In this document: positions 1-64,000 of the stretch, in pieces
Layout of the letters: each line of letters starts with the position of its first letter
How positions within the stretch are numbered: position 1 is the stretch's first letter
Assembly: GCA_038231135.1 (NCBI GenBank)
Contig: JBBRLX010000019.1
Location: 10,176-74,175, forward strand
DNA length: 64,000 nucleotides
Origin: Candidatus Eiseniibacteriota bacterium
GTDB taxonomy: Bacteria > Eisenbacteria > RBG-16-71-46
Direction of reading: 5' to 3'
The notes under the pieces: model-generated
Database searches by the model: none
Told to the model about the DNA's origin: nothing
What the model saw: the letters and a program-made list of their open reading frames with translations, nothing else
Translations under genes and position numbers: made by a program

Positions 1-1
1 G

Positions 2-712
2 TCGGATTCCATTCCGGTCGTCGCGGTCCGGGGTTCCCTGCGGCAATTCCGCATCGAGGAGTTCTTCGCGACGTTCCTGCCGAAGAAGACGGCGGAAGGC
101 GCCATGGATCTCACCGCGAGCCTCGCGATGCGCGGAAGGACCACGAGCCAATGGATCCGGACGGCGTCCGGGGAGGTCACGGTTCATGGGAGGTCCATCA
201 CGCTCGACGGCGGCGATCTCGACAAGACGATTCAGCGCTTCGATTCGAGTCAGAGCTTCAACCTCGTCGACTTGGGAGCGTTGTTCCTCGCCGGCCCGTT
301 CGGCCCCGCCGTCACGAAGGGCGTCGATTTCGGCAGGGCCCTCGAGGGCACGAGCGGCGGGAGCAGGATTGGATTGCTCGTTTCCAGATGGCGGGTCGGT
401 CGCGGCGTGGCTCAGGCACAGGACGTGGCCATGGCGACGAACGCCAACCGGATCGCGATGCAGGGCGGGCTCGACTTCGCCAGCCGGCAATTCAGCGACG
501 TGACGTTCGCCGTGGTCGACGCGAACGGCTGTGCCCGCGTGCAGCAGCGGGTGCGCGGTCCGTTCGCGAAACCGGTGATCGACAAACCCGAGGCACTCGT
601 GGCCCTCGTGCACCCGGTGCTGCATCTCCTCGGGACATTGCGGGGCATCCTTCCCGCCAAGCCGTGCGTGCCGTTCTATACGGGATCGGTCCCGCCACCC
701 GAAGCGAAGTGA
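2..712 (+). CDS. AsmA family protein, C-terminal part (5' truncated by window edge)
   Basis: Frame is open from nt 2 (SDSIPVVAVRGSLRQFRIEEFF...). AsmA-like C-terminal pattern AQDVAMATNANRIAMQGGLDF...QRVRGPFAKP. Confidence 0.7.
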   Translation, partial: SDSIPVVAVRGSLRQFRIEEFFATFLPKKTAEGAMDLTASLAMRGRTTSQWIRTASGEVTVHGRSITLDGGDLDKTIQRFDSSQSFNLVDLGALFLAGPFGPAVTKGVDFGRALEGTSGGSRIGLLVSRWRVGRGVAQAQDVAMATNANRIAMQGGLDFASRQFSDVTFAVVDANGCARVQQRVRGPFAKPVIDKPEALVALVHPVLHLLGTLRGILPAKPCVPFYTGSVPPPEAK

Positions 713-973
713 GCCCTCCGGAATTACGTGGCGCCCGCGCCTGCGAGATCGTCCCACCCGCCCTGCGCGGAAGGTGTGACGCCCGGCGGCCACGCGAGTT
801 TCGCCGTCACCCATGCCGCAACGCGCCGGGGCCGGATACCCGCCGTTCAGCCGGCCGGGCGAACATGGCATCTCGCGATGGGCGTCACGACTGAGCCGCT
901 TGCCTGGCCCGCCGCGCTGGCCGTAGCCGAAAGTCGCGTTCACCGCGCGCCGTTCCCAGAGGAAAGGTCTCCC

Positions 974-1774
974 GTGACTCCTGTACAGCAACGTCCGGCA
1001 GCCAGCGACGTGCGCACGATGTTGAACAAGGTGCCGGCGATTACCGCGTTCTTCTGGATCATCAAGGTGCTGTGTACGACCGTCGGCGAGACGTTTGCCG
1101 ATTTCCTGAATACGAATCTGAAGCTGGGCCTGGTCAATACGACCTGCGCCATGGGCGCCCTGCTGGTCGTCACCCTGGTGTTCCAGTTCCGGTCCCGGAA
1201 ATACGTTCCCGGCATCTACTGGCTTGCGGTCGTGCTGCTCAGCATCGTGGGCACGCTGATCACCGACAACCTGACCGACAACCTCGGCGTATCGCTCGTC
1301 ACGACCACGATCGTGTTCGGCGTCCTGCTGGCGATCACGTTCGGCGCCTGGTACGCCAGGGAGCGCACCCTCGCGATTCACACGATCCATACCACCCGCC
1401 GCGAGGCCTTTTATTGGGCGGCCATCCTGTTCACGTTCGCACTGGGGACCGCGGCCGGCGACCTCGTGGCGGAGAGCCTGCACGTGGGCTACCTGATGTC
1501 GGCCGTGATGTTCGGCGCGGTGATCGCGCTCGTCGCCGTGGCTCACTTCCGCTTCAGGCTGAACGGCGTCCTGGCCTTCTGGATCGCCTACATCCTCACC
1601 CGGCCACTGGGCGCATCGATCGGAGACCTGCTGTCGCAATCGCCGAAAGACGGCGGCCTGGGATTGGGCACGGTCGGAACCAGTGCGCTGTTCCTCGTGA
1701 CGATTCTGATCCTGGTCGTGTATCTGGCGATCACCAAGCGCGACACGCTGCGCATGGAACCCGCGACGATCTGA
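974..1774 (+). CDS. COG4705/DUF347 family multi-pass membrane protein
   Basis: GTG at 974 follows GAGGAAAGG (alternative ATG at 1019). Family motifs NKVPAITAFFWIIKVLCTTVGETFAD, RREAFYWAAILFTFALGTAAGD, FWIAYILTRPLGASIGD. Confidence 0.88.
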   Translation: MTPVQQRPAASDVRTMLNKVPAITAFFWIIKVLCTTVGETFADFLNTNLKLGLVNTTCAMGALLVVTLVFQFRSRKYVPGIYWLAVVLLSIVGTLITDNLTDNLGVSLVTTTIVFGVLLAITFGAWYARERTLAIHTIHTTRREAFYWAAILFTFALGTAAGDLVAESLHVGYLMSAVMFGAVIALVAVAHFRFRLNGVLAFWIAYILTRPLGASIGDLLSQSPKDGGLGLGTVGTSALFLVTILILVVYLAITKRDTLRMEPATI

Positions 1775-1784
1775 GGGGCGGCGG

Positions 1785-2636
1785 CTACGGCGCGAACACC
1801 ATCCGCCGAGTGACGACCGTCCCCGCAGCCTCGAGTCGCACGAAGTACACGCCGGCCTTCAGGATATGCCCGGTGTCGTCACGGCCCGTCCAGGGTTCCG
1901 TGTGCCGGCCGGCGTCCCGCACGTCGTTCACCAGCGAGCGCACACGGCGTCCCGCCACATCGAGCACATCGAGGCGCACGGGCCCGCGGCGGCCGGTCGA
2001 ATAGTCGAGCGTGGTGCCCCGGTGGAACGGATTCGGCCGGGCCGGCGCGAGCGCGAGGCGGGAGGGCGGGTCACCGCCGACCGAGACCGAGGCGGCGGTC
2101 CCGACGAGACGCACTCCGAAGTTGGCTTTGGGATCTCCACCGAACCAGTAGAGGTTGCCGTTCTCGAGATACAGATCGTGGCTGCTGCCCACCGCGGGCG
2201 TGCCGCGGAGGATCCACCCCGCGGTCGTGCTCGTGAACTGAACTCCCACCCACAGGTTGGGGCCCACGGCCAGCGCATGGGAGAGCGGGATGGCGACCGC
2301 CCCGCGCCCTCGCGGCAGTCCCGTCACGACGAACGGTCCCGCGAGCAGCGTGGCGCCGAGGTCGAGCCCTCCCGGATTGTCGTAGAGCTTCACCGTGGCC
2401 GACAGCGTCCCCGCGAGCGCTGGATCGAAGTACTCGACCACCAGCGTGTCGAGCATGCCGCCCGACGCCAGGTGCAGGTCGTCGAGCACCTCTGCGCCGC
2501 CCTGCGCGCCGTAGTAGGCGTTGGCGGGATTGCCCGTGTTGTCGTAGAGCCGCGTGAGGGCAGACGACGACGACGGCGCCGGGATGACGGACGTGGTCAG
2601 ACCCGCCGCCAGTGCGATCGCGGCGAACACCGTCAA
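1785..2636 (-). CDS. Secreted protein: unknown ~145-aa domain plus FlgD-Ig/Por-like C-terminal sorting domain
   Basis: TTG start overlaps the upstream stop (TTGA). Signal peptide; tail ARPNPFHRGTTLDY...DVAGRRVR...GVYFVRL. Confidence 0.85.
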   Translation of the reverse strand: MTVFAAIALAAGLTTSVIPAPSSSSALTRLYDNTGNPANAYYGAQGGAEVLDDLHLASGGMLDTLVVEYFDPALAGTLSATVKLYDNPGGLDLGATLLAGPFVVTGLPRGRGAVAIPLSHALAVGPNLWVGVQFTSTTAGWILRGTPAVGSSHDLYLENGNLYWFGGDPKANFGVRLVGTAASVSVGGDPPSRLALAPARPNPFHRGTTLDYSTGRRGPVRLDVLDVAGRRVRSLVNDVRDAGRHTEPWTGRDDTGHILKAGVYFVRLEAAGTVVTRRMVFAP

Positions 2637-5143
2637 TCCAGGATCACGAACCGGCCGCGATGCACCGTGCCCGCGACGTCTGCCCGGTAGAAGTAGATCC
2701 CGGTGCCGAGCCTCGCGCCATGCTCGCGGGTCAGCGAGAATCGGTGCGTGCCGGCCGCGGCCTGCGCTTCGTTGGCCAGTACGCGGACGGCGCGGCCCGT
2801 CACGTCGAACAACTCGACGCGCAGCCTGCCCGGCCGCGCCAGCGACAGTCCGAGCGTGGCACGGCCCGCGGCCGGATTCGGGAACACCACGGGGCGCGCG
2901 TAGTCCACTGCCGCGTCGTCCGTCACCGAAGCGACGGGTGGGGTCAGGACCTCGATCATCAGGTCGTCAGCCTGGAACGCCTCGCGCGCCACGGTCGGCT
3001 GATCCAGTACCTGCAGGTCCCACAACGAATGCGCCTTGAGCGTGAAGATGTCGAGCACGAGTTGCTGCCAGGCCGGGCTCAATGTCTTCACCGGAGAGAA
3101 CACCGTCTGCTGGTTCACGTCGTTGAAATAGTCGCGCACGCGGATTCGGGCCGTGCCGTGGCCGGCATCGGAACGCACCCACGCGGTCACGCGGTAGTGG
3201 GTGCCGGCGGGCCCGGTGTCCGGCAGCCAGGCCGGCGAATCGTTGAGTCCGAACTCGGCTGTACTGCCGGGGCCGGTGAGCAGAGCCGCGAACGACGAGC
3301 CGCCGTGTCCCGGCGAGGTCTGCGCCAGCGTTCCACCGCCATACTCCTCCCAGCCCGTGAGCCCCGTCTCGAAGCCCGCGCTCGACAGCACGTAGGAGTT
3401 GAGCGCGAACGTCGCGGTGATCGCCTTGCCCCGGATCATCGCCACCGGCAGCGGGCTCGTGCCGGCGGTCGTATCCCCGCTCCAGCCCACGAAGTGCGAA
3501 CCTGCCGCGGCGCTCGCCGACAGCGTCACCGGGGTGCCGTGGTCGTAGGTGGCCTGCGCCGGGCTGACACCGACCGTGCCGTTCCCAATGACGGTCACGC
3601 TCAGCGTGTAGGTGTTGATCGCGAACGTCGCGGTGATCGTCTTGCCGCGGATCATCGGGACCGGCAGCGGGTTGGAGCTTGCGGCGGTGTCGCCGCTCCA
3701 GGCGACGAAGTGCCACCCGAGGGTCGGGACCGGAGTCAGCGCCACGAGTGTTCCGTAGTCATAGGCGGCCTGCACGGGCGCCGTCACCACCGCGCCGCTG
3801 CCCGTCGTGGTCACGGTCAGCGAGTAGCGGTCAATCGCGAACGTGGCCGTGATCGATTTGCTGCCGTCCATCACCACCGGCAGGGGATTCACCGCACCCG
3901 ACGCGTCGCCGCTCCAGCCCACGAAGTGCCAGCCGGTCGCGGGCGTCGCGGTCAGCGTCACCGGCGTGCCGTGGTCGTACGAGGCCTGCTGCGGATTGAC
4001 CGCCACCGTGCCGTTCCCCACGGGAGTCACGGCCAGCGTGTAGGTGTTGATCGCGAACGTCGCCGTGATCGTCTGGTTGCCGTCCATCGTGACCACCAGC
4101 GGGTTCGCATTCCCCGCGGCATCGCCGCCCCAGCCCGCGAAGTGCCACCCGGTCGCGGGAGTGGGGGTCAGCGTCACCAGCGTGCCATGATCGTACGCGG
4201 CCTGCGGCGGATCGGCCCCAACGGTGCCGTTGCCCACCACGTTCACGGTCAGCGTGTGCGTGTCGATCGCGAACGTCGCGACGATCGATTTGTCGCCATC
4301 CATCGTCACCGACAGTGGATTGTCCGCGCCGGACGCATCGCCGCCCCAGCCCACGAAGTGCCAGTGCGCCGCGGCGGCCGCGTTCAACTGAACCGCAGCG
4401 CCATCGAGGTAGCTGGCGAGATCCGGGCTCTTCGTCACGGTTCCGAGCCCGAGCGTGGTGGCGTTCAGCCGGTAGAGCGGAACGTCGATCAGCCGCACCG
4501 CGAAGTTCGCCTTCGGATCTCCGCCGAAGCTGAACAGGTTGCCGTTCTCGAGGTAGAGATCGTGGCTGACGCCCACCGACGGCACGTTGTTGATGATCCA
4601 TCCCGCGGTCGCGCTCGAGAACTGGACGCCGACCCACACGTCAGTGCCCACGACCGGCGCATCCGGCAGGGGCACCGCGACGATCTGCCGACCCCGCGCG
4701 AGACCGGAGACCGTATACGGGCCGGCCAGGGGAGTGGTGCCGAGATCGAGGCCGCCGGGATTGCCGTAGATCGTCACGGTCGCGGACAGCGTGCCGCCCA
4801 CGGCCGGGTCGTAGTACTCGAACACCAGGGTGTCGACCGACCCGCCCCTCACCAGGTGCAGATCGTCGATTGCCTCCGCGCCACCCTGCCCCGCGTAGTA
4901 GGTGTTGTCCGGATTGCCGGTGTTGTCGTAGAGCGTGCCTCCGGCGAGCACATGGTTCGTACGGCCACGCGCAACGCCGGGAGGGGCGATGGCGGTCGCA
5001 CCCACCCTGAGTCTCGGAACCGGCGACGCGGCCGCCGCGGTCACGACCAGCACTGCGCACAGCGCCGCCGCGATCCCCACGTAGCCCGCGGGGATTCGCG
5101 TCCCGGGAACGCTTTCGACGGTATCGTCGCAGGCCGCCGTCAT
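2633..5143 (-). CDS. Secreted protein: unknown domain, 5 InlB B-repeat-like repeats, carbohydrate-binding-like domain, Por-like tail (836 aa)
   Basis: ATG at 5143 overlaps the stop of the giant gene (ATGA). Repeats contain WHFxGWxGD; CBM-like GFETGLTGW domain; tail FPNPAAG...GIYFYR. Confidence 0.85.
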   Translation of the reverse strand: MTAACDDTVESVPGTRIPAGYVGIAAALCAVLVVTAAAASPVPRLRVGATAIAPPGVARGRTNHVLAGGTLYDNTGNPDNTYYAGQGGAEAIDDLHLVRGGSVDTLVFEYYDPAVGGTLSATVTIYGNPGGLDLGTTPLAGPYTVSGLARGRQIVAVPLPDAPVVGTDVWVGVQFSSATAGWIINNVPSVGVSHDLYLENGNLFSFGGDPKANFAVRLIDVPLYRLNATTLGLGTVTKSPDLASYLDGAAVQLNAAAAAHWHFVGWGGDASGADNPLSVTMDGDKSIVATFAIDTHTLTVNVVGNGTVGADPPQAAYDHGTLVTLTPTPATGWHFAGWGGDAAGNANPLVVTMDGNQTITATFAINTYTLAVTPVGNGTVAVNPQQASYDHGTPVTLTATPATGWHFVGWSGDASGAVNPLPVVMDGSKSITATFAIDRYSLTVTTTGSGAVVTAPVQAAYDYGTLVALTPVPTLGWHFVAWSGDTAASSNPLPVPMIRGKTITATFAINTYTLSVTVIGNGTVGVSPAQATYDHGTPVTLSASAAAGSHFVGWSGDTTAGTSPLPVAMIRGKAITATFALNSYVLSSAGFETGLTGWEEYGGGTLAQTSPGHGGSSFAALLTGPGSTAEFGLNDSPAWLPDTGPAGTHYRVTAWVRSDAGHGTARIRVRDYFNDVNQQTVFSPVKTLSPAWQQLVLDIFTLKAHSLWDLQVLDQPTVAREAFQADDLMIEVLTPPVASVTDDAAVDYARPVVFPNPAAGRATLGLSLARPGRLRVELFDVTGRAVRVLANEAQAAAGTHRFSLTREHGARLGTGIYFYRADVAGTVHRGRFVILD
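3398..4475 (-). repeat. Five tandem 216-bp (72-aa) InlB B-repeat-like coding repeats
   Basis: gcgaacgt (ATFA) recurs at ~3405, 3621, 3837, 4053 and 4269, a 216-bp period. Confidence 0.9.
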
Positions 5144-8100
5144 CGCACGATCACCATTCGGCGGGTGGCCGAGAACGAACCGGCGCGCATGCGATAGAAG
5201 TAGATGCCCCCGCGCAGCTCCCGGGGCTGGATCGACACGTCGTACCAGCCGGGAGGCTGAGTCGCGTTGACGATCCTGCGCACCCGGCGGCCGTTTACGT
5301 CGAACAGTTCGAGCGATACATGAACAGCGGTCGGCAGCGCGTAACGCAGCGTCGCCGTGCCGTTCCCGAGCAGCGGGTTCGGCTGGCTCGCGCCCAGATC
5401 GAACGCCACGGGGAGGCTGAGATTCTCGATCACGACGCCATCGGACGCCAGTGCCAGCGGATGCGCCGAGGAGCCCAGCACCGCATCCGCCTCGAACGTC
5501 ACCGAGCCCTGCACCTCGTACACCTTGCCACTCGTGCGATCGAGGGCCTGGAAGTGAACGGTCTCGCCCCGCGTCGCGTTGCTGCGCACCATCATGAAGA
5601 GGAGCGTCCGATCGAGCGCGGCCACGTGGACCGGCACCGCGATGCCACGCACTTCTCCGTCCACGAGTGCCGCCACCTGGTATTGCGGGCCCAGGGACAG
5701 CCCCGTGAGCTGCGCGGTCACCACCATGTCGTATTGATACGCGTGATAGTCGAGCTCGAACCCGGGTAGTCCGGTCGCGCTCGCCGGGGTCTCCGGTGAC
5801 GCGCCGGTCGCCGCGGTCCCGCCACCCGCGGGCGTGGCGGCCGCCACCAACGGTCCCGCGGGGCTGGTGTCGGTGTACGTGAACTGGCCCGCCGCCGGGT
5901 TCGAGCGGTAGAGCTCGTAGCCCAAACCGGGCTGCATCTGAGCCAGGCTGCCCGCCCACGCCGACGGACTGAATTCGGCGAACGCGGTCTGGCTGCGCAG
6001 GACGTCGGCGGTGGCGGAGCTCAGCCCGCCGAGCGCGGTGGTGACGACGCGCGCATCGTCCGGCGTGTAGCCGATCCAGTTCCAGCCCTTCTTGACCGGG
6101 ATGGGATAGCCGCTCGGCAGCACGCGCGTGCTCTCGTAGCGGATCTCGCCCGCGGTCGTGGTCTTCATCCGGTAGCTCTTCGTGACCGCGATCGTATCGA
6201 GCGTGCCGATCCAGCCGGCCGTGGCGTCGAACATCGAGATCGAGCCGTCCTGGGCCTTGACCAGGTCGCCGGCCGCCGGCACGAGATTGCTCAGGACCGC
6301 CGCGACGGTGCGGTCGTCCTGGGTGCTCGGGCGCCGGTTGACCGAGAACCACGTCCAGCCGGCGTTGACCGGGATGATCTGCTCGTTCGCGGGAGAGGGC
6401 GTGCGCGTGAAGATGTCGAGCGGCCCGGCGAACGACCCGTACGTGCTGTCCGCGATGAACTTCGGCGTCTGGTTGGTGGCCGTATAGGTCTTCGAAGTGC
6501 GGGAATCCCACACCTGGAAGTGGATACGCTCGAACGCGGGCGGCCTGCCGTAGACGGTGAGGAAGTAGCGCCAGCCGTCGCTCACGTGCAGCGGATGGGC
6601 GATGCCACGGACCTCGTTGCCGACGAACGCGGCGAGGATGTCGTCGGGGGAGACCGAGGAGTCGGCCCCCACCCCCACGAACACGCGGGCGCGCACCGTC
6701 ATGCTGTGCTCATAGCCTGCCGGGTCCAGCGTCCAGGTGGGCGGCACGCGGAGCACGTTGACATGCACGTTCAGCGTCGCCGAGTGCGGAGTCGTGGGTG
6801 GGTTGGTCGTCGCGGTCGCGGTGACCGTGGTGTCGTAGGCGCCCAGCGCCGTCGCCGCGGCAATCTGGAACGACACCGACACCCGACTCTTCGCGGGAAC
6901 GGTGTACGTGGGGGGAGTGTCCGCCGCGAGCCACGCGGGCAGCGTGCTCAGCGCATACGTCACCGGCTGGTTCAATCCGTTGATCAGGTCCATTGCAACG
7001 CGGCCGCCCGAGCCAAATCCGACGTCCTGCGACACGCTCGCGTCGGCCCACGCCAGATCGCCCTGCCGGACGATGAACGTCCACGACCGGGTGCCCGACG
7101 GGTTGCCGACGAGATCCTTGATGCCGGTCACGGTCGCGCGCAACGTGCGGCCTTCGAACGCCGACAGATCGGTCGACGGGGTGAGCACGAGCGTCCGGCC
7201 GTTGCACGTCGCGTGCACGTCCAGCGCCTGCGTCGGGCTCAGCGCCTCGAGCGTGACGTTCGTTCCGTTGGCCGAGGCGCAGTCGATGTTCTCGTTGTAC
7301 GTGATCGAGATGTCCTCGCCGAACGACAGGGTGCCATCCGCCGGCTGCGGGGTTCCGAACACCACGGGAGGGGTGCGGTCGATGACGCCGGTGGCAGGGC
7401 CGGACACACCCTTCCCTCCGGAGCAACGGGTGAACGCCCGCACGGCGTACGTGCCCTCCGGAATCCCTGCCATCGGCCACTTGATCGAGACGCTCTGGGG
7501 AATCCCGGAGAGGCTCAGCGGCACGGAGGCCGCCGGAATCTCGGGCCCGATCGGCAGCCAGTGATCCGTGCCCGCGAGCTGATACTCGGCCCCGACCGAA
7601 ACCAGGCTGTCCTTCTCGCTGATGGCGAGCTGGAAGTCGGTGAGGATCAACGCGAGGGAATCGGTGCCCGCGGCGACCGACCATCCCGGTTCCGGCCGCA
7701 GCAGCGTGATGTCGCTGCATGGCGCGTCGAACGCCACACTGACCTTCACCGTATCCGCCAGGTGCAACGGGCCGCCATTGCGGAACAGCTCGTATTCGCA
7801 CGGCGGGACCATGGCGATCTGGAGATCGTCGTAGAAGTAGCGGTTGGGGCCGCGTTCCACGGTCATCGTCGCCTGGCGGGTCTCGCCGGCATTGAGGAAG
7901 AACGACAGACCGGAGGGAACCGTCTGCCCGTCGATCTTGATGACGGCGCCGCCGGGGTTCGACTCCTGGATCGGCAGGATCAGGTACTCGCGAGTCCCCT
8001 CCGCCTGGCTGTCGTTCGTCATGTTGAGCGTGAACACCGCGGGTGATCCGATGGGAACGCTGTTGCGCACCGGCGGCTCCACGGTCAGCTTGGCGCCGTC

Positions 8101-11100
8101 CACCGGCTGGCTGCGCGGCGCGCCCGTGCGCGGATCCGGCCACGGCTCCCACGGACACGAGCTGGTGCCGGCGACGAGGTCGAAGATCGGCGTGCCGTAC
8201 AACACGTCCTTCTTCACGTCGACGCTGAACACGTCACCGATGTCGTTGTCGGACAACGTGTATCCGGTTGTGCGCGAGCTGGTGGCGGTCGAGGCGCCCT
8301 CGCGTTCCAGTGAGAAGTCGAACTTCGAACTCCATTTCGTCTCGACACCGTTGCCGGCGATCTTGAACTCCATGCCTTCGGAGATCTCGGCCTTGGTGAA
8401 CGCTTCGAAGCTCCAGTTCGTGGACTTCGATTCGTCCACGGTCGAGCTGTAAGAATATTCCGCCCCCGCGCTGAACGAGCGGTTCTTCTCGAGCGGCGCC
8501 ACGCGCTTCAGCGAGTCGTTCAGGTCGAGATGCGCCTGCCAGTTCGTCCGCGCCGAGTTGAATTCAGCGCTATCGCTGGGCGCCAGGCGCGCCAGCTCGG
8601 AAAGCTGGGGGATGATCGTGTTGCGGATGTGCCAGTCCGTGTAGTTGTAGACCGAGCGCACCTTGTCGAGCCCCATCGCGATTTCCACCGAGGTCACGAC
8701 CCGGCAGCCCTGCACGCGTACGACATCGGTCTTCGCGAACAGCAGGTTCATCGCGAGGCCCATGTAGACGTCGCCGTCGCGGCCGATGAACAGGTCGTCG
8801 GACGAGGTGCGGAACTCCTGGTTCGTCTTGGCACAGATCTCGAGCTCGTTCCCCTCCTTCGCCTTGAAGCCCAGCGTGACGCCGCCCGCCAGCGTGACGT
8901 CAACGTGCGTCGGCGTCATGTAGATGAAGCCGAGCAGCGCCTCGATGCCGAAGTGCACCTTGCCTTCGACGCTGGCGGAACTGCCCTGCTGCGAGATGCC
9001 CGAGATCTTGCTGCAGAACGTCGACTCCTGTTCGACGAAGCTGAATGAGTGATCGCCCGGCGGATCGTGCAGGATGAGCAGCGGCACGCCGTCGGCTTCG
9101 GCCGTGAACGTGGCCGTGCGCGGCCGCTGACCGGTTACGATCACCCAGTCAATGTGCGTGACCGGATCCTCACCCTCGGCCTCGGCCACGACCGTCAGTG
9201 ACTTCTGGTACGAACGGTCGTGCCCCTGCGAATCGATGCGGCCGGCGAAGATGTTCGGCGTGTTCGCCGCGGTCTCGTAGGGCTTGAGGCCGTTGTCCGT
9301 CTGCAGCTTCGCCACGCCGTTCTTGACGACGAGCGTCACCGGGTTCTTCTCCTGGTCGATGATCTCGTCGAATACCGTGACGGTGCCGGTGTCGACCGGG
9401 CACCTGCCGAGTGTGCCGTAGTCCTCGAACACGTTGATCGTCATGGGGAAGCGCTGCATCTGGTCGATCACGGGAACGCCGAGCGGGCAGGAGGGGTCCG
9501 CGACCGGCAGCCCGCTCACCTCGACCTCGAGCGGCGCGCGATACTTGAAGTCGAGGGTGTAGTTCGCCGTCGACAGATCGACCTCGCGCGCGCCGAGCTT
9601 GTCGAAGAAGCGGATCACGTCCGCCTGGTCCGGTCCGCCCGGCGCGCCCACGATGCCCGTGACGCGCACGAAGAACTTGAGCGGCGGCAGCGCCTCGTCG
9701 TACTGGGCGGCGGTGGTGATGGTACGGCTGAAGCAGCGGTCCTCGCTCTCGATGGCGAGCGTCAGCGTCCCGATCGGGATGTTGCAGCCGCCGGCCACGA
9801 GTCCCGACAGATGGCGCACGGTCGTGTCGAGGAAGTTCAGGTTGGCCAGATCACCGGTGACGCCGGCCAGATGGATGATGGGCGGGGAGAACGTGTGGCC
9901 CGCCTGTCGGGCCTCGAGGGTGTGGTCGCCCGGCGGCACCGGAACCGAGAAGTGGCCGCTGCCGTCGGTCGAACCGCGCAGAACGCCGTCCACGTAGATC
10001 TCGACGTTGGCCGCGAGGCACGACGTGTTGCTGTAACTGACGAGGCCGGAGGCGGCGAACGACGTGATGTCCGTGAACCCGACCTCGTTCTGCACCGGGC
10101 TGCCGGTCGAGAGTGTGATCGTCTTGAACGCCGGCGTGAACTGGTGCCCGGCGATCGTGGGGATCACCTTGAACGTGGTGGAGGTGCCGTAGCGCAGCTT
10201 CGCCAGCACGTAGTTGCCCTGGTTGTCCGTCACTGCGCAGGCACTCATCGGCGGGGCTTCGTTGATCCAGGTGGCGCCGCCCGAGATGCGGCCGTAACGA
10301 TTGCCGCGCAGCTCCTCGGCGCCCGAGCCCTGGGAATCGTTGAGCGGCCAGTACGCGACCAGCCCGCTCTCGTTGCCTGCCAGGAACTCCGGCATGAACT
10401 CCTGGATCTGCGCCTGCGTGCGAACGTGATCCCACACCCGGATGTCGTCCATCGCGCCGGCGAGCGTGGCGCCGAATGCCAGCGCTCCCCCGCCCTCGAG
10501 CGTCACACCCGCGGCGCCAATTCCGGAGTACGCCGGCAGCCCGTCCTTGTAGACGTGCAGCGCGCCGCTCGCGCTGGTCCAGTCGATCGCGATGTGATGC
10601 CAGCCGCCATCGTCGATCGCCACGCCGGTCGGCGCGGCGCTGCCGTTGAGCGAGATCGCGAGATTGCCCGGGTTCTTCACTGCGAACACGTCCACCGTCG
10701 CCGCGGTTGAATAGGCCATCAGCGTTCCCGCCGCGCCGGCGTGCCCGCGATACCAGAACTCGGTGGTGAACGTCGCGCCGAACACGCCGCCGTCCGCGAC
10801 GGCGATGTTGCCGCCCGAGCCGTCGAACAGGATCGAGCGGTTCGGCGCCGGATCCAGGCAGACGTTCGCGCCGCTGACGCCGGCACCTGCGAAGGTCGCG
10901 ACGCGGCCGGTGATGTTGCCGTCGGGAGGCCGCCGGCCGAAGTCGCAGCCGCGCACGGACTCGTTCGAGACGGCGCCCGACGGACGAGCCGCCGAATCGA
11001 TGATCGCGGTTACGCAGTATTCGTAGGTCCGTCCCGGCGCCGCGTCCACGTCGGTGTAGATCCGGGTGTTGGGATCCACAGTCGCGATCAGATCACCGTC

Positions 11101-14100
11101 GCGGTAGACGCGGAAGCCGCTCTCGGTGGTGGAACGGTCCAGCCAGGTGATCTGGACCTTGTCGCGGTAGGTGTTGTCGGTGGCCGACACCGCGCCCGGC
11201 GACTCGACCGGCGCCGGGAACGGGTACGGCGCGGTCTCGACGTAGCTCTGGACGTTGTCGTTGGAGCCGCTCGGATCGCCGGCGGCCAGGTACTGGTCCA
11301 GCACCCGGACGGCCCATCCCCGGAGACTCGGGGTCTGGATGCAGCGGAAGCAGCCCTGAGGCCCGCCCAGCACTTCCTGCCGGGTCCACGAGCTGCCGGA
11401 ACGCGTGTAGAGATACACCGCGCCGCGCGTGGTGTTATCGCGTGGGGCGCCCACCAGGATCCGCTCGTCACGAATCGACACCGACTGTCCGAACGCGCAG
11501 TCCGGCGCGTTGCGTTCGGGATCCAGCGTGGCGTTCAGCGTCCACGTGCCACCCGCATCCCGCTCGAATACGTACGCCCTGCCGGCGACGCCGTCCGCGT
11601 GCGAACCCACCACCGCCCAACCGTCATGGAGATCCACGGCGAATCCAAAGCCCGCATCGGGAGCTGTCGGCTGCAGTGTCTGGACCACGGTCCATCCGCC
11701 CAGGGTAGCGCGCGTGCACACGCGCACCGAGCCGTTGCCGCCCAGCAGCGCGGTGGTGCCCGAGATCGCGACCGACCGCGCCACGCCGGGCACCGTCGTG
11801 CTCGGCGTCCAGCCCGCCTCCCAGAACGCGGCTCCCGCGTTCGGGGTTCCCACCACCGCGTAGTTACCGTCGATGTCCACCGCGACCTCGCTCGGCCCAG
11901 CCCCGGTGGTGCTCACGGTGACGCGCTGATCCGCCTGCCACCCCACCCCATCCACCCGATGCGCGAAGGCGACCATGTCCGCCGAACCCAGTTTGTAGGT
12001 GGCGAGCGTCCAGTCGCCGCTGGTCGCAACCTGCTGTCCGAGGTACTTCGCGGTGAAGCTGTCCGCTTCGAGGTCGAGCGAGCTGCCAACGGTGTTGAAG
12101 GCCAAAAACTGCGTATCGAAGATCATCACCGCCCCGCGATCCACAACGTTCGGATTCGGGGCGCCGCCGAAGTAGTTGCGGAACGGCGCGCCGACGCTCA
12201 GCCAGCGGCTCTGCCCACCCACGGAATACCCGAAGTTGTCGAAAGCGGAGTTGAAGATGATTCCCGGCGTGGTCGTGAAGTGGAACGGGTTGGTGTCGCC
12301 GGTAGGCGCCGTGGTCTGCCCCGCGTCGCACACCGGGTCCGAGGCGTTCGCGCCGGACACCGACTGCACGCAATACGTGTACTGAGTGCCGAACGTCGCC
12401 GTCGGGTCGCTGAACGACGTTGCGTTCGGGGGCTCGTTGCCGATCACCACGCCATCGCGCGAGATGCGATAGCCCGTCTCGAGCGACGACTGGTCGATCC
12501 ACGCCACCTGCACTCGATTGTCATACGACTCCGACGCGCTGACGCCGAGCGGCGGCAGCAGCGTGGTGTGGCCCTGGTCCTTGCCTGCCGGCGACGACCC
12601 CAGCCTGACGCCGTCCAGCGAATCCACCGCGAGCACCGAGTACTCGTAGTGGACGCCGAACGTGATGGACAGGTCGACGTAGCGATCGGAGTTGGGCGGC
12701 AGCACCGCGACGCGCGACGAATCGTTGGTCGTGAGATCCCGGCGCCACACCTCGTAGGACTCCTCGTAGCGGGAGTTGTCCACCCACGAGAGCGCGATCT
12801 GGTTCTCGAACGCGCCATCGGACGCCTCGACCGAGGTTGGCACCGCGAGCGTACGGCTACCGGTGTCGGCCGCCGGGTCGGATTCGGTCGTGTCGGACTT
12901 GCCCGGGCCGAATACCTGGAACGCGGTGACCGAGTAGTCGTACGCCTGGCCCGGCACTCCCGTCTTGTCGTCGTACCCGGAGGCGTTCGATGGCCGCGTC
13001 GCGATCCGCTGCAGCGGATCGGTGGTCCCCGCCAGGCGGCGGTATACGAAGTAGCCATCCTCGATCTGCGACTGATCGGTCCAGGTGACGGCGACGCGAT
13101 CCTCGAAGTCGCCGTCCGACGCCTTGACCGCCGAAGGGACCGCGATCTTGCGGAAGCCGTTGTCTGTGCTCCTGGCGGACTCGACGCCGAGGCTCGTCAC
13201 TGCGGTCACGGCATAGGTCGTCGCTACGCCGGAGGCGACTCCGTCGTCCGAGTATGCCCTGCGATCGGCACCGACCGAGCGGATGAAGACGCTGCCGCGG
13301 TAGATCTTGAACAGCACCGCGGACGTCGAGCTGCTCTCCCACGTGATGTCGACGTGGCCCTCGAACGTTCCGTCCGTCGCCGCGACCGACGACGGCGCCA
13401 GCACGACGGCGCGCGTGCCGTCGTCGCACACCGGCGCCGAGCGGCCGCCGGAGTTGCTGAACGCCACGACGCAATACGTGTACGTGCGGCCGGGCTCGCC
13501 GCCCGGATCGTCGAACGTGGTCGTCGTGGCCCCGAGGTTCGCCACCAGCGACGAGTCCGTGGTGCCGACCGGCATGCGGTACACGAGGAAACCATCGTTG
13601 GTGGTGGAGGTGTCCTGCCAGGCGACGTGCACCTTGTCGTCGAACGTGCTGTCGCTCGCGATGACGTGCACCGGCGCCGGGAGGACACCGATGCCGCCGG
13701 TGTCGCAGCCGCGCGCGGATTCACGTGCCGAGCCATCGACGGCGGCGACGCAATACTCGTAGGTCGTTCCCGGGGCGGCCAGCACGTCCTCGAACGTCCG
13801 GGTGTTGGGCGGGAGCGTGACCCGCAGCGCCCCATCGCGGTAGACGCGGTAGTTCACCTCGAGCGCGGTGTTATCCACCCAGGTGACGACGACCTTGCTC
13901 GGGTACTGGCCATCCGATGCGGAGACCAGCAGCGGTGCCGCGATGAACGCGCTCGAGCCGGAATCGATCCGGGGTGCGGTGGTGTCGCCGGCGGCATCGA
14001 CCGCCACGAGGCTGTAGGAGTAGGTCGTACCCGGGGCGGCCGTGCTGTCGTCGAACGCGATGGCGTCGGGAATCGTGACGCCCAGCAGGCTGCCGTTGCG

Positions 14101-15150
14101 CCGGATCCGGTAGCCGGACTCGACACTCGACCGATCCGACCAGGTGAGCCGGACGAAACCCTCGTACGTCGCGTCCGAGGCGGTGAATTCGGTCGGCCGG
14201 AAGATGATCCGGCTGCCGTCGTCGCAGGCGGCCGCACCCTCGGTGCTGGTCATGTCGAGCACCGTCACGCAGTACGTGTACACGACGCCCGGAACCCCGG
14301 AGGTGTCCGAATACAGCGAGTCGTCCTGCGACGCGACGCGGATCAGCACGTTGGCAGACACCGGCTGGCCGGACACCCGACGGTAGACCTTGTAGAGAAA
14401 CGGACCGCCGCTCACCGAGGCCCAGCGAATGTCCGTCCGATCCTCGTAGACGCTATCGGTCGCGCTCACAAACGCGGGCGGATCGATCGCCAGGGTCGAG
14501 GCGCCGCGCGGCACGCCGGCCTGGGCGTCCCGGACGGCCACAGCCTGGAGCACCGCCGCTTCGACGGTCCTGCCGGAGGTCAGCCCGGCGGCGCCGGCCG
14601 CGATGCGCCCGGTCTCGTTGTAGCCCGTCGTCGTACGACCGAATCGCGCGACCGAGCCGCCATCCGCGGCGAGGCTGACCACGCCGTCCGCGATGCTCAC
14701 CTGCGAGCCGAAGCGATCGCCCACCGAACTCCTGGGCGCGACTCGCGACGTCAGCGTCCAGGTTCCGGCGACCCGCTCATAGATATAGGCAGCGCCCTTC
14801 CAGCCATCGTCCCACGGCGCGCCGACGACCAGAGTGTTGCCATCGATCGCCACCGCGCTGCCGAACCGCGCGAACCGGCCGCGCTCCGCCGGCGCCAGCG
14901 TCGCATCGAGCACCCAGGCCCGTCCCGTACGGTGATAGACGTAGGCGACACCCCGATAGCTGTCGCTCGCGGACGCTCCCGCGACGGTCCAATCGCCATC
15001 GACAGTCCGGTCGTAGGCGTGCGCGGCGGGAGCGGGTGCGGCCAGGGCGGGATTCGCGAACGCGAGGCCCGCAACCAGCATTGCGAGCGGGAACCATGCA
15101 CGTGCAGGAAGCCGTAGGCCGTTGCCGAGTGAGGGCACAATGGACTCCAT
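5140..15150 (-). CDS. Giant secreted protein (~3,336 aa): FG-GAP repeats, 9 FN3-like repeats, LamG, Ig-like/prealbumin-fold domains, uncharacterised core, Por-like tail
   Basis: Signal peptide after M at 15150 (…AWFPLAMLVAGLAFANPALA; alternative ATG 15207). FGSAVAIDGNTLVVGAP; repeats VSASDG..W.D.S..E.GY.IYR..YCV; LamG (DDGGWHHIA, MDDIRVW); tail SQPNPLLG...GGIYFYRM. Confidence 0.9.
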   Translation of the reverse strand: MESIVPSLGNGLRLPARAWFPLAMLVAGLAFANPALAAPAPAAHAYDRTVDGDWTVAGASASDSYRGVAYVYHRTGRAWVLDATLAPAERGRFARFGSAVAIDGNTLVVGAPWDDGWKGAAYIYERVAGTWTLTSRVAPRSSVGDRFGSQVSIADGVVSLAADGGSVARFGRTTTGYNETGRIAAGAAGLTSGRTVEAAVLQAVAVRDAQAGVPRGASTLAIDPPAFVSATDSVYEDRTDIRWASVSGGPFLYKVYRRVSGQPVSANVLIRVASQDDSLYSDTSGVPGVVYTYCVTVLDMTSTEGAAACDDGSRIIFRPTEFTASDATYEGFVRLTWSDRSSVESGYRIRRNGSLLGVTIPDAIAFDDSTAAPGTTYSYSLVAVDAAGDTTAPRIDSGSSAFIAAPLLVSASDGQYPSKVVVTWVDNTALEVNYRVYRDGALRVTLPPNTRTFEDVLAAPGTTYEYCVAAVDGSARESARGCDTGGIGVLPAPVHVIASDSTFDDKVHVAWQDTSTTNDGFLVYRMPVGTTDSSLVANLGATTTTFDDPGGEPGRTYTYCVVAFSNSGGRSAPVCDDGTRAVVLAPSSVAATDGTFEGHVDITWESSSTSAVLFKIYRGSVFIRSVGADRRAYSDDGVASGVATTYAVTAVTSLGVESARSTDNGFRKIAVPSAVKASDGDFEDRVAVTWTDQSQIEDGYFVYRRLAGTTDPLQRIATRPSNASGYDDKTGVPGQAYDYSVTAFQVFGPGKSDTTESDPAADTGSRTLAVPTSVEASDGAFENQIALSWVDNSRYEESYEVWRRDLTTNDSSRVAVLPPNSDRYVDLSITFGVHYEYSVLAVDSLDGVRLGSSPAGKDQGHTTLLPPLGVSASESYDNRVQVAWIDQSSLETGYRISRDGVVIGNEPPNATSFSDPTATFGTQYTYCVQSVSGANASDPVCDAGQTTAPTGDTNPFHFTTTPGIIFNSAFDNFGYSVGGQSRWLSVGAPFRNYFGGAPNPNVVDRGAVMIFDTQFLAFNTVGSSLDLEADSFTAKYLGQQVATSGDWTLATYKLGSADMVAFAHRVDGVGWQADQRVTVSTTGAGPSEVAVDIDGNYAVVGTPNAGAAFWEAGWTPSTTVPGVARSVAISGTTALLGGNGSVRVCTRATLGGWTVVQTLQPTAPDAGFGFAVDLHDGWAVVGSHADGVAGRAYVFERDAGGTWTLNATLDPERNAPDCAFGQSVSIRDERILVGAPRDNTTRGAVYLYTRSGSSWTRQEVLGGPQGCFRCIQTPSLRGWAVRVLDQYLAAGDPSGSNDNVQSYVETAPYPFPAPVESPGAVSATDNTYRDKVQITWLDRSTTESGFRVYRDGDLIATVDPNTRIYTDVDAAPGRTYEYCVTAIIDSAARPSGAVSNESVRGCDFGRRPPDGNITGRVATFAGAGVSGANVCLDPAPNRSILFDGSGGNIAVADGGVFGATFTTEFWYRGHAGAAGTLMAYSTAATVDVFAVKNPGNLAISLNGSAAPTGVAIDDGGWHHIAIDWTSASGALHVYKDGLPAYSGIGAAGVTLEGGGALAFGATLAGAMDDIRVWDHVRTQAQIQEFMPEFLAGNESGLVAYWPLNDSQGSGAEELRGNRYGRISGGATWINEAPPMSACAVTDNQGNYVLAKLRYGTSTTFKVIPTIAGHQFTPAFKTITLSTGSPVQNEVGFTDITSFAASGLVSYSNTSCLAANVEIYVDGVLRGSTDGSGHFSVPVPPGDHTLEARQAGHTFSPPIIHLAGVTGDLANLNFLDTTVRHLSGLVAGGCNIPIGTLTLAIESEDRCFSRTITTAAQYDEALPPLKFFVRVTGIVGAPGGPDQADVIRFFDKLGAREVDLSTANYTLDFKYRAPLEVEVSGLPVADPSCPLGVPVIDQMQRFPMTINVFEDYGTLGRCPVDTGTVTVFDEIIDQEKNPVTLVVKNGVAKLQTDNGLKPYETAANTPNIFAGRIDSQGHDRSYQKSLTVVAEAEGEDPVTHIDWVIVTGQRPRTATFTAEADGVPLLILHDPPGDHSFSFVEQESTFCSKISGISQQGSSASVEGKVHFGIEALLGFIYMTPTHVDVTLAGGVTLGFKAKEGNELEICAKTNQEFRTSSDDLFIGRDGDVYMGLAMNLLFAKTDVVRVQGCRVVTSVEIAMGLDKVRSVYNYTDWHIRNTIIPQLSELARLAPSDSAEFNSARTNWQAHLDLNDSLKRVAPLEKNRSFSAGAEYSYSSTVDESKSTNWSFEAFTKAEISEGMEFKIAGNGVETKWSSKFDFSLEREGASTATSSRTTGYTLSDNDIGDVFSVDVKKDVLYGTPIFDLVAGTSSCPWEPWPDPRTGAPRSQPVDGAKLTVEPPVRNSVPIGSPAVFTLNMTNDSQAEGTREYLILPIQESNPGGAVIKIDGQTVPSGLSFFLNAGETRQATMTVERGPNRYFYDDLQIAMVPPCEYELFRNGGPLHLADTVKVSVAFDAPCSDITLLRPEPGWSVAAGTDSLALILTDFQLAISEKDSLVSVGAEYQLAGTDHWLPIGPEIPAASVPLSLSGIPQSVSIKWPMAGIPEGTYAVRAFTRCSGGKGVSGPATGVIDRTPPVVFGTPQPADGTLSFGEDISITYNENIDCASANGTNVTLEALSPTQALDVHATCNGRTLVLTPSTDLSAFEGRTLRATVTGIKDLVGNPSGTRSWTFIVRQGDLAWADASVSQDVGFGSGGRVAMDLINGLNQPVTYALSTLPAWLAADTPPTYTVPAKSRVSVSFQIAAATALGAYDTTVTATATTNPPTTPHSATLNVHVNVLRVPPTWTLDPAGYEHSMTVRARVFVGVGADSSVSPDDILAAFVGNEVRGIAHPLHVSDGWRYFLTVYGRPPAFERIHFQVWDSRTSKTYTATNQTPKFIADSTYGSFAGPLDIFTRTPSPANEQIIPVNAGWTWFSVNRRPSTQDDRTVAAVLSNLVPAAGDLVKAQDGSISMFDATAGWIGTLDTIAVTKSYRMKTTTAGEIRYESTRVLPSGYPIPVKKGWNWIGYTPDDARVVTTALGGLSSATADVLRSQTAFAEFSPSAWAGSLAQMQPGLGYELYRSNPAAGQFTYTDTSPAGPLVAAATPAGGGTAATGASPETPASATGLPGFELDYHAYQYDMVVTAQLTGLSLGPQYQVAALVDGEVRGIAVPVHVAALDRTLLFMMVRSNATRGETVHFQALDRTSGKVYEVQGSVTFEADAVLGSSAHPLALASDGVVIENLSLPVAFDLGASQPNPLLGNGTATLRYALPTAVHVSLELFDVNGRRVRRIVNATQPPGWYDVSIQPRELRGGIYFYRMRAGSFSATRRMVIVR

Positions 15151-15244
15151 ATCTGGAAGGGGGACGCAGATCGTCGGCGAGGGGACGACGCGTGAAAACG
15201 TTTTCATTCCACGAAGTGCGCTCTCACGCGTACTTTGCGAGGCG

Positions 15245-15285
15245 TGTACTGTAAATGTAATCGCGATGTCTTGCATCTGAAAACA
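15245..15285 (-). promoter_or_regulatory. Candidate sigma70-type promoter for the giant-protein operon
   Basis: Locally AT-rich patch. The minus strand reads TTCAGA-N16-TACATT, immediately followed by TACAGT. Confidence 0.45.
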
Positions 15286-15413
15286 CCGACGCCCCGAAAA
15301 ACTGACATCTCGAGCGTTCAAGAGATGACTGGGACAAAACCAGCGGAGCCCATCCTCTGAGCTCCTCAATAAAGAGCGCAGGCCCGGCAGGTGACCGCAT
15401 GTGCAGGGGACGA

Positions 15414-16163
15414 CTACTTCAGATCCCGGAACGCGCGATATGCGCGTTTCCGCTGACCCATCGCCGCGACCTGCGCCGGGGTGTAGAGGTTCCGCGCGAC
15501 CTGGCGGCGCAGCCCGCCGAGCGTCGAGCGCGCCACGCGGCGCGTGAAATAGTTGACGATCCACTTGGGTACGCTGCCGCGCGGATCGATGAACACCAGC
15601 GCCACGATCTCGACGCGATCGCCCACCTGGGTCATCTGGAACGTGCTCGCGTACACCTTCGACCGCACGAGCCGGGGCAGCGTGTCCGCCCGGGGCGAGT
15701 CCACGGACTCGGCGGCGATCGTCACCCGGTCGAGGTCGTCGCTCACGGTGATCCGCGCCCGGACGACCGCGGTGCGGTCGGACGCCGGCCACGGCACGTC
15801 GACGCGCATGTACTCCGTCTGGTCGTAGTCGTTGGTGCGCTCGAGTAGCACGCTGCCGCCAAGATTTGCGACCCACTCGCGCCGCCGCGGAATGTCCTCG
15901 AGCACCAGTGAGACCTGCTCGATCGTGCCGGGGATGGTCATCGTGGCCTTGCACGGGACGACGCCCGTGCCGCGGACCGAGCTGCTGTAGAGCGCAATGC
16001 CATCGCTCGACGATTCGAGGCGCCACGACGGGTCGTCGATCGCGATATGGGGTTGCTGCTGCGGCGCCGGTCCCGGCGACGCGATGCGGGGGAGGAGCAG
16101 GCTCGCAAACACGATGGCGAGGCGCAGCGCACGGCGGGAACGTGGGTGATGCCAGTCCCGCAT
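15414..16163 (-). CDS. START-domain (lipid-binding) protein with signal peptide
   Basis: GGAGAA RBS. Motifs WRLESSSDGIALY, DVPWPASDR, IDPRGSVPKWIVN. Confidence 0.85.
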   Translation of the reverse strand: MRDWHHPRSRRALRLAIVFASLLLPRIASPGPAPQQQPHIAIDDPSWRLESSSDGIALYSSSVRGTGVVPCKATMTIPGTIEQVSLVLEDIPRRREWVANLGGSVLLERTNDYDQTEYMRVDVPWPASDRTAVVRARITVSDDLDRVTIAAESVDSPRADTLPRLVRSKVYASTFQMTQVGDRVEIVALVFIDPRGSVPKWIVNYFTRRVARSTLGGLRRQVARNLYTPAQVAAMGQRKRAYRAFRDLK

Positions 16164-16175
16164 GCTAGTTCTCCA

Positions 16176-16534
16176 TCACGCCACGAACGGCAGCACCGCC
16201 CGGACCTTGCGGCGGTAGGCTTCGTAGGGCGCTCCGAACGCGGCGACCAGCATGGCGTCCTCGACGTGGATCCGGTAGGCGTACGCCGCAAAGGTAGCGA
16301 CGATCGAGCCCACGACCACGATCGTGTTCCCGGATGTCATCGCGATGCCATTGAGGCACAGCAGCGACCCCAGGCAGCCGTGCTGCCGCGATCCGAGGCT
16401 CCGGCCGAGTTCGTACGCGCTTTGGCACCAAAGCGGATCTCGGCTTGAATGCAATAGAGCAGGATCAGGAGCAGACCCGCAGCGCCGTAAGGCGTCAGGG
16501 TCAGACCCAGCGAGGCCGCGAAGCGTTCCAGCAC
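16176..16534 (-). pseudogene. Isoprenylcysteine carboxyl/phospholipid methyltransferase (ICMT/PEMT) family gene, internally deleted and frameshifted
   Basis: N-terminal half (VLERFAASL...ASDRGST) joins out of frame at ~16380 to the C-terminal half (GCLGSLLCLNG...RIHVEDAMLVAAFGAPYEAYRRKV). The central helices and GPYxxxRHP motif are missing. Confidence 0.7.
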
Positions 16535-16547
16535 GGGGGAGGATCTC

Positions 16548-18389
16548 CTATCTCGCGACGACGAGCTTGCGGACGACGGTGTGTCCGCCGGCCGTGAGCC
16601 GCGCGAAGTACAGGCCGGGCGCGCCACGGCGTCCGCCCGCATCGCGGCCGTCCCAGTTCACCGTGTGATCGCCCGCCGCCAGCTCTGCGCCGACGAGGTC
16701 CACGACACGCCGGCCGGCCGGGTCGAGGATCCCGAGGTCGACTCGTCCGGCCGCGGGCAACGAGAAACGCATGGTGGTGGCATGACGGAACGGGTTGGGC
16801 CGCGCCTCCGTCAGCGCCAGCGCGGAACCCGCGTACTCATTCGCCACGACGGCGGACGTGGCGGCGCCGACTGCGAACAGCGTGGCGTTGTTGATCGCAT
16901 AGACCTTGCCATCGCGTCCGATCAGCGTGGGCGTATAGGCCTCACCGATCCCCGGTGTGAGCGTGATGGCCTGGGTGAACGCGTTCGAGCGCAGGTCCCA
17001 GCGGTAGAGTCTGCCATCCTCGCTGTTCGCGAGAACGCTGCCGGTGGCGGAATCGACCACGGCCGAATTGATGCACCATTCCCGAACGGCATCGGGGTAC
17101 GTGTCGATGTATTCCGGGTCGGGCGTCACGCCGGCGATCGTGAGGATCTCCTTCATGACCGTCACGCCGGACTGGGCGTCGAGTTGCGTGGCGCCGGGGT
17201 CGAGGATGGCGAGCTTGTTGATTCCGACGCCACCGAACCCGGCGTAGCTGTTGTACTTGGTCATCAACAGATAGCTCGACGCGCCGTGGTACGACGGCAC
17301 CATGCCGGCTGGCACCACGGACGGCGTGTCGTCCCAGCCGAACGCGCCGGGGGCCCCGGCAGGCACCAGGTCGGCGTCGAACTGCAGCATCCAGCCGCGG
17401 GCGCCGTTCGACGGGAACTGCGCCTCGAGGACGCCGAAGTACACGTTGCCGTCGGGCGCCACCATCGGGGAGGCCGAGCTGTTGTCGGCCAGGCCCGCAT
17501 CGCCGCCGCGCGGGTCCCTGAGCGCGACCTTCGTGATCGCGTGCAAATCCGTCGCGTCGAGGGCGGCAAGGACTCCACTGGACCAGCCACCCCCGCTCAG
17601 CGCCACGTACAGCGTCCGGCCATCATGGCTGAGCGCGGGTGCGCAGTTCATCTCCACCTGAGTGGCCGCCCCGTCCGAGGCGATGGGGACGGGAACGTAG
17701 ACCGCGGCGCCGCCGGCATCGATCCGGGCGATCCCGCTCTGGATGCCGAGCGGGTTGGCGCCCGTGGCGCGGTAGCCGAAGTAGACGTCGCCCGCCGAGT
17801 CGGACGTCAGCGGCGTGCAGATCCGGATGTCGGCGTTGAAGGCGGCGGGGTCGGTGTTGTACGCGCCGATCCCATAGAACGCGCTCCGTGTGAGCGCCGG
17901 AGCCCCGGGCCCATCGATATTGTCGGCGAACAGGAGTGTCCCGCCGGCGCCGGGCATATAGAGACGTCCGTTCGGCGTCAGCGTCGGGCCATAGCTCGGG
18001 GTCCAGGAGTACGCGGGCAGCGTGTAGTCCGAGTCCAACTGCCAGCGCAGCGAACCGTCGCTGCCGTTTCGCACCTCGACGCGGAAGCTGTCGGACGCGC
18101 CGGTTTTGACGGGGATCACGAGTGTATTGGCCGCGCTGACCAGCGGGGACCCGTAATGGATGTAGAGGGTCGTGCCGCTGTACTGCGGGTGGAGATCGAC
18201 CGGCGTCTGCCAGACGACGCGGCCGAGCGCCTGCGACGCGGTCCCCGACAGGGCGGTGTGCTGAGGGTTCATGCCGTAGTCGCCCCACGCCACCTGCCCG
18301 CAGGAACTACGGACATGGGTCAGCGAGCCCAGGAGCACCGTGAAGGCGAGTCCCAGGACAACGCCTGCACGGTGCCGTCTCGAGCCCAT
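16548..18389 (-). CDS. Secreted beta-propeller-like (PQQ-repeat-like) protein with FlgD-Ig/Por-like tail
   Basis: Signal peptide; WGDYGMNPQHTA; YTPTLIGRDGKVYAIN; tail ARPNPFRH...PGLYFARL. Confidence 0.85.
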   Translation of the reverse strand: MGSRRHRAGVVLGLAFTVLLGSLTHVRSSCGQVAWGDYGMNPQHTALSGTASQALGRVVWQTPVDLHPQYSGTTLYIHYGSPLVSAANTLVIPVKTGASDSFRVEVRNGSDGSLRWQLDSDYTLPAYSWTPSYGPTLTPNGRLYMPGAGGTLLFADNIDGPGAPALTRSAFYGIGAYNTDPAAFNADIRICTPLTSDSAGDVYFGYRATGANPLGIQSGIARIDAGGAAVYVPVPIASDGAATQVEMNCAPALSHDGRTLYVALSGGGWSSGVLAALDATDLHAITKVALRDPRGGDAGLADNSSASPMVAPDGNVYFGVLEAQFPSNGARGWMLQFDADLVPAGAPGAFGWDDTPSVVPAGMVPSYHGASSYLLMTKYNSYAGFGGVGINKLAILDPGATQLDAQSGVTVMKEILTIAGVTPDPEYIDTYPDAVREWCINSAVVDSATGSVLANSEDGRLYRWDLRSNAFTQAITLTPGIGEAYTPTLIGRDGKVYAINNATLFAVGAATSAVVANEYAGSALALTEARPNPFRHATTMRFSLPAAGRVDLGILDPAGRRVVDLVGAELAAGDHTVNWDGRDAGGRRGAPGLYFARLTAGGHTVVRKLVVAR

Positions 18390-18450
18390 CGGCCTGAACC
18401 TTTCAGCGGCGCAATCGCGGCGTGTGACTTCGTACCCTGGAGTTCGACGG

Positions 18451-18585
18451 TTACTTGCCCTTCTTGCTGCCGAGCGTGCCCGGAGCCGGGTGCGCCTTGG
18501 TGAACGCGTCGGCCTTCTTCTGGGTCTTCTCGGTTGCGTCCTGTTTCTTCAGCCGCTCTTTCGACTTCGGAGACTTGTCGCCCAT
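18451..18585 (-). CDS. Small (44 aa) lysine-rich protein
   Basis: AGGCGG RBS, then MGDKSPKSKERLKKQDATEKTQKKADAFTKAHPAPGTLGSKKGK; third codon positions GC-biased. Confidence 0.7.
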   Translation of the reverse strand: MGDKSPKSKERLKKQDATEKTQKKADAFTKAHPAPGTLGSKKGK

Positions 18586-18860
18586 GAAGCACCGCCTGAG
18601 GTTCGGGTGGTTGGAGCCCTCGCGACCGAACTGCACTCTACCATCTCCCCCGAGTGGCCGATCACACGCGGTGACAGGATTCCCCGTCGCCATGGTGGGC
18701 GGCATCCGGCGAAATGCATTGCCGGACAGGTATTTGGCCCATAGACTTGTGCTCCAGGGACGGCCGGGCGACTCGGCCGGCAGCCCATAAGACCGGACGG
18801 GTGTGCCGCACCAGCGGTTCCTCCAGCGCCGGCTCACGCCCACCGAAGCCCGGAGAACCG

Positions 18861-21800
18861 ATGAAGCGCGGGCCGCACCCCTTCACGGCACTGCTCGCCA
18901 CGGCCATGGCCCTGGCCGCATGGGCGCACTCCGCGAGTGCGCGGGACGCATCCGGTCGCTCGTCCCCTGCCGTTGCTCCGGTGTTGTCCAACGCGTCCAC
19001 AGTCGAAATCGCCCCAGGGGTCAACGGTCTGACCGCGACCGCCTGGCACCAGGCCGACGCCGCGACGGAAGCGAAAGTGTCCGGGTGGACGGATCAACTG
19101 AGGTCCGGATGGATTCCCAATCTGGGCCAGATCACGGACACCGGGGGACATGGCGCCCCGAATATCCTCTACACCACGAGCGTCCGCGGCGCGCAGGTCT
19201 ACGTGACCACCACCGGGATCTCGCAATACTTCTTCGCGCACGACGATGACGTGGACGCGGACGCCGCCGGCCCGGCGGCCAAGCGCGGCGCGCGCAAACC
19301 GGCAGCGCCGGCCGGACCGATCCGCTGGTGCCGGGTCGACCTCGACTTGAAAGGGGCCGCGATCCGCCCCGACCACGTCCGGCTCGAGGATCCGCTCTAC
19401 GATCAGGGGGCCACGAACTACTACCTGCCACACTGTCCGGCCGGCGTGCTCGACGTGCCCACCTACGGCAAGGTCACGTTCCTCGACGTCTATCCCGGCA
19501 TCGACTGGGTCGTGCTGAGCAAGCCCGGCGAGGGCGTGCACCACGACTTCATCGTGCACCCCGGCGCCGACGCTTCGAGAATTCGTCTGCAATACACCGG
19601 CGCGCGTTCCATCGAGCTGTCGGACGATCGGCGCGCGCTGCGCATCCGCACACCACTGGGAGAGGTGCGGGAGGGCGCACTCAACTGCTGGCAGGGCGAG
19701 GGGCGCCAGCCGATCGGCGCCCGGTTCCGCGTCGACGGCAACGTGGCATCGCTGCTCGTCGAACCCTACGATCACGCGGCGCCGCTGGTGATCGACCCGC
19801 CGCTCGTGTGGTCCACCTATTACGGCGGCAGCAACAGCTACGACGGTCCGCGCACGATCTACTGCGACAATGTGAACGACGACGTGTACGTCGTCGGCTA
19901 CACCGCCTCGACGAATCTTCCACTGCAGAACCTGGCGGGCGCCTTCTACCAGGGCACCATCGCCGGCAATCAGGACGCGTTCATCTGGAAGTTCAGCCAG
20001 CTCGGCGTGCGCAAGTGGGCGACCTATTACGGTGGAACGGGCATCGAGACCGGGGAGGACTGCACGCTCGACGCGTCCGGGAATCTCTATGTGTGCGGTT
20101 ACACGACTTCCACGGACTTCCCCACGCAGGCACTCGGCGGCGCCTACAATCAGCCCGCGAGCGGCGGCGGCGGCGACGGGTTCATCGTCGAGTTCAACGC
20201 CGCCGGTGTGCGGCAGTGGGCCACCTATTACGGCGGCGACGGCAGCGATCAGGCCACCGGCATCACGACCGACGCGAGCGGCAAGGTCTACGTGTGCGGC
20301 GTCACGGGCTCGACCAACCTGCCGCTTGCGAATCCGGGCGGGGGTGCGTACTTCCAGACGTCCGCCAATGGGTCCGAGGACGCGTTCGTCCTGAGATTCA
20401 GCCCGCTCGGAGTGCTGGAGTGGGGCACCTACTTCGGCGGCAAGAATGGCCTCGACGAGGCCTACGGGATCACGACGTCGCCCACCAGCGTCTACGTCAC
20501 GGGGTATACCCAGTCCGCGTTCTATCCCACGCTGAACCCGGGCGGCGGCGCGTATTTTCAAGGTGCGCTGGCGGGCGACCAGGATGTCTTCATCTCGAGG
20601 TTCACGCTGGCCGGCGTGCAGACCTGGTCGACGTACTACGGCGGCGACGGCACCGACTACGGCGACGAACCGGTCGTCGACGCCAACGGGAACCTGTTCG
20701 TCGTCGGCTACACGAACTCCGCCAACTTCCCGACGGTCAATCCGGGTGGTACGGCGTATTACCAGCCCGCCCTGGCCGGCGAGCACGATCTGTTCATCCT
20801 CAAGTTCAGCAGTTCCGGCTCCACCCTGTGGGCGACTTACTATGGCGGCACCAGCTACGAGTTCCTCGAAGGCGGCGCCGGCAAACCCATCACACTCGAC
20901 GCGCAGGGCAGGGTGTACGTGACGGGGATGACCCAGTCGTCGGACTTCCCGGTCCTGAATCCCGGCGCCGGCTCCTACTACCAGGGAGCGAACGCCGGGT
21001 TCCGGGACGCCATCCTCGGGCAATTCACCAACACCGGCACGATGCTGTGGTCGACCTACTTCGGCAGCAACCAGCTCGACTTCGGCACCAGCGTGTCGAT
21101 CAGCAGCCATGGCTGCCTGTTCGCCACCGGCGAGTCGGTGGGCGCCGGCAACCTGACCACCGTAAATCCGGGTCTGGGTGCCTACTATCAGCCCGCGAAC
21201 GCGGGGTTCGATGACGGCTACATCGCGAAGTTCTGCTCGCCGAGCTCCGCGTGCTGCGTGGACTTCACGTGCGTGGCGGTCGAGTCGCAGAGCCAGTGCA
21301 CGGCGCTCGGGGGCACGGCGTTCTTTCCGAACCAGCCGTGCTCGACGACGGTGTGCAACACGCTGTGCAAGATCTGCGGCCGCAAGTTCAGCGACGTGAA
21401 TCGCAACGGCGTCCAGGACAACGGCGAGCCGGGGCTCGCCAACTGGACGATTCAGCTCGTCTATCCCAATGGCACGCTGTATGCCGCCATCACCACCGAC
21501 GCCCAGGGCAATTACTGCTTCAACAACATCCCGTGCGGCGCCTGGGAGGTGACCGAGGTGCAGCAGCCGAACTCGGTGCAGACGTTCCCGGCGCCCGCCG
21601 TCCACACGCTCAACCTCGGGACCGGCACCACGCAGAACGCTGTCGACTTCGGCAACTACGTGTGCACGTCGACCGTCGGCTGCTTCACGTGGCCGGCGGG
21701 GCTCGCGGCATGGTGGCCGTTCAACGACACTCCGGGCCCAACGACGGCGAGCGACGCCACGCACCTGAGCCCGCCGCGCAATGTGGCGCAACTGGTGGGC

Positions 21801-23411
21801 GCCGCCGCGAGCGGGGGATCGGCTCCCGGCGTGATCTGCGTGGCGACCGCCGCGGACTACGCGCGAGTGCCGAACGCGAACCAGCTCGGGCTCCAGTTCG
21901 CCGGCGGCCCGTTCGCGATCGCGGCCTGGCTCAATCCGGCCTCGAGCACCGCCGGTGCGCGCACGATCGTCGAAAAACGCGTGCTGCTGTCCGCGTCGGC
22001 CCATGAGACGCGCGGCTGGGCGCTATATCTCGATGGCCTCCAGAGCTACCTCGAGATCGGCACCGGCGGCACGCCGCAAGTGGTCGCGGGGCCGGTGCTG
22101 GCGGGGGATGTGTGGTCGCACCTCGCGGTGTCGGTCGACCGCGCGACGGGTCACGGCCAGTGGTATCTCAATGGCAGCCCGGTCCCCACGTTCGACTTCA
22201 CGCCCATCTCGGGGCTGGTGTCGTGCACCGCCGATCTCTACATCGGGCGTGTCAGCCCGGCGTTCGGCACCTCGTCCGGATTCCAGGGCTGTATCGGCGA
22301 CCTGGCGCTGTTCGCGACGCCGCTGAGTGCGGCGACGGTGAGCAAGGCCGCCGCGACCGGCCCGGGCGGCTGGTGCCCGGAATCGGCGCTGCTGCCGGCG
22401 GTGACGACGCTCTGCAAGACCCAGACGTCAGCCCAGGTATGCCTCAACATCTCGAACAACTACGGCACGCCGCAGAGCTATACCTGGTCGTTCGCCGGGT
22501 TGCCCGCAGGCCCGGGCTGCAGCGTGGCCGGTCCGACCGTGTTCAGCCCGTCCGGGGGCACCGTGATCGTACCGCCCGGCATCTCACCGCCGATCTGCGT
22601 GTCGATCGCGCGCCCGCTCGGCCTCACGGCGCAGAACGCCACCGCGTGCTTCGGGCTCACGTTCGTCAACAACGCCACCGGCACCTGCCGCACGACGACG
22701 GCCACGCTGCGCGCCGACAACAGCTGCTGGTGCGTGACGCCGCAGCAGGCGACCGTGGTGAGCGTGCCCGCGCGGGCGTCGGGTGCGGTGATCGGCATCG
22801 GCGTCGGCCACCCGTGCGACCCGGCGACGCTGGCCTACCGTCTGAGCGCAGTGTGGCTCGATCCGGACCATGAAGACCCGCTGGAGCTGAGCCTCGACGG
22901 CCTCGCGCCGGGGACGCCGGTGACCGGCACCGTGACCGCGGGACCGGGCGCGGACCAGCAACTCGCGGTGACGGCGAGCCTCCCCAACGGCTACGACCCC
23001 GCGGCGCGCTACGAGATCGTGCTCGAGGCCGACACGGACGGCGACGGCATCATGGAGCGGCTGTGCGGCACGCTGGTCGCCGCGACCTACGACAGCACGG
23101 AACGGGTCGGGGTGCCCGCAGGCATGCCGGCGCAGCGCAGTGCCGTGTTGCTCGCGAGCCCCAACCCATTCCTGGGCGGCTCGACGATCGCGTTCACGCT
23201 GGCGGCGGCGGAGCCGGTCGAACTCGGTGTCTACGATCTGAGCGGACGGCTGGTGCGCTCGCTGGAGCGCGGGCTGCTGACCGCCGGTCCGCATCGGTTC
23301 GACTGGAACGGCCGCGACGACGGCGGACGGCGCGCGGCCGCCGGCATCTACTTCGTCCACCTCGACGGCCCCGGCCGCCACCTCCAGGCGAAGCTGGTCA
23401 AGCTCCAGTAG
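18861..23411 (+). CDS. Large secreted protein: SBBP beta-propeller repeats, Cys-rich module, SdrD-B-like, LamG, Por-like tail (1,516 aa)
   Basis: GGAG RBS; signal peptide; PLVIDPPLVWSTYYGG; repeated W.TYYGG...D..GN.YV.GYT.S.DFP; GRKFSDVNRNGVQDNGEPGL; LamG; SPNPFLGG...AGIYFVHL. Confidence 0.9.
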   Translation: MKRGPHPFTALLATAMALAAWAHSASARDASGRSSPAVAPVLSNASTVEIAPGVNGLTATAWHQADAATEAKVSGWTDQLRSGWIPNLGQITDTGGHGAPNILYTTSVRGAQVYVTTTGISQYFFAHDDDVDADAAGPAAKRGARKPAAPAGPIRWCRVDLDLKGAAIRPDHVRLEDPLYDQGATNYYLPHCPAGVLDVPTYGKVTFLDVYPGIDWVVLSKPGEGVHHDFIVHPGADASRIRLQYTGARSIELSDDRRALRIRTPLGEVREGALNCWQGEGRQPIGARFRVDGNVASLLVEPYDHAAPLVIDPPLVWSTYYGGSNSYDGPRTIYCDNVNDDVYVVGYTASTNLPLQNLAGAFYQGTIAGNQDAFIWKFSQLGVRKWATYYGGTGIETGEDCTLDASGNLYVCGYTTSTDFPTQALGGAYNQPASGGGGDGFIVEFNAAGVRQWATYYGGDGSDQATGITTDASGKVYVCGVTGSTNLPLANPGGGAYFQTSANGSEDAFVLRFSPLGVLEWGTYFGGKNGLDEAYGITTSPTSVYVTGYTQSAFYPTLNPGGGAYFQGALAGDQDVFISRFTLAGVQTWSTYYGGDGTDYGDEPVVDANGNLFVVGYTNSANFPTVNPGGTAYYQPALAGEHDLFILKFSSSGSTLWATYYGGTSYEFLEGGAGKPITLDAQGRVYVTGMTQSSDFPVLNPGAGSYYQGANAGFRDAILGQFTNTGTMLWSTYFGSNQLDFGTSVSISSHGCLFATGESVGAGNLTTVNPGLGAYYQPANAGFDDGYIAKFCSPSSACCVDFTCVAVESQSQCTALGGTAFFPNQPCSTTVCNTLCKICGRKFSDVNRNGVQDNGEPGLANWTIQLVYPNGTLYAAITTDAQGNYCFNNIPCGAWEVTEVQQPNSVQTFPAPAVHTLNLGTGTTQNAVDFGNYVCTSTVGCFTWPAGLAAWWPFNDTPGPTTASDATHLSPPRNVAQLVGAAASGGSAPGVICVATAADYARVPNANQLGLQFAGGPFAIAAWLNPASSTAGARTIVEKRVLLSASAHETRGWALYLDGLQSYLEIGTGGTPQVVAGPVLAGDVWSHLAVSVDRATGHGQWYLNGSPVPTFDFTPISGLVSCTADLYIGRVSPAFGTSSGFQGCIGDLALFATPLSAATVSKAAATGPGGWCPESALLPAVTTLCKTQTSAQVCLNISNNYGTPQSYTWSFAGLPAGPGCSVAGPTVFSPSGGTVIVPPGISPPICVSIARPLGLTAQNATACFGLTFVNNATGTCRTTTATLRADNSCWCVTPQQATVVSVPARASGAVIGIGVGHPCDPATLAYRLSAVWLDPDHEDPLELSLDGLAPGTPVTGTVTAGPGADQQLAVTASLPNGYDPAARYEIVLEADTDGDGIMERLCGTLVAATYDSTERVGVPAGMPAQRSAVLLASPNPFLGGSTIAFTLAAAEPVELGVYDLSGRLVRSLERGLLTAGPHRFDWNGRDDGGRRAAAGIYFVHLDGPGRHLQAKLVKLQ

Positions 23412-24202
23412 TGCGAACGGCTCCCCGCCTCGGTGCTGCGCCGCTGGTTCGCGGTGTCTTCCGGTTCGTGCTGGACTGGCTGCCGGTGTTCATCGTGCTG
23501 TTCGCGTACGACGCGATCCACAACCGGCTCGGCGCGTTCCTGCCCGCGGCGCACACGCTGCCCCAGATCCACGCCGACGAAGCACTGTTCGGCGCGCCGA
23601 TTCCGACCCTCCGGCTGCAACGGGCGTTCTACGCTCCCGGCCGTCCTCATGCGTGGGATTTCGCGGCGCTGGCCATCTACATGTCGCACTTCTTCGTCTC
23701 GGTCGTGATCGCGCTCGCGTTGTGGGTCCGCACGCGCGCGCGGTATCTGAAGTTCATGACGTGGTTCGTCGTCATGACCACGCTCGGTTACATCACGTAT
23801 GTATTTTATCCGGCGGTGCCACCGTGGCTCGCGAGCCAGCGCGGCGCCCTCGCGCCGACGCATCGGCTGGTGCTCGAGGTGTGGGAACACCTTGGTCAGC
23901 ACGCGATCGCCCAGACGTTCTCCGGCAGCAATGTGTACGCGAACGATGTCGCCGCGATTCCGTCGCTGCACGCGGCGTATCCCGTGATGATCGCCATGTT
24001 CTTCTGGTCGGGAGCGCGGCCTGCGGCGAGGGCCTTGCTGGCGCTCTATGCGGTGAGCATGGCGCTGGTCCTCGTCTACTCCGCCGAGCACTATGTCGTG
24101 GACATCCTGCTGGGCTGGCTGTACGCCGTGGGTACGGCGCTCGTGATGCAGCGGCTGTGGCCGCGAGCCCGGCGGGACCTCGCCCCGGGCAGGTCGCGTT
24201 GA
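23411..24202 (+). CDS. PAP2-superfamily membrane protein (IPC-synthase/Aur1-like, PAP2_3)
   Basis: YPAVPPW, AAIPSLHAAY and EHYVVDILLG motifs. Start uncertain (GTG overlapping the upstream TAG). Confidence 0.85.
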   Translation: MRTAPRLGAAPLVRGVFRFVLDWLPVFIVLFAYDAIHNRLGAFLPAAHTLPQIHADEALFGAPIPTLRLQRAFYAPGRPHAWDFAALAIYMSHFFVSVVIALALWVRTRARYLKFMTWFVVMTTLGYITYVFYPAVPPWLASQRGALAPTHRLVLEVWEHLGQHAIAQTFSGSNVYANDVAAIPSLHAAYPVMIAMFFWSGARPAARALLALYAVSMALVLVYSAEHYVVDILLGWLYAVGTALVMQRLWPRARRDLAPGRSR

Positions 24203-24334
24203 GTGCCGCAGCGGAATCGGCGATGCTTCGGCCGCTCCGGTGTCCCGGGCCCCTCCACCGGGTATGCTGACGCTCGGGACGCCCGCGCCGCTTCGCTGAT
24301 CCTGCTTCGAACCTCCTCCCAGGGAACGCCGACC

Positions 24335-26716
24335 ATGTCACTCGCAGCCGGTACCCGCCTCGGCCCCTACGAGATCATCGCCCCGCTCGGCGCGGGCGGC
24401 ATGGGCGAGGTGTATCGCGCGCGCGATACGCGGCTGCAGCGCGACGTCGCGATCAAGGGTCTGCCCGAGGCGTTCGCGCAGCATCCCGAGCGGCTGGCGC
24501 GCTTCGAACGCGAGGCAAGATTGCTCGCGGCTCTCAGCCACCCGAACATCGGGGGCATCTTCGGGCTTGAAGAGTCCGGAGGCACGCCGTGGCTGGTGCT
24601 CGAGCTGGTCGAAGGCGAAACCCTGGCGCAGCGCCTCGCCCGCGGCCCGCTGCCGGTGCGCGAGGCGCTCGACATCGGCGGTCAGATCGCCGCGGGCATC
24701 GAGGCCGCCCACGAGCGCGGGATCGTGCATCGCGACCTCAAGCCGGGCAACGTCATGATCACCCCGTCCCGCGTCGTGAAGGTGCTCGACTTCGGCCTCG
24801 CCAAGGGCGGCGCCACCGAGGCCGCGTCGTCCTCCGATCTGTCGGTGTCGCCCACCATGGCGCTGTCGGGAACCAGCGCCGGCGTCCTGCTGGGGACGGC
24901 GTCCTACATGTGCCCCGAGCAGGCCCGCGGCCGCCCGGTCGACCGGCGCGCCGACGTGTGGGCGTTCGGCTGCGTGCTGTTCGAATGCCTGAGCGGACGC
25001 CAGGCGTTCGGCGGCGAGACCGTGTCCGACGTGATCGCGCGGGTGCTCGAGCGCGAGCCCGAATGGAACGCGCTGCCCTCGACCGTTCCCGCGCGGCTGC
25101 GCGACGTGATCCGGCGCTGCCTCACCAAGGACGCCGACGAGCGCCCGCGCGACATCGGCGACCTGCGCCGCGAACTGAGTGCGATCGGTCTCGATCTGTC
25201 GTCGCATTCCGGCCTCCATCCGTCGCCGGCCGCAGCCGTGCCGTCGCTCGCCGTGCTGTACTTCGAGAACCTGGCGAGCGACAAGGACAGCGAGTACTTC
25301 TGTGCCGGGATCACCGAGGACATCCTGACCGATCTGTCGAAGATCAAGGGCCTGCGCGTGGCGTCGCGCAACGCAGTCGCCCGCTATCGCGGCGCTCCTG
25401 CGGACATTCCGAAGATCGCCGCCGATCTCGGCGTCGGGGCCGTGCTCGAGGGCAGCGTGCGGCGGGCCGGCGATCGGGTGCGCATCTCCGCCCAGCTCAT
25501 CAACGCCGTGGACGGCTTCCACCTGTGGGCCGAACGCTACGACCGCACGCTGGAGGACGTGTTCGCGGTACAGGAGGAGATCGCGTCGTCGATCGCGGGC
25601 GCCCTGCGCGTCGCGCTCACGCCGGCGGAGACCGCAAGTCTCGTCAAGGACCGGCCCGACGACGTTCGCGCGTACGACCTCTATCTCAAGGGCCGCGCCC
25701 TCTATGGCCGCTACACCGACGAGTCGCTGCACGAGGCCCAGGCCCTGTTCCGGCAGGCCATCGCGCTCGACCCGAACTACGCGCTGGCCTGGGCCGGAAT
25801 CGCCGACTGCTGCGGCCAGTTGTGTCAGTGGGGCAGGGATCCCGACGTTCCCGCCCTGACGACCTCGGGCCTCGAAGCCGCCCGCCACGCGATCGCGCTC
25901 AATCCCCACCTCGCGGAGGCGTTCAAGGCCGAGGCGATGAACCTACGGTTTGCGGGAGATCTCGAGGGTGCCCGCGTGGCGCTGGATCGGGCCATCGAGG
26001 CGAATCCCCGGTTCGTTCCCGCGCTCCTCAACCTCGCAGTGGATGCGTTTTGCCGAGCCGACATCGCGGCGACCGAGCGGCACGTGCGCCGCACACTCGA
26101 CATCGACCCCCAGGAAGCGTTCGCGTGCCTGTGGCTTGCGACCGTGACGGGCCATACCGGGCGGGGCGACGAGTCGATTGCCGCGGCACAACGCGCGCGC
26201 AGGCTGTCGGACGATTCATTTTACGTCAGCTCCTACCACTCGACGCGTGCCTGGATCCAGCTCGGGCGCGGCGATCTCCCGGCGGCGGCGCAGGCTCTGC
26301 AGGATGGCGCGGCCGACGGGGCGCGGCCGAAGGACCAGCTGGCGATCGAGGCCGCCATTACGGTGCGCGCCGGGCGCGTCGATCAGGCACGGGTGCAGAT
26401 TCACGAACTGGCCGCGACGCCCGGCCTGCTGGGCATCAGCATGATGTTGGCGGCAGGCGCCGCACTCCGCGCGGGCGAACTCGAGATGGCCAAGAGCTTC
26501 CTCGCGCGTCAGCTGGTGAGAGACCTGGCACCCGTATTCGCACGGCTCGACGCCGAGCTGCATCCGCTGCTCGATCACGCCCCGCTCGCGCCGCGGCGCT
26601 GGGATGCGACGCTGGTGTGGCCGCTCGAAGCCCCGATGATCGATGCCGCCCGCCATCGGCTGTTCCGAGAGGTGCGCATCGAATCGGGACTGCCGCAGGG
26701 CAGCGACGTGAAGTAA
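24335..26716 (+). CDS. Ser/Thr protein kinase with TolB-N-like and TPR domains
   Basis: [50 protein letters not shown]...EGSVRRAGDRVRI; TPRs; no TM segment seen. Confidence 0.93.
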   Translation: MSLAAGTRLGPYEIIAPLGAGGMGEVYRARDTRLQRDVAIKGLPEAFAQHPERLARFEREARLLAALSHPNIGGIFGLEESGGTPWLVLELVEGETLAQRLARGPLPVREALDIGGQIAAGIEAAHERGIVHRDLKPGNVMITPSRVVKVLDFGLAKGGATEAASSSDLSVSPTMALSGTSAGVLLGTASYMCPEQARGRPVDRRADVWAFGCVLFECLSGRQAFGGETVSDVIARVLEREPEWNALPSTVPARLRDVIRRCLTKDADERPRDIGDLRRELSAIGLDLSSHSGLHPSPAAAVPSLAVLYFENLASDKDSEYFCAGITEDILTDLSKIKGLRVASRNAVARYRGAPADIPKIAADLGVGAVLEGSVRRAGDRVRISAQLINAVDGFHLWAERYDRTLEDVFAVQEEIASSIAGALRVALTPAETASLVKDRPDDVRAYDLYLKGRALYGRYTDESLHEAQALFRQAIALDPNYALAWAGIADCCGQLCQWGRDPDVPALTTSGLEAARHAIALNPHLAEAFKAEAMNLRFAGDLEGARVALDRAIEANPRFVPALLNLAVDAFCRADIAATERHVRRTLDIDPQEAFACLWLATVTGHTGRGDESIAAAQRARRLSDDSFYVSSYHSTRAWIQLGRGDLPAAAQALQDGAADGARPKDQLAIEAAITVRAGRVDQARVQIHELAATPGLLGISMMLAAGAALRAGELEMAKSFLARQLVRDLAPVFARLDAELHPLLDHAPLAPRRWDATLVWPLEAPMIDAARHRLFREVRIESGLPQGSDVK

Positions 26717-26787
26717 GGCGGTCGCATGGTGAGCCCGTCCGGGCTCGACTTCCAACCTCAGAATCCGCGCGCGCGGGGGCAGGCGTC

Positions 26788-27150
26788 ATGGTCGGTATCA
26801 CGGTGACGGGAGAGACGGCGACGTTCGAGGTCCAGAGCTGGGACAAGTTCTGGGCGCTGCGGAGCCGGCTCGAGATTCCGCTGGCGCACATCCGCGGGGT
26901 GCGCTCCGACACAGAGGCGGCGCGCGGCTGGTGGCATGGCCTCAAGCTGCCGGGCACCAACGTGCCGGGCGTGATCACGGCGGGGACGTTCTACCAGCAC
27001 GGCAAACGGGTGTTCTGGGACGTGCATGACCCCGACCGCACGATCGTCGTCGAGCTCGCCCACGAGAGCTACGACGAGCTGATCATCGAAGTCGCCGATC
27101 CCGATGCCGCGATCGCCCTGCTGCAGGAGAATCTCGGGGGCCGCATCTAG
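26788..27150 (+). CDS. Conserved hypothetical protein (PH-like fold)
   Basis: WDKFWALRSRLEIPLAHI...PGTNVPGVITAGTFYQHGKRVFWDVHDP is a recognisable small-protein pattern. Confidence 0.8.
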   Translation: MVGITVTGETATFEVQSWDKFWALRSRLEIPLAHIRGVRSDTEAARGWWHGLKLPGTNVPGVITAGTFYQHGKRVFWDVHDPDRTIVVELAHESYDELIIEVADPDAAIALLQENLGGRI

Positions 27151-27192
27151 CGCGGTGCCTCGCCCTTCACGCGACCGCCGGCCGGCCGCTCG

Positions 27193-28434
27193 CTAGCGAA
27201 GGCGCAGCACCACCCCCGAGCCGAGCGCCATCATGAGCGCCGCGTAGCCGAAGCCCCACAGGGGATGGAGCGTCCACAGCACGCCGACGAGTGCGCTCGA
27301 CACGAGGTCGCCCAAGCCGTTCACCGTGCCCAGCACGCCATATGCCGTGCCCCGCACCTCGACAGAGGAGAAATCGGCCAGCATGGCGTCCTCCATGGTG
27401 TCCACGATGCCGACCATGACGCCGGCCGACGCGAATACGATGGCCAGTCCCGAAATCCCCGCATGTCGATGCGCGAGCATGATCCCGAGCGTCAGACTGA
27501 CGCCGGCCCCGAGCAGGTACCCGAACGCGAGCAAGGGTCGCCGGCCGATGCGGTCGCTCAGCGCCCCGACCGGGAACGGCGCCAGGGCATAGGTGATGTT
27601 GTGGAGCGCGTAGAGCAGGCCCGCGGCGGCCGACGCCTTGAGTGTGCCGAGCGACGGCGTCAGCAATTGAATGGCCGCCAGGATGATGAGGGTGTGGGAG
27701 AAGTCCCCGAGGCCGAAAATCCCGATGCCCACCATGGCGCGCCGCAGACTTCCTGGCAGGTTACGAATCGTGGTCCAGAACGGCAGCGTGTGATTGGGCG
27801 AACGGCGGCGTTCGCGTACGACGAGCGCAAACACCAGCGCGCCTCCCAGACCGGGGATGGCGGTGAACAGAAAGATCGTCCGGAACGCGCGGGTCGGGTC
27901 GCCCGAAAAGCGCGCGTGGAGCAACGGCAGCAACGCCACCGCCAGCAGCGGCCCGAGCACGGCGCCGAGCGTGTCGCCCGCGCGATGGAACCCGAACGCC
28001 TTGCCGCGATGCTCAGGCGCGACCGAATCCGCAAGCATCGCGGACCGCAGCGGCCCGCGAATCCCGCGCCCGAACCAGCCCACCACCCGGCCCAGCAGCA
28101 CGATGCCCCAGCCGTTGGCGAGGGCGAAGATCGCCTGGGAGGCGCCGGTCAGCGCGTAGCCCCCGACGGTGATCGCCTTGCGGTGCCCCAACCGGTCCGA
28201 CAGCCAGCCGGTGCCGAGCTTGACGAAGCTCGACGTGGCATCGGCCACCCCTTCGATCAGGCCGAGCGCCGCGGGCGCGACGCCGAGCGACGCGAGGAAC
28301 GCCGGCAGGATCGACGTGGCCATCTCGTGACCGACGTCCGACAGGAAGCTCGTCACCGTCATCCCGACGACGTTGCGATTCAGCCACCCCGTCGGGGGAG
28401 CGGGTTCGGCCGCATTTGACTCGCGATCGATCAT
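27193..28434 (-). CDS. MFS transporter
   Basis: About 12 TM segments; GWLSDRLGHRK and GALSDRIGRR motif-A copies. Confidence 0.92.
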   Translation of the reverse strand: MIDRESNAAEPAPPTGWLNRNVVGMTVTSFLSDVGHEMATSILPAFLASLGVAPAALGLIEGVADATSSFVKLGTGWLSDRLGHRKAITVGGYALTGASQAIFALANGWGIVLLGRVVGWFGRGIRGPLRSAMLADSVAPEHRGKAFGFHRAGDTLGAVLGPLLAVALLPLLHARFSGDPTRAFRTIFLFTAIPGLGGALVFALVVRERRRSPNHTLPFWTTIRNLPGSLRRAMVGIGIFGLGDFSHTLIILAAIQLLTPSLGTLKASAAAGLLYALHNITYALAPFPVGALSDRIGRRPLLAFGYLLGAGVSLTLGIMLAHRHAGISGLAIVFASAGVMVGIVDTMEDAMLADFSSVEVRGTAYGVLGTVNGLGDLVSSALVGVLWTLHPLWGFGYAALMMALGSGVVLRLR

Positions 28435-28909
28435 CGAAGGATGCCCGGCTTCACGTGTCTGTCAATCCCCCGAGGGGCGTTCGCCAGGCCCCTAATGCCC
28501 CGACGAGTCGCCGCGCCGGCCGGTCTCGAAGAGGAACCAGCTGCGGCGCTCTGCTCCTCTTGGATCGATGTGGGAACTGCCTGAAGGCCCCGACACTACT
28601 CGCCGGAAAGCAACTCGCAAAGATTCTTTAGGAACGTGCGAATCGCCAGAGGAAATGCCTGCCACTCGTCCTGCGAGACGCCTGCACCCACGGTTTGCGA
28701 GCAATTGAAAGAGCTGCGAGCCGTTGTTGCAATAGCCTGCACACGACGGGTGGCTGTTGCGCGGGACGTCGTGCGATTTGCACGCTTTCCGTGCAGAATC
28801 ACGCGGGGATCGGCCCCCCGGATCAAGGCATGCTCGATGCGGGGCGCTCGCCGGAGCGCCGCGTCCGCGGCGAACACCGCATCGAACCCTGAAACGAGGG
28901 CCAGGCACA

Positions 28910-29566
28910 ATGAACAAGTCCGACGTTCAGCTGAAACAGGACATCGAGAACGAGCTTCGCTGGGATCCCAGGGTCAACTCCGCCCAGATCGGCGTCAGCG
29001 TCGACAACGGCGCGGTTTCGTTGATGGGCGCGGTGGACACGTACGCGGCGAAGTGGGCCGTCGAGGATGCCACCAAGCGCGTCGGCGGGGTTCGCGATCT
29101 GGCGCAGGACCTGACCGTGAAGGCATTCGGACCCCATCAGCATTCGGACAGCGAGATCGCGGCCGCGGCGGGGAGCGCACTGGCGTGGGACGTGTGGGTG
29201 CCGCCCACCGTCACGGTGAAAGTGCATCAGGGTCAGGTGACGCTCGAAGGCCATGTCGAGTGGAACTACCAGCGCGACTCGGCGGAGCGTGCCGTCCGCT
29301 ACCTGAAGGGGATCCTGAACGTCATGAACCATATTGACCTGATGCCCAGCACGTCATCGGCCCAGGTGAAGGAGAAGGTCGAGGCCGCGCTGCAGCGCCA
29401 GGCAGAAGCCTATGCCCGCTCGATCCAGGTGGATAGCACCGGAGGCACGGTGACGCTGACCGGCCACGCGTCGAGCTGGCATGCCATCGAGGACGCCTCG
29501 GGTGCGGCATGGGCGGCGCCCGGCGTGACGATGGTCATCGAGAACGTCGCGGTCCACGGATCCTGA
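28910..29566 (+). CDS. BON-domain protein (3 BON domains, OsmY-like)
   Basis: SDVQLKQDIENELRWDP...VTLEGHVEWNYQR...AWAAPGV. Confidence 0.92.
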   Translation: MNKSDVQLKQDIENELRWDPRVNSAQIGVSVDNGAVSLMGAVDTYAAKWAVEDATKRVGGVRDLAQDLTVKAFGPHQHSDSEIAAAAGSALAWDVWVPPTVTVKVHQGQVTLEGHVEWNYQRDSAERAVRYLKGILNVMNHIDLMPSTSSAQVKEKVEAALQRQAEAYARSIQVDSTGGTVTLTGHASSWHAIEDASGAAWAAPGVTMVIENVAVHGS

Positions 29567-29606
29567 GCCGGACCGGCGGACCGTTCGCTCATCCCATGTT
29601 TTGCCA

Positions 29607-29650
29607 GGGAGCCCAAAGATCACCCGGACTCGGGTGGGACCTGGGCTCCC
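29607..29650 (+). terminator. Strong two-tier hairpin after the BON gene (possible terminator)
   Basis: GGGAGCCCA-AAGAT-CACCCG-GACT-CGGGTG-GGACC-TGGGCTCCC, followed by GTTCCTT. Confidence 0.5.
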
Positions 29651-29727
29651 GTTCCTTCGTGAGGTTCGTACTGTCGGAGAAGCGGCGCCGTACACCGCCG
29701 TCGGAAGGATGCGCGTCCCGGCGCTCC

Positions 29728-29744
29728 TGAGGTAGTGTCTGCGC
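29728..29744 (+). promoter_or_regulatory. Leaderless promoter TG-AGG-TAGTGT-N6-ATG
   Basis: 29726-29739 is identical over 14 nt to 35747-35760. Confidence 0.7.
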
Positions 29745-30202
29745 ATGTCCCTCGCCGCCGGCACCCGACTCCGACGGGTCGGGAGAGGACTCACTGCTAT
29801 TCCGTGGGCCCGCGCTGTTCTCGTATCCGCTCAGCTGGTCGCGCGATGGCCGCTGGCTCGTGGCCCAGTGCTCGGATTCCACGGGAGCGTTCGACCTGTG
29901 GGTCATACCCATGGCCGGGCGGGGGCATCCGCGTCCCGCCCACGGTCTGTTGGTGGTCGGATCGCGGCGACGAGTTGCTGGTGGGCAATCAGAAGAACGA
30001 AGTGTTCTCGATTCCGGTTACGACCGGCTCCGCGATCCAACTCGACTCGCCGCGCCGGCTGTTCACGGTGACTCCGCCCTCGTTCCTGGTCGACATCGCC
30101 ACCGGCGAGCAGCGGTTCCTGACGGGGTCCTTCGATCCCCGATCCAGCCACTCCACGCTCGATGTCGTGCTGGGCTGGCCACGGCTGCTCGATAAGCAAT
30201 AG
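29745..30202 (+). pseudogene. Collapsed kinase/TolB-propeller gene (first 9 codons plus C-terminal ~120 aa)
   Basis: MSLAAGTRL, then propeller-end fragments RWLVAQCSDSTGAFDLWVIPM and WSDRGDELL...PRRLF...QRFL...LDVVLGWPRLL. Confidence 0.8.
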
Positions 30203-30342
30203 CGCCACGAGCCCGTCCGTTCACGGGGTCCGGCGTTTCCGTCCGCGCCTCCTACGGCGCGCCTGGTGCTCGTGTTCCGGACGACGGGTCACGCTTCCCC
30301 GACGCCCGGCAAGCCGTCCACAATCCAACAAGGAGACGTGCC

Positions 30343-31758
30343 ATGAACGTCAGAACGCAGGCTGGCAACGAGACGGTCCTCGACGCCACCAAGCTTCAGA
30401 GCTTCGAACGCGCGCTGCAGGGACGGGTCGTGCTGCCGGGCTCACCCGGCTACGACGAGGCCCGCACGATCTGGAATGCGATGATCGACCGCCGGCCGGC
30501 GCTCATCGCACGCTGCGCCCAGGCGGAGGATGTGGTTCACGCCGTCCGCTTCGCGCGCGACAACGATATCCTCGTCGCTGTGCGCGGCGGCGGCCACAAC
30601 ATCGCGGGCAACGCCGTCTGTGACGGCGGACTCATGATCGATCTCACGCCGATGAAGAGCGTCCGCATCGATGAACGGCAGCGGACGGCGCGCGTCGAAG
30701 CCGGAGCCACGCTCGGAGAGTTCGACGCGGCGGCCCAGGCGGTGGGCCTCGCGACCCCGCTCGGAATCAATTCCACGACCGGCGTGGCGGGCCTGACTCT
30801 CGGCGGCGGGTTCGGGTGGCTGAGCCGCAAGTACGGGCTGTCGATCGACAATCTCATCTCCGCGGACGTGGTCACCGCCGCCGGCACGATGCTGAAGGCG
30901 AGCGCGACCGACAATCCCGATCTGTTCTGGGCGATCCGCGGCGGTGGCGGCAATTTCGGCATCGTGACGGCGTTCGAGTTCAAATTGCACCCGGTGGGGC
31001 CGAACGTGCTGTCGGGGCTGGTCATCCATCCGCTCGACGCGGCCGGGGACGTGCTGCGGTTCTACCGCAAATTCATCGCCACCACCCCCGAGGAGTTCGT
31101 GTGCTGGCTCGTGCTCCGTCAGGCGCCGCCACTGCCGTTCCTGCCCGAGGAGTGGCACGGCAAGGGCATCCTCGCGCTCGCGATGTGTTACGCGGGCCCC
31201 ATTGAGGACGGCGAACGCGTGGCGAAGCCGCTGCGGGAGTTCGGCAAGTCGATCGCCGACGTCGTCGCGCCGCATCCGTTCGCGGCCTGGCAGGCGATCC
31301 TCGACCCGCTGCTCACGCCGGGCATGCGCAACTACTGGAAGTCGCACGATTTCACCGAGCTCACCGAGGGGCTGATCGACGTGCTCGTGGCGCACGCTCG
31401 CAAGATACCGGATCCGCAGACTGAGATCGCGTTCGCGCAGCTGGGCGGCGCCGTCAGCCGGGTCGCGAACGACGCGACCGCCTACACGCACCGCGACGCG
31501 CAGTTCGTGATGAACGTCCATGGGCGCTGGGACAACCCCGCGAACGACGCGAAGGTCATCGCCTGGGCACGCGAACTGTTCACGGCCGCCGCGCCGTTCG
31601 CGACCGGCGGGGCCTACGTGAACTTCATGACCCAGGACGAGACCGAGCGCGTCCGCGCCGCCTACGGCAGCAATTTCGATCGATTGGCACAGCTCAAGAA
31701 GCAGTACGACCCGACGAACCTGTTCCGCATGAACCAGAACATCCGGCCGGCGTCGTAA
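30343..31758 (+). CDS. FAD-binding oxidoreductase (berberine-bridge/6-hydroxy-D-nicotine oxidase family)
   Basis: AAGGAG RBS; VRGGGHN covalent-FAD motif; LFWAIRGGGGNFGIVT; KKQYDPTNLFRMNQNI. Confidence 0.95.
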   Translation: MNVRTQAGNETVLDATKLQSFERALQGRVVLPGSPGYDEARTIWNAMIDRRPALIARCAQAEDVVHAVRFARDNDILVAVRGGGHNIAGNAVCDGGLMIDLTPMKSVRIDERQRTARVEAGATLGEFDAAAQAVGLATPLGINSTTGVAGLTLGGGFGWLSRKYGLSIDNLISADVVTAAGTMLKASATDNPDLFWAIRGGGGNFGIVTAFEFKLHPVGPNVLSGLVIHPLDAAGDVLRFYRKFIATTPEEFVCWLVLRQAPPLPFLPEEWHGKGILALAMCYAGPIEDGERVAKPLREFGKSIADVVAPHPFAAWQAILDPLLTPGMRNYWKSHDFTELTEGLIDVLVAHARKIPDPQTEIAFAQLGGAVSRVANDATAYTHRDAQFVMNVHGRWDNPANDAKVIAWARELFTAAAPFATGGAYVNFMTQDETERVRAAYGSNFDRLAQLKKQYDPTNLFRMNQNIRPAS

Positions 31759-32004
31759 GACCGCCGGGAAGCTCACGCACCGGCAGGGGACGACAACGAG
31801 CGTTCCCGCCGGCGGGGGCTCTACTGCACAGGAGCGGGGTGGTGCGAGTGGTGCGCGTTCGGTAGTAGCCGCAACGCGAGGATTTTCACCCCGTCGCCGG
31901 TGCCGGCTACCAGCGATTCGAAGCTGGCGTTGACTCCGCCTCCCACCGACGCAGCCCGACCACGCGCGGCGGCCCGTGCGCGGTCGGGAGCTGCGTCGAA
32001 TCGG

Positions 32005-32595
32005 TTACTTGTTCGCCCAGAAGCCGATCACGACTCCACCGGGCGCGGCGACGATTGCGATCCATCCCATTCCGCCCGGGAGCTGGTCGGGAGGGAATAT
32101 CGCGGTCGCGCCGGCCTCGAGCGCCTTGGAAAACGTGGCCTGAATGTCCGCAACCTCACAGTAGGGGACCGACCCCGGCGCCTCGGACGGGTTCGTGCCG
32201 CGAATCCCACCCCCGGTGCCGATCGCGAACTGCCACATGTGGTAGGGACCCGTCGGCGTGGGTACGGCGTCCCCGAACTTCCAGCCCAGCACCTGCTCGC
32301 ACCATGCCCGGGTCATCGACGGATTCGCGCTCGCCAGTTCCGTGTGCGTGATCACCCCGATCCGGGACTTCGCTGCGGCGGCGGCGCTGGACGCGGCCGC
32401 ACGCTTGGGCCGCCGGGCGGTCGGACGCTTGTTCGCGGCCTTCTTCGCGGCCTTCTTCGGAGCCTGCTTCGGAGCCTGCTTCGGGGCCTTCGATACCTTC
32501 TTAGCGGACTCCCTGGCGGCCCGCTTCGCGACCTTGTTCTTTGCGGCCTTCTTCGCGACCTTCTTCGCCTTCCGCGCCGGCTTCTTGTTCGCCAT
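32005..32595 (-). CDS. VOC/glyoxalase family protein with N-terminal histone-like K/A-rich tail
   Basis: AGGAGG RBS; ~75-aa KKAAKK-rich tail with 12-bp repeats, then ITHTELAS...GGGI...APGGVVIGFW. Confidence 0.88.
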   Translation of the reverse strand: MANKKPARKAKKVAKKAAKNKVAKRAARESAKKVSKAPKQAPKQAPKKAAKKAANKRPTARRPKRAAASSAAAAAKSRIGVITHTELASANPSMTRAWCEQVLGWKFGDAVPTPTGPYHMWQFAIGTGGGIRGTNPSEAPGSVPYCEVADIQATFSKALEAGATAIFPPDQLPGGMGWIAIVAAPGGVVIGFWANK

Positions 32596-32857
32596 GAGAT
32601 CCTCCTGGTCGGAGTTGCATACCGGTTCGAGCGGGTCCCGCACCTGCATCCGCTCACGGCGGCATCGTATATCATTTCGGCGAGGTGGTGTCCCGCCGGC
32701 GACCGCGACCGGGTCCATCCCGCGAGGAGCTGCTGGAAGTCGTCCGGCAGCCACGGCGGCGGCTCGGACCGGCCAAGCTCGAACGAATGTGTAAGCGTCC
32801 GGCCGTGATACGCTGCCGTGGATCACATCGCATCCACTCCACTCCGCCGGGACCTCC

Positions 32858-35680
32858 ATGCGATTCGAGCCGGGCCTGAAGCTGGACCATTACCGCGTCG
32901 TCGAGAAGCTCGGCGAGGGCGGCATGGGAGAGGTGTGGCTCGCCGAGGACACCAGGCTCGGGCGGTCCGTGGCGCTCAAGCGGTTGCCGGCGGCGCTCGC
33001 GGCCGATCCGCAGCTGCTGGAGCGGTTTCAGCGCGAGGCCCGCACGCTCGCGGCGCTCAATCATCCGAACATCGTGACGATCCACGCGGTGGAGGAGTCG
33101 GGCGCGGGGCCGTTCCTGGCGATGGAGCTGGTGCGCGGGCATACGCTGTCGCACGAGATCCCGCCCGCGGGCCTGCCGCCGGCGCGCGTGCTCGAGCTGG
33201 CGATCACGATCGCCGGGGCCGTCGCCGCCGCCCACGAGCGTGGCATCGTCCATCGCGATCTCAAGCCCGACAACATCATGCTGAGCGACGATGGCCGGCT
33301 GCGCGTGCTCGATTTCGGACTCGCGAGGGCCCAACTCCTCGCGGCGCAGCCAGCGGGCGGACCCGATGCTCCCACCGTGGCGGTGTCCGCCGAACTCACG
33401 CGGCAGGGGACGATCCTCGGCACGGTGTCGTACATGTCGCCCGAGCAGGCGCAGGGCCGGCCGGCCGACGCCCGCTCGGATGTGTTCTCGCTCGGCATCA
33501 TCCTCTACGAGATGGCCTCGGGCCGCCGCCCGTTCACGGGCGGCGATCAGATGTCGATCCTCGCCGCGATCCTGCGCGACACCCCGCCGCCCTGCGACCG
33601 GTTGAACCCTGCCGTGCCCGCGCGGCTCGCGGCGGTGATCCACCGCTGCCTCGAGAAGGACGCGGCACTGCGCTACCCGACGGCCGCCGGCCTGCGCGAC
33701 GACCTCGTGGCGCTGCACGACTGGGCGCGAGGCGACGCCCTGACGAGCCTCACGCGCATCGTCGACCGGATCCAGGGACTCGAGGAAGGCCCGGAGGCGT
33801 GGGAAGCGTTCGTGCTGGCTCGCGAGATCGCGAAGCTGGTGCCGGACGACCCGCAGCTCCAGCGCCTGGCCCCGATGTTCGCCCGCGACATCGCGGTCAC
33901 GTCCGATCCCCCCGGGGCGAACGTGTCCGTTAAGTACTACGGCACGCCGGATGCCGACTGGACCGCGATGGGTGTCACACCGCTCGACACCGTGTCGTGG
34001 CCGAAAGGCTTCACGCGCATCCGGCTCGAGCACGACGGCGTCCGCAGTGCCGAGGACCTGATCTGGAACCACGACTACATCGGGACCGCGTGGCATTACG
34101 ATATGACGGCGCCGGACCAGGCGCCGCCCGAGATGGAGTGGGTCCCGGCCGGCAAGTTCGCTCTTCATATGCCGGGCCTCGACCATCTCGACGCCGAGCC
34201 GATGGCGGGCTTCTTCATGGACCGCGATCCGGTGACGAACGCCGAATACAAGCGCTTCGTCGACGCCGGCGGATATGCGGACCCAGCGTTCTGGCTCGAA
34301 CCGGTGGTCGCCGACGGTGGCGAGCTGGCGCGGCCCGAGGCCATGGCCCGGTTCGTCGACTCGACCGGACATGCCGGGCCCGCGGGGTGGGAGGTCGGAG
34401 ACCCTCCGCCCGGCGAGGCCGCGCTGCCGGTGTCGGGGGTCAGCTGGTACGAGGCCGCCGCGTACGCCGCCTGGGCCGGGAAGCGCCTGCCCACGGTGTT
34501 CCATTGGAATCGCGTGGCGTTCACCGTCGCCAGCGCACAGGTCATCGCGCAGGCGAATCTCGCCGCACGCGGACCGGTGGCGGTCGGCTCGACGCACAGC
34601 ATGAACCGCTACGGCGTGCGCGACCTCGCGGGCAACGTGCGCGAGTGGGCGTGGAACGCGACCTCGCGCGGGGACAAACGGTTCCTCCTGGGCGGCGGCT
34701 GGAACGACCCGGAGTATTCGTTCAACGACGCCTGGGCGCAGTCGGCGCTCGACCGCTCGCCGACCAACGGCTTCCGCTGCATCCGGATCCTCGAGCCCGA
34801 GACGAACCTCGAGCACCTGACGCAGGTGATCGACCTGCCGTTCCGCGATTTCCACGCCGAGACGCCGGTGCCGGATGCGGTGTTCGAGTTCTTCCTCCGC
34901 CAGTTTCGCTACGACGCGACGCCGCTCGCCGCGACGATCGAAGCCTCAGAGCCGAGCGTCCTCGGACGCTGGCAGACCGTGACGTTCGCCGCGGCCTACG
35001 GGACCGAGCGCATGAGCCTGTACCTGTTCCTGCCCGACAAGGGCCGGCCGCCGTACCAGACCATCGTGGTGGTCCCGGGCTCGAACGCGATCCACACCCG
35101 TACGTTCACGCCGCAGGACCTGCGCCGCATCGACTTCATCACGCGCAGCGGGCGCGCGATCGCGCTCCCCGTGTTCAAGGGCACGTATCACCGCGGCGGC
35201 GAGCTGCACTCGGACTACCCCGCGGAGACGGCGTCGTATCGCGATTACATGATCATGTGGGTCAAGGATCTCGCCCGTTCGATCGACTACCTCGAGACGC
35301 GCGACGACATCGACGCCGGCCACATCGGGTACTTCGGCCTGAGCTGGGGCGGCGCGCTGGGCGCGATCATGCCGGCGGTCGAGCGGCGGATCCGGGCCAA
35401 TGTGCTGTACGTCGCGGGGCTGTGCTTCCAGCACGCGCTGCCGGAGGTCGACGCGATCAATTACATCACGCGTGTCACGCAGCCGACGCTGATGCTCAAC
35501 GGCGAGTTCGATTTCTTCTTCCCGACCGAGACCTCGCAGCGGCCCATGTTCGAGTTGCTCGGCACGCCCGCCGAGCACAAGCGCCGTCTCACGTTCCCCG
35601 GCGGCCATTCGGTTCCGCGCACCGAGACGATCCGCGAGACGCTGGCCTGGCTGGATCGCTACCTCGGACCGGCCGCGTGA
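32858..35680 (+). CDS. Ser/Thr kinase fused to PEGA-like, FGE-sulfatase (SUMF1) and alpha/beta-hydrolase domains
   Basis: HRDLKPDN, DFG; SDPPGANV; PVTNAEYKRF, VSWYEAAAYA, DLAGNVREW, NGFRC; GLSWGG nucleophile, NGEFD, GGH. Confidence 0.93.
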   Translation: MRFEPGLKLDHYRVVEKLGEGGMGEVWLAEDTRLGRSVALKRLPAALAADPQLLERFQREARTLAALNHPNIVTIHAVEESGAGPFLAMELVRGHTLSHEIPPAGLPPARVLELAITIAGAVAAAHERGIVHRDLKPDNIMLSDDGRLRVLDFGLARAQLLAAQPAGGPDAPTVAVSAELTRQGTILGTVSYMSPEQAQGRPADARSDVFSLGIILYEMASGRRPFTGGDQMSILAAILRDTPPPCDRLNPAVPARLAAVIHRCLEKDAALRYPTAAGLRDDLVALHDWARGDALTSLTRIVDRIQGLEEGPEAWEAFVLAREIAKLVPDDPQLQRLAPMFARDIAVTSDPPGANVSVKYYGTPDADWTAMGVTPLDTVSWPKGFTRIRLEHDGVRSAEDLIWNHDYIGTAWHYDMTAPDQAPPEMEWVPAGKFALHMPGLDHLDAEPMAGFFMDRDPVTNAEYKRFVDAGGYADPAFWLEPVVADGGELARPEAMARFVDSTGHAGPAGWEVGDPPPGEAALPVSGVSWYEAAAYAAWAGKRLPTVFHWNRVAFTVASAQVIAQANLAARGPVAVGSTHSMNRYGVRDLAGNVREWAWNATSRGDKRFLLGGGWNDPEYSFNDAWAQSALDRSPTNGFRCIRILEPETNLEHLTQVIDLPFRDFHAETPVPDAVFEFFLRQFRYDATPLAATIEASEPSVLGRWQTVTFAAAYGTERMSLYLFLPDKGRPPYQTIVVVPGSNAIHTRTFTPQDLRRIDFITRSGRAIALPVFKGTYHRGGELHSDYPAETASYRDYMIMWVKDLARSIDYLETRDDIDAGHIGYFGLSWGGALGAIMPAVERRIRANVLYVAGLCFQHALPEVDAINYITRVTQPTLMLNGEFDFFFPTETSQRPMFELLGTPAEHKRRLTFPGGHSVPRTETIRETLAWLDRYLGPAA

Positions 35681-35748
35681 CGCCGCGCGTGTCCGAACGG
35701 GTTCACCTCGAACCCCGGCCGCTCCGCGAATGCGTGACGCCACGACCC

Positions 35749-35765
35749 TGAGGTAGTGTCCACGA
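35749..35765 (+). promoter_or_regulatory. Leaderless promoter TG-AGG-TAGTGT-N6-ATG
   Basis: -10 hexamer 35754-35759 lies 6 nt before ATG 35766; no SD sequence. Confidence 0.72.
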
Positions 35766-38456
35766 ATGCCACTGCCTGCCGGCACGAGACTGGGTCCCTA
35801 CGAGGTCGTCGCGCCGCTCGGCGCCGGCGGCATGGGGGAGGTGTACCGCGCACGCGACACGCGCCTCGGCCGCGACGTGGCGATCAAGGTGCTGCCGCAG
35901 GGCTTCGAGGCGGATCCCGATCGCATCGTGCGGTTCGAGCGTGAGGCGAAGCTGCTCGCCTCGCTCAATCATCCGAACGTCGCCGTGCTCTATGGCGTCG
36001 AGCATCTGGACGGCATGCTGTGCCTGGTGCTCGAGTTGATCGAGGGCGAATCGCTGGCGCAACGGCTCCAGCGCGGGCCGCTGCCGATGGACGAGGCGTT
36101 CGACGTAGCCGCGCAGGTGGCGGCCGCGCTCGAGGCCGCCCACGAAGCGGGCGTGGTGCATCGCGACTTGAAGCCCGGCAACGTGATGCTGCGGCCCGAC
36201 GGCGTGGCGAAGGTGCTCGACTTCGGCCTCGCGCGCGGCCCGCTGGGCGCCACGACGCCGGGCGTTCCTCCGTCGCTGAGCCAGTCGCCGACGATGACGA
36301 GCCCCGCGACGATGCCCGGCATGATCCTCGGCACGGCCGCCTACATGAGCCCCGAGCAGGCCAAGGGACGGGTCGCCGACCGGCGCGCCGACTTGTGGGC
36401 GTGGGGCTGCCTGCTCTACGAACTGCTCACCGGCCGGCGCGCGTTCCCGGGCGAGGACGTCTCCGAGACGCTCGCGTCGATCCTCAAGTCGGAGCCGGAT
36501 TGGGCTGCGCTGCCTCGCGATACACCGCTGCGCGTTCGCGAGCTGCTGGCCCGGTGCCTGCGCAAGGACGTGCGCGAGCGCCTCCGCGACGCGGGCGACG
36601 CACGCGTGCTGCTCACCGAGGCGCGCACGCACGTCGAGGCGCCGGCGACCTCCACGCCGGCTCGTGCCGGAGTGCCGTGGCTCGTCGCCCTGGGTCTGCT
36701 CGGGCTCGGCATCGCCGCGACGCTCGGCATCCTGCAGCTATGGGGACCGCACGACGGGTCCGCGCGCGCCGGCATCCTCCGGCTGCCGTTCCTGCCACCG
36801 GACAGCGTGAGCGTCGACGACCGCGCGAGCAACTTCGCGGTCATCTCACCCGACGGCAGGAATCTGTTGTTCGCGGGCCGCACACCGCATGGCGTGCGGC
36901 AACTGTGGCTGCGTCCGCTCGATTCCATGGTGGCGCAACCGCTGGCCGGCACGGACGGCGCGAACGAGCCGTTCTGGTCCCCGGATGGCCGCTCGATCGC
37001 GTTCGCCGCCGACGGCAAACTCAAGCGCCTCGATCTGTCGGGCGGGCAGCCCAAGGTGCTCGCCGACGCCGCGCGAATGTGCGGCGGGACGTGGAGTCGC
37101 TCGGGCGTCATCGTATTCAGCCCCGACTTCAGCAGCGTGCTCGATCGGGTGTCCGCGGACGGCGGCCCGACGACGCTCGTCGCGCGTCCCGATTCCACAC
37201 GCGGTGAGACCGGCTATCGCTCGCCGAGTTTCCTGCCCGATGGCCGCCACCTGCTCTACCGAGTGGACAACACCGGCGGCTACCCCAACTACGACTGGTT
37301 CGTCCGCCGTCTCGACGGCAACGACACGAAGCGGCTGATCCAGGGCTCCCCGGCCGCGCTGTACGCGCCGCCCGGCTGGCTGCTGTTCGCGCGCGGCGGT
37401 TCGATGTTCGCCCAGCGCTTCGATGCCGCCGCGCTGCGACTGTCGGGAGAACCGCTCCCCATCCAGATTGGCGCACCGATCGACCAGAACTTCACCAATG
37501 CGCGATTCTCGACGTCGCAGAATGGCGTGCTGGTGGCCCAGATCGAACCCGCGTACTCCTTTCAACTCACGTGGTACGACCGTGCCGGGAAGCGTCTCGG
37601 CCTGCTGGGCCCCGAAATGCAGGTTCACCTGGCTCAGTCGCCCTCGTTGTCGGCGGACCGCAGCCACGTCGTGTTCCAGCGCCAGGATCCGCAGACCGGT
37701 ATCGGCGACATCTGGACGATCGACGTCGCACGGGGAACGCTGAACCGGCTCACGAGCGACCCCACGCTCGATCAGTTGCCCCTGTGGGCGGTCGACGGTC
37801 GATCGGTGTTCGAGAACACCCGCCGCAACGGCGTCGCAGGCATCTACCGCATCTCCGCGAACGGCGGCGACGAGCGATTCATGGCGAAGGGCGGCTGGCC
37901 CACCGCAACGACTCCCGATGGCCGGTTCCTGATCTTCATGAAGCGCGGCGAGAAGACGCGCCAGGACATCTGGCTGCTGCCGCTCACGGGCGGCGGCCCG
38001 GCGCGCGTGGTACTGGCCACCGAATTCAACGACTCGCAACCGCAGATCTCGCCCGACGGCCACTGGCTGGCCTATGCCTCCGACGAGACCGGCAGCTACG
38101 AGGTCTACGCGCGGCCGTTTTCGCCCGAGACCGGGGTCGGCGACCCGGTGCGCATCTCGACGGGCGGCGGATTCGCACCGCGCTGGCGCGGTGACGGCCG
38201 CGAGTTGTTCTACGTCTCGGCGCCGATCAGCGCCGCAGACGGACGGCTGATGGCGACGAGCATCAAGGTCGACGGCGCGAGGCTCGAGCCGGGCACGCCG
38301 ATTCCGCTGTTCGCGACCCACATGATGCCGGACGGATTCACGCCGGAATTCGACGTGTCGGCGGACGGGCAGCGGTTCCTGGTCGGAACCGCGACCCGCG
38401 ACCCACATGCGACTGGAGTGAACCTGCTGCTCAACTGGACGGAGTTACTCCGATGA
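35766..38456 (+). CDS. Transmembrane Ser/Thr kinase with TolB-like (PD40) beta-propellers
   Basis: Full kinase motifs; TM VPWLVALGLLGLGIAATLGIL; PFWSPDG and ISPDG repeats. Confidence 0.94.
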   Translation: MPLPAGTRLGPYEVVAPLGAGGMGEVYRARDTRLGRDVAIKVLPQGFEADPDRIVRFEREAKLLASLNHPNVAVLYGVEHLDGMLCLVLELIEGESLAQRLQRGPLPMDEAFDVAAQVAAALEAAHEAGVVHRDLKPGNVMLRPDGVAKVLDFGLARGPLGATTPGVPPSLSQSPTMTSPATMPGMILGTAAYMSPEQAKGRVADRRADLWAWGCLLYELLTGRRAFPGEDVSETLASILKSEPDWAALPRDTPLRVRELLARCLRKDVRERLRDAGDARVLLTEARTHVEAPATSTPARAGVPWLVALGLLGLGIAATLGILQLWGPHDGSARAGILRLPFLPPDSVSVDDRASNFAVISPDGRNLLFAGRTPHGVRQLWLRPLDSMVAQPLAGTDGANEPFWSPDGRSIAFAADGKLKRLDLSGGQPKVLADAARMCGGTWSRSGVIVFSPDFSSVLDRVSADGGPTTLVARPDSTRGETGYRSPSFLPDGRHLLYRVDNTGGYPNYDWFVRRLDGNDTKRLIQGSPAALYAPPGWLLFARGGSMFAQRFDAAALRLSGEPLPIQIGAPIDQNFTNARFSTSQNGVLVAQIEPAYSFQLTWYDRAGKRLGLLGPEMQVHLAQSPSLSADRSHVVFQRQDPQTGIGDIWTIDVARGTLNRLTSDPTLDQLPLWAVDGRSVFENTRRNGVAGIYRISANGGDERFMAKGGWPTATTPDGRFLIFMKRGEKTRQDIWLLPLTGGGPARVVLATEFNDSQPQISPDGHWLAYASDETGSYEVYARPFSPETGVGDPVRISTGGGFAPRWRGDGRELFYVSAPISAADGRLMATSIKVDGARLEPGTPIPLFATHMMPDGFTPEFDVSADGQRFLVGTATRDPHATGVNLLLNWTELLR

Positions 38457-41125
38457 CCCTCACGCCCGGCACCCGGCTCGGCCCCTACGAGATCGTCGCG
38501 CCGCTCGGCGCCGGCGGTATGGGCGAGGTCTATCGCGCTCGCGACACCCGACTCGACCGTAGCGTGGCGATCAAGGTGCTGCCCGCCCACCTCTCGCTGT
38601 CGCCGGAGGTGCGCGCGCGGTTCGAGCGCGAGGCGCGCACCATCTCGAGCCTGAATCATCCGAACATCTGCACGCTGTTCGATGTCGGCAGCGAGGGCGA
38701 CGCGGATTACCTCGTGATGGAACTGGTCGAAGGCGAAACCCTGGCCACGCGTCTCGAGAAGGCCCCGCTGCCGCCGGACGAGGGCATCCGGATCGGGATG
38801 CAGATCGCCGACGCGCTCGATCGCGCGCACCGCGCCGGAATCGTGCACCGCGATCTCAAGCCCGGGAACATCATGCTCACGAAGACCGGCGCGAAGCTCA
38901 TGGACTTCGGCCTCGCGCGCGCCACGGGCATGACGGGCCCCGCAACCGGCTCGGGCGTCACCCTCGCCGCCCTCACGCATTCGCCGACCGTCGCCCAGCC
39001 GCTCACCGCCGAGGGCACGCTGGTGGGCACGTTCCTCTATATGTCGCCGGAACAACTCGAGGGCAAAGAGGCCGACGCGCGCAGCGACATCTGGGCGCTG
39101 GGCTGCGTGCTGTACGAAATGGCGACCGGACGCCGCGCGTTCGGCGGCAGGAGCCAGGCCTCGCTGATCACGTCCATCATGGCCACCGAACCCGCACCGA
39201 TCGCTCAGGTCGCGCCCATGAGTCCGCCGGGGCTCGACCGGCTGGTGCGCGCGTGCCTCGCCAAGGATCCAGAAGAACGCATTCAGACCGCCCACGATGC
39301 GAAGCTGCAGCTGCAATGGATCGCAGAGGGTGGATCGCAGGCCGGCGTGCCCGCGCCGGTCGCGGTGAAGCGCCGCCATCGTGAATCGACCGCCTGGGTG
39401 CTGTTCGCGCTCGCCGCGGTCACCGCCGCGGCGCTGGGCGCGCTTCAGCTCGTTCCCAGACCGCGTCCGAACCCCGTGATCTTCGAGCTCACGCCTCCCC
39501 GGCAGGTGGGCGCCGTGGACCTGCCTCGCATCTCGCCCGACGGACGGTTGCTCGCGTTCAACGCCATCGATTCCAGCGGCACCACCGGCATCTGGGTGCG
39601 CCCCATGAATTCGCTCGACGCCCAGCGTCTGCAGGGCACCGAGGGTTCGACGCGGCCATTCTGGTCTCCCGACAGCCGCTACCTCGCATTCTTCTCGGGA
39701 GGCAAGCTGAACAAGATCGACATCACCGGCGGGCCACCGCAGGTCGTCTGCGATGCGCCGCGCGGCGCCGACGGCTCGTGGGGAACCCGCGGTGTCATCC
39801 TGTTCGACGGCAGTGGCACGGACACCGTCCAGCGGGTCTCGGCCGGCGGCGGTGCCCCCTCCGGCGCTACCACTCTGAACCGGACGACACGGGAGACGTT
39901 CAACGCCTGGCCGCAATTCCTGCCCGATGGACAGCACTTTCTCTACCTGGGTTCCAGCGGCCTCGGCGAGGCCACGCTCAAGATCGGGCGCCTCGATTCG
40001 AAGGATGTGAAGGTGCTCGGTCCGGCCGGTTCCCGCACCGAATACGCGTCCGGACACTTGATGTTCGTCCGTCAGGGCACGTTGTTCGCGCGGCCGTTCG
40101 ATCCCGGCGCGCTCAAGTTCACGGGTGATCCGTATCCGATCGCCGAGGGTGTCGAGTTCAATGCCATGGGGAGCGCGCGGTTCTCGGCCTCCTCACAGGG
40201 CACGCTGGTCTACCGGGCGGGAGGGGGGAACGCGAATCGGAGTCTGGTATGGGTGGATCGAACCGGGCGTCCGATCGGCACCGTGGGCAGCCCGGGTTTG
40301 TACGACGATCCAGCGCTTTCGCCCGACGGCACCCAGCTGGCGGTGAAGGTGACCGCCTCCGGCCACACGAACGGAGACATCTGGATCTGGGATCTCGCGC
40401 GCGATCTCGGCTCGCGGTTCAGCTTCGCCAGCGCGGACGTCAATTACCCCACGTGGTCCCCGGATGGCACGAAACTGGTGTACTCGGTGGCGCGCGAAGG
40501 CGGCACCGACCTCCACATCAAGCCGCTGGGCGGCTCGGGCGCCGACTCCGTGCTGTTCTCGACGAACGAGGAGAAGTATCCGTACTGCTGGTCATCGAAC
40601 GGACGCTACATCGCGTTCATCGAGCGGTCCGGTATTCAAAATCGAAGCTGGGACATCGAAGCGCTCTCGCTGACCGGACCGCCGCAGGTGATCTCCGTCG
40701 CGGCCACACCGTCCATCGAAGTCGGGCCCGCGTTTTCTCCGGACGGAACATGGATCGCGTACAAGTCACTGGAGTCCGGGCAACCTGACGTGTACGTGCA
40801 GGCATTTCCGGGGCCGGGCGGAAAGTGGCGCGTTTCCACTCACGGAGGCACCGAACCTCTGTGGCGCGGCGACGGACACGAACTGTTCTATCTCACGCTC
40901 TCGCGAGAATTGATGTCGGTCGTGTTCGACGCCGGTCCGCCGCCGCATCTCGGGCTTCCGCAAAAGCTGTTCGACGCACCCGTGATTCGCGGGAACAATG
41001 TTCGGAGCCGATACGTTCCTTCCCGCGATGGCCAGCGGTTCCTGCTGAACACCATCGAAGGCGAGGCCAAGATCGGCGCCACGACCGTCGTGCTCGACTG
41101 GCTCGGCGATCGGCACAAGCCGTGA
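38453..41125 (+). CDS. Transmembrane Ser/Thr kinase with TolB-like (PD40) beta-propellers
   Basis: ATGA overlap with the previous kinase; HRDLKPGN, DFG, SPE; TM AWVLFALAAVTAAALGAL; SPDG repeats. Confidence 0.94.
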   Translation: MTLTPGTRLGPYEIVAPLGAGGMGEVYRARDTRLDRSVAIKVLPAHLSLSPEVRARFEREARTISSLNHPNICTLFDVGSEGDADYLVMELVEGETLATRLEKAPLPPDEGIRIGMQIADALDRAHRAGIVHRDLKPGNIMLTKTGAKLMDFGLARATGMTGPATGSGVTLAALTHSPTVAQPLTAEGTLVGTFLYMSPEQLEGKEADARSDIWALGCVLYEMATGRRAFGGRSQASLITSIMATEPAPIAQVAPMSPPGLDRLVRACLAKDPEERIQTAHDAKLQLQWIAEGGSQAGVPAPVAVKRRHRESTAWVLFALAAVTAAALGALQLVPRPRPNPVIFELTPPRQVGAVDLPRISPDGRLLAFNAIDSSGTTGIWVRPMNSLDAQRLQGTEGSTRPFWSPDSRYLAFFSGGKLNKIDITGGPPQVVCDAPRGADGSWGTRGVILFDGSGTDTVQRVSAGGGAPSGATTLNRTTRETFNAWPQFLPDGQHFLYLGSSGLGEATLKIGRLDSKDVKVLGPAGSRTEYASGHLMFVRQGTLFARPFDPGALKFTGDPYPIAEGVEFNAMGSARFSASSQGTLVYRAGGGNANRSLVWVDRTGRPIGTVGSPGLYDDPALSPDGTQLAVKVTASGHTNGDIWIWDLARDLGSRFSFASADVNYPTWSPDGTKLVYSVAREGGTDLHIKPLGGSGADSVLFSTNEEKYPYCWSSNGRYIAFIERSGIQNRSWDIEALSLTGPPQVISVAATPSIEVGPAFSPDGTWIAYKSLESGQPDVYVQAFPGPGGKWRVSTHGGTEPLWRGDGHELFYLTLSRELMSVVFDAGPPPHLGLPQKLFDAPVIRGNNVRSRYVPSRDGQRFLLNTIEGEAKIGATTVVLDWLGDRHKP

Positions 41126-41222
41126 CGGGACTGCTCTACGGGGCTCTGGGGATCCCTCAGGCGAGGTTGCCGGCGCGGCGCGCCTGTGATGGCGCGCCGC
41201 GCCGCGGATGCGCCGGCGAAGC

Positions 41223-41468
41223 TCAGGCCTTCTTCGCGGTCACCATGCGGAAGATCCAGGTCAGGACCACCGCCCCGAACACCGCAACGGCCAGCGTGTA
41301 GAAGAAGCCGCCCTCGGCCTTGAACCCGAACGTGCTCATGAGGAAACCACCCGCGAGCGCGCCCAGTAAGCCGATGATGATGTCCATCAGGGCGCCCTTG
41401 CCCGGCCCGCCCATCAGCTTGCCGGTCAGCCACCCCGCGATGAGACCCACGACGATCCAGGAGATCAT
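41223..41468 (-). CDS. GlsB/YeaQ/YmgE (transglycosylase-associated) stress membrane protein
   Basis: WIVVGLIAGWL...DIIIGLLGALAGG...AVFGAVVL. Confidence 0.9.
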   Translation of the reverse strand: MISWIVVGLIAGWLTGKLMGGPGKGALMDIIIGLLGALAGGFLMSTFGFKAEGGFFYTLAVAVFGAVVLTWIFRMVTAKKA

Positions 41469-41470
41469 GA

Positions 41471-41968
41471 TCAGCCCCGTCTCGCGGAGGAGATCCTGGA
41501 CATCAGCATCGCGAGGGCCGTCACCCCGATGCTCTTCACCAGCGTCGGATGCTGCGAGTAGAACCCCGCCGCCTGCTCCATGATCGACGGATTCTTCTGG
41601 GCGGCCTGCTGCGCGACGGCCTGCACGGTTGCGGGCGTCACCTGTTGCGCTTGCTGAGGTGAAATGGTGCCGGCCACTCCGCCCGTCGCGGCCTGGAGTT
41701 GAGCGACCCCCGCCGGACCGAGCGACGCGAGCAACTGGTTCAGGATGCCGGCCTTCTGCTCGGGGGTGGAGTGGGAGAACAGGTTTGCCACCATCTGCTC
41801 GAACGGCGGCGTCTGATCGGATTGAAACGCGTGCGTGAGGCCGTCCGCGAGCGTGCCCTGCGGCACGGCCTGCGACACCTGATCATACGCGGCGTGGACG
41901 TCGGCCTCGGGTGCGCCACCACTCGTCGCCTGCTTCAACAGGTTGCCGAGATTATCGAAGATACTCAT
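41471..41968 (-). CDS. Conserved hypothetical protein (YidB/DUF937-like)
   Basis: GGAGGTG RBS; AFQSDQTPPFEQMV...ISPQQAQQV...FYSQHPTLVKSIG. Confidence 0.75.
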   Translation of the reverse strand: MSIFDNLGNLLKQATSGGAPEADVHAAYDQVSQAVPQGTLADGLTHAFQSDQTPPFEQMVANLFSHSTPEQKAGILNQLLASLGPAGVAQLQAATGGVAGTISPQQAQQVTPATVQAVAQQAAQKNPSIMEQAAGFYSQHPTLVKSIGVTALAMLMSRISSARRG

Positions 41969-42084
41969 GCGTTCACCTCCCAAATCGTATGCGGGACAGG
42001 TCGCGACCGCCGCCAGCACTCGCGCCTTGCCCTGGTCCGCGATGGCTTGCCGCCGACGTGAACATGACTTCCGGTTCGGGAACG

Positions 42085-42462
42085 CTAGTTCAGCAGCTCC
42101 TGTGGAACCTTGCCGCCATTTGCGGCCAGCTTCGTGATCACCTGCTTGTGCAACCAGATGTTCATCGCCGCCGAATCACCCGTGTCGCCGGTAAAGCCGA
42201 GCTCGGCGGCCAGTGCCGTGCGCGCGCCATGGCTCGAATCGATTCCGACGAGCTTCATCAGGTCCACGATCGAGTGCCGCCAATCGAGCTTCTGGGAGTT
42301 CTCGGCGGCGAGCTTGTCGAGGATGGCGGTGACGTCCACGACTGCCGGAGCGGCGGCAATGGGTGCGGCGGCAGTGGAACCGGCGGATACCGGCGCCGGC
42401 GCCGCCTGGGCTGCGTCCGCGTGATGAAAGATCTTGGCCATCAAGTCACTGAAGAGTCCCAT
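42085..42462 (-). CDS. DUF3597 domain protein
   Basis: VDVTAILD...LDWRHSIVDLMKL...DSAAMNIWLHKQV...NGGKVP. Confidence 0.9.
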   Translation of the reverse strand: MGLFSDLMAKIFHHADAAQAAPAPVSAGSTAAAPIAAAPAVVDVTAILDKLAAENSQKLDWRHSIVDLMKLVGIDSSHGARTALAAELGFTGDTGDSAAMNIWLHKQVITKLAANGGKVPQELLN

Positions 42463-42793
42463 GGGTTCAATTCTCCATCGTGAGGGGTGAGCCGGGCGTG
42501 AGGATCCACCGGCTTGCCGGCGGACGGGTTCCGCGCTGAAACCCCGACGCCGACGATTCACAGGGTGCTCCGTCCCGGGAACCAATGCAATGAAAAGTGC
42601 GCCGGGGGGGATGCATCACGGCGGTTGCCGTGCCGAGTTTTCGCGGCTCGTCGCGTCGGGTCCGGCGGACGGGGTTTGGTTCGCCGGCGGTTAAGGGACC
42701 CGTGGTGGACTCCAGAGTTGCTGCGGAACGAGGCGATTCGCAGCTCCGGGTCGAGAGTAACGCAGCGTACGACTGCCATCGGAGTCCAACGAG

Positions 42794-45226
42794 ATGAACT
42801 TCTGTCGCAACCTGACCCTGTTGATCCTGCTCGTGCTTCCCGCCCACAACCTGCTCGCCCAGACGTCCGCTGAGGGCGCCGTCACCGGCATCCTGACCGA
42901 CCAGAAGACCCACGCTCCGCTGGAGAACGTCACGGTGACGCTCCGCGACCGCGGCGATTCGACGCATGTCGTAGGAACCACCACTGGCAAGGACGGCGGA
43001 TTCCTGTTCGCCCATGTGCCGCCGGGTGCATACCTCGTGGAATGCAGCCTCATCGGGCATGTCAGCTTCCGCTCGCCGCAGTTCCAGATCGACCCCGCCC
43101 ATCCGCGCATGAACCTGAAGACCATTCCACTCAAGCAATCGGTGCTGGTGCTGGACGAGGTCGTGATCCATTCGGAAAAGAGCCTGTTCAACCACGCGAT
43201 CGACCGCCGGATCTACAACGTTCAGCACGACCTGATGGCGAAATCGAGCTCGGCGAGCGAAATCCTTCAGAACATCCCCGCGGTCCAGGTGGATATCGAC
43301 GGCAACGTCAGCCTGCGCGGCTCCCCCGACGTCATGATCCTGATCAACGGCAAGAAGTCGCCGCTGATGGGCAAGAGCCGGGCGGACGTCCTGCAGCAGC
43401 TGCCCGCGGGGAACATCGAGAAGATCGAGGTGATCACGAATCCGTCCGCGCGATTCACGCCCGAGGGCACGTCGGGAATCATCAATATCGTGATGAAGCA
43501 GGGCTCCGGCGCGGGAGTGAACGGCGATGCGACCGGCCACTACGGCACCGCGGACCGGCACAACGAGAATTTTTCGTTTGGGTACAACCCCCGGAAACTC
43601 GAGCTGTTCGGGAACTACAGCTATCGCGACGACCGCAGGAACCGTACGGGCACGGACCAGCGCGACCTGTCCGACTCGGGGCCGACGCGAACCTATGAGG
43701 AGAGCAACCGAATCCTCGTGCGGCCGCACGTGAACCTCGGGAACCTGGGCCTGAGCTACCACCCGGACCCGCGGAACACCGTCGACCTGAGCGGAGAGTA
43801 CTTTCACCGGCGGCCGTCACGGAACGGCGTGTCCACGATCGTTTCGCGGGACGACGCAGGCGCCATCGTCTCCGACTACGACCGGCGGCAGACCGGCTAC
43901 GAATTGGAGACCGAGGCCGGAGTTACCACCGCGTTCCAGCACGACTTCGCCCGGGCGGACCACGAGGTGCGCGTCGAGGCCAGCGTGTCCAACGCGCCGC
44001 AGTCGGAGGTGGCCAGTTTCGTGGAGGACTGGCGCACCCCGGCCCAGGCCAGGCAGGCGAGCAACATCCAGTTCCGTCAGCGGGAGGAGCAGGCGCACGT
44101 GTCCGTCGATTACAGCGATCCCGTGAGCGACGAGTCCAAGCTCGAGGCCGGATACGCGCTGGAGATCCATCGTCAGGACATCCATTCGCATGCCGAGTCC
44201 CTCGACGTCGCGCAGCAGCGGTTCTTTGCGGACGGCTCGAAGACGTACCGGTTCAAGCTGGATCAGGCCATTCACGCCGTCTACGGGACCTATGCACGCG
44301 TCCTCAGGAAGCTCAGCGCACTCGGCGGCCTGCGCGGAGAATACGCGAACGTGACTCCGGACCTCGTTTCGAACGGAGTGCGGTTCGTCCACATCTATTC
44401 CGGGCTGTATCCGACGCTACATCTGGCCTACAAGGCGAGTGCAAGCGGCGAAGTCCAGCTCAACTACAGCCGCCGGATCAACCGGCCGGACAGCGACGAC
44501 CTCAACCCGTTTCCGGAATTCACCGATCCCTACAACATGGAGGCCGGCAACACGCATCTCAAGCCCGAATCGATTCACTCGGTCGAACTGGGCTACCGGC
44601 AGCGGGGCGAGCACTTCTCGTTCTTCCCGAGCCTCTACTATCGCTACAAGCAGGACGGGATCACGCGGCTGACAACGGCGGTCAACGACTCGGTGTTCCT
44701 TCGAACCAAGGCGAATCTGGCGAGCGATCAATCGGCCGGCTTCGAGCCCGTGCTGACGGTGTCCGTGGGCCGGGTGCTGCAGGGCAACCTGAACGCCAAC
44801 GTGTTCTACGACCAGATCGATGCCTCGAACATCGGCTACGGCAGCCGGAAGTCGGTGGTGTCCTGGAGCGGAGCGTGCAATGTGAACCTCACTCCGTGGA
44901 CCGCCACCACGCTCCAGCTGAGCTCCAACTATCGGTCCACCGTCCTCACGCCGCAGGGGAATTCCCGCCCCAGCTTCGTGTTGAACCTCGGGGCAAAGCA
45001 GAATCTCGTACGCGACCAGGTGTCGCTGACGCTGACCGTTTCGGATCTGTTCAAGACCCAGCGCCAGGACACCCAACTGGACGTATCTGGCATCCGCCAG
45101 CGGGTGACCAACCGGCGCGATTCACGGATCGTCTATGCCGGCGTCATCTACCATTACGGCCGGACCGAGAAGAAGGACAAGGACAAGGACAAGGACAAGC
45201 CGTTTCAGTACGAGGACCAGCCATAG
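42794..45226 (+). CDS. TonB-dependent receptor-like outer-membrane beta-barrel with carboxypeptidase-regulatory-like N-domain
   Basis: Signal peptide; ILQNIPAVQVDIDGNVSLRG, IEVITNPSARF, YSRRINRP, GNTHLKPE. Confidence 0.92.
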   Translation: MNFCRNLTLLILLVLPAHNLLAQTSAEGAVTGILTDQKTHAPLENVTVTLRDRGDSTHVVGTTTGKDGGFLFAHVPPGAYLVECSLIGHVSFRSPQFQIDPAHPRMNLKTIPLKQSVLVLDEVVIHSEKSLFNHAIDRRIYNVQHDLMAKSSSASEILQNIPAVQVDIDGNVSLRGSPDVMILINGKKSPLMGKSRADVLQQLPAGNIEKIEVITNPSARFTPEGTSGIINIVMKQGSGAGVNGDATGHYGTADRHNENFSFGYNPRKLELFGNYSYRDDRRNRTGTDQRDLSDSGPTRTYEESNRILVRPHVNLGNLGLSYHPDPRNTVDLSGEYFHRRPSRNGVSTIVSRDDAGAIVSDYDRRQTGYELETEAGVTTAFQHDFARADHEVRVEASVSNAPQSEVASFVEDWRTPAQARQASNIQFRQREEQAHVSVDYSDPVSDESKLEAGYALEIHRQDIHSHAESLDVAQQRFFADGSKTYRFKLDQAIHAVYGTYARVLRKLSALGGLRGEYANVTPDLVSNGVRFVHIYSGLYPTLHLAYKASASGEVQLNYSRRINRPDSDDLNPFPEFTDPYNMEAGNTHLKPESIHSVELGYRQRGEHFSFFPSLYYRYKQDGITRLTTAVNDSVFLRTKANLASDQSAGFEPVLTVSVGRVLQGNLNANVFYDQIDASNIGYGSRKSVVSWSGACNVNLTPWTATTLQLSSNYRSTVLTPQGNSRPSFVLNLGAKQNLVRDQVSLTLTVSDLFKTQRQDTQLDVSGIRQRVTNRRDSRIVYAGVIYHYGRTEKKDKDKDKDKPFQYEDQP
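45173..45199 (+). repeat. (AAGGAC)4.5 in-frame hexamer repeat encoding KDKDKDKDK
   Basis: Directly visible at the receptor C-terminus. Confidence 0.85.
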
Positions 45227-45293
45227 CGGGACCGTATCTGCGCCACACCGCCGGCTTTCGGTCGTAGCCGCTCGTGCACTATCTTCCGCACCC

Positions 45294-45785
45294 ATGATCA
45301 CGATTCGACCCGCCCGTCCGGCCGACCAGACCGCCATCGGACACTACGGCGCCGAGCTCATGCGCCAGCACCATGCCGCCGATCCCAGGCGGTTCATCCT
45401 CGTGGACCGGCCGGAGGCCGGGTATGGCCGGTTTCTCGTGTCCATCCTGTCGAATCCGGACTATGCGGTTCTGGTCGCCGAGCTGTCCGGTGAGATCGTC
45501 GGCTACACCCTCGCGGCGATCGAGCCCACGAGCTGGAGAGATCTGCGAGGGCCGTGTGGATTCATCCATGACGTGTTCGTCGACGAGCGCGTGCGGCGGC
45601 AGGGGACCGGGCGCGACCTGATGGCCGCGGCCATCGAGTGGATCCACTCGAAGGGCATGACCCAGATCGTGCTGTGGAGCAAGTCGGGGAACGACGGCGC
45701 ACAACGCCTGTTCGCCGAGCTGGGGTTCCGGCACACGATGGTCGAGATGACGCTCGATCGAGAGCCGCCGGCCTCCGGGACATGA
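45294..45785 (+). CDS. GNAT family N-acetyltransferase
   Basis: MITIRPA...IHDVFVDERVRRQGTG...NDGAQRLFAELGF; preceded by TG-CAC-TATCTT-N8-ATG (likely leaderless). Confidence 0.9.
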   Translation: MITIRPARPADQTAIGHYGAELMRQHHAADPRRFILVDRPEAGYGRFLVSILSNPDYAVLVAELSGEIVGYTLAAIEPTSWRDLRGPCGFIHDVFVDERVRRQGTGRDLMAAAIEWIHSKGMTQIVLWSKSGNDGAQRLFAELGFRHTMVEMTLDREPPASGT

Positions 45786-45848
45786 CCGGCCCAGGTCCTC
45801 GACGAACTCGATCGCCCCGTCACCCGGCGTCGCCCGACGCTCCGCTCT

Positions 45849-45865
45849 TGAAGTAATGTAGCCCC
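45849..45865 (+). promoter_or_regulatory. Leaderless promoter TG-AAG-TAATGT-N6-ATG
   Basis: -10 hexamer 45854-45859; ATG at 45866. Confidence 0.72.
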
Positions 45866-48524
45866 ATGACGCTGACCCCCGGCACGCGGTTCGGTCCCTA
45901 CGAGATCATCGCGCCGCTCGGCGCCGGCGGCATGGGAGAGGTGTACCGCGCGCGCGACCCGCGGCTCGGGCGCGACGTCGCGATCAAGGCGCTGCCCGCC
46001 GCGTTCGCCCAGGACCCCGAGCGACTGGCGCGCTTCGACCGCGAAGCCCGGCTGCTGGCCTCGCTCCATCACGCGAACATCGCCGTGCTCCACGGGCTCG
46101 AGGACTCCGACGGCCGCAGCTTCCTCGTGATGGAGCTCGTCGAGGGTGAATCGCTCGCGCAGCGGCTCGAACGGGGCGCGCTGCCGCTGGCCGAGACGCT
46201 CGAGGTGGCGCGCGCGATCGCCGCGGCGCTCGAGGCCGCGCACGAGGGCGGCATCGTCCACCGCGACCTCAAGCCGGGCAACATCATGGTGACGCCGTCG
46301 GGCGACGTGAAGGTTCTCGACTTTGGCCTCGCCAAGGGTGGGGCGACCGGTTCGACGCCGGATGCCAGCCTGTCGGCGTCACCGACGATGACCTACGCGG
46401 CCACCCAGGCCGGCGTCATCCTCGGCACCGCCGCCTACATGAGCCCCGAGCAGGCGCGCGGCAAGAGCGTCGACCGGCGCACCGACATTTGGTCGTTCGG
46501 CTGCGTGGTGTACGAATGCCTCACGGGGCGTCAGGCGTTTGCGGGCGACACGGTATCGGACATCGTCGCGCACATCCTGCAGACGGAGCCGGACTGGGCG
46601 ATCCTTCCGGACAGGACGCCGGAGCGACTGCGGTCGCTGCTGCGCCGATGCCTCGAGAAGGATTCCAAGCGGCGTCTCCGCGACATCGGCGAGGCGCGTA
46701 TCGAGATCGAGGATCTGATCGCGATGCGCAACTCGGGCAGCATCGCGGCGCCCGCGGCGCGGGCTGGACACACCGGCGCACAACCGTGGGCGGCATTCGC
46801 CATCACCGCTCTGGTCGCCACGGCCGCGGCGTGGTTCGGCCCGAAGCTGCTCGTGCATCCGGTGCCACCGTCGGCGAAGCGCTTCGAGATTGCGGCACCC
46901 ATGGGCCGGGCCATGACGGACGGGGCCTGCGTCGCGATCTCGCCGGACGGCACACAGCTCGCGATCGTTGCGTCGGATTCCTCGGGGACGTATTCGCTCT
47001 GGGTCCGGCGACTCGACTCACTCGTGCCCCGGCGGCTGGCCGGAACCGAGGGTGTCCGGATGATGTTCTGGTCGCCCGACAGCCGTTCGCTGGCGTTCTT
47101 CGCGAATGACGACGCGCTGTCGAAGGTGGCGGTGGACGGCGGCGCGCCACCGGAACGGATCTGCGACACGAAGGCCGCGCGCGGCGGCGCGTGGGGCCGC
47201 GACGGCACCATTCTGTTCGCGCCCTATTCGAACGGCGGCATCTATCCGGGTGTCCGCGAACGGCGGCACGCCGGTGCAGGTGACGCGGCCGGACTCGGCC
47301 CACGGCGTCACGGGCCATCGCTTCCCGGTGCTGCTGCCGGACGGCAGGCACTTCCTGTTTGTGAGCGTGCCATTCGGCCTCGACAACAAGGGCGGCCTGT
47401 GCGTCGGCTCGCTCGACGGTGGTCCCACCCGGGAAATCGGGCGCGTCGAATCGGGCGTGGTGTGGCAGGCGCCGGACTGGCTCATCACGACGCGCAACGC
47501 CGCGCTCGTAGCGTGGCGATTCGATTTCCACGCACTCAAAATGGTGGGAGATCCGGCCACGATCGGCGACCCGCTCGTCGGCAGCCAGTACTCCGGCGGA
47601 CCCGTGGTGAGCGCCTCGGCGGGCGGCACGCTCACGTTCCTCACTCGCCAGGAAACGCCCGCCCGGCTGGAATGGTACGACCTCTATGCGGGTCACCCGA
47701 TGGGCACGCCCCCGCTCGCTGCAGGACCCTATACTACAGTCAATCTGTCCCCCGACGACCGCCGGGCGATCGTCTCGGAGCAGAGCGAACCGACGCGCTC
47801 CGACATCGTACTCGTGGAACTGGACCGCGGGGTGACATCGCGTCTCACGCAAGCCCCCGACAATGCCGACTATGCCGTGTGGTCGAACGATGGAACGCGA
47901 GTGACCTACGTGGAAGGCGCGTCGGGAACCGTTCGCGTGCGTTCGCTCATCGACGGCTCCACACGAGCGTTCCTCGCCGACGACCATGCCTTCAAACGCG
48001 TATACGGCTGGACGCCCGATGACCGGGCGGTGCTCTACGGCCGTCTCGACGCCGCGACGAAATGGGACGTGTGGCTGCTGCCGGTCGACGGCAGCCCGCC
48101 GCAGCCGTGCCTGCGATCGCCGGCGAACGAACTGGCGGCCCAGATCTCGTCGGACGGGCGCTGGCTCAAGTACACGTCCGACGAGTCGGGCGCAACGGAA
48201 GCATGCGTGGTGCCGTTCAAGGCGCCGGGGCTCAAGTACCAGGTGACGATCGGCGGCGGCGACGGCGCCTTCTCGTTCGACGCCAGGCGTTTCTACTATG
48301 CGCTGGTAAAGGACCCACGCGCCGTCTGGGCAGCGGAGGTCCGCACTCAGCCCGCGTTCTCGCTGGGTCCCGCGAAGGTCGTGTTTCACATTCCCGGCGA
48401 TCAGGTCAATTGGGCCCTCGCCCGCGATGAGCGCCGCATCCTCCGCCTGGTGCCGGCGGAGAAGCCGGCGCCGCAGGCAGCGACGATTCTGGAAAACTGG
48501 CCGGCGGCGATTCGTAAGCCATAG
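45866..48524 (+). pseudogene. TM Ser/Thr kinase with TolB-like propellers, +1 frameshift at ~47246 (or sequencing error)
   Basis: GGIY then an extra C (tat c cgg gtg tcc gcg aac) before RVSANGG; the paralog at 35766 reads GIYRISANGG. The second frame continues to ILENWPAAIRKP. Confidence 0.85.
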
Positions 48525-48665
48525 CTGGCGCGTTGCCGTCGTGGGTGTCCGGACGCCATAGTCGGGTATAGTCCGCGCCGTCGTGTCACTTGCCCCCGCC
48601 ACAGCCCTGCCCTTGCGAGACCGCCGTCGCGCCGGGCCGGGCGGCCCGCCAGCGCCGGAGTGCCC

Positions 48666-49904
48666 ATGAACGCCCTCGACCCGCAACGCACGATCGCCGA
48701 GCTCAAGGAGCTCCGCGCGCTCACCGCCGACGACAACGGCGCTCAGCGCGTCGCGTTCACCCCGAAGTGGGTCGAGACTCGTGCGTGGCTAAGGCGCAGG
48801 CTGGCGGCACTCCCGGTCGAGACGCACACCGATGCCGCCGGCAATCTGTGGAGCACGTTGAAGGGGCGTTCCGAGCAGGCCGTCCTGATCGGTGGCCACA
48901 TGGACTCGGTGCCGAACGGCGGCTGGCTCGACGGCTGTCTCAACGTGCTCGCGGGTCTCGAAGTCCTGCGCCGCATCGACGCGCAGTACGAGCACGTGCC
49001 GCCGCTGACCGTGCGGCTCGTCGACTGGGCGGACGAGGAAGGCGCACGGTTCGGGCGCAGCCTGTTCGGTTCGTCCGCCTGTTCCGGGACTCTCGATCTC
49101 GCAGAGGCACGCACGCTCGTCGACAAGGACGGCATCCGCCTCCCCGACGCGCTGCGCGAGGTCGGCGTCGAGTTCGAGCGCGTGAAGGACTGCGGCCGCG
49201 AACTGCAGCATGCGATTGCGTATCTCGAGCTCCACATCGAGCAGGGGCCGGTGCTGCTCGACCTCGACCTGCCGCTCGGCGTCGTCCTCGGCACCTACGG
49301 AGTCGAGCGCCACGCGATCAGCTTCCATGGCCAGGCCGCGCACTCGGGCAGCACGCCGATGAACCGCCGCAAGGACGCGTTCCTCGCCGCGGCCCGGATG
49401 AGCCCCGAGATCTACCGAATCACGGAGCAGCACGGCGGAGTCGGCACGATCGGCTCGTGCACGACCAGGCCCGGCATCGTCACGAGCGTGGTCGAGGACT
49501 GCCGCATCACGCTCGACCAGCGCCATCTGGACGCGGCCGGGCTCGCGCGGCTGCTCGCGGATGCGCGCGCGGCGAGCGAACGGTTCGCGAAGGACGGTGG
49601 CGTCGACGTGGAGTGGAGCCGGCTCTGGAATATCGAACCGGTGCTGTTCGACCCGCGGCTGGTCGCGCTCTGCGAGGCGTCGATCCTCGAGACCTGCGGC
49701 ACGGTGCACCGGCTGCCGTCCGGCCCGCTTCACGATGCGGCCGAGGTCGCGCGCGCCGGCGTGCCGACGGTGATGATGTTCGTCCAGAGCCTGCACGGCA
49801 TCAGTCACAACAAGATCGAAGACACCCGCGAGGAACATCTTGCACTGTGCGTGACGGCGTTCGACCGGCTGGCGGAGAAGACGCTCCAGTCGTTTGCGGG
49901 ATAG
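48666..49904 (+). CDS. M20-family Zn-dependent amidohydrolase (N-carbamoyl-L-amino-acid hydrolase/allantoate amidohydrolase-like)
   Basis: GGHMDSVPNGG.LDG, DEEGARFG, YLELHIEQGPVL, AHSGSTPM, SGPLHDA, GISHN. Confidence 0.93.
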   Translation: MNALDPQRTIAELKELRALTADDNGAQRVAFTPKWVETRAWLRRRLAALPVETHTDAAGNLWSTLKGRSEQAVLIGGHMDSVPNGGWLDGCLNVLAGLEVLRRIDAQYEHVPPLTVRLVDWADEEGARFGRSLFGSSACSGTLDLAEARTLVDKDGIRLPDALREVGVEFERVKDCGRELQHAIAYLELHIEQGPVLLDLDLPLGVVLGTYGVERHAISFHGQAAHSGSTPMNRRKDAFLAAARMSPEIYRITEQHGGVGTIGSCTTRPGIVTSVVEDCRITLDQRHLDAAGLARLLADARAASERFAKDGGVDVEWSRLWNIEPVLFDPRLVALCEASILETCGTVHRLPSGPLHDAAEVARAGVPTVMMFVQSLHGISHNKIEDTREEHLALCVTAFDRLAEKTLQSFAG

Positions 49905-49939
49905 GCGGGGCGGCGCCCTCCAAATGCCCGCGGTCTCCC

Positions 49940-50045
49940 GTGCCCTTCATCGCCGCTGGCTCGTGCCTTGCGGAAATACCGCTGGAATTATGGCTCCTCG
50001 TGGCCGGAGTGAACGATCGGCGATGGACGGAGCAGGCGGGCATGG
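49940..50045 (+). pseudogene. C-terminal remnant resembling DUF4386 membrane proteins
   Basis: LAEIPLELWLLVAGVNDRRWTEQA with no start codon or N-terminal part. Confidence 0.5.
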
Positions 50046-50141
50046 TGGCGAGTCATGGGGGCGACTCCGATGAGCGTCTTCGCGAACCGCCGCGCGGTGA
50101 GCGGAACCCACGATGAATGGGCACGGGTCGGAGAAACACCT

Positions 50142-50271
50142 CGGGATGCGGTAGATTCATCGGATGCATCCGACTTCCGGCACTCGCCTCGGCGCCTGTA
50201 TGATCGGCGCCGTATCGGGCGGCGAACTGCGTGCAGCGCGCCCGTTCGAGGACATTGACCCATGGCGGTGA
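50142..50271 (+). pseudogene. Kinase promoter plus 5' stub (MHPTSGTRLGACMIGAVSGGELRAAR...)
   Basis: TG-CGG-TAGATT-N6-ATG(50164); 50142-50193 matches 51561-51612 at 42/52 nt. Confidence 0.8.
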
Positions 50272-51176
50272 AGTTCCGCGACTACTACGAGGTGCTCGGC
50301 GTGCCTCGAACGGCGACGGTCGACGAGATCCAGCGCGCCTATCGGCAGCTCGCGCGCAAGCATCACCCCGATCTCAAGACGGGAGCGGAGCGGAACGCGG
50401 CGACGGAGCATTTCAAGCACATCAACGAAGCCTACGAGGTGCTCAAGGACGTCGAGAAGCGGGCCAAGTACGACGCGCTCGGGGAAGGCTGGCAGAACGG
50501 AGCCGATTTCAACCCGCCCCCGGGGTCCGAGTGGCGCACCGCCGCTCCGCAGGACTTCGAAGACATCGAGGGCTTCAGCGACTTCTTCTCTTCGCTGTTC
50601 GGAGGCGTCCACGGGAATGGCCGCGGCGCCCGGTCTCCGCGCGCCGGCGAGGAACTCGAAGCCGAATTGCCGGTCACGATCGATGACCTCGTCCACGGTC
50701 CCCGCCGCCGGATCACGCTGGGGGGTGGCCGCAGCCTCGAGGTCGCGATTCCGCTCGGCGCCCGCGACGGAACCATGCTGCGCCTCGCGGGGCAGGGGAG
50801 GCCGGGCCGGAATGGCGGACCGTCCGGCGACCTGTTCCTGCGGCTTCGACTCACGCCCGACCCGCGCTTCAGCGTCGAGGGCGACGACGTCGAAATGGCC
50901 CTGCCGCTCTGGCCATGGCAGGCGGTGCTCGGAGCGTCCGTGAGGGTCGAGACCCCGCACGGCGCCGTGACGCTCAAGGTTCCGGAGGGCACCCAGGCCG
51001 AACAGCGCCTGCGCCTGCGGGGTCGCGGGCTGCCGCACAAGGACGGGAGCCGGGGCGACCTTCACGCCGTCGTCGGCATTGTGATCCCCAAACACCCGAG
51101 CGACGCCGAGCGCGCCGGTTATGAGGCGCTCAAGGGCGCCGCAGCCGCACCCGCCGACCGTCCGGCGGAAGACTGA
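50262..51176 (+). CDS. cbpA: DnaJ-class co-chaperone, curved DNA-binding protein CbpA-like
   Basis: DYYEVLGV, HPD motif, DnaJ_C domain (LRLRGRGLP), no Zn finger; followed by cbpM. Confidence 0.88.
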   Translation: MAVKFRDYYEVLGVPRTATVDEIQRAYRQLARKHHPDLKTGAERNAATEHFKHINEAYEVLKDVEKRAKYDALGEGWQNGADFNPPPGSEWRTAAPQDFEDIEGFSDFFSSLFGGVHGNGRGARSPRAGEELEAELPVTIDDLVHGPRRRITLGGGRSLEVAIPLGARDGTMLRLAGQGRPGRNGGPSGDLFLRLRLTPDPRFSVEGDDVEMALPLWPWQAVLGASVRVETPHGAVTLKVPEGTQAEQRLRLRGRGLPHKDGSRGDLHAVVGIVIPKHPSDAERAGYEALKGAAAAPADRPAED

Positions 51177-51183
51177 GTCAGGC

Positions 51184-51501
51184 ATGAGCGAAACGCCTCG
51201 CACCGCGCTGCAGGTCGTGTTCACCGAGGTTTACCTGCCGGCCGAAACACGCTTGTCGCGGGAGGCGCTCGCGGCCGCGGCCGGCATCAGCGAGGAGAGT
51301 CTCGCGAGCCTCGTGCGACTGGGCCTGGTGGAGCCGGCCGCCCCGGAAGCCGCCGAATTCACTGTCGCGGCGGCCACGCGCCTGCGCCGGATGCTTCGAC
51401 TCCATCGCGACCTCGGTGTCGATCTCGAGGCCGGCGCGATCATCGTCGATCTGCTGGAACGACTCGAGCGCCTCGAGCACGACATGGCTCGCCTGCGCTG
51501 A
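51184..51501 (+). CDS. cbpM: Chaperone modulator CbpM (MerR-like)
   Basis: LVRLGLVEP...RLRRMLRLHRDLGVDLEAGAIIVDLLERLERLE; directly after cbpA. Confidence 0.85.
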   Translation: MSETPRTALQVVFTEVYLPAETRLSREALAAAAGISEESLASLVRLGLVEPAAPEAAEFTVAAATRLRRMLRLHRDLGVDLEAGAIIVDLLERLERLEHDMARLR

Positions 51502-51565
51502 CCATATCTGCCGCCGGCGAGACCCGCACGGGCTTGCCGTCGCCATGCTCCAACGGCTCCCGGGA

Positions 51566-51582
51566 TGCGGTAGAGTCACCAG
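51566..51582 (+). promoter_or_regulatory. Leaderless promoter TG-CGG-TAGAGT-N6-ATG
   Basis: -10 hexamer 51571-51576; ATG at 51583. Confidence 0.72.
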
Positions 51583-53862
51583 ATGCCCCTGAATTCCGGC
51601 ACGAGACTCGGCATCTACGAGATCATCGCCCCCCTCGGCGCCGGAGGCATGGGCGAGGTGTATCGCGCGAAAGACACGCGCCTGCGCCGGGAGGTGGCGG
51701 TGAAGGTGCTCCCCGCGAGCGTCGCATCGAACCCCGATTTCCTGGCCCGGTTCGAGCGCGAGGCGAGAACGGTGGCGGGACTCAATCACCCGAACATCGT
51801 CACCCTCTATTCCGTCGAAGATGACGGCGGCATTCGCTTCCTCACGATGGAACTGGTCGAGGGCCGGACCCTCGACCAGCAGATCACAGCGGAGGGGTTG
51901 CCGTTGGCGTCCGTCCTCGGCCTCGCGATTCCGCTGGCGGACGCACTGGTGGCGGCGCATGGCCGCGGGGTCGTGCATCGCGATCTGAAACCCACGAACG
52001 TGATGGTGACCCGCGAGGGCCGGGTAAAGGTGCTGGACTTCGGACTGGCAAAGGTGTCGCCGCCCGCGTCCATGATCGAGGCGACGCAGGCGTCGACGAT
52101 GACCTCCCCGATGTCGGCAGCGGGGGAGATGCTGGGGACGTTGCCCTACATGGCCCCGGAGCAGATCCGCGGCGAAGCGGCGGACGCGCGCACCGATCTG
52201 TTCGCGTTCGGCATCCTGTTGTACGAACTGGTTACCGGCCGCCGGCCGTTCCAGGGCGCGAGCCCCGCCGACGTGATCTCCTCGATCCTGCGCGACGCGC
52301 CGCCGTCGATACCGTCGCTTCGCGATGACCCGCCACAAGACGTCGCGCGGATCATCGGCCGGTGTCTCGAGAAGGACCCGGAGCGCCGGCTGCAGACGGC
52401 GAAAGACCTGCGGAACGAGCTGGAGATCGTCCAGCGCAGGCTGGAGGTACGCGCGTCGCAAGCGCCTCCGTTCGTGGCTTCGGCGAAGGACGCCGCCTCG
52501 ATCGCGGTGCTGCCGTTCGCGAACCTCGGACGCGACAAAGACGACGACTACTTCGCCGACGGCATCACGGAGGACGTGATCGCGCAACTTTGCAAGGTGC
52601 GCACGCTCAAGGTGATCTCCCGCACGTCCGTGATGCCGTTCAAGAAGCGCGACGAAAGCATCCAGGAGATCGCATCGAAGCTTCAGGTGGGGAACGTGCT
52701 CGAAGGCAGCGTCCGACGGATCGGCGATCGCGTGCGGATCGTGGCGCAGCTCATCGACGCCGAATCGGGCAGGCATCTCTGGGCCGAGACCTACGACCGG
52801 CAGCTCACGGATGTGTTCGCGATTCAGACGGACGTAGCGCTCCACATCTCGGCCGCGCTCAAGGCGGAACTGTCACCGGATGAACGAGAGCGCATGCACC
52901 GCGAGCCCACCCGCGACGTGCAGGCCTACGAGCTATACCTGCGCGGGCGGCAGCACCTCATCCATTACACCCGCGAGGACATGCTGCGCAGCATCGAGTA
53001 TTTCGAGCGCGCCATCGGGCTGGATCCCGGGTTCGCCCTGGCCTACGTGGGCCTCGCCATCGCATACACGGAGATGGAGGAGACCAGCGAGATGAGCCGC
53101 GCCGAGGCCGGCGGCCGGGCCACCGAGGCGGCGGCCAGCGCGGTGGCGCTCGACCCAGAGCTCGGGGATGCGCACTGCGCACGGGGGTACGCCCGGTTGT
53201 ACTACGAGTACGACTGGGAGGGCGCGGAGGCGGACTTCAAGCGGGCCATCGAACTGAGCCCCAGCAGTGCCTACAGCTACGATCTCTATGGACGCATGTG
53301 CGCCGCGCTCGGGAGATTCGATGAGGCGATCGCGCTGCATGAACGCGCCTTCGAACTGGACCCGCTCTCCAACCTCGCGGACATCGCCACATCGCTGCTC
53401 CGTGCAGGGCGTAACGAGGAGGCCGCCCAGCGAGTCGGGCTCTCGATCAAGCTCGAACCCGGATTCCCGCGGCTTCACGCGACCCTCGGGTGGGCTCTGT
53501 TCAGGATGGGGCGAACGGCCGAAGGGCTCGCCGAGTTACAGCAGGCGGTCGTGCTCTCGCAGACCGGAGACATGTGGCTGTCACAGCTTGGCCAGGCCTG
53601 CGCCATGGCGGGCATGCCTGATCGGGCCCGGGAGATCCTACAGAAGTTGCTGGACCCGTCGCGACCTGCGCCCGCCTCGCCCTATGTGGTGGCGTACGTC
53701 TACACGGGCCTCGGCGACACGGAACGCGCGATGGATTGCCTCGAGCGCGCGTTCGACGCCGGCAACGGCGCGCTGTTTGCCATCAAGGGCTCGTTTCTCC
53801 TGGCGCCGCTTCGCGACCATCCCCGGTTCGCGGCCCTCCTCGCGAGAATGCGCCTGACCTGA
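51583..53862 (+). CDS. Ser/Thr protein kinase with TolB-N-like and TPR domains
   Basis: HRDLKPTN, DFG, YMAPE; SIAVLPFANL, EGSVRRIGDRVRI; TPRs; ends PLRDHPRFAALLARM. Confidence 0.94.
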   Translation: MPLNSGTRLGIYEIIAPLGAGGMGEVYRAKDTRLRREVAVKVLPASVASNPDFLARFEREARTVAGLNHPNIVTLYSVEDDGGIRFLTMELVEGRTLDQQITAEGLPLASVLGLAIPLADALVAAHGRGVVHRDLKPTNVMVTREGRVKVLDFGLAKVSPPASMIEATQASTMTSPMSAAGEMLGTLPYMAPEQIRGEAADARTDLFAFGILLYELVTGRRPFQGASPADVISSILRDAPPSIPSLRDDPPQDVARIIGRCLEKDPERRLQTAKDLRNELEIVQRRLEVRASQAPPFVASAKDAASIAVLPFANLGRDKDDDYFADGITEDVIAQLCKVRTLKVISRTSVMPFKKRDESIQEIASKLQVGNVLEGSVRRIGDRVRIVAQLIDAESGRHLWAETYDRQLTDVFAIQTDVALHISAALKAELSPDERERMHREPTRDVQAYELYLRGRQHLIHYTREDMLRSIEYFERAIGLDPGFALAYVGLAIAYTEMEETSEMSRAEAGGRATEAAASAVALDPELGDAHCARGYARLYYEYDWEGAEADFKRAIELSPSSAYSYDLYGRMCAALGRFDEAIALHERAFELDPLSNLADIATSLLRAGRNEEAAQRVGLSIKLEPGFPRLHATLGWALFRMGRTAEGLAELQQAVVLSQTGDMWLSQLGQACAMAGMPDRAREILQKLLDPSRPAPASPYVVAYVYTGLGDTERAMDCLERAFDAGNGALFAIKGSFLLAPLRDHPRFAALLARMRLT

Positions 53863-53886
53863 GCCGCGAACCTACCTTCCGTGGGA

Positions 53887-54015
53887 GTGCCCCAGACTGG
53901 CACGAGCTGCGTTCCAACCGAACGTTGCCACTCCATGGACGACGGACTATCGTCCGCCTGCGACTTCTCGCGTCGCGGTGGTCCCTGGCCGTTTCACCAC
54001 CTGGTCACGATCATG
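53887..54015 (+). pseudogene. Possible heavily eroded kinase N-lobe remnant
   Basis: Ordered fragments: gtg ccc cag act ggc acg ag ctg (MP..GT(R)L), ccg aac gtt gcc ac..cat gga (PNVAT.HG), acg gac tat c gtc (TDY.V), GGPWP (cf. GPLP). Confidence 0.45.
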
Positions 54016-54021
54016 AGCTGC

Positions 54022-54535
54022 AACGGGTCGACCCGTCAGAGCGCGATCGAGTTCTGGCAGGGACTCCTCGGCATGCGGTTCCTGTTCGAGCAGCCGAATC
54101 TCGGCCCGCCCCGAAGAGAATCATCTGTACTTCGATCCCGGTGACGGCCGGCTCGTCACCGTGTTCACCAACGAGGAGCGCACGGACGACCCCAGTCCCC
54201 ATCCGCGCGGGGTCGGACACCTCGAGCACATCGCGTTCACCGTCTCGCGAGCGACGCAGACGCAGGTGGCGGAGCGTCTCGAGGCGCGGGGGATCCCGTT
54301 CAAGTCGCACGACCGTGGATTCATGGATTCCATCTACTTCAGCGACCCCAACGGTCTCCGCCTGGAACTGGCCTGTTACAAGTTCCACGCGCCCGACGGC
54401 GTGCGCGAGGCGGACGTCCTGCGAGCTGCCGATGCGTTCAGGCGCGAGGCGGGCGACCACCACATCACCGACCGGCACGTCCTGGCCGCCGTGTCGACGC
54501 GAATGCCCTTCGGGGACGCCGGGCGGCATACATGA
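54022..54535 (+). pseudogene. VOC/glyoxalase family gene, 5'-truncated and frameshifted at ~54106
   Basis: RQSAIEFWQGLLGMRFLFEQPNLG in one frame; NHLYFDPGDGRLVTVFTNEER...HDRGFMDSIYFSDPNGLRLELACYKF in the next. Confidence 0.8.
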
Positions 54536-54551
54536 ATTGGCCGTCACTTGT

Positions 54552-54627
54552 CGTGGTAGACTTCTGCATGCCAATGACTTCCGTCTGTCACCGGGGTTCT
54601 CGCTGTTTCGGCGCAAGGAGGATTTGA
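54552..54627 (+). pseudogene. Degenerate kinase promoter plus 5' stub serving as leader of the cupin-SDR operon
   Basis: TGG-TAGACT-N5-ATG(54568); 19-aa ORF MPMTSVCHRGSRCFGARRI aligns to MPLTSGSRLGP...LGAGGM by mostly single-nt changes. Confidence 0.55.
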
Positions 54628-54629
54628 CG

Positions 54630-54995
54630 ATGAGCACGACGACGCACGTCCGCTGGGATGACCAGCCGCGTGAACGACTCGGACCGTTATTGGAGCGCCG
54701 CTACGTGACCGGCCGGCACCTGACGCAGGCCCAATTCTTCCTGGCCAGAGGTTGCGTCGTTCCCACGCATGAGCACGACAGCGAACAGTTCGCCAACGTG
54801 GTCAAGGGCTGTCTGCGTTTCCGGCTGGGCGCGGACGGCAAGGATGTCATCGACGTCGCCGCCGGAGAGGCGCTGCTCATTCCCTCGCGGCTACCGCATT
54901 CGGCCGAAGCCCTCGAAGATTCGGTCGTGTTCGATTCCTTCGGCCCAATCCGCGAGGACTGGCTCGCGCAACGCGACGATTACCTCAGGCGCTGA
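54630..54995 (+). CDS. Cupin domain protein
   Basis: AAGGAGG RBS; VPTHEHDSEQ, IPSRLPHSAEALED, PIREDWL. Confidence 0.9.
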   Translation: MSTTTHVRWDDQPRERLGPLLERRYVTGRHLTQAQFFLARGCVVPTHEHDSEQFANVVKGCLRFRLGADGKDVIDVAAGEALLIPSRLPHSAEALEDSVVFDSFGPIREDWLAQRDDYLRR

Positions 54996-54997
54996 GC

Positions 54998-55789
54998 ATG
55001 GACACCGGACTGCCGGGCAAGGTCGTACTGGTGGCGGCCGCGAGCAAGGGACTCGGCCGGGCGGTCGCCGAGGCGTTCGCGGCCGAGGGCGCCTCGCTCG
55101 CGATCTGTGCACGCGGCGCGGACAGTCTCGCGAACGCGCGCGACGCGCTCATGCGCATCACGCAGGCTCCGGTGCATGTGGTCGTCGCCGATCTGTCGCG
55201 TGCGGAGGGCATCGCGCAGGTCGTGAGTTCGACGCTCGAGCGCTTTGGCCATGTCGACGTGCTGGTCACGAACGCCGGCGGCCCACCCGTGGGATCGTTC
55301 GAAACGCTCGATTGGGACGCGTGGCAACGCGCGACGGAACTGACGTTGCGCAGTGCCGTCGAGCTCACGCGCGGGGTGCTGCCCGGAATGCGTGAGCGAC
55401 TCTGGGGGCGTGTCCTCCACGTCACCTCGCTCGCGGTCAAACAACCGATCGACGGTCTCATGCTCTCGACGTCGATCCGCGCCGCCGTCACCGGATTCTC
55501 GCGAACGCTCGCCAACGAAGTCGCCGCCGCCGGCATCACCGTCAACACCATCCTGCCGGGGTTCATGAACACGGAGCGCGTCGCCGAGCTCAATCAGGCG
55601 ACTGCGGCTCGCGAAGGCGTGACCGCGGACGTGGTCGAGCGCCGGTTTCGCGAGCAGATCCCCATGCGACGCATCGGGGAGCCGCGGGAGTTCGCGGCCC
55701 TGGCGGTGTTTCTCGCGTCGGAGCAGGCGTCGTACATCACGGGGCAGTCGATTGCGGTGGATGGGGGATGGATTCGCGGATTGCTGTGA
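54998..55789 (+). CDS. SDR family oxidoreductase (FabG-like)
   Basis: AASKGLG, VTNAGGPP, SEQASYITGQSIAVDGG. Confidence 0.92.
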   Translation: MDTGLPGKVVLVAAASKGLGRAVAEAFAAEGASLAICARGADSLANARDALMRITQAPVHVVVADLSRAEGIAQVVSSTLERFGHVDVLVTNAGGPPVGSFETLDWDAWQRATELTLRSAVELTRGVLPGMRERLWGRVLHVTSLAVKQPIDGLMLSTSIRAAVTGFSRTLANEVAAAGITVNTILPGFMNTERVAELNQATAAREGVTADVVERRFREQIPMRRIGEPREFAALAVFLASEQASYITGQSIAVDGGWIRGLL

Positions 55790-55846
55790 ACTATCGCGAG
55801 CACTCGTTGATTCGCGCACGTTCTGACCCACCCTCGGGGGACGCCA

Positions 55847-56307
55847 TACTCGATCGCCGCCGTTTCCTCATCACCTCGGCGGCCAGCGAGACGAGATCGC
55901 CATCACGCCCAGCACGACCATGAGCCTCGCGCTCGTCTACGCCGGACTGCCGCTCAAGCCGGGACGAGATCGTGACCACGACCCACGACCACTTCTCGCA
56001 TCATCGCTCCATCCAGTTCGCGACCGAGAAGGCGGGGGCCACGTGGCGGCGCGTGCCGCTCTACGACCAGCCCGAGCGGGCAAGCACGCCTGAGATCCTC
56101 GAGCGCCTGCTCAAGGCGATCCGCCCGAGGACGCGCGCGGTCGATGTTACATGGGTGCACTCGAGCACCGGGGTCCGGCTGCCGATTCGCGCCATGGCCG
56201 ATGTCGTGCGTGAAGTGAACCGCCCGGGCGTCTACCTCGCGCGTCTCACGGTCGGGCCCCGGCACGAAGCCGTGCGATGGGTGCTCGAATTCGACGGAGT
56301 GAGATGA
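55847..56307 (+). pseudogene. Class-V aminotransferase remnant (Tat signal) fused to a Por/FlgD-tail fragment
   Basis: (ATA)LDRRRFLITSAA; TTMSLALVYAGLPLKPG|DEIVTTTHDHFSH...VTWVHSSTGVRLP...EVNR, then PGVYLARLTVG. Confidence 0.75.
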
Positions 56308-56328
56308 GGGATGCGGCAAGGATATCGC

Positions 56329-57075
56329 TCACTTCCAGCGGAAGATCCGGGCCGAGAGCGCCACGCAAACCACGATGTTCAGGCTCAGGACTCCCACGTC
56401 AGCCGAATGGTTCAGCCAACTGTCCCCGCGCCAGGCTCCCTGCATGAGCGAGACCGCGTGGGTGATGGGGAGCATGCTGCCGAATGTTGCCCACGCCCGG
56501 GGCAGCGACTCGAGGGGTACGAAGAGCCCGCACAGCGCGAGCGACGGATAGAGGATCACGCCCGCGATGGGTTGGGCGAAGCGCGAGGTCGGCACGAGAC
56601 TCGCGATCACGAAGCCGATGGTGAGAATGCTCAAAGTGCTGAACAGCACGGCGAACGTAAAGCTGATCACGTGAACGCTCAGCTGAACTGGATAGAGTCG
56701 CCTTCCCGCCAGCACCAGCAAGGCCAGCGAGGCTGCCGTGAATACCAGCTTGACCGCCACGTGGGCTCCGAGAATCGTCGTGGGCCGCAACGGTGTGGCG
56801 CGCAGCCGCTTGAGGATGCCGCCCTCGCGATAGATGGAGATGACGGTCACGAGCGAAATGACGGCGTTGAAGACCATGAGCAGCGTGATGAAGATCGGCA
56901 AGCGTTCTCCCAGCAGCTGGGCCACCTGGTCGGAATGCGTGGCGGTCGACCGCAGCGAGCGTCCGAACACCAGGAATATCGCGACCGGGATGATGAGCGT
57001 CCCCACGACGCCGAGCGGCTCGCGAACGAAGATCTTGATCTCCAGCCACGTCAGCTTCACGAAGCCCCGGAGCAT
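56329..57075 (-). CDS. ABC-2 type transporter permease
   Basis: YREGGILKRLRATP, GLFVPLESLP, LPITHAV. Confidence 0.92.
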   Translation of the reverse strand: MLRGFVKLTWLEIKIFVREPLGVVGTLIIPVAIFLVFGRSLRSTATHSDQVAQLLGERLPIFITLLMVFNAVISLVTVISIYREGGILKRLRATPLRPTTILGAHVAVKLVFTAASLALLVLAGRRLYPVQLSVHVISFTFAVLFSTLSILTIGFVIASLVPTSRFAQPIAGVILYPSLALCGLFVPLESLPRAWATFGSMLPITHAVSLMQGAWRGDSWLNHSADVGVLSLNIVVCVALSARIFRWK

Positions 57076-57081
57076 CGCCGT

Positions 57082-58071
57082 CTAGTCCCGAACCACGCGG
57101 CCGGTCAGCTTGAGGAAGACGTCCTCGAGCGTGGGGAACACGGTGCGAAAATCACGAACACTGAGCGATTGTTCGGCAATGAACCGGATGACGTGGTTTA
57201 CGAAGTCGTCGTCGCGGCCCTGAACGGTGTAGGTCACACCCACGGCATTCACCGCGACGACGCCGGGAATCCGCCGGAGCAGGTCCGCAAGCCCTTCGCG
57301 GTCGCTCGAGAACACGACGCCGCGTTCGGGACAGTGCCTGCGCACCAACTCCGCCGGAGTGCCCAATTCGATGAGTCGTCCACGCTCGATGATGCCCACG
57401 CGATCGCACAGCCGCTCCGCCTCCTCCATCAGATGGGTGGTGAGGAACACCGTTTTGCCGCGGTCACGAATGGCCGTCACGAGGTCCCAGATGGCCCGGC
57501 GGGCCTGCGGGTCGAGCCCGGTGGTGAGCTCGTCGAGGAACACCAGTTCGGGATCGTTGACGAGCGCCAGCGCGATGAACAGCCGCTGCTTCTGTCCGCC
57601 CGACAGCGACATGAACGTGGCGTTGCGTTTTTCGACAAGCCCGAGCTGCTCGAGCAGCGCGTGCCCGTCCACCGTGCGCCGGTAGAGTGACGACCACAGG
57701 TCGATCGCCTCACCGACGCGAATCCGCTTCTGGAGCTGGGCCTCTTGCAGCTGGATGCCGATGCGCTCCTGCAGAGCGTAGGAGTTCCTTCGCGGATCCA
57801 GCCCGAGCACCGTGGCCGTCCCCCCATCGGCCGCGCTGATACCCTCCGCGCATTCCATGGTAGTCGTCTTCCCGGCGCCGTTGGGCCCGATCAGGCCGAA
57901 GATCTCGCCCTCGAACACCTCGAACGACACGTCCTCGACCGCCACCGTCGATCCGTACACCTTCCTCAGGTGCGAGACCGTGACCACCGGAGTACTCGAC
58001 CCGCCTCGGTGCGGGACTGACCGATGGGTGCCGCCGCCCTCGACTTGAGGTTCGGCGATAGGGGAGAGCAT
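57082..58071 (-). CDS. ABC transporter ATP-binding protein (DrrA/NodI-like exporter)
   Basis: GPNGAGKTT, LSGGQKQR, LVFLDELTTGLD, TTH; start ATG 58071 preceded by TATCCT-N6 (leaderless). Confidence 0.93.
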   Translation of the reverse strand: MLSPIAEPQVEGGGTHRSVPHRGGSSTPVVTVSHLRKVYGSTVAVEDVSFEVFEGEIFGLIGPNGAGKTTTMECAEGISAADGGTATVLGLDPRRNSYALQERIGIQLQEAQLQKRIRVGEAIDLWSSLYRRTVDGHALLEQLGLVEKRNATFMSLSGGQKQRLFIALALVNDPELVFLDELTTGLDPQARRAIWDLVTAIRDRGKTVFLTTHLMEEAERLCDRVGIIERGRLIELGTPAELVRRHCPERGVVFSSDREGLADLLRRIPGVVAVNAVGVTYTVQGRDDDFVNHVIRFIAEQSLSVRDFRTVFPTLEDVFLKLTGRVVRD

Positions 58072-58218
58072 CCCCGGAGGATAGTCGGGCTCTGCCAATC
58101 CCCCAACTGAACTACGCTGTCGGCAGACCGGCTACTGTGCAAGGTCCTCCGTCATTCGCTCACGGGCTGAGATCGTCGTCGTCCCGCCAGCCACGGTTCC
58201 ATCCGAGGAGGTGCGTTC

Positions 58219-58372
58219 GTGCCCGGTCGCCGTCGCGTCGACGTCCTGGCCGCCCTGGTCTTCACGTTGCTCGCGCGCGCTGGATACTCGGCGCGCGCGC
58301 GCGCTCAGCGCGCCCGGCACGTTCTCGATCGTTGCATACGATTCGGCCACCCAGGAGCTGGGCGTCGCCGGC
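58219..58372 (+). pseudogene. DUF1028 (Ntn-hydrolase-like) N-terminal remnant
   Basis: GAGGAGG RBS plus GTG and signal peptide, then out-of-frame TFSIVAYDSATQELGVA, after which similarity is lost. Confidence 0.65.
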
Positions 58373-58566
58373 GCAGATCATGGGATCGTTCGCAGCGATC
58401 GATTCCGCGTGGAGCGGCCGCCAGCTGTCGCCGCGAGCGCGACCGGGTGGCGGAGACGCTCGATCGCAGAGCGCTTGGACGGTGGTCAGGGCATTGCCTA
58501 TGCTGGCGCGCTCGGAAACCCAGTTCCTGTCCGTGCCTTGCCGGCGCGGTCAATGGAGGAGACGTG

Positions 58567-59898
58567 GTGCGTGACCTTCTGACTGCTATGGTTTTCATGA
58601 CTCTGATCCCTGCCGCACAGGCTGCTACCCGGCCAGCGCCCGACCCCGCCATCGCCGCCCTCGTCGCCAGGGTTTCCGCCGAGCGCCTGAAGGCCGACGA
58701 TGCGCGGCTGGTCGCGTTCGGCACGCGCAACACCTTCTCCGAAAAACTGGGCGACAAGCGCGGAGTGTTCGCCGCCCGGTCATGGATCGCCGGTCAGTTC
58801 CGCGAGATCGCCAGGGCCAGCCATGGGCGCATGACGGTGGCCTATGACAGCCATGTCCAGAAGGCTGACGGCAAGCGCATTCCGCGGGACGTGGAGATCT
58901 CGAGCGTGATCGCCACACTGAAGGGCGATGAGCCCGGCAGGCGGACCTATGTGATGTCCAGCCACTATGACTCGCGCAATAGCGACGATGCGGACGCGAC
59001 TCTGGACGCGCCGGGTGCCGACGACAACGGGTCGGGGACATCGGCGGTGCTGGAGGCGGCCCGCGTGATGGCCGGCGTGCCGACGCACGCCACCGTCCTA
59101 TTCGCGACCTACGATTCGGAGGAACAGGGCCTGTTCGGATCTGCGCACCACGCAACGGCGCTCAAGGATTCCGGCGTCGACGTCCAGGGCGATCTCAACA
59201 ACGACATCGTCGGCGCGTCGGTCGGCGACCATGACGAGCAGAACCCCGGCACGGTGCGGATATTCTCGCAGGCGATCGCGGCCGGTGCGGATCCTGTGAA
59301 AGTGAACGCGATCGGCAACGAGAACGACTCCCCGTCACGCGAGCTGGCCCGTTTCGCCCAGGAGATGGGCGACCGCTACCAGTCGGACTTCCACGGGGAC
59401 CTGATCTTCCGAGCCGACCGGTTCCTGCGCGGCGGCGATCACGAGTCGTTCAATGCCGCTGGATTCGCCGCCATCCGCTTCACCGAGCCGGTCGAGACCT
59501 TCGCGCACCAGCATCAGACCGTGCGGACCGAGAACGGCGTCGAGTATGGCGACCTGGCGAAGTCGATGGACTTCGACTATCTGGCCCGGGTCACCCGCTA
59601 CAACGTGGCGGTGCTGGCATCCCTGGCAATCGGCCCCGGGCGGCCGGCGACCGCCTCCATCCTGACCAAGGTACTGGACAACAAGACCCAGCTGACCTGG
59701 ACGGCGGTTCCCGGCGCCGCGACCTATGAAGTCGTGCGACGGAAGACCACCGACGCCGTCTGGACGGAGGTCACCGACGTGGGCAACGTGACCGCGGCGA
59801 CATTGCCCTACTCGAAGGACAACTGGCTGTTCGGCGTCCGCGCCGTCGACGCTCAGGGCCATCGCGGCGTGCCGGCATTCCCGCTGCCGGTCCGGTAG
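58567..59898 (+). CDS. M28 family metallopeptidase with C-terminal FN3-like domain
   Basis: GGAGGA RBS; SHYDS, PGADDNGSG, SEEQGLFGS, LNNDIVG, GGDHESF. Confidence 0.92.
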   Translation: MRDLLTAMVFMTLIPAAQAATRPAPDPAIAALVARVSAERLKADDARLVAFGTRNTFSEKLGDKRGVFAARSWIAGQFREIARASHGRMTVAYDSHVQKADGKRIPRDVEISSVIATLKGDEPGRRTYVMSSHYDSRNSDDADATLDAPGADDNGSGTSAVLEAARVMAGVPTHATVLFATYDSEEQGLFGSAHHATALKDSGVDVQGDLNNDIVGASVGDHDEQNPGTVRIFSQAIAAGADPVKVNAIGNENDSPSRELARFAQEMGDRYQSDFHGDLIFRADRFLRGGDHESFNAAGFAAIRFTEPVETFAHQHQTVRTENGVEYGDLAKSMDFDYLARVTRYNVAVLASLAIGPGRPATASILTKVLDNKTQLTWTAVPGAATYEVVRRKTTDAVWTEVTDVGNVTAATLPYSKDNWLFGVRAVDAQGHRGVPAFPLPVR

Positions 59899-59910
59899 GA
59901 ACGCACTTCG

Positions 59911-60309
59911 ATGCCACTGACCCGGCACACGCCTCGGCCCCTACGAAATCCTCGCGCCGCTCGGCGCTGGCGGAATGGGGGAGGTCTACCGGGCACGAGA
60001 CTCTCGACTCGGCCGCGACGTTGCGGTCAAGGTTCTGCCGGCGCACCTGCGGGAGCAACCTGAGGTTCGCGCGCGATTCGAGCGCGAGGCTCGTACGGCT
60101 TCCGCACTGAACCATCCGCACATCTGCGTGCTCCACGACGTCGGCAACGATGGGCGATCGACTATCTCGTCATGGAGCTTGTCGATGGCGAGTCTCTCGC
60201 GGAGCGCATCGGCCACGGCCCGCTGTTGCCAGCCGAGGTGATGAGGATCGGCGCACAAATCGCCCACGCGCTCGACCGCGCGCATCAGGCCGGCGTGGTA
60301 CGCTCCTGA
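59911..60309 (+). pseudogene. Ser/Thr kinase pseudogene (two frameshifts, truncated before HRD)
   Basis: atg cca ctg a|ccc ggc aca cgc ctc (frameshift); [17 protein letters not shown]...[16 protein letters not shown]...AHQAGVV, then an abrupt end. Confidence 0.9.
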
Positions 60310-60326
60310 GCCGACGACGCGAACGG

Positions 60327-61163
60327 TCAGGCCGGCTCGGAATGTGGGGGAGGAGCTTTCAGTCGTCGCAGCCTCTTGATCGCATAGAAGACCCCGAACG
60401 AGGTCATCCCGATCACAACACAAGCAAGCAGGAAGGCTCGATCGATACCGACCTCTGAGATTGGGCGCTCGGTAAAGTCTCCCGCGATCCCAGTCCACCA
60501 ATAGGCGAACATCCCGATGTCCATCAGGACATGGCCGACAATGCTTGGGATCAGGGAGCCCGAAGACCAGGCGAGGAGTCCAAGCAGCACTCCGGCTCCG
60601 AATATGACGGGAATCATCGCTGGTACCGCCCAGGCCTTGCTGAGATGGAACGCCGTGAACACGAGCGCGGAGAGCAGAATCGCGATCAGCGGGCCGTGCC
60701 GCTCTTCGAGTGGTTGCTGCATGTACCCGCGGAATCCTGTCTCTTCGCAGACTCCAGCGGACATCGCCGAGATCACCACGGCGAGCCATCTGAGCGCCAC
60801 AGAGGGAATGAAGGACAGATCGTAGCCGCGGCGAAATGCTGCGATCGGAAACGACTGCAAGCGAAACAGGATAACGATCGAGGCATGGACCGTCACCGCG
60901 AAGCTGAGCGCACCGAACAGGCCCCATGTCCATTGTTCGGGCGAGAGGGTCGCGGCGCGGGAGACGGATCGACGCGCCACTCGTGTTGAACGCGGCGGCC
61001 CCGCACCATTCGTCCACCAGACATAGAACACCAGAAAGAGGATCTCGGCTGCCGAAGCCAGTGGAGTGCCCAGGCTCACGAGAAGGATCGGCCACACATT
61101 CGCGGCGACCAGCGCAACCAGACTGCCGGCAACGACTGCACGCACCCATACCGGCGGTTTCAC
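60327..61163 (-). CDS. CPBP/Abi (CAAX) family intramembrane metalloprotease
   Basis: EETGFRGY, FTAFH and HVLMD motifs; multi-TM. Start uncertain (GTG 61163). Confidence 0.88.
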   Translation of the reverse strand: MKPPVWVRAVVAGSLVALVAANVWPILLVSLGTPLASAAEILFLVFYVWWTNGAGPPRSTRVARRSVSRAATLSPEQWTWGLFGALSFAVTVHASIVILFRLQSFPIAAFRRGYDLSFIPSVALRWLAVVISAMSAGVCEETGFRGYMQQPLEERHGPLIAILLSALVFTAFHLSKAWAVPAMIPVIFGAGVLLGLLAWSSGSLIPSIVGHVLMDIGMFAYWWTGIAGDFTERPISEVGIDRAFLLACVVIGMTSFGVFYAIKRLRRLKAPPPHSEPA

Positions 61164-61498
61164 AGCCTGGCCCAACCCAGCCAGAACCCCCTCGCTGTCA
61201 TCGCCAGAGCCCCCACAAAACGAGACGCCCCCCGGCACCCAACCTCCGCATCACCAACTGCCGGAGCCAGAGGATAATCCTCATTCTTTTGGTGTCCAGG
61301 GGCAGGTGCTCGAGACGGCGGGACCGGACGCCGAGGCCTCCGTCGAACGGGCGCGTGAGGGTCTGGTCGCCACCCGGATCCCGCGCGGGACCGTGGTGCT
61401 GCCGGGGTCCGGCCGCCCGCCTGCCGCCCGTGGCGCGCCTCCTGCCCCGCCCCCGCGATTCGCGAGCGCCAAGACACGCGGCGTGGTGGTCCACTCCG

Positions 61499-61540
61499 TG
61501 GGGTACATTCACCCGATGCCACTCGCCCCCGGCGCGAAGC
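61499..61540 (+). pseudogene. Kinase promoter plus 5' stub (MPLAPGAK)
   Basis: TG-GGG-TACATT-N6-ATG(61516) ccactcgcccccggcgcgaag. Confidence 0.7.
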
Positions 61541-61631
61541 ACGCGCGCGCATTTCGTAGGGCACCTCGCGCTGGCACAACCCGGGGAGCGCCGCGAATGA
61601 TTGCGATCGAATGGCGACCGAACGAGGCAGG

Positions 61632-62627
61632 ATGCGCAAAGTTCTAAAGGTCGCTTCTTTGGCCCTCGCTCTTTCGGTCATCGCGTTCGCGGGTCTCACG
61701 TATTGGGGGCTTCCCAGCAAGTTGCCGAGCAAGCCCCAATTACCCGGAACGGTCGAGCGCGGCGCGCTGGAACATGGCGGGCGCACGCGAACGTGGTTTG
61801 CGTATGTGTCCACGAGACTGCAGGCGCATCCGACGCTGGTGATTGCGTTGCACGCCTCGATGAGCTCGGCCGGGCGGGTGCGGCAGATCTTCGGATACGA
61901 CTTCGATCTGCTCGCGGAAGAGCATGGTTTCATCGCGGTCTATCCGCAGGGGTGCGATGGCGACTGGAATGACTGCTACGTGAAGGGGCCATTCGCCGCA
62001 AAGATCGCGAACATCGACGACGTGGGCTTCCTGCACGCGCTCGTCGATCGCCTCGTCAGGGACCATGATGCCGATCGTGCCCACGTCTACGTGACCGGTG
62101 TGTCGAATGGCGGGGCAATGGCGATTCGCCTGGCGCTGCAAACGCCGGATTTCGCGCGTGCGTATGCCATCGTGATCTCCAGCATGCCCGTGCCGGAGAA
62201 CATGGCCATCACGCCGAAGGGCGCGCCGGTGTCGTTGCTTCTCATGAACGGCACTGCCGACCTGATGCATCGGTGGGGCGGCGGCTGGACTGCCCCCGGC
62301 AAGTGCAATGTGACGCTCATCACGATTCACGGCGGCGGTCACAGCGTTCCCCATCCCGCCAGGTTCGGCATGCGCCTGCTCGGCAATTCCAATCGCGACT
62401 TCCACGCCGCAGACGAGATTTGGAAGCGGATTCAACAAGGTGCTGTTCGAACTACACTACGGCGCAGCGTGAGGGTTCGGCGGGTGCACCTCGGTCTTGA
62501 AGGATCTGCACTCCACGTGCAAGGACCTCCGTGGCGCCGCCAAACTCTGGCACGTAATGGCCCATGGAACTACCCACCGCTGTCTCCCATCACCATTGCC
62601 CGCAAAGCGTTGGGTGAGCTCCGTTGA
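61632..62627 (+). pseudogene. LpqC/PHB-depolymerase family esterase, probable in-frame internal deletion and aberrant C-terminus
   Basis: AVYPQG, DDVGFL, GVSNGG, NGTAD and GGGH present, but the segment normally between GTAD..WxGG and WTAPG appears absent (~62285). Similarity ends at ADEIW. Confidence 0.6.
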
Positions 62628-62836
62628 GCGCCGCCGCGGTGGCGCGATACCTGCCTGCGATGCACGTGGCGTGGTGCGCTCCTGGACCCCTCGCGCTCCG
62701 CCCTGGGCACAAGGAACGCTCGGCCGAACGAAATTGGGTACCACATGCGGATCCCGCCGGATCTCTCGCCAGCACGATTCCCCCGCACGATGCACGCGTG
62801 AGCGCGACGGTCCGACTGGATCGCGGGGACTCGCGC

Positions 62837-63901
62837 ATGCTGGACGCGATCCAGCGCCGCGCGTTCAGCTTCTTCCGGCACGAGACGAACCGCGCCAACG
62901 GGTTGGTGCGGGACAAGACGCGTGTTGATTGGCCGGCGAGCATCGCGAGCGTAGGCCTGGCACTTACCGCGCATCCCGTCGGAGTGGAGCGTGGATTCGT
63001 GACGCGCGCCGACGCCGCCGAGCGCACACTCACCACGCTGCGCTTCTTCTGGCAGAGCAAGCAGGGCCCCGGATCAGACGCCACGGGCTACCAGGGGTTC
63101 TACTACCATTTCCTCGACATGCAGACCGGCGCGCGCACCTGGCAGTGCGAGTTGTCGACGGTCGACACCGCCCTCTTGCTCGGGCTCGGCTCGTCGACGC
63201 ACCCGCTGCCTGTGGAGAGCTACCAGGCGTGGATGTCGACCTATCGGTGGATGACCATTTACGACACCCAGTTCCTGTACGCCGGGCCGCTGTTCACGCA
63301 CCAACTGTCTCAAGTGTGGATCGATTTCCGCGGCATCCAGGACGGATTCATGCGCGAGCGCGGGATCGACTACTTCGAGAACAGCCGCCGCGCCACGCTC
63401 ATGCAACAGCAGTACGCCATCCGCAATCCACGTGGTCATGCCCGGTACGGGGAGTCCTGCTGGGGAATCACCGCGAGCGATGGACCGGGCGAGATCACCT
63501 GCGCGGTGAACGACGTTGAGAGGAGGTTCTTCAACTACCTCGCGCGGGGGGTTCCCGACGGCCCCGACGACGGCACGATTGCTCCGTGGGCCGTGGTCGC
63601 ATCGCTGCCGTTCGCACCGGAGATCGTGCTGCCGACGCTCGAGTACTTCTGTGAGCTCCACCTTTCGGACGTCCATCCGTACGGCTTCAAGGCGACGTTC
63701 AATCCGACGTTTCCCGTTGCCGGCGGTTCCCCTCTCGGATGGGTGTCGCCCTGGCATTTCGGTATCAATCAGGGGCCGATCGTCGTGATGATCGAGAATC
63801 ACCGATCGGGATTAGTGTGGCGGCTGACACGTGAGTGTCTGCCGATCGTCATGGGGCTGCGGGCCGTGCCCCGCGTCGTGTTGAAAAAGGAAGTGGCGTA
63901 A
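62837..63901 (+). pseudogene. Glucoamylase-like (DUF2329/GH144-related) protein with in-frame internal deletion and disrupted C-terminus
   Basis: GFYYHFLDM, ELSTVDTALLL|GLGSSTHPLP (junction ~63181), YAGPLFTHQ, WGITASDGP, GINQGP..MIEN. Confidence 0.7.
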
Positions 63902-64000
63902 TCTTCCGGCTGCTCTAAACCAGCCGGCCGGAGGGCCGGTGTACCGGAGGACTACACCGTGCAAGAATCTATCAGGAACGACGATACGCGTGAAATCACA
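63861..64000 (+). mobile_element. Possible left end of an insertion element with the start of an ORF (GTG 63959)
   Basis: Upstream gene similarity breaks at 63861. Then TTGAAA and TG-GCG-TAATCT, hairpin CCGGCTG-N8-CAGCCGG, GGAGGA RBS and an ORF running off the window. Confidence 0.25.

Follow-up and report, generated by a model that had tools for sequence, protein, structure and literature searches.

Relics of Ser/Thr kinase genes ahead of unrelated genes in an Eisenbacteria accessory island: likely gene decay with promoter capture

Short copies of a kinase gene's 5' end, promoter included, lie directly ahead of unrelated genes in a Ser/Thr-kinase-rich accessory island of Candidatus Eisenbacteria. 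How did they come to stand there? The window, i.e. the whole 64,000-nt stretch of DNA analysed, belongs to the genome of a sediment bacterium (~4 Mb, 93% complete), and its coding density of 0.79 against a median of 0.89 is the eighth lowest relative to 98 tiles. The sequence-only reading of the window listed six such stubs and proposed that the conserved kinase 5' end is a recurrent insertion site, at which incoming cargo genes acquire the kinase promoter.

Kinase relics and their promoters in the window

All six strings are present on the plus strand, but their derivation from kinases stands for four only (29745, 48583, 50164 and 61516; Table 1); 54568 is borderline and 53887 is background. 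A weight matrix of promoter plus ten codons, built from 42 kinase starts, all of them from relatives, gave 37.4 bits for 29745, 34.3 for 50164 and 28.0 for 61516. These scores rank 3, 5 and 7 among 8.18 million genome positions, in the company of intact kinases, and lie far above the maximum of 13.6 bits in 10 million positions of simulated GC-matched intergenic DNA, a comparison in which 53887 stayed at background level. Genome-wide nhmmer E-values were 7.5e-4 (29745), 1.7e-4 (50164) and 0.049 (61516). The stub at 48583 is weak in an ungapped search (7.7 bits; chance expectation in the interval 0.03), but with gaps allowed it outscored 599 of 599 real upstream control regions and is a real relic. 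At 54568 the ungapped score is borderline (8.5 bits against a chance expectation of 0.02; 46th in the real genome), 38% of controls score equally high in the gapped test, and its box may be nothing more than the cupin gene's own promoter. We rejected 53887, for which 48 ungapped matches are expected by chance and 55% of controls score as high with gaps. A further genome-wide candidate, C2:48286, was treated as chance (nhmmer E 0.85, a stop at codon 2, and a position between divergent genes as judged by eye).

Table 1. Kinases, kinase relics and the genes behind them in the window.
Feature	Position	Strand	Remarks
K1, intact Ser/Thr kinase (Pkinase + TPR)	24335..26716	+	no leaderless -10 box
Relic 1, 5' part	29733..29771	+	-10 box 29733-29738, ATG 29745, 9 kinase codons
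Relic 1, 3' part	29773..30202	+	two pieces of the same kinase's beta-propeller (PD40) C-terminus, stop codon included
FAD-linked oxidase (FAD_binding_4 + BBE)	30343..31758	+	behind Relic 1
K2, intact kinase, FGE-sulfatase + hydrolase C-terminus	32858..35680	+	N-terminus of different type
K3 + K4, intact tandem kinases, both PD40 type	35766..41125	+	K3 with leaderless -10 box; K3/K4 overlap 4 nt
K5, PD40-type kinase	45866..48524	+	frameshift, split over two reading frames
Relic 2	48567..48669	+	-10 box 48567-48572, GTG 48583, decayed kinase codons to ~codon 22
M20 amidohydrolase (hydantoinase/carbamoylase family)	48666..49904	+	behind Relic 2
Relic 3	50152..50271	+	near-consensus extended -10 box, hexamer 50152-50157; ATG 50164; decayed kinase codons to ~codon 25
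cbpA-like DnaJ gene + cbpM-like gene	50262..51501	+	between Relic 3 and K6
K6, intact TPR-type kinase	51583..53862	+	leaderless -10 box
Claimed stub 53887 (unsupported) + frameshifted VOC gene relic	53887..54535	+	
Doubtful relic	54557..54628	+	-10 box 54557-54562, ATG 54568, 19-codon ORF
Cupin + SDR genes	54630..55789	+	behind doubtful relic 54568
K7, broken kinase	59911..60310	+	codons 1-131, two frameshifts; cut off before opposite-strand CAAX protease gene
Relic 4	61504..61647	+	-10 box 61504-61509, ATG 61516, ~8 kinase codons
LpqC/PHB-depolymerase-like esterase	61632..62627	+	behind Relic 4

That the stubs are chance look-alikes, or products of mis-assembly at repeated kinase starts, has next to no probability as a general account. 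It holds for 53887 and possibly for 54568, and some frameshifted kinases in relatives assembled into few contigs may be sequencing errors, but the four confirmed stubs score far outside the nulls. In addition, contigs of two sequencing runs match the window in pieces across 44100-64000 and bridge 48583, 50164, 54568, 59911 and 61516 without a difference, which argues against an assembly artefact at these five junctions, with the caveat that this same DNA may derive from the two runs themselves. Chance and mis-assembly are thus refuted for 48583, 50164 and 61516, and for 29745 by its matrix score and the pieces of kinase C-terminus behind it. Joints with sides of 21-36 nt, found in mapping reads to the window, were taken as kinases of other organisms.

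The C-terminal pieces of Relic 1 correspond to residues 701-749 (57% identity, E 3e-14) and 789-890 (42%, E 2e-17) of an 890-aa kinase of a relative, with about 2 kb and 0.1 kb deleted. The kinase 5' end at 29745 is therefore real, but as 430 nt of its own C-terminus follow, it is no bare stub of promoter and first codons. As had been noted, the next gene starts within 60-600 nt of each start (598, 83, 98, 62 and 116 nt for 29745, 48583, 50164, 54568 and 61516). The Relic 2 ORF overlaps the M20 gene by an ATGA, the 35-aa ORF of Relic 3 stops 10 nt inside cbpA and the 43-aa ORF of Relic 4 stops 16 nt inside the esterase gene, while the ORF at 54568 ends 2 nt ahead of the cupin start. These genes are unrelated to kinases as described, but not all are intact cargo: in this island non-kinase genes are decaying as well, the VOC gene being frameshifted and the LpqC esterase internally about 50 residues shorter than the three homologues found (28-29% identical). 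A frameshift reading of the GNAT gene at ~45294 was rejected. The broken kinase K7 (59911-60310) had been missed in the sequence-only reading.

In 23 of 42 kinases of relatives, a promoter-like -10 box lies 6-10 nt 5' of the start codon, i.e. in a leaderless layout. Many of the kinases thus have a predicted leaderless promoter, and promoter and start would form one unit of 25 nt. The earlier statement that the promoter is preserved holds: the -10 box is well kept, and between each of the four confirmed stubs and its co-oriented next gene it is the top-scoring promoter-like site according to a matrix trained on kinase promoters. At 50164 it reaches 18.3 bits, among the highest values seen, despite decayed codons. 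A generic sigma-70 scan (-35 plus -10) missed every stub promoter, and terminator counts equalled the shuffled level. At 48583, 50164 and 61516 the -10 box stands 6-10 nt ahead of the start codon, and a short ORF abuts the next gene. As the box directly adjoins the kinase start codon, it would pass to the gene that follows.

Kinase decay in related genomes

These genomes each have 8-55 kinase matches, which cluster in accessory islands together with small genes of patchy distribution; in the literature searched we found no description of such Eisenbacteria kinase islands with their largely leaderless layout, nor of kinase stubs ahead of unrelated genes. Among 125 kinase starts in loci chosen for their kinases, 77 are intact, 12 full-length but frameshifted, 19 relics and 13 cut by locus ends, after removal of four false relic calls (L015, L125, L130, L140 with its sister L141). 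The stub-cargo pattern noted in the window recurs in relatives, including one in-frame fusion of kinase and cargo. Features by which pseudogenes are recognised are found here: homology to intact family members for four of the six stubs, loss of the body in place with ends or synteny kept for 29745 and for the sister pair G016/G019, and a continuum from intact through frameshifted genes to short relics with variable breakpoints. The breakpoints of about 25 relics across the order are spread over codons 8-131, and several relics retain both gene ends, among them L257 (by BLAST) and, by resemblance only, L131, L225 and L256.

The same-genus pair G016/G019 documents the process most directly. In G016 an intact 751-aa kinase and in G019 a 178-aa relic stand before the same gene, which each of them overlaps by 4 nt; the flanks are 94-95% identical, and deletions of ~1.6 kb and 0.14 kb lie at microhomologies of 5-8 nt. 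As the downstream gene was already behind, and overlapped, the intact kinase, the neighbour came first and the deletion second, and in this pair the gene would have been retained on a transcript rather than gained by it. With only ~79% identity to its counterpart in the sister kinase, the middle piece of that relic hints at recombination between paralogues. In a second sister pair the same stub comprises ~30 and 8 codons and has no promoter of its own; kinase 5' ends therefore also persist without donating anything. The check for full kinases at stub positions in sister genomes had a mixed outcome: one stands ahead of the same gene in G016/G019, and in G086 an intact leaderless kinase ends 57 nt ahead of the cupin-SDR pair, but conserved synteny was not found for cbpA, the FAD oxidase and M20. 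In 33 orthologue loci of these three (11 each, ~1.5 kb flanks) no upstream stub was present, and a same-strand kinase stood directly upstream in one, of a subfamily other than the relic's. The kinase before the FAD oxidase in G068 was rejected as an orthologue of Relic 1. Away from contig ends, five genomes contain seven truncated kinase domains with the 5' end kept and none without it, an asymmetry that may, but need not, be fully due to gene geometry.

Taken together, the four confirmed stubs are remains of members of an expanded Ser/Thr kinase family that probably lost their bodies to deletions on the spot; the neighbouring gene would inherit the promoter as a by-product. This is likely ordinary gene decay with promoter capture and not a dedicated gene-capture system. 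On this reading the expanded family undergoes birth-and-death turnover, in which kilobase deletions at short microhomologies remove the gene body and leave variable lengths of both ends; one sister pair and relic 29745 document this step, and we infer it for the others. End-joining repair could plausibly produce such deletions, and a Ku gene is present in the genome. The conserved 5' end would stay recognisable longest. A deletion sparing the start would also spare the promoter, so that a same-strand neighbour could stay on or come onto the kinase transcript and sometimes become fused to the residual ORF or coupled to it in translation. Under this model a dedicated recombinase or fixed site would be needless. 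Against it stand the orthologue loci that lack stubs, the surplus of truncated domains with a kept 5' end, the divergent middle piece of the G019 relic and the affinity of 50164: out of 142 starts, the neighbouring K6 is the closest to it (68 vs 60), while none of seven intact kinases of this genome has its best match in its own genome. This closeness leaves room for local duplication or homology-driven insertion.

Insertion and selection as alternatives

The proposal that the kinase 5' end serves as an att-like insertion site is not supported, given the scattered breakpoints, the relics with both ends and the neighbour already in place behind an intact kinase. Its variant without an integrase, in which an incoming kinase start with cargo recombines by a single crossover into a resident start and yields stub, cargo and kinase in a row, is unlikely. 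Exactly this layout is seen for 50164, cbpA, cbpM and K6, the nearest relative of Relic 3 (D16: 74% over 70 nt); K3 ties for the best match of 29745, kinase starts are on average 71% identical across the order, and the cargo is patchy in 102 genomes (cbpA-like in 14, M20 in 21, cupin in 19, esterase in 4). However, such a crossover does not account for relics that keep their own C-terminus, face opposite-strand genes or belong to sister pairs in which the neighbour was present beforehand; most cargo has no intact kinase right behind it, and tandem duplication followed by deletion yields the same layout at 50164. A site-specific recombinase of integron or island type, targeting a fixed core in the kinase 5' end, is highly improbable. 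The genome has 15 tyrosine-recombinase matches and relic neighbours in relatives include cassette-like genes (a toxin-antitoxin pair, a TIR protein, a methylase and an IS630-type transposase), but none of the 15 lies on this contig, which ends at window position 64000, in agreement with the earlier remark that the window holds no integrase. The best match to the integron integrase TIGR02249 reaches 74 bits against a cut-off of 265 in the 93% complete genome, no tRNA was found in the window as an anchor, and the 20 largest repeat families listed include no repeated attC-like family. Breakpoints at codons 8-131 show no fixed crossover position with a duplicated core, and this scatter already largely refutes the reading.

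Selection might act in addition to decay, rather than replace it, if deletion-made stubs ahead of useful genes are kept as portable expression modules of promoter, leaderless start and a short ORF that hands over ribosomes. We regard this as possible but doubtful. The ORF ends relative to the cargo start (+4, +10 and +16, and -2 for the doubtful 54568) each have a chance of 0.11-0.15, but the window of -5 to +16 was picked after seeing the data. In relatives, relics are fused in frame with a DUF2306 gene and with a nucleotidyltransferase, and L129, L254 and L256 show start-stop overlaps; yet the 7 of 15 relics fused or coupled, two of them via the kinase's native 3' end, are not clearly above a rough expectation of 25-30%. 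Median promoter scores of relics are 6.2 with same-strand and -4.7 with opposite-strand neighbours (15 vs 4, p = 0.014) in a hand-curated comparison that omitted L169 (score 8.1, opposite-strand neighbour) as well as L290 and L302; the scores of intact kinases do not differ by the orientation of the neighbour (57 vs 16, p = 0.57). Same-strand orientation is not enriched (15/19 relics vs 57/73 intact kinases). The strong promoter of the decayed 50164 would fit selection, as would the M20 gene: most of its orthologues carry a -10 box of their own next to the start, and the copy in the window has none. Against selection, the esterase gene behind 61516 has an internal deletion too. The 48583 peptide recurs in G014 with six silent changes, but no same-strand gene follows there. 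A conserved micro-peptide family was rejected (two exact matches and one with one mismatch in 102 genomes vs four for a reversed control; none in a metagenome scan).

Known systems and biological meaning

Integron cassette arrays and tRNA-anchored genomic islands hold small accessory genes of patchy distribution, most of them in one orientation, behind promoter-like elements that they share. The kinase island resembles them in these respects, but gene orientation is mixed and it has no IntI above cut-off, no attC-like family among the listed repeats and no tRNA. As in SpyCI, a gene's 5' end serves as landmark and a promoter inside the relic could sustain downstream genes; SpyCI, however, has an integrase and one identical attachment site, while the kinase relics have neither a nearby integrase nor a fixed breakpoint. 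In PMC5526668, promoter-capture deletions at single E. coli loci under laboratory selection place a gene under an upstream promoter by removing dispensable DNA, depending on the orientation and dispensability of neighbours. The same would apply to the kinase relics, which differ from the cases given there in being natural, in repeating many times from one paralogous family and in holding promoter and start within ~25 nt, with capture here predicted from sequence. In bacterial pseudogenes of reduced symbiont genomes, deletions are mostly small and 171 of 396 have short microhomologies at their junctions (PMC6054270); deletion bias, junction microhomologies and a tendency to in-frame sizes are shared, but the kinase-relic deletions are kilobase-sized and lie in accessory islands of a 4-Mb sediment genome. 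In mycobacteria, leaderless short ORFs heading operons are conserved sensory attenuators (bioRxiv 10.1101/834739). There, too, the transcript would begin at the start codon of a short ORF ahead of a functional gene, as predicted for the stubs, which unlike those leaders are a heterogeneous set of kinase remnants with no demonstrated role in regulation.

If decay alone is at work, the island offers a clear natural series of bacterial gene death in which neighbours keep the promoter. If selection keeps the stubs, horizontally patchy genes would have a route to a host promoter and start codon that involves no mobile element, and leader peptides and gene fusions could originate in the same way. 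More speculatively still, the leaderless kinase family could be a renewable stock of 25-nt promoter-plus-start modules, whose turnover would recruit accessory genes into one shared regulon while selection keeps stub ORFs fused or coupled, creating new leader peptides and N-termini out of kinase ends across Eisenbacteria. With dozens of independent replicates, the question of selection is testable by comparative genomics alone.

Kinase islands and their setting

The window (67.7% GC) is the final 64 kb of contig C19, in a 4.09-Mb genome that is 93% complete; the closest relatives of its cbpA are from Ca. Eisenbacteria. Its kinases carry C-terminal TPR, PD40 or FGE-sulfatase parts and have small accessory genes as neighbours. 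Kinase matches occurred in 21 of 21 genomes searched (8–55 per genome), and in near-complete relatives the kinases are likewise grouped in islands of about 100 kb. In the literature searched, which was that outside subscription journals, we found neither kinase islands nor kinase-gene relics described for Eisenbacteria. The island in the window is decaying generally, not in its kinases alone: it holds a frameshifted VOC gene, aminotransferase fragments and an esterase about 50 residues short, and its coding density is 0.79 compared with a median of 0.89 (98 tiles).

Features of the window, its genome and relatives (positions refer to the window unless a contig C, relative's genome G or fetched locus L is named)
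Feature	Location	Strand	Description
Ser/Thr kinases (Pfam)	24335, 32858, 35766, 38453, 45866 (two frames), 51583	+	
Seventh kinase	59911-60310		Broken
Large secreted proteins	2633-23411		1292, 3628, 613 and 1565 aa; FG-GAP, fn3, laminin G, Ig-like and FlgD-type C-terminal domains
Repeat protein	32005-32600	-	Lys/Ala-rich N-terminal repeat, 12-nt period (repeat family D6), then VOC-like part; no Pfam match
Aminotransferase class V fragments	55830-56307		Apparently deletion-joined to a tail resembling the C-terminus of FlgD-domain proteins (by eye)
Similar 15-nt intergenic motif	58137-58155, 62518-62540		Two copies
Kinase-start look-alike	C2:48286	-	Strong -10 box, then weak likeness, between divergent genes; E 0.85, probably chance
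In-frame chimera	L124:3436-4215	-	Kinase promoter and 22-26 codons; DUF2306 membrane protein gene
In-frame chimera	L128:4345-4878	-	Kinase promoter and 22-26 codons; nucleotidyltransferase of MNT-HepT pair
Kinase-like leader	L254:3614-3736 (G012)	+	Diverged, open, 40 codons; ATGA overlap with FHA-domain-like gene (by eye); possibly an ancient leader peptide that has been kept
Decayed kinase-start peptide LAPATALP	48583-48640; L169:1116-1170 (G014)		Same peptide in two genomes of different families; third positions changed 6/8, no amino-acid changes; G014 copy has a -10 box and no same-strand gene behind
Head-to-tail kinase arrays	G029:C78, G030:C6, G039:C7		6-10 kinase genes, spacing ~2.7 kb
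Kinase islands of ~100 kb	L231-L238 (G086 3.33-3.45 Mb), L239-L244 (G045)		Accessory genes interspersed with 8-10 kinase starts on one strand; the window's cupin-SDR, FAD oxidase and GNAT genes have counterparts in such islands

Kinase starts ahead of unrelated genes

Our start models drew on relatives alone (42 kinase starts, 40 fetched loci), and in 23 of these starts TANNNT lies 6–9 nt ahead of the start codon. A -10 box this close to the start codon is the layout of a leaderless promoter, predicted here from sequence. The sequence-only reading had recognized six stubs, short copies of the kinase -10 box and first codons, which we name by start-codon position, and four of them score beyond controls. 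In a scan of the genome, 29745 (ahead of an FAD oxidase gene), 50164 (cbpA-cbpM) and 61516 (LpqC esterase) ranked 3, 5 and 7 across 8.18 million positions with 37.4, 34.3 and 28.0 bits, far above the top score of 13.6 bits in 10 million positions of simulated intergenic DNA; their nhmmer E-values were 7.5e-4, 1.7e-4 and 0.049. Stub 48583 (M20) reached 7.7 bits ungapped and with gaps outscored 599 of 599 control regions, its kinase likeness extending to about codon 22. Candidate 53887 was rejected, being at background in both the matrix and gapped tests, and 54568 (cupin-SDR) was borderline by matrix and at background with gaps. The only support for 54568 would come from three of nine cupin orthologue loci, with cupin-SDR 57 nt behind an intact leaderless-type kinase (G086), a collapsed kinase 1.3 kb upstream (G088) or a divergent kinase (G050). 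Contigs from two runs span 48583, 50164, 54568, 59911 and 61516 with zero differences, which excludes assembly error at these positions and no more, because both runs may represent the source samples.

Kinase loss and the att-like reading

Directly behind 29745, two pieces match residues 701–749 and 789–890 of a relative's 890-aa kinase, with a stop at 30202; this stub is what is left of a kinase gene that has lost about 2.1 kb of its interior, 140 nt ahead of the oxidase gene. Further relics were located in relatives with a sequence-only model and short protein queries. The loci had been picked for kinase hits, so the classes of their 125 kinase starts are counts rather than rates: 77 intact, 12 full-length with frameshifts, 13 running off a locus end and 23 relic calls, of which inspection showed four to be false. 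Around 25 relics retain 8–131 codons without a preferred break position (read by eye), and 3' ends are kept in three by BLAST (29745, L123, L257) and in three by resemblance (L131, L225, L256). In five genomes (248 rows), seven truncated kinase domains that lie away from contig ends retain the 5' end; unpaired hits lacking the 5' end were all at contig ends. Gene geometry and detection can yield this 5' bias: the kinase domain occupies the gene's 5' end, the 1.5–2 kb that follow it are dispensable, and conservation of 3' ends is poor.

The clearest deletion case comes from two genomes of one genus. In G016, a 751-aa kinase overlaps the next gene by 4 nt and in G019 a 178-aa relic overlaps the same gene; the flanks are 94–95% identical, and G019 lacks two stretches, of about 1.6 kb and 0.14 kb, at 5–8-nt microhomologies. 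At a second locus the two genomes share a stub that has no promoter of its own; G019 keeps about 30 of its codons but G016 only 8, and the downstream gene has a separate -10-like box common to both. The two comparisons indicate that neighbour genes were present before kinase loss and that 5' ends persist even when donating nothing. Such neighbours already in place, together with the scattered breaks, argue against the proposal that the kinase 5' end is an att-like site capturing cargo. The lack of a visible integrase was correctly noted: the genome's 15 tyrosine recombinase matches all lie off C19, and integron integrase gave no genome match above the cut-off. No tRNA was found in the window, and the repeats found reflect kinase paralogy. 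Only 50164 would also fit insertion or local duplication, because among 142 kinase starts it is nearest to that of the adjacent intact TPR-type kinase. The genome has a Ku gene and therefore end-joining repair at its disposal, which may have produced the deletions.

Proposed promoter inheritance and possible selection

The suggestion that cargo would inherit the kinase promoter is partly supported. In every interval between a confirmed stub and its cargo the stub box is the top promoter-like site. None of 33 loci with cbpA, FAD oxidase or M20 orthologues has a stub upstream. A kinase lies within 1.5 kb at three of these loci, once upstream on the same strand and then not of the type closest to the relic, and many of the orthologues carry their own -10 box.

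Stub ORFs end at +4 (48583), +10 (50164) and +16 (61516) relative to the cargo start, with a chance of 0.11–0.13 each for a window set post hoc. In relatives, kinase starts are fused in frame to a DUF2306 gene and a nucleotidyltransferase gene, and start-stop overlaps are also present. Where a relic has a same-strand neighbour, fusion or coupling was seen in only 7 of 15 cases, two of them via an inherited native 3' end. Promoter scores were higher in relics before same-strand than opposite-strand genes (15 vs 4, p 0.014, in a hand-curated set leaving out L169, L290 and L302), with p 0.57 for the same comparison in intact kinases. Same-strand orientation was not enriched among relics (15/19 vs 57/73 intact kinases). 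The coupling, the fusions and the difference in promoter score hint at selection, short of proof; a role of selection in keeping the stubs as expression modules is possible, if rather unlikely.

Accounts of promoter-capture deletions (PMC5526668), microhomology deletions in pseudogenes (PMC6054270) and SpyCI at the mutL 5' end (PMC3430984) offer parallels to the kinase relics, as does a report on leaderless short ORFs (10.1101/834739) to the stubs. Overall, the kinases were probably deleted in place, with passive inheritance of their promoters by the genes behind them, which we regard as the most likely reading.
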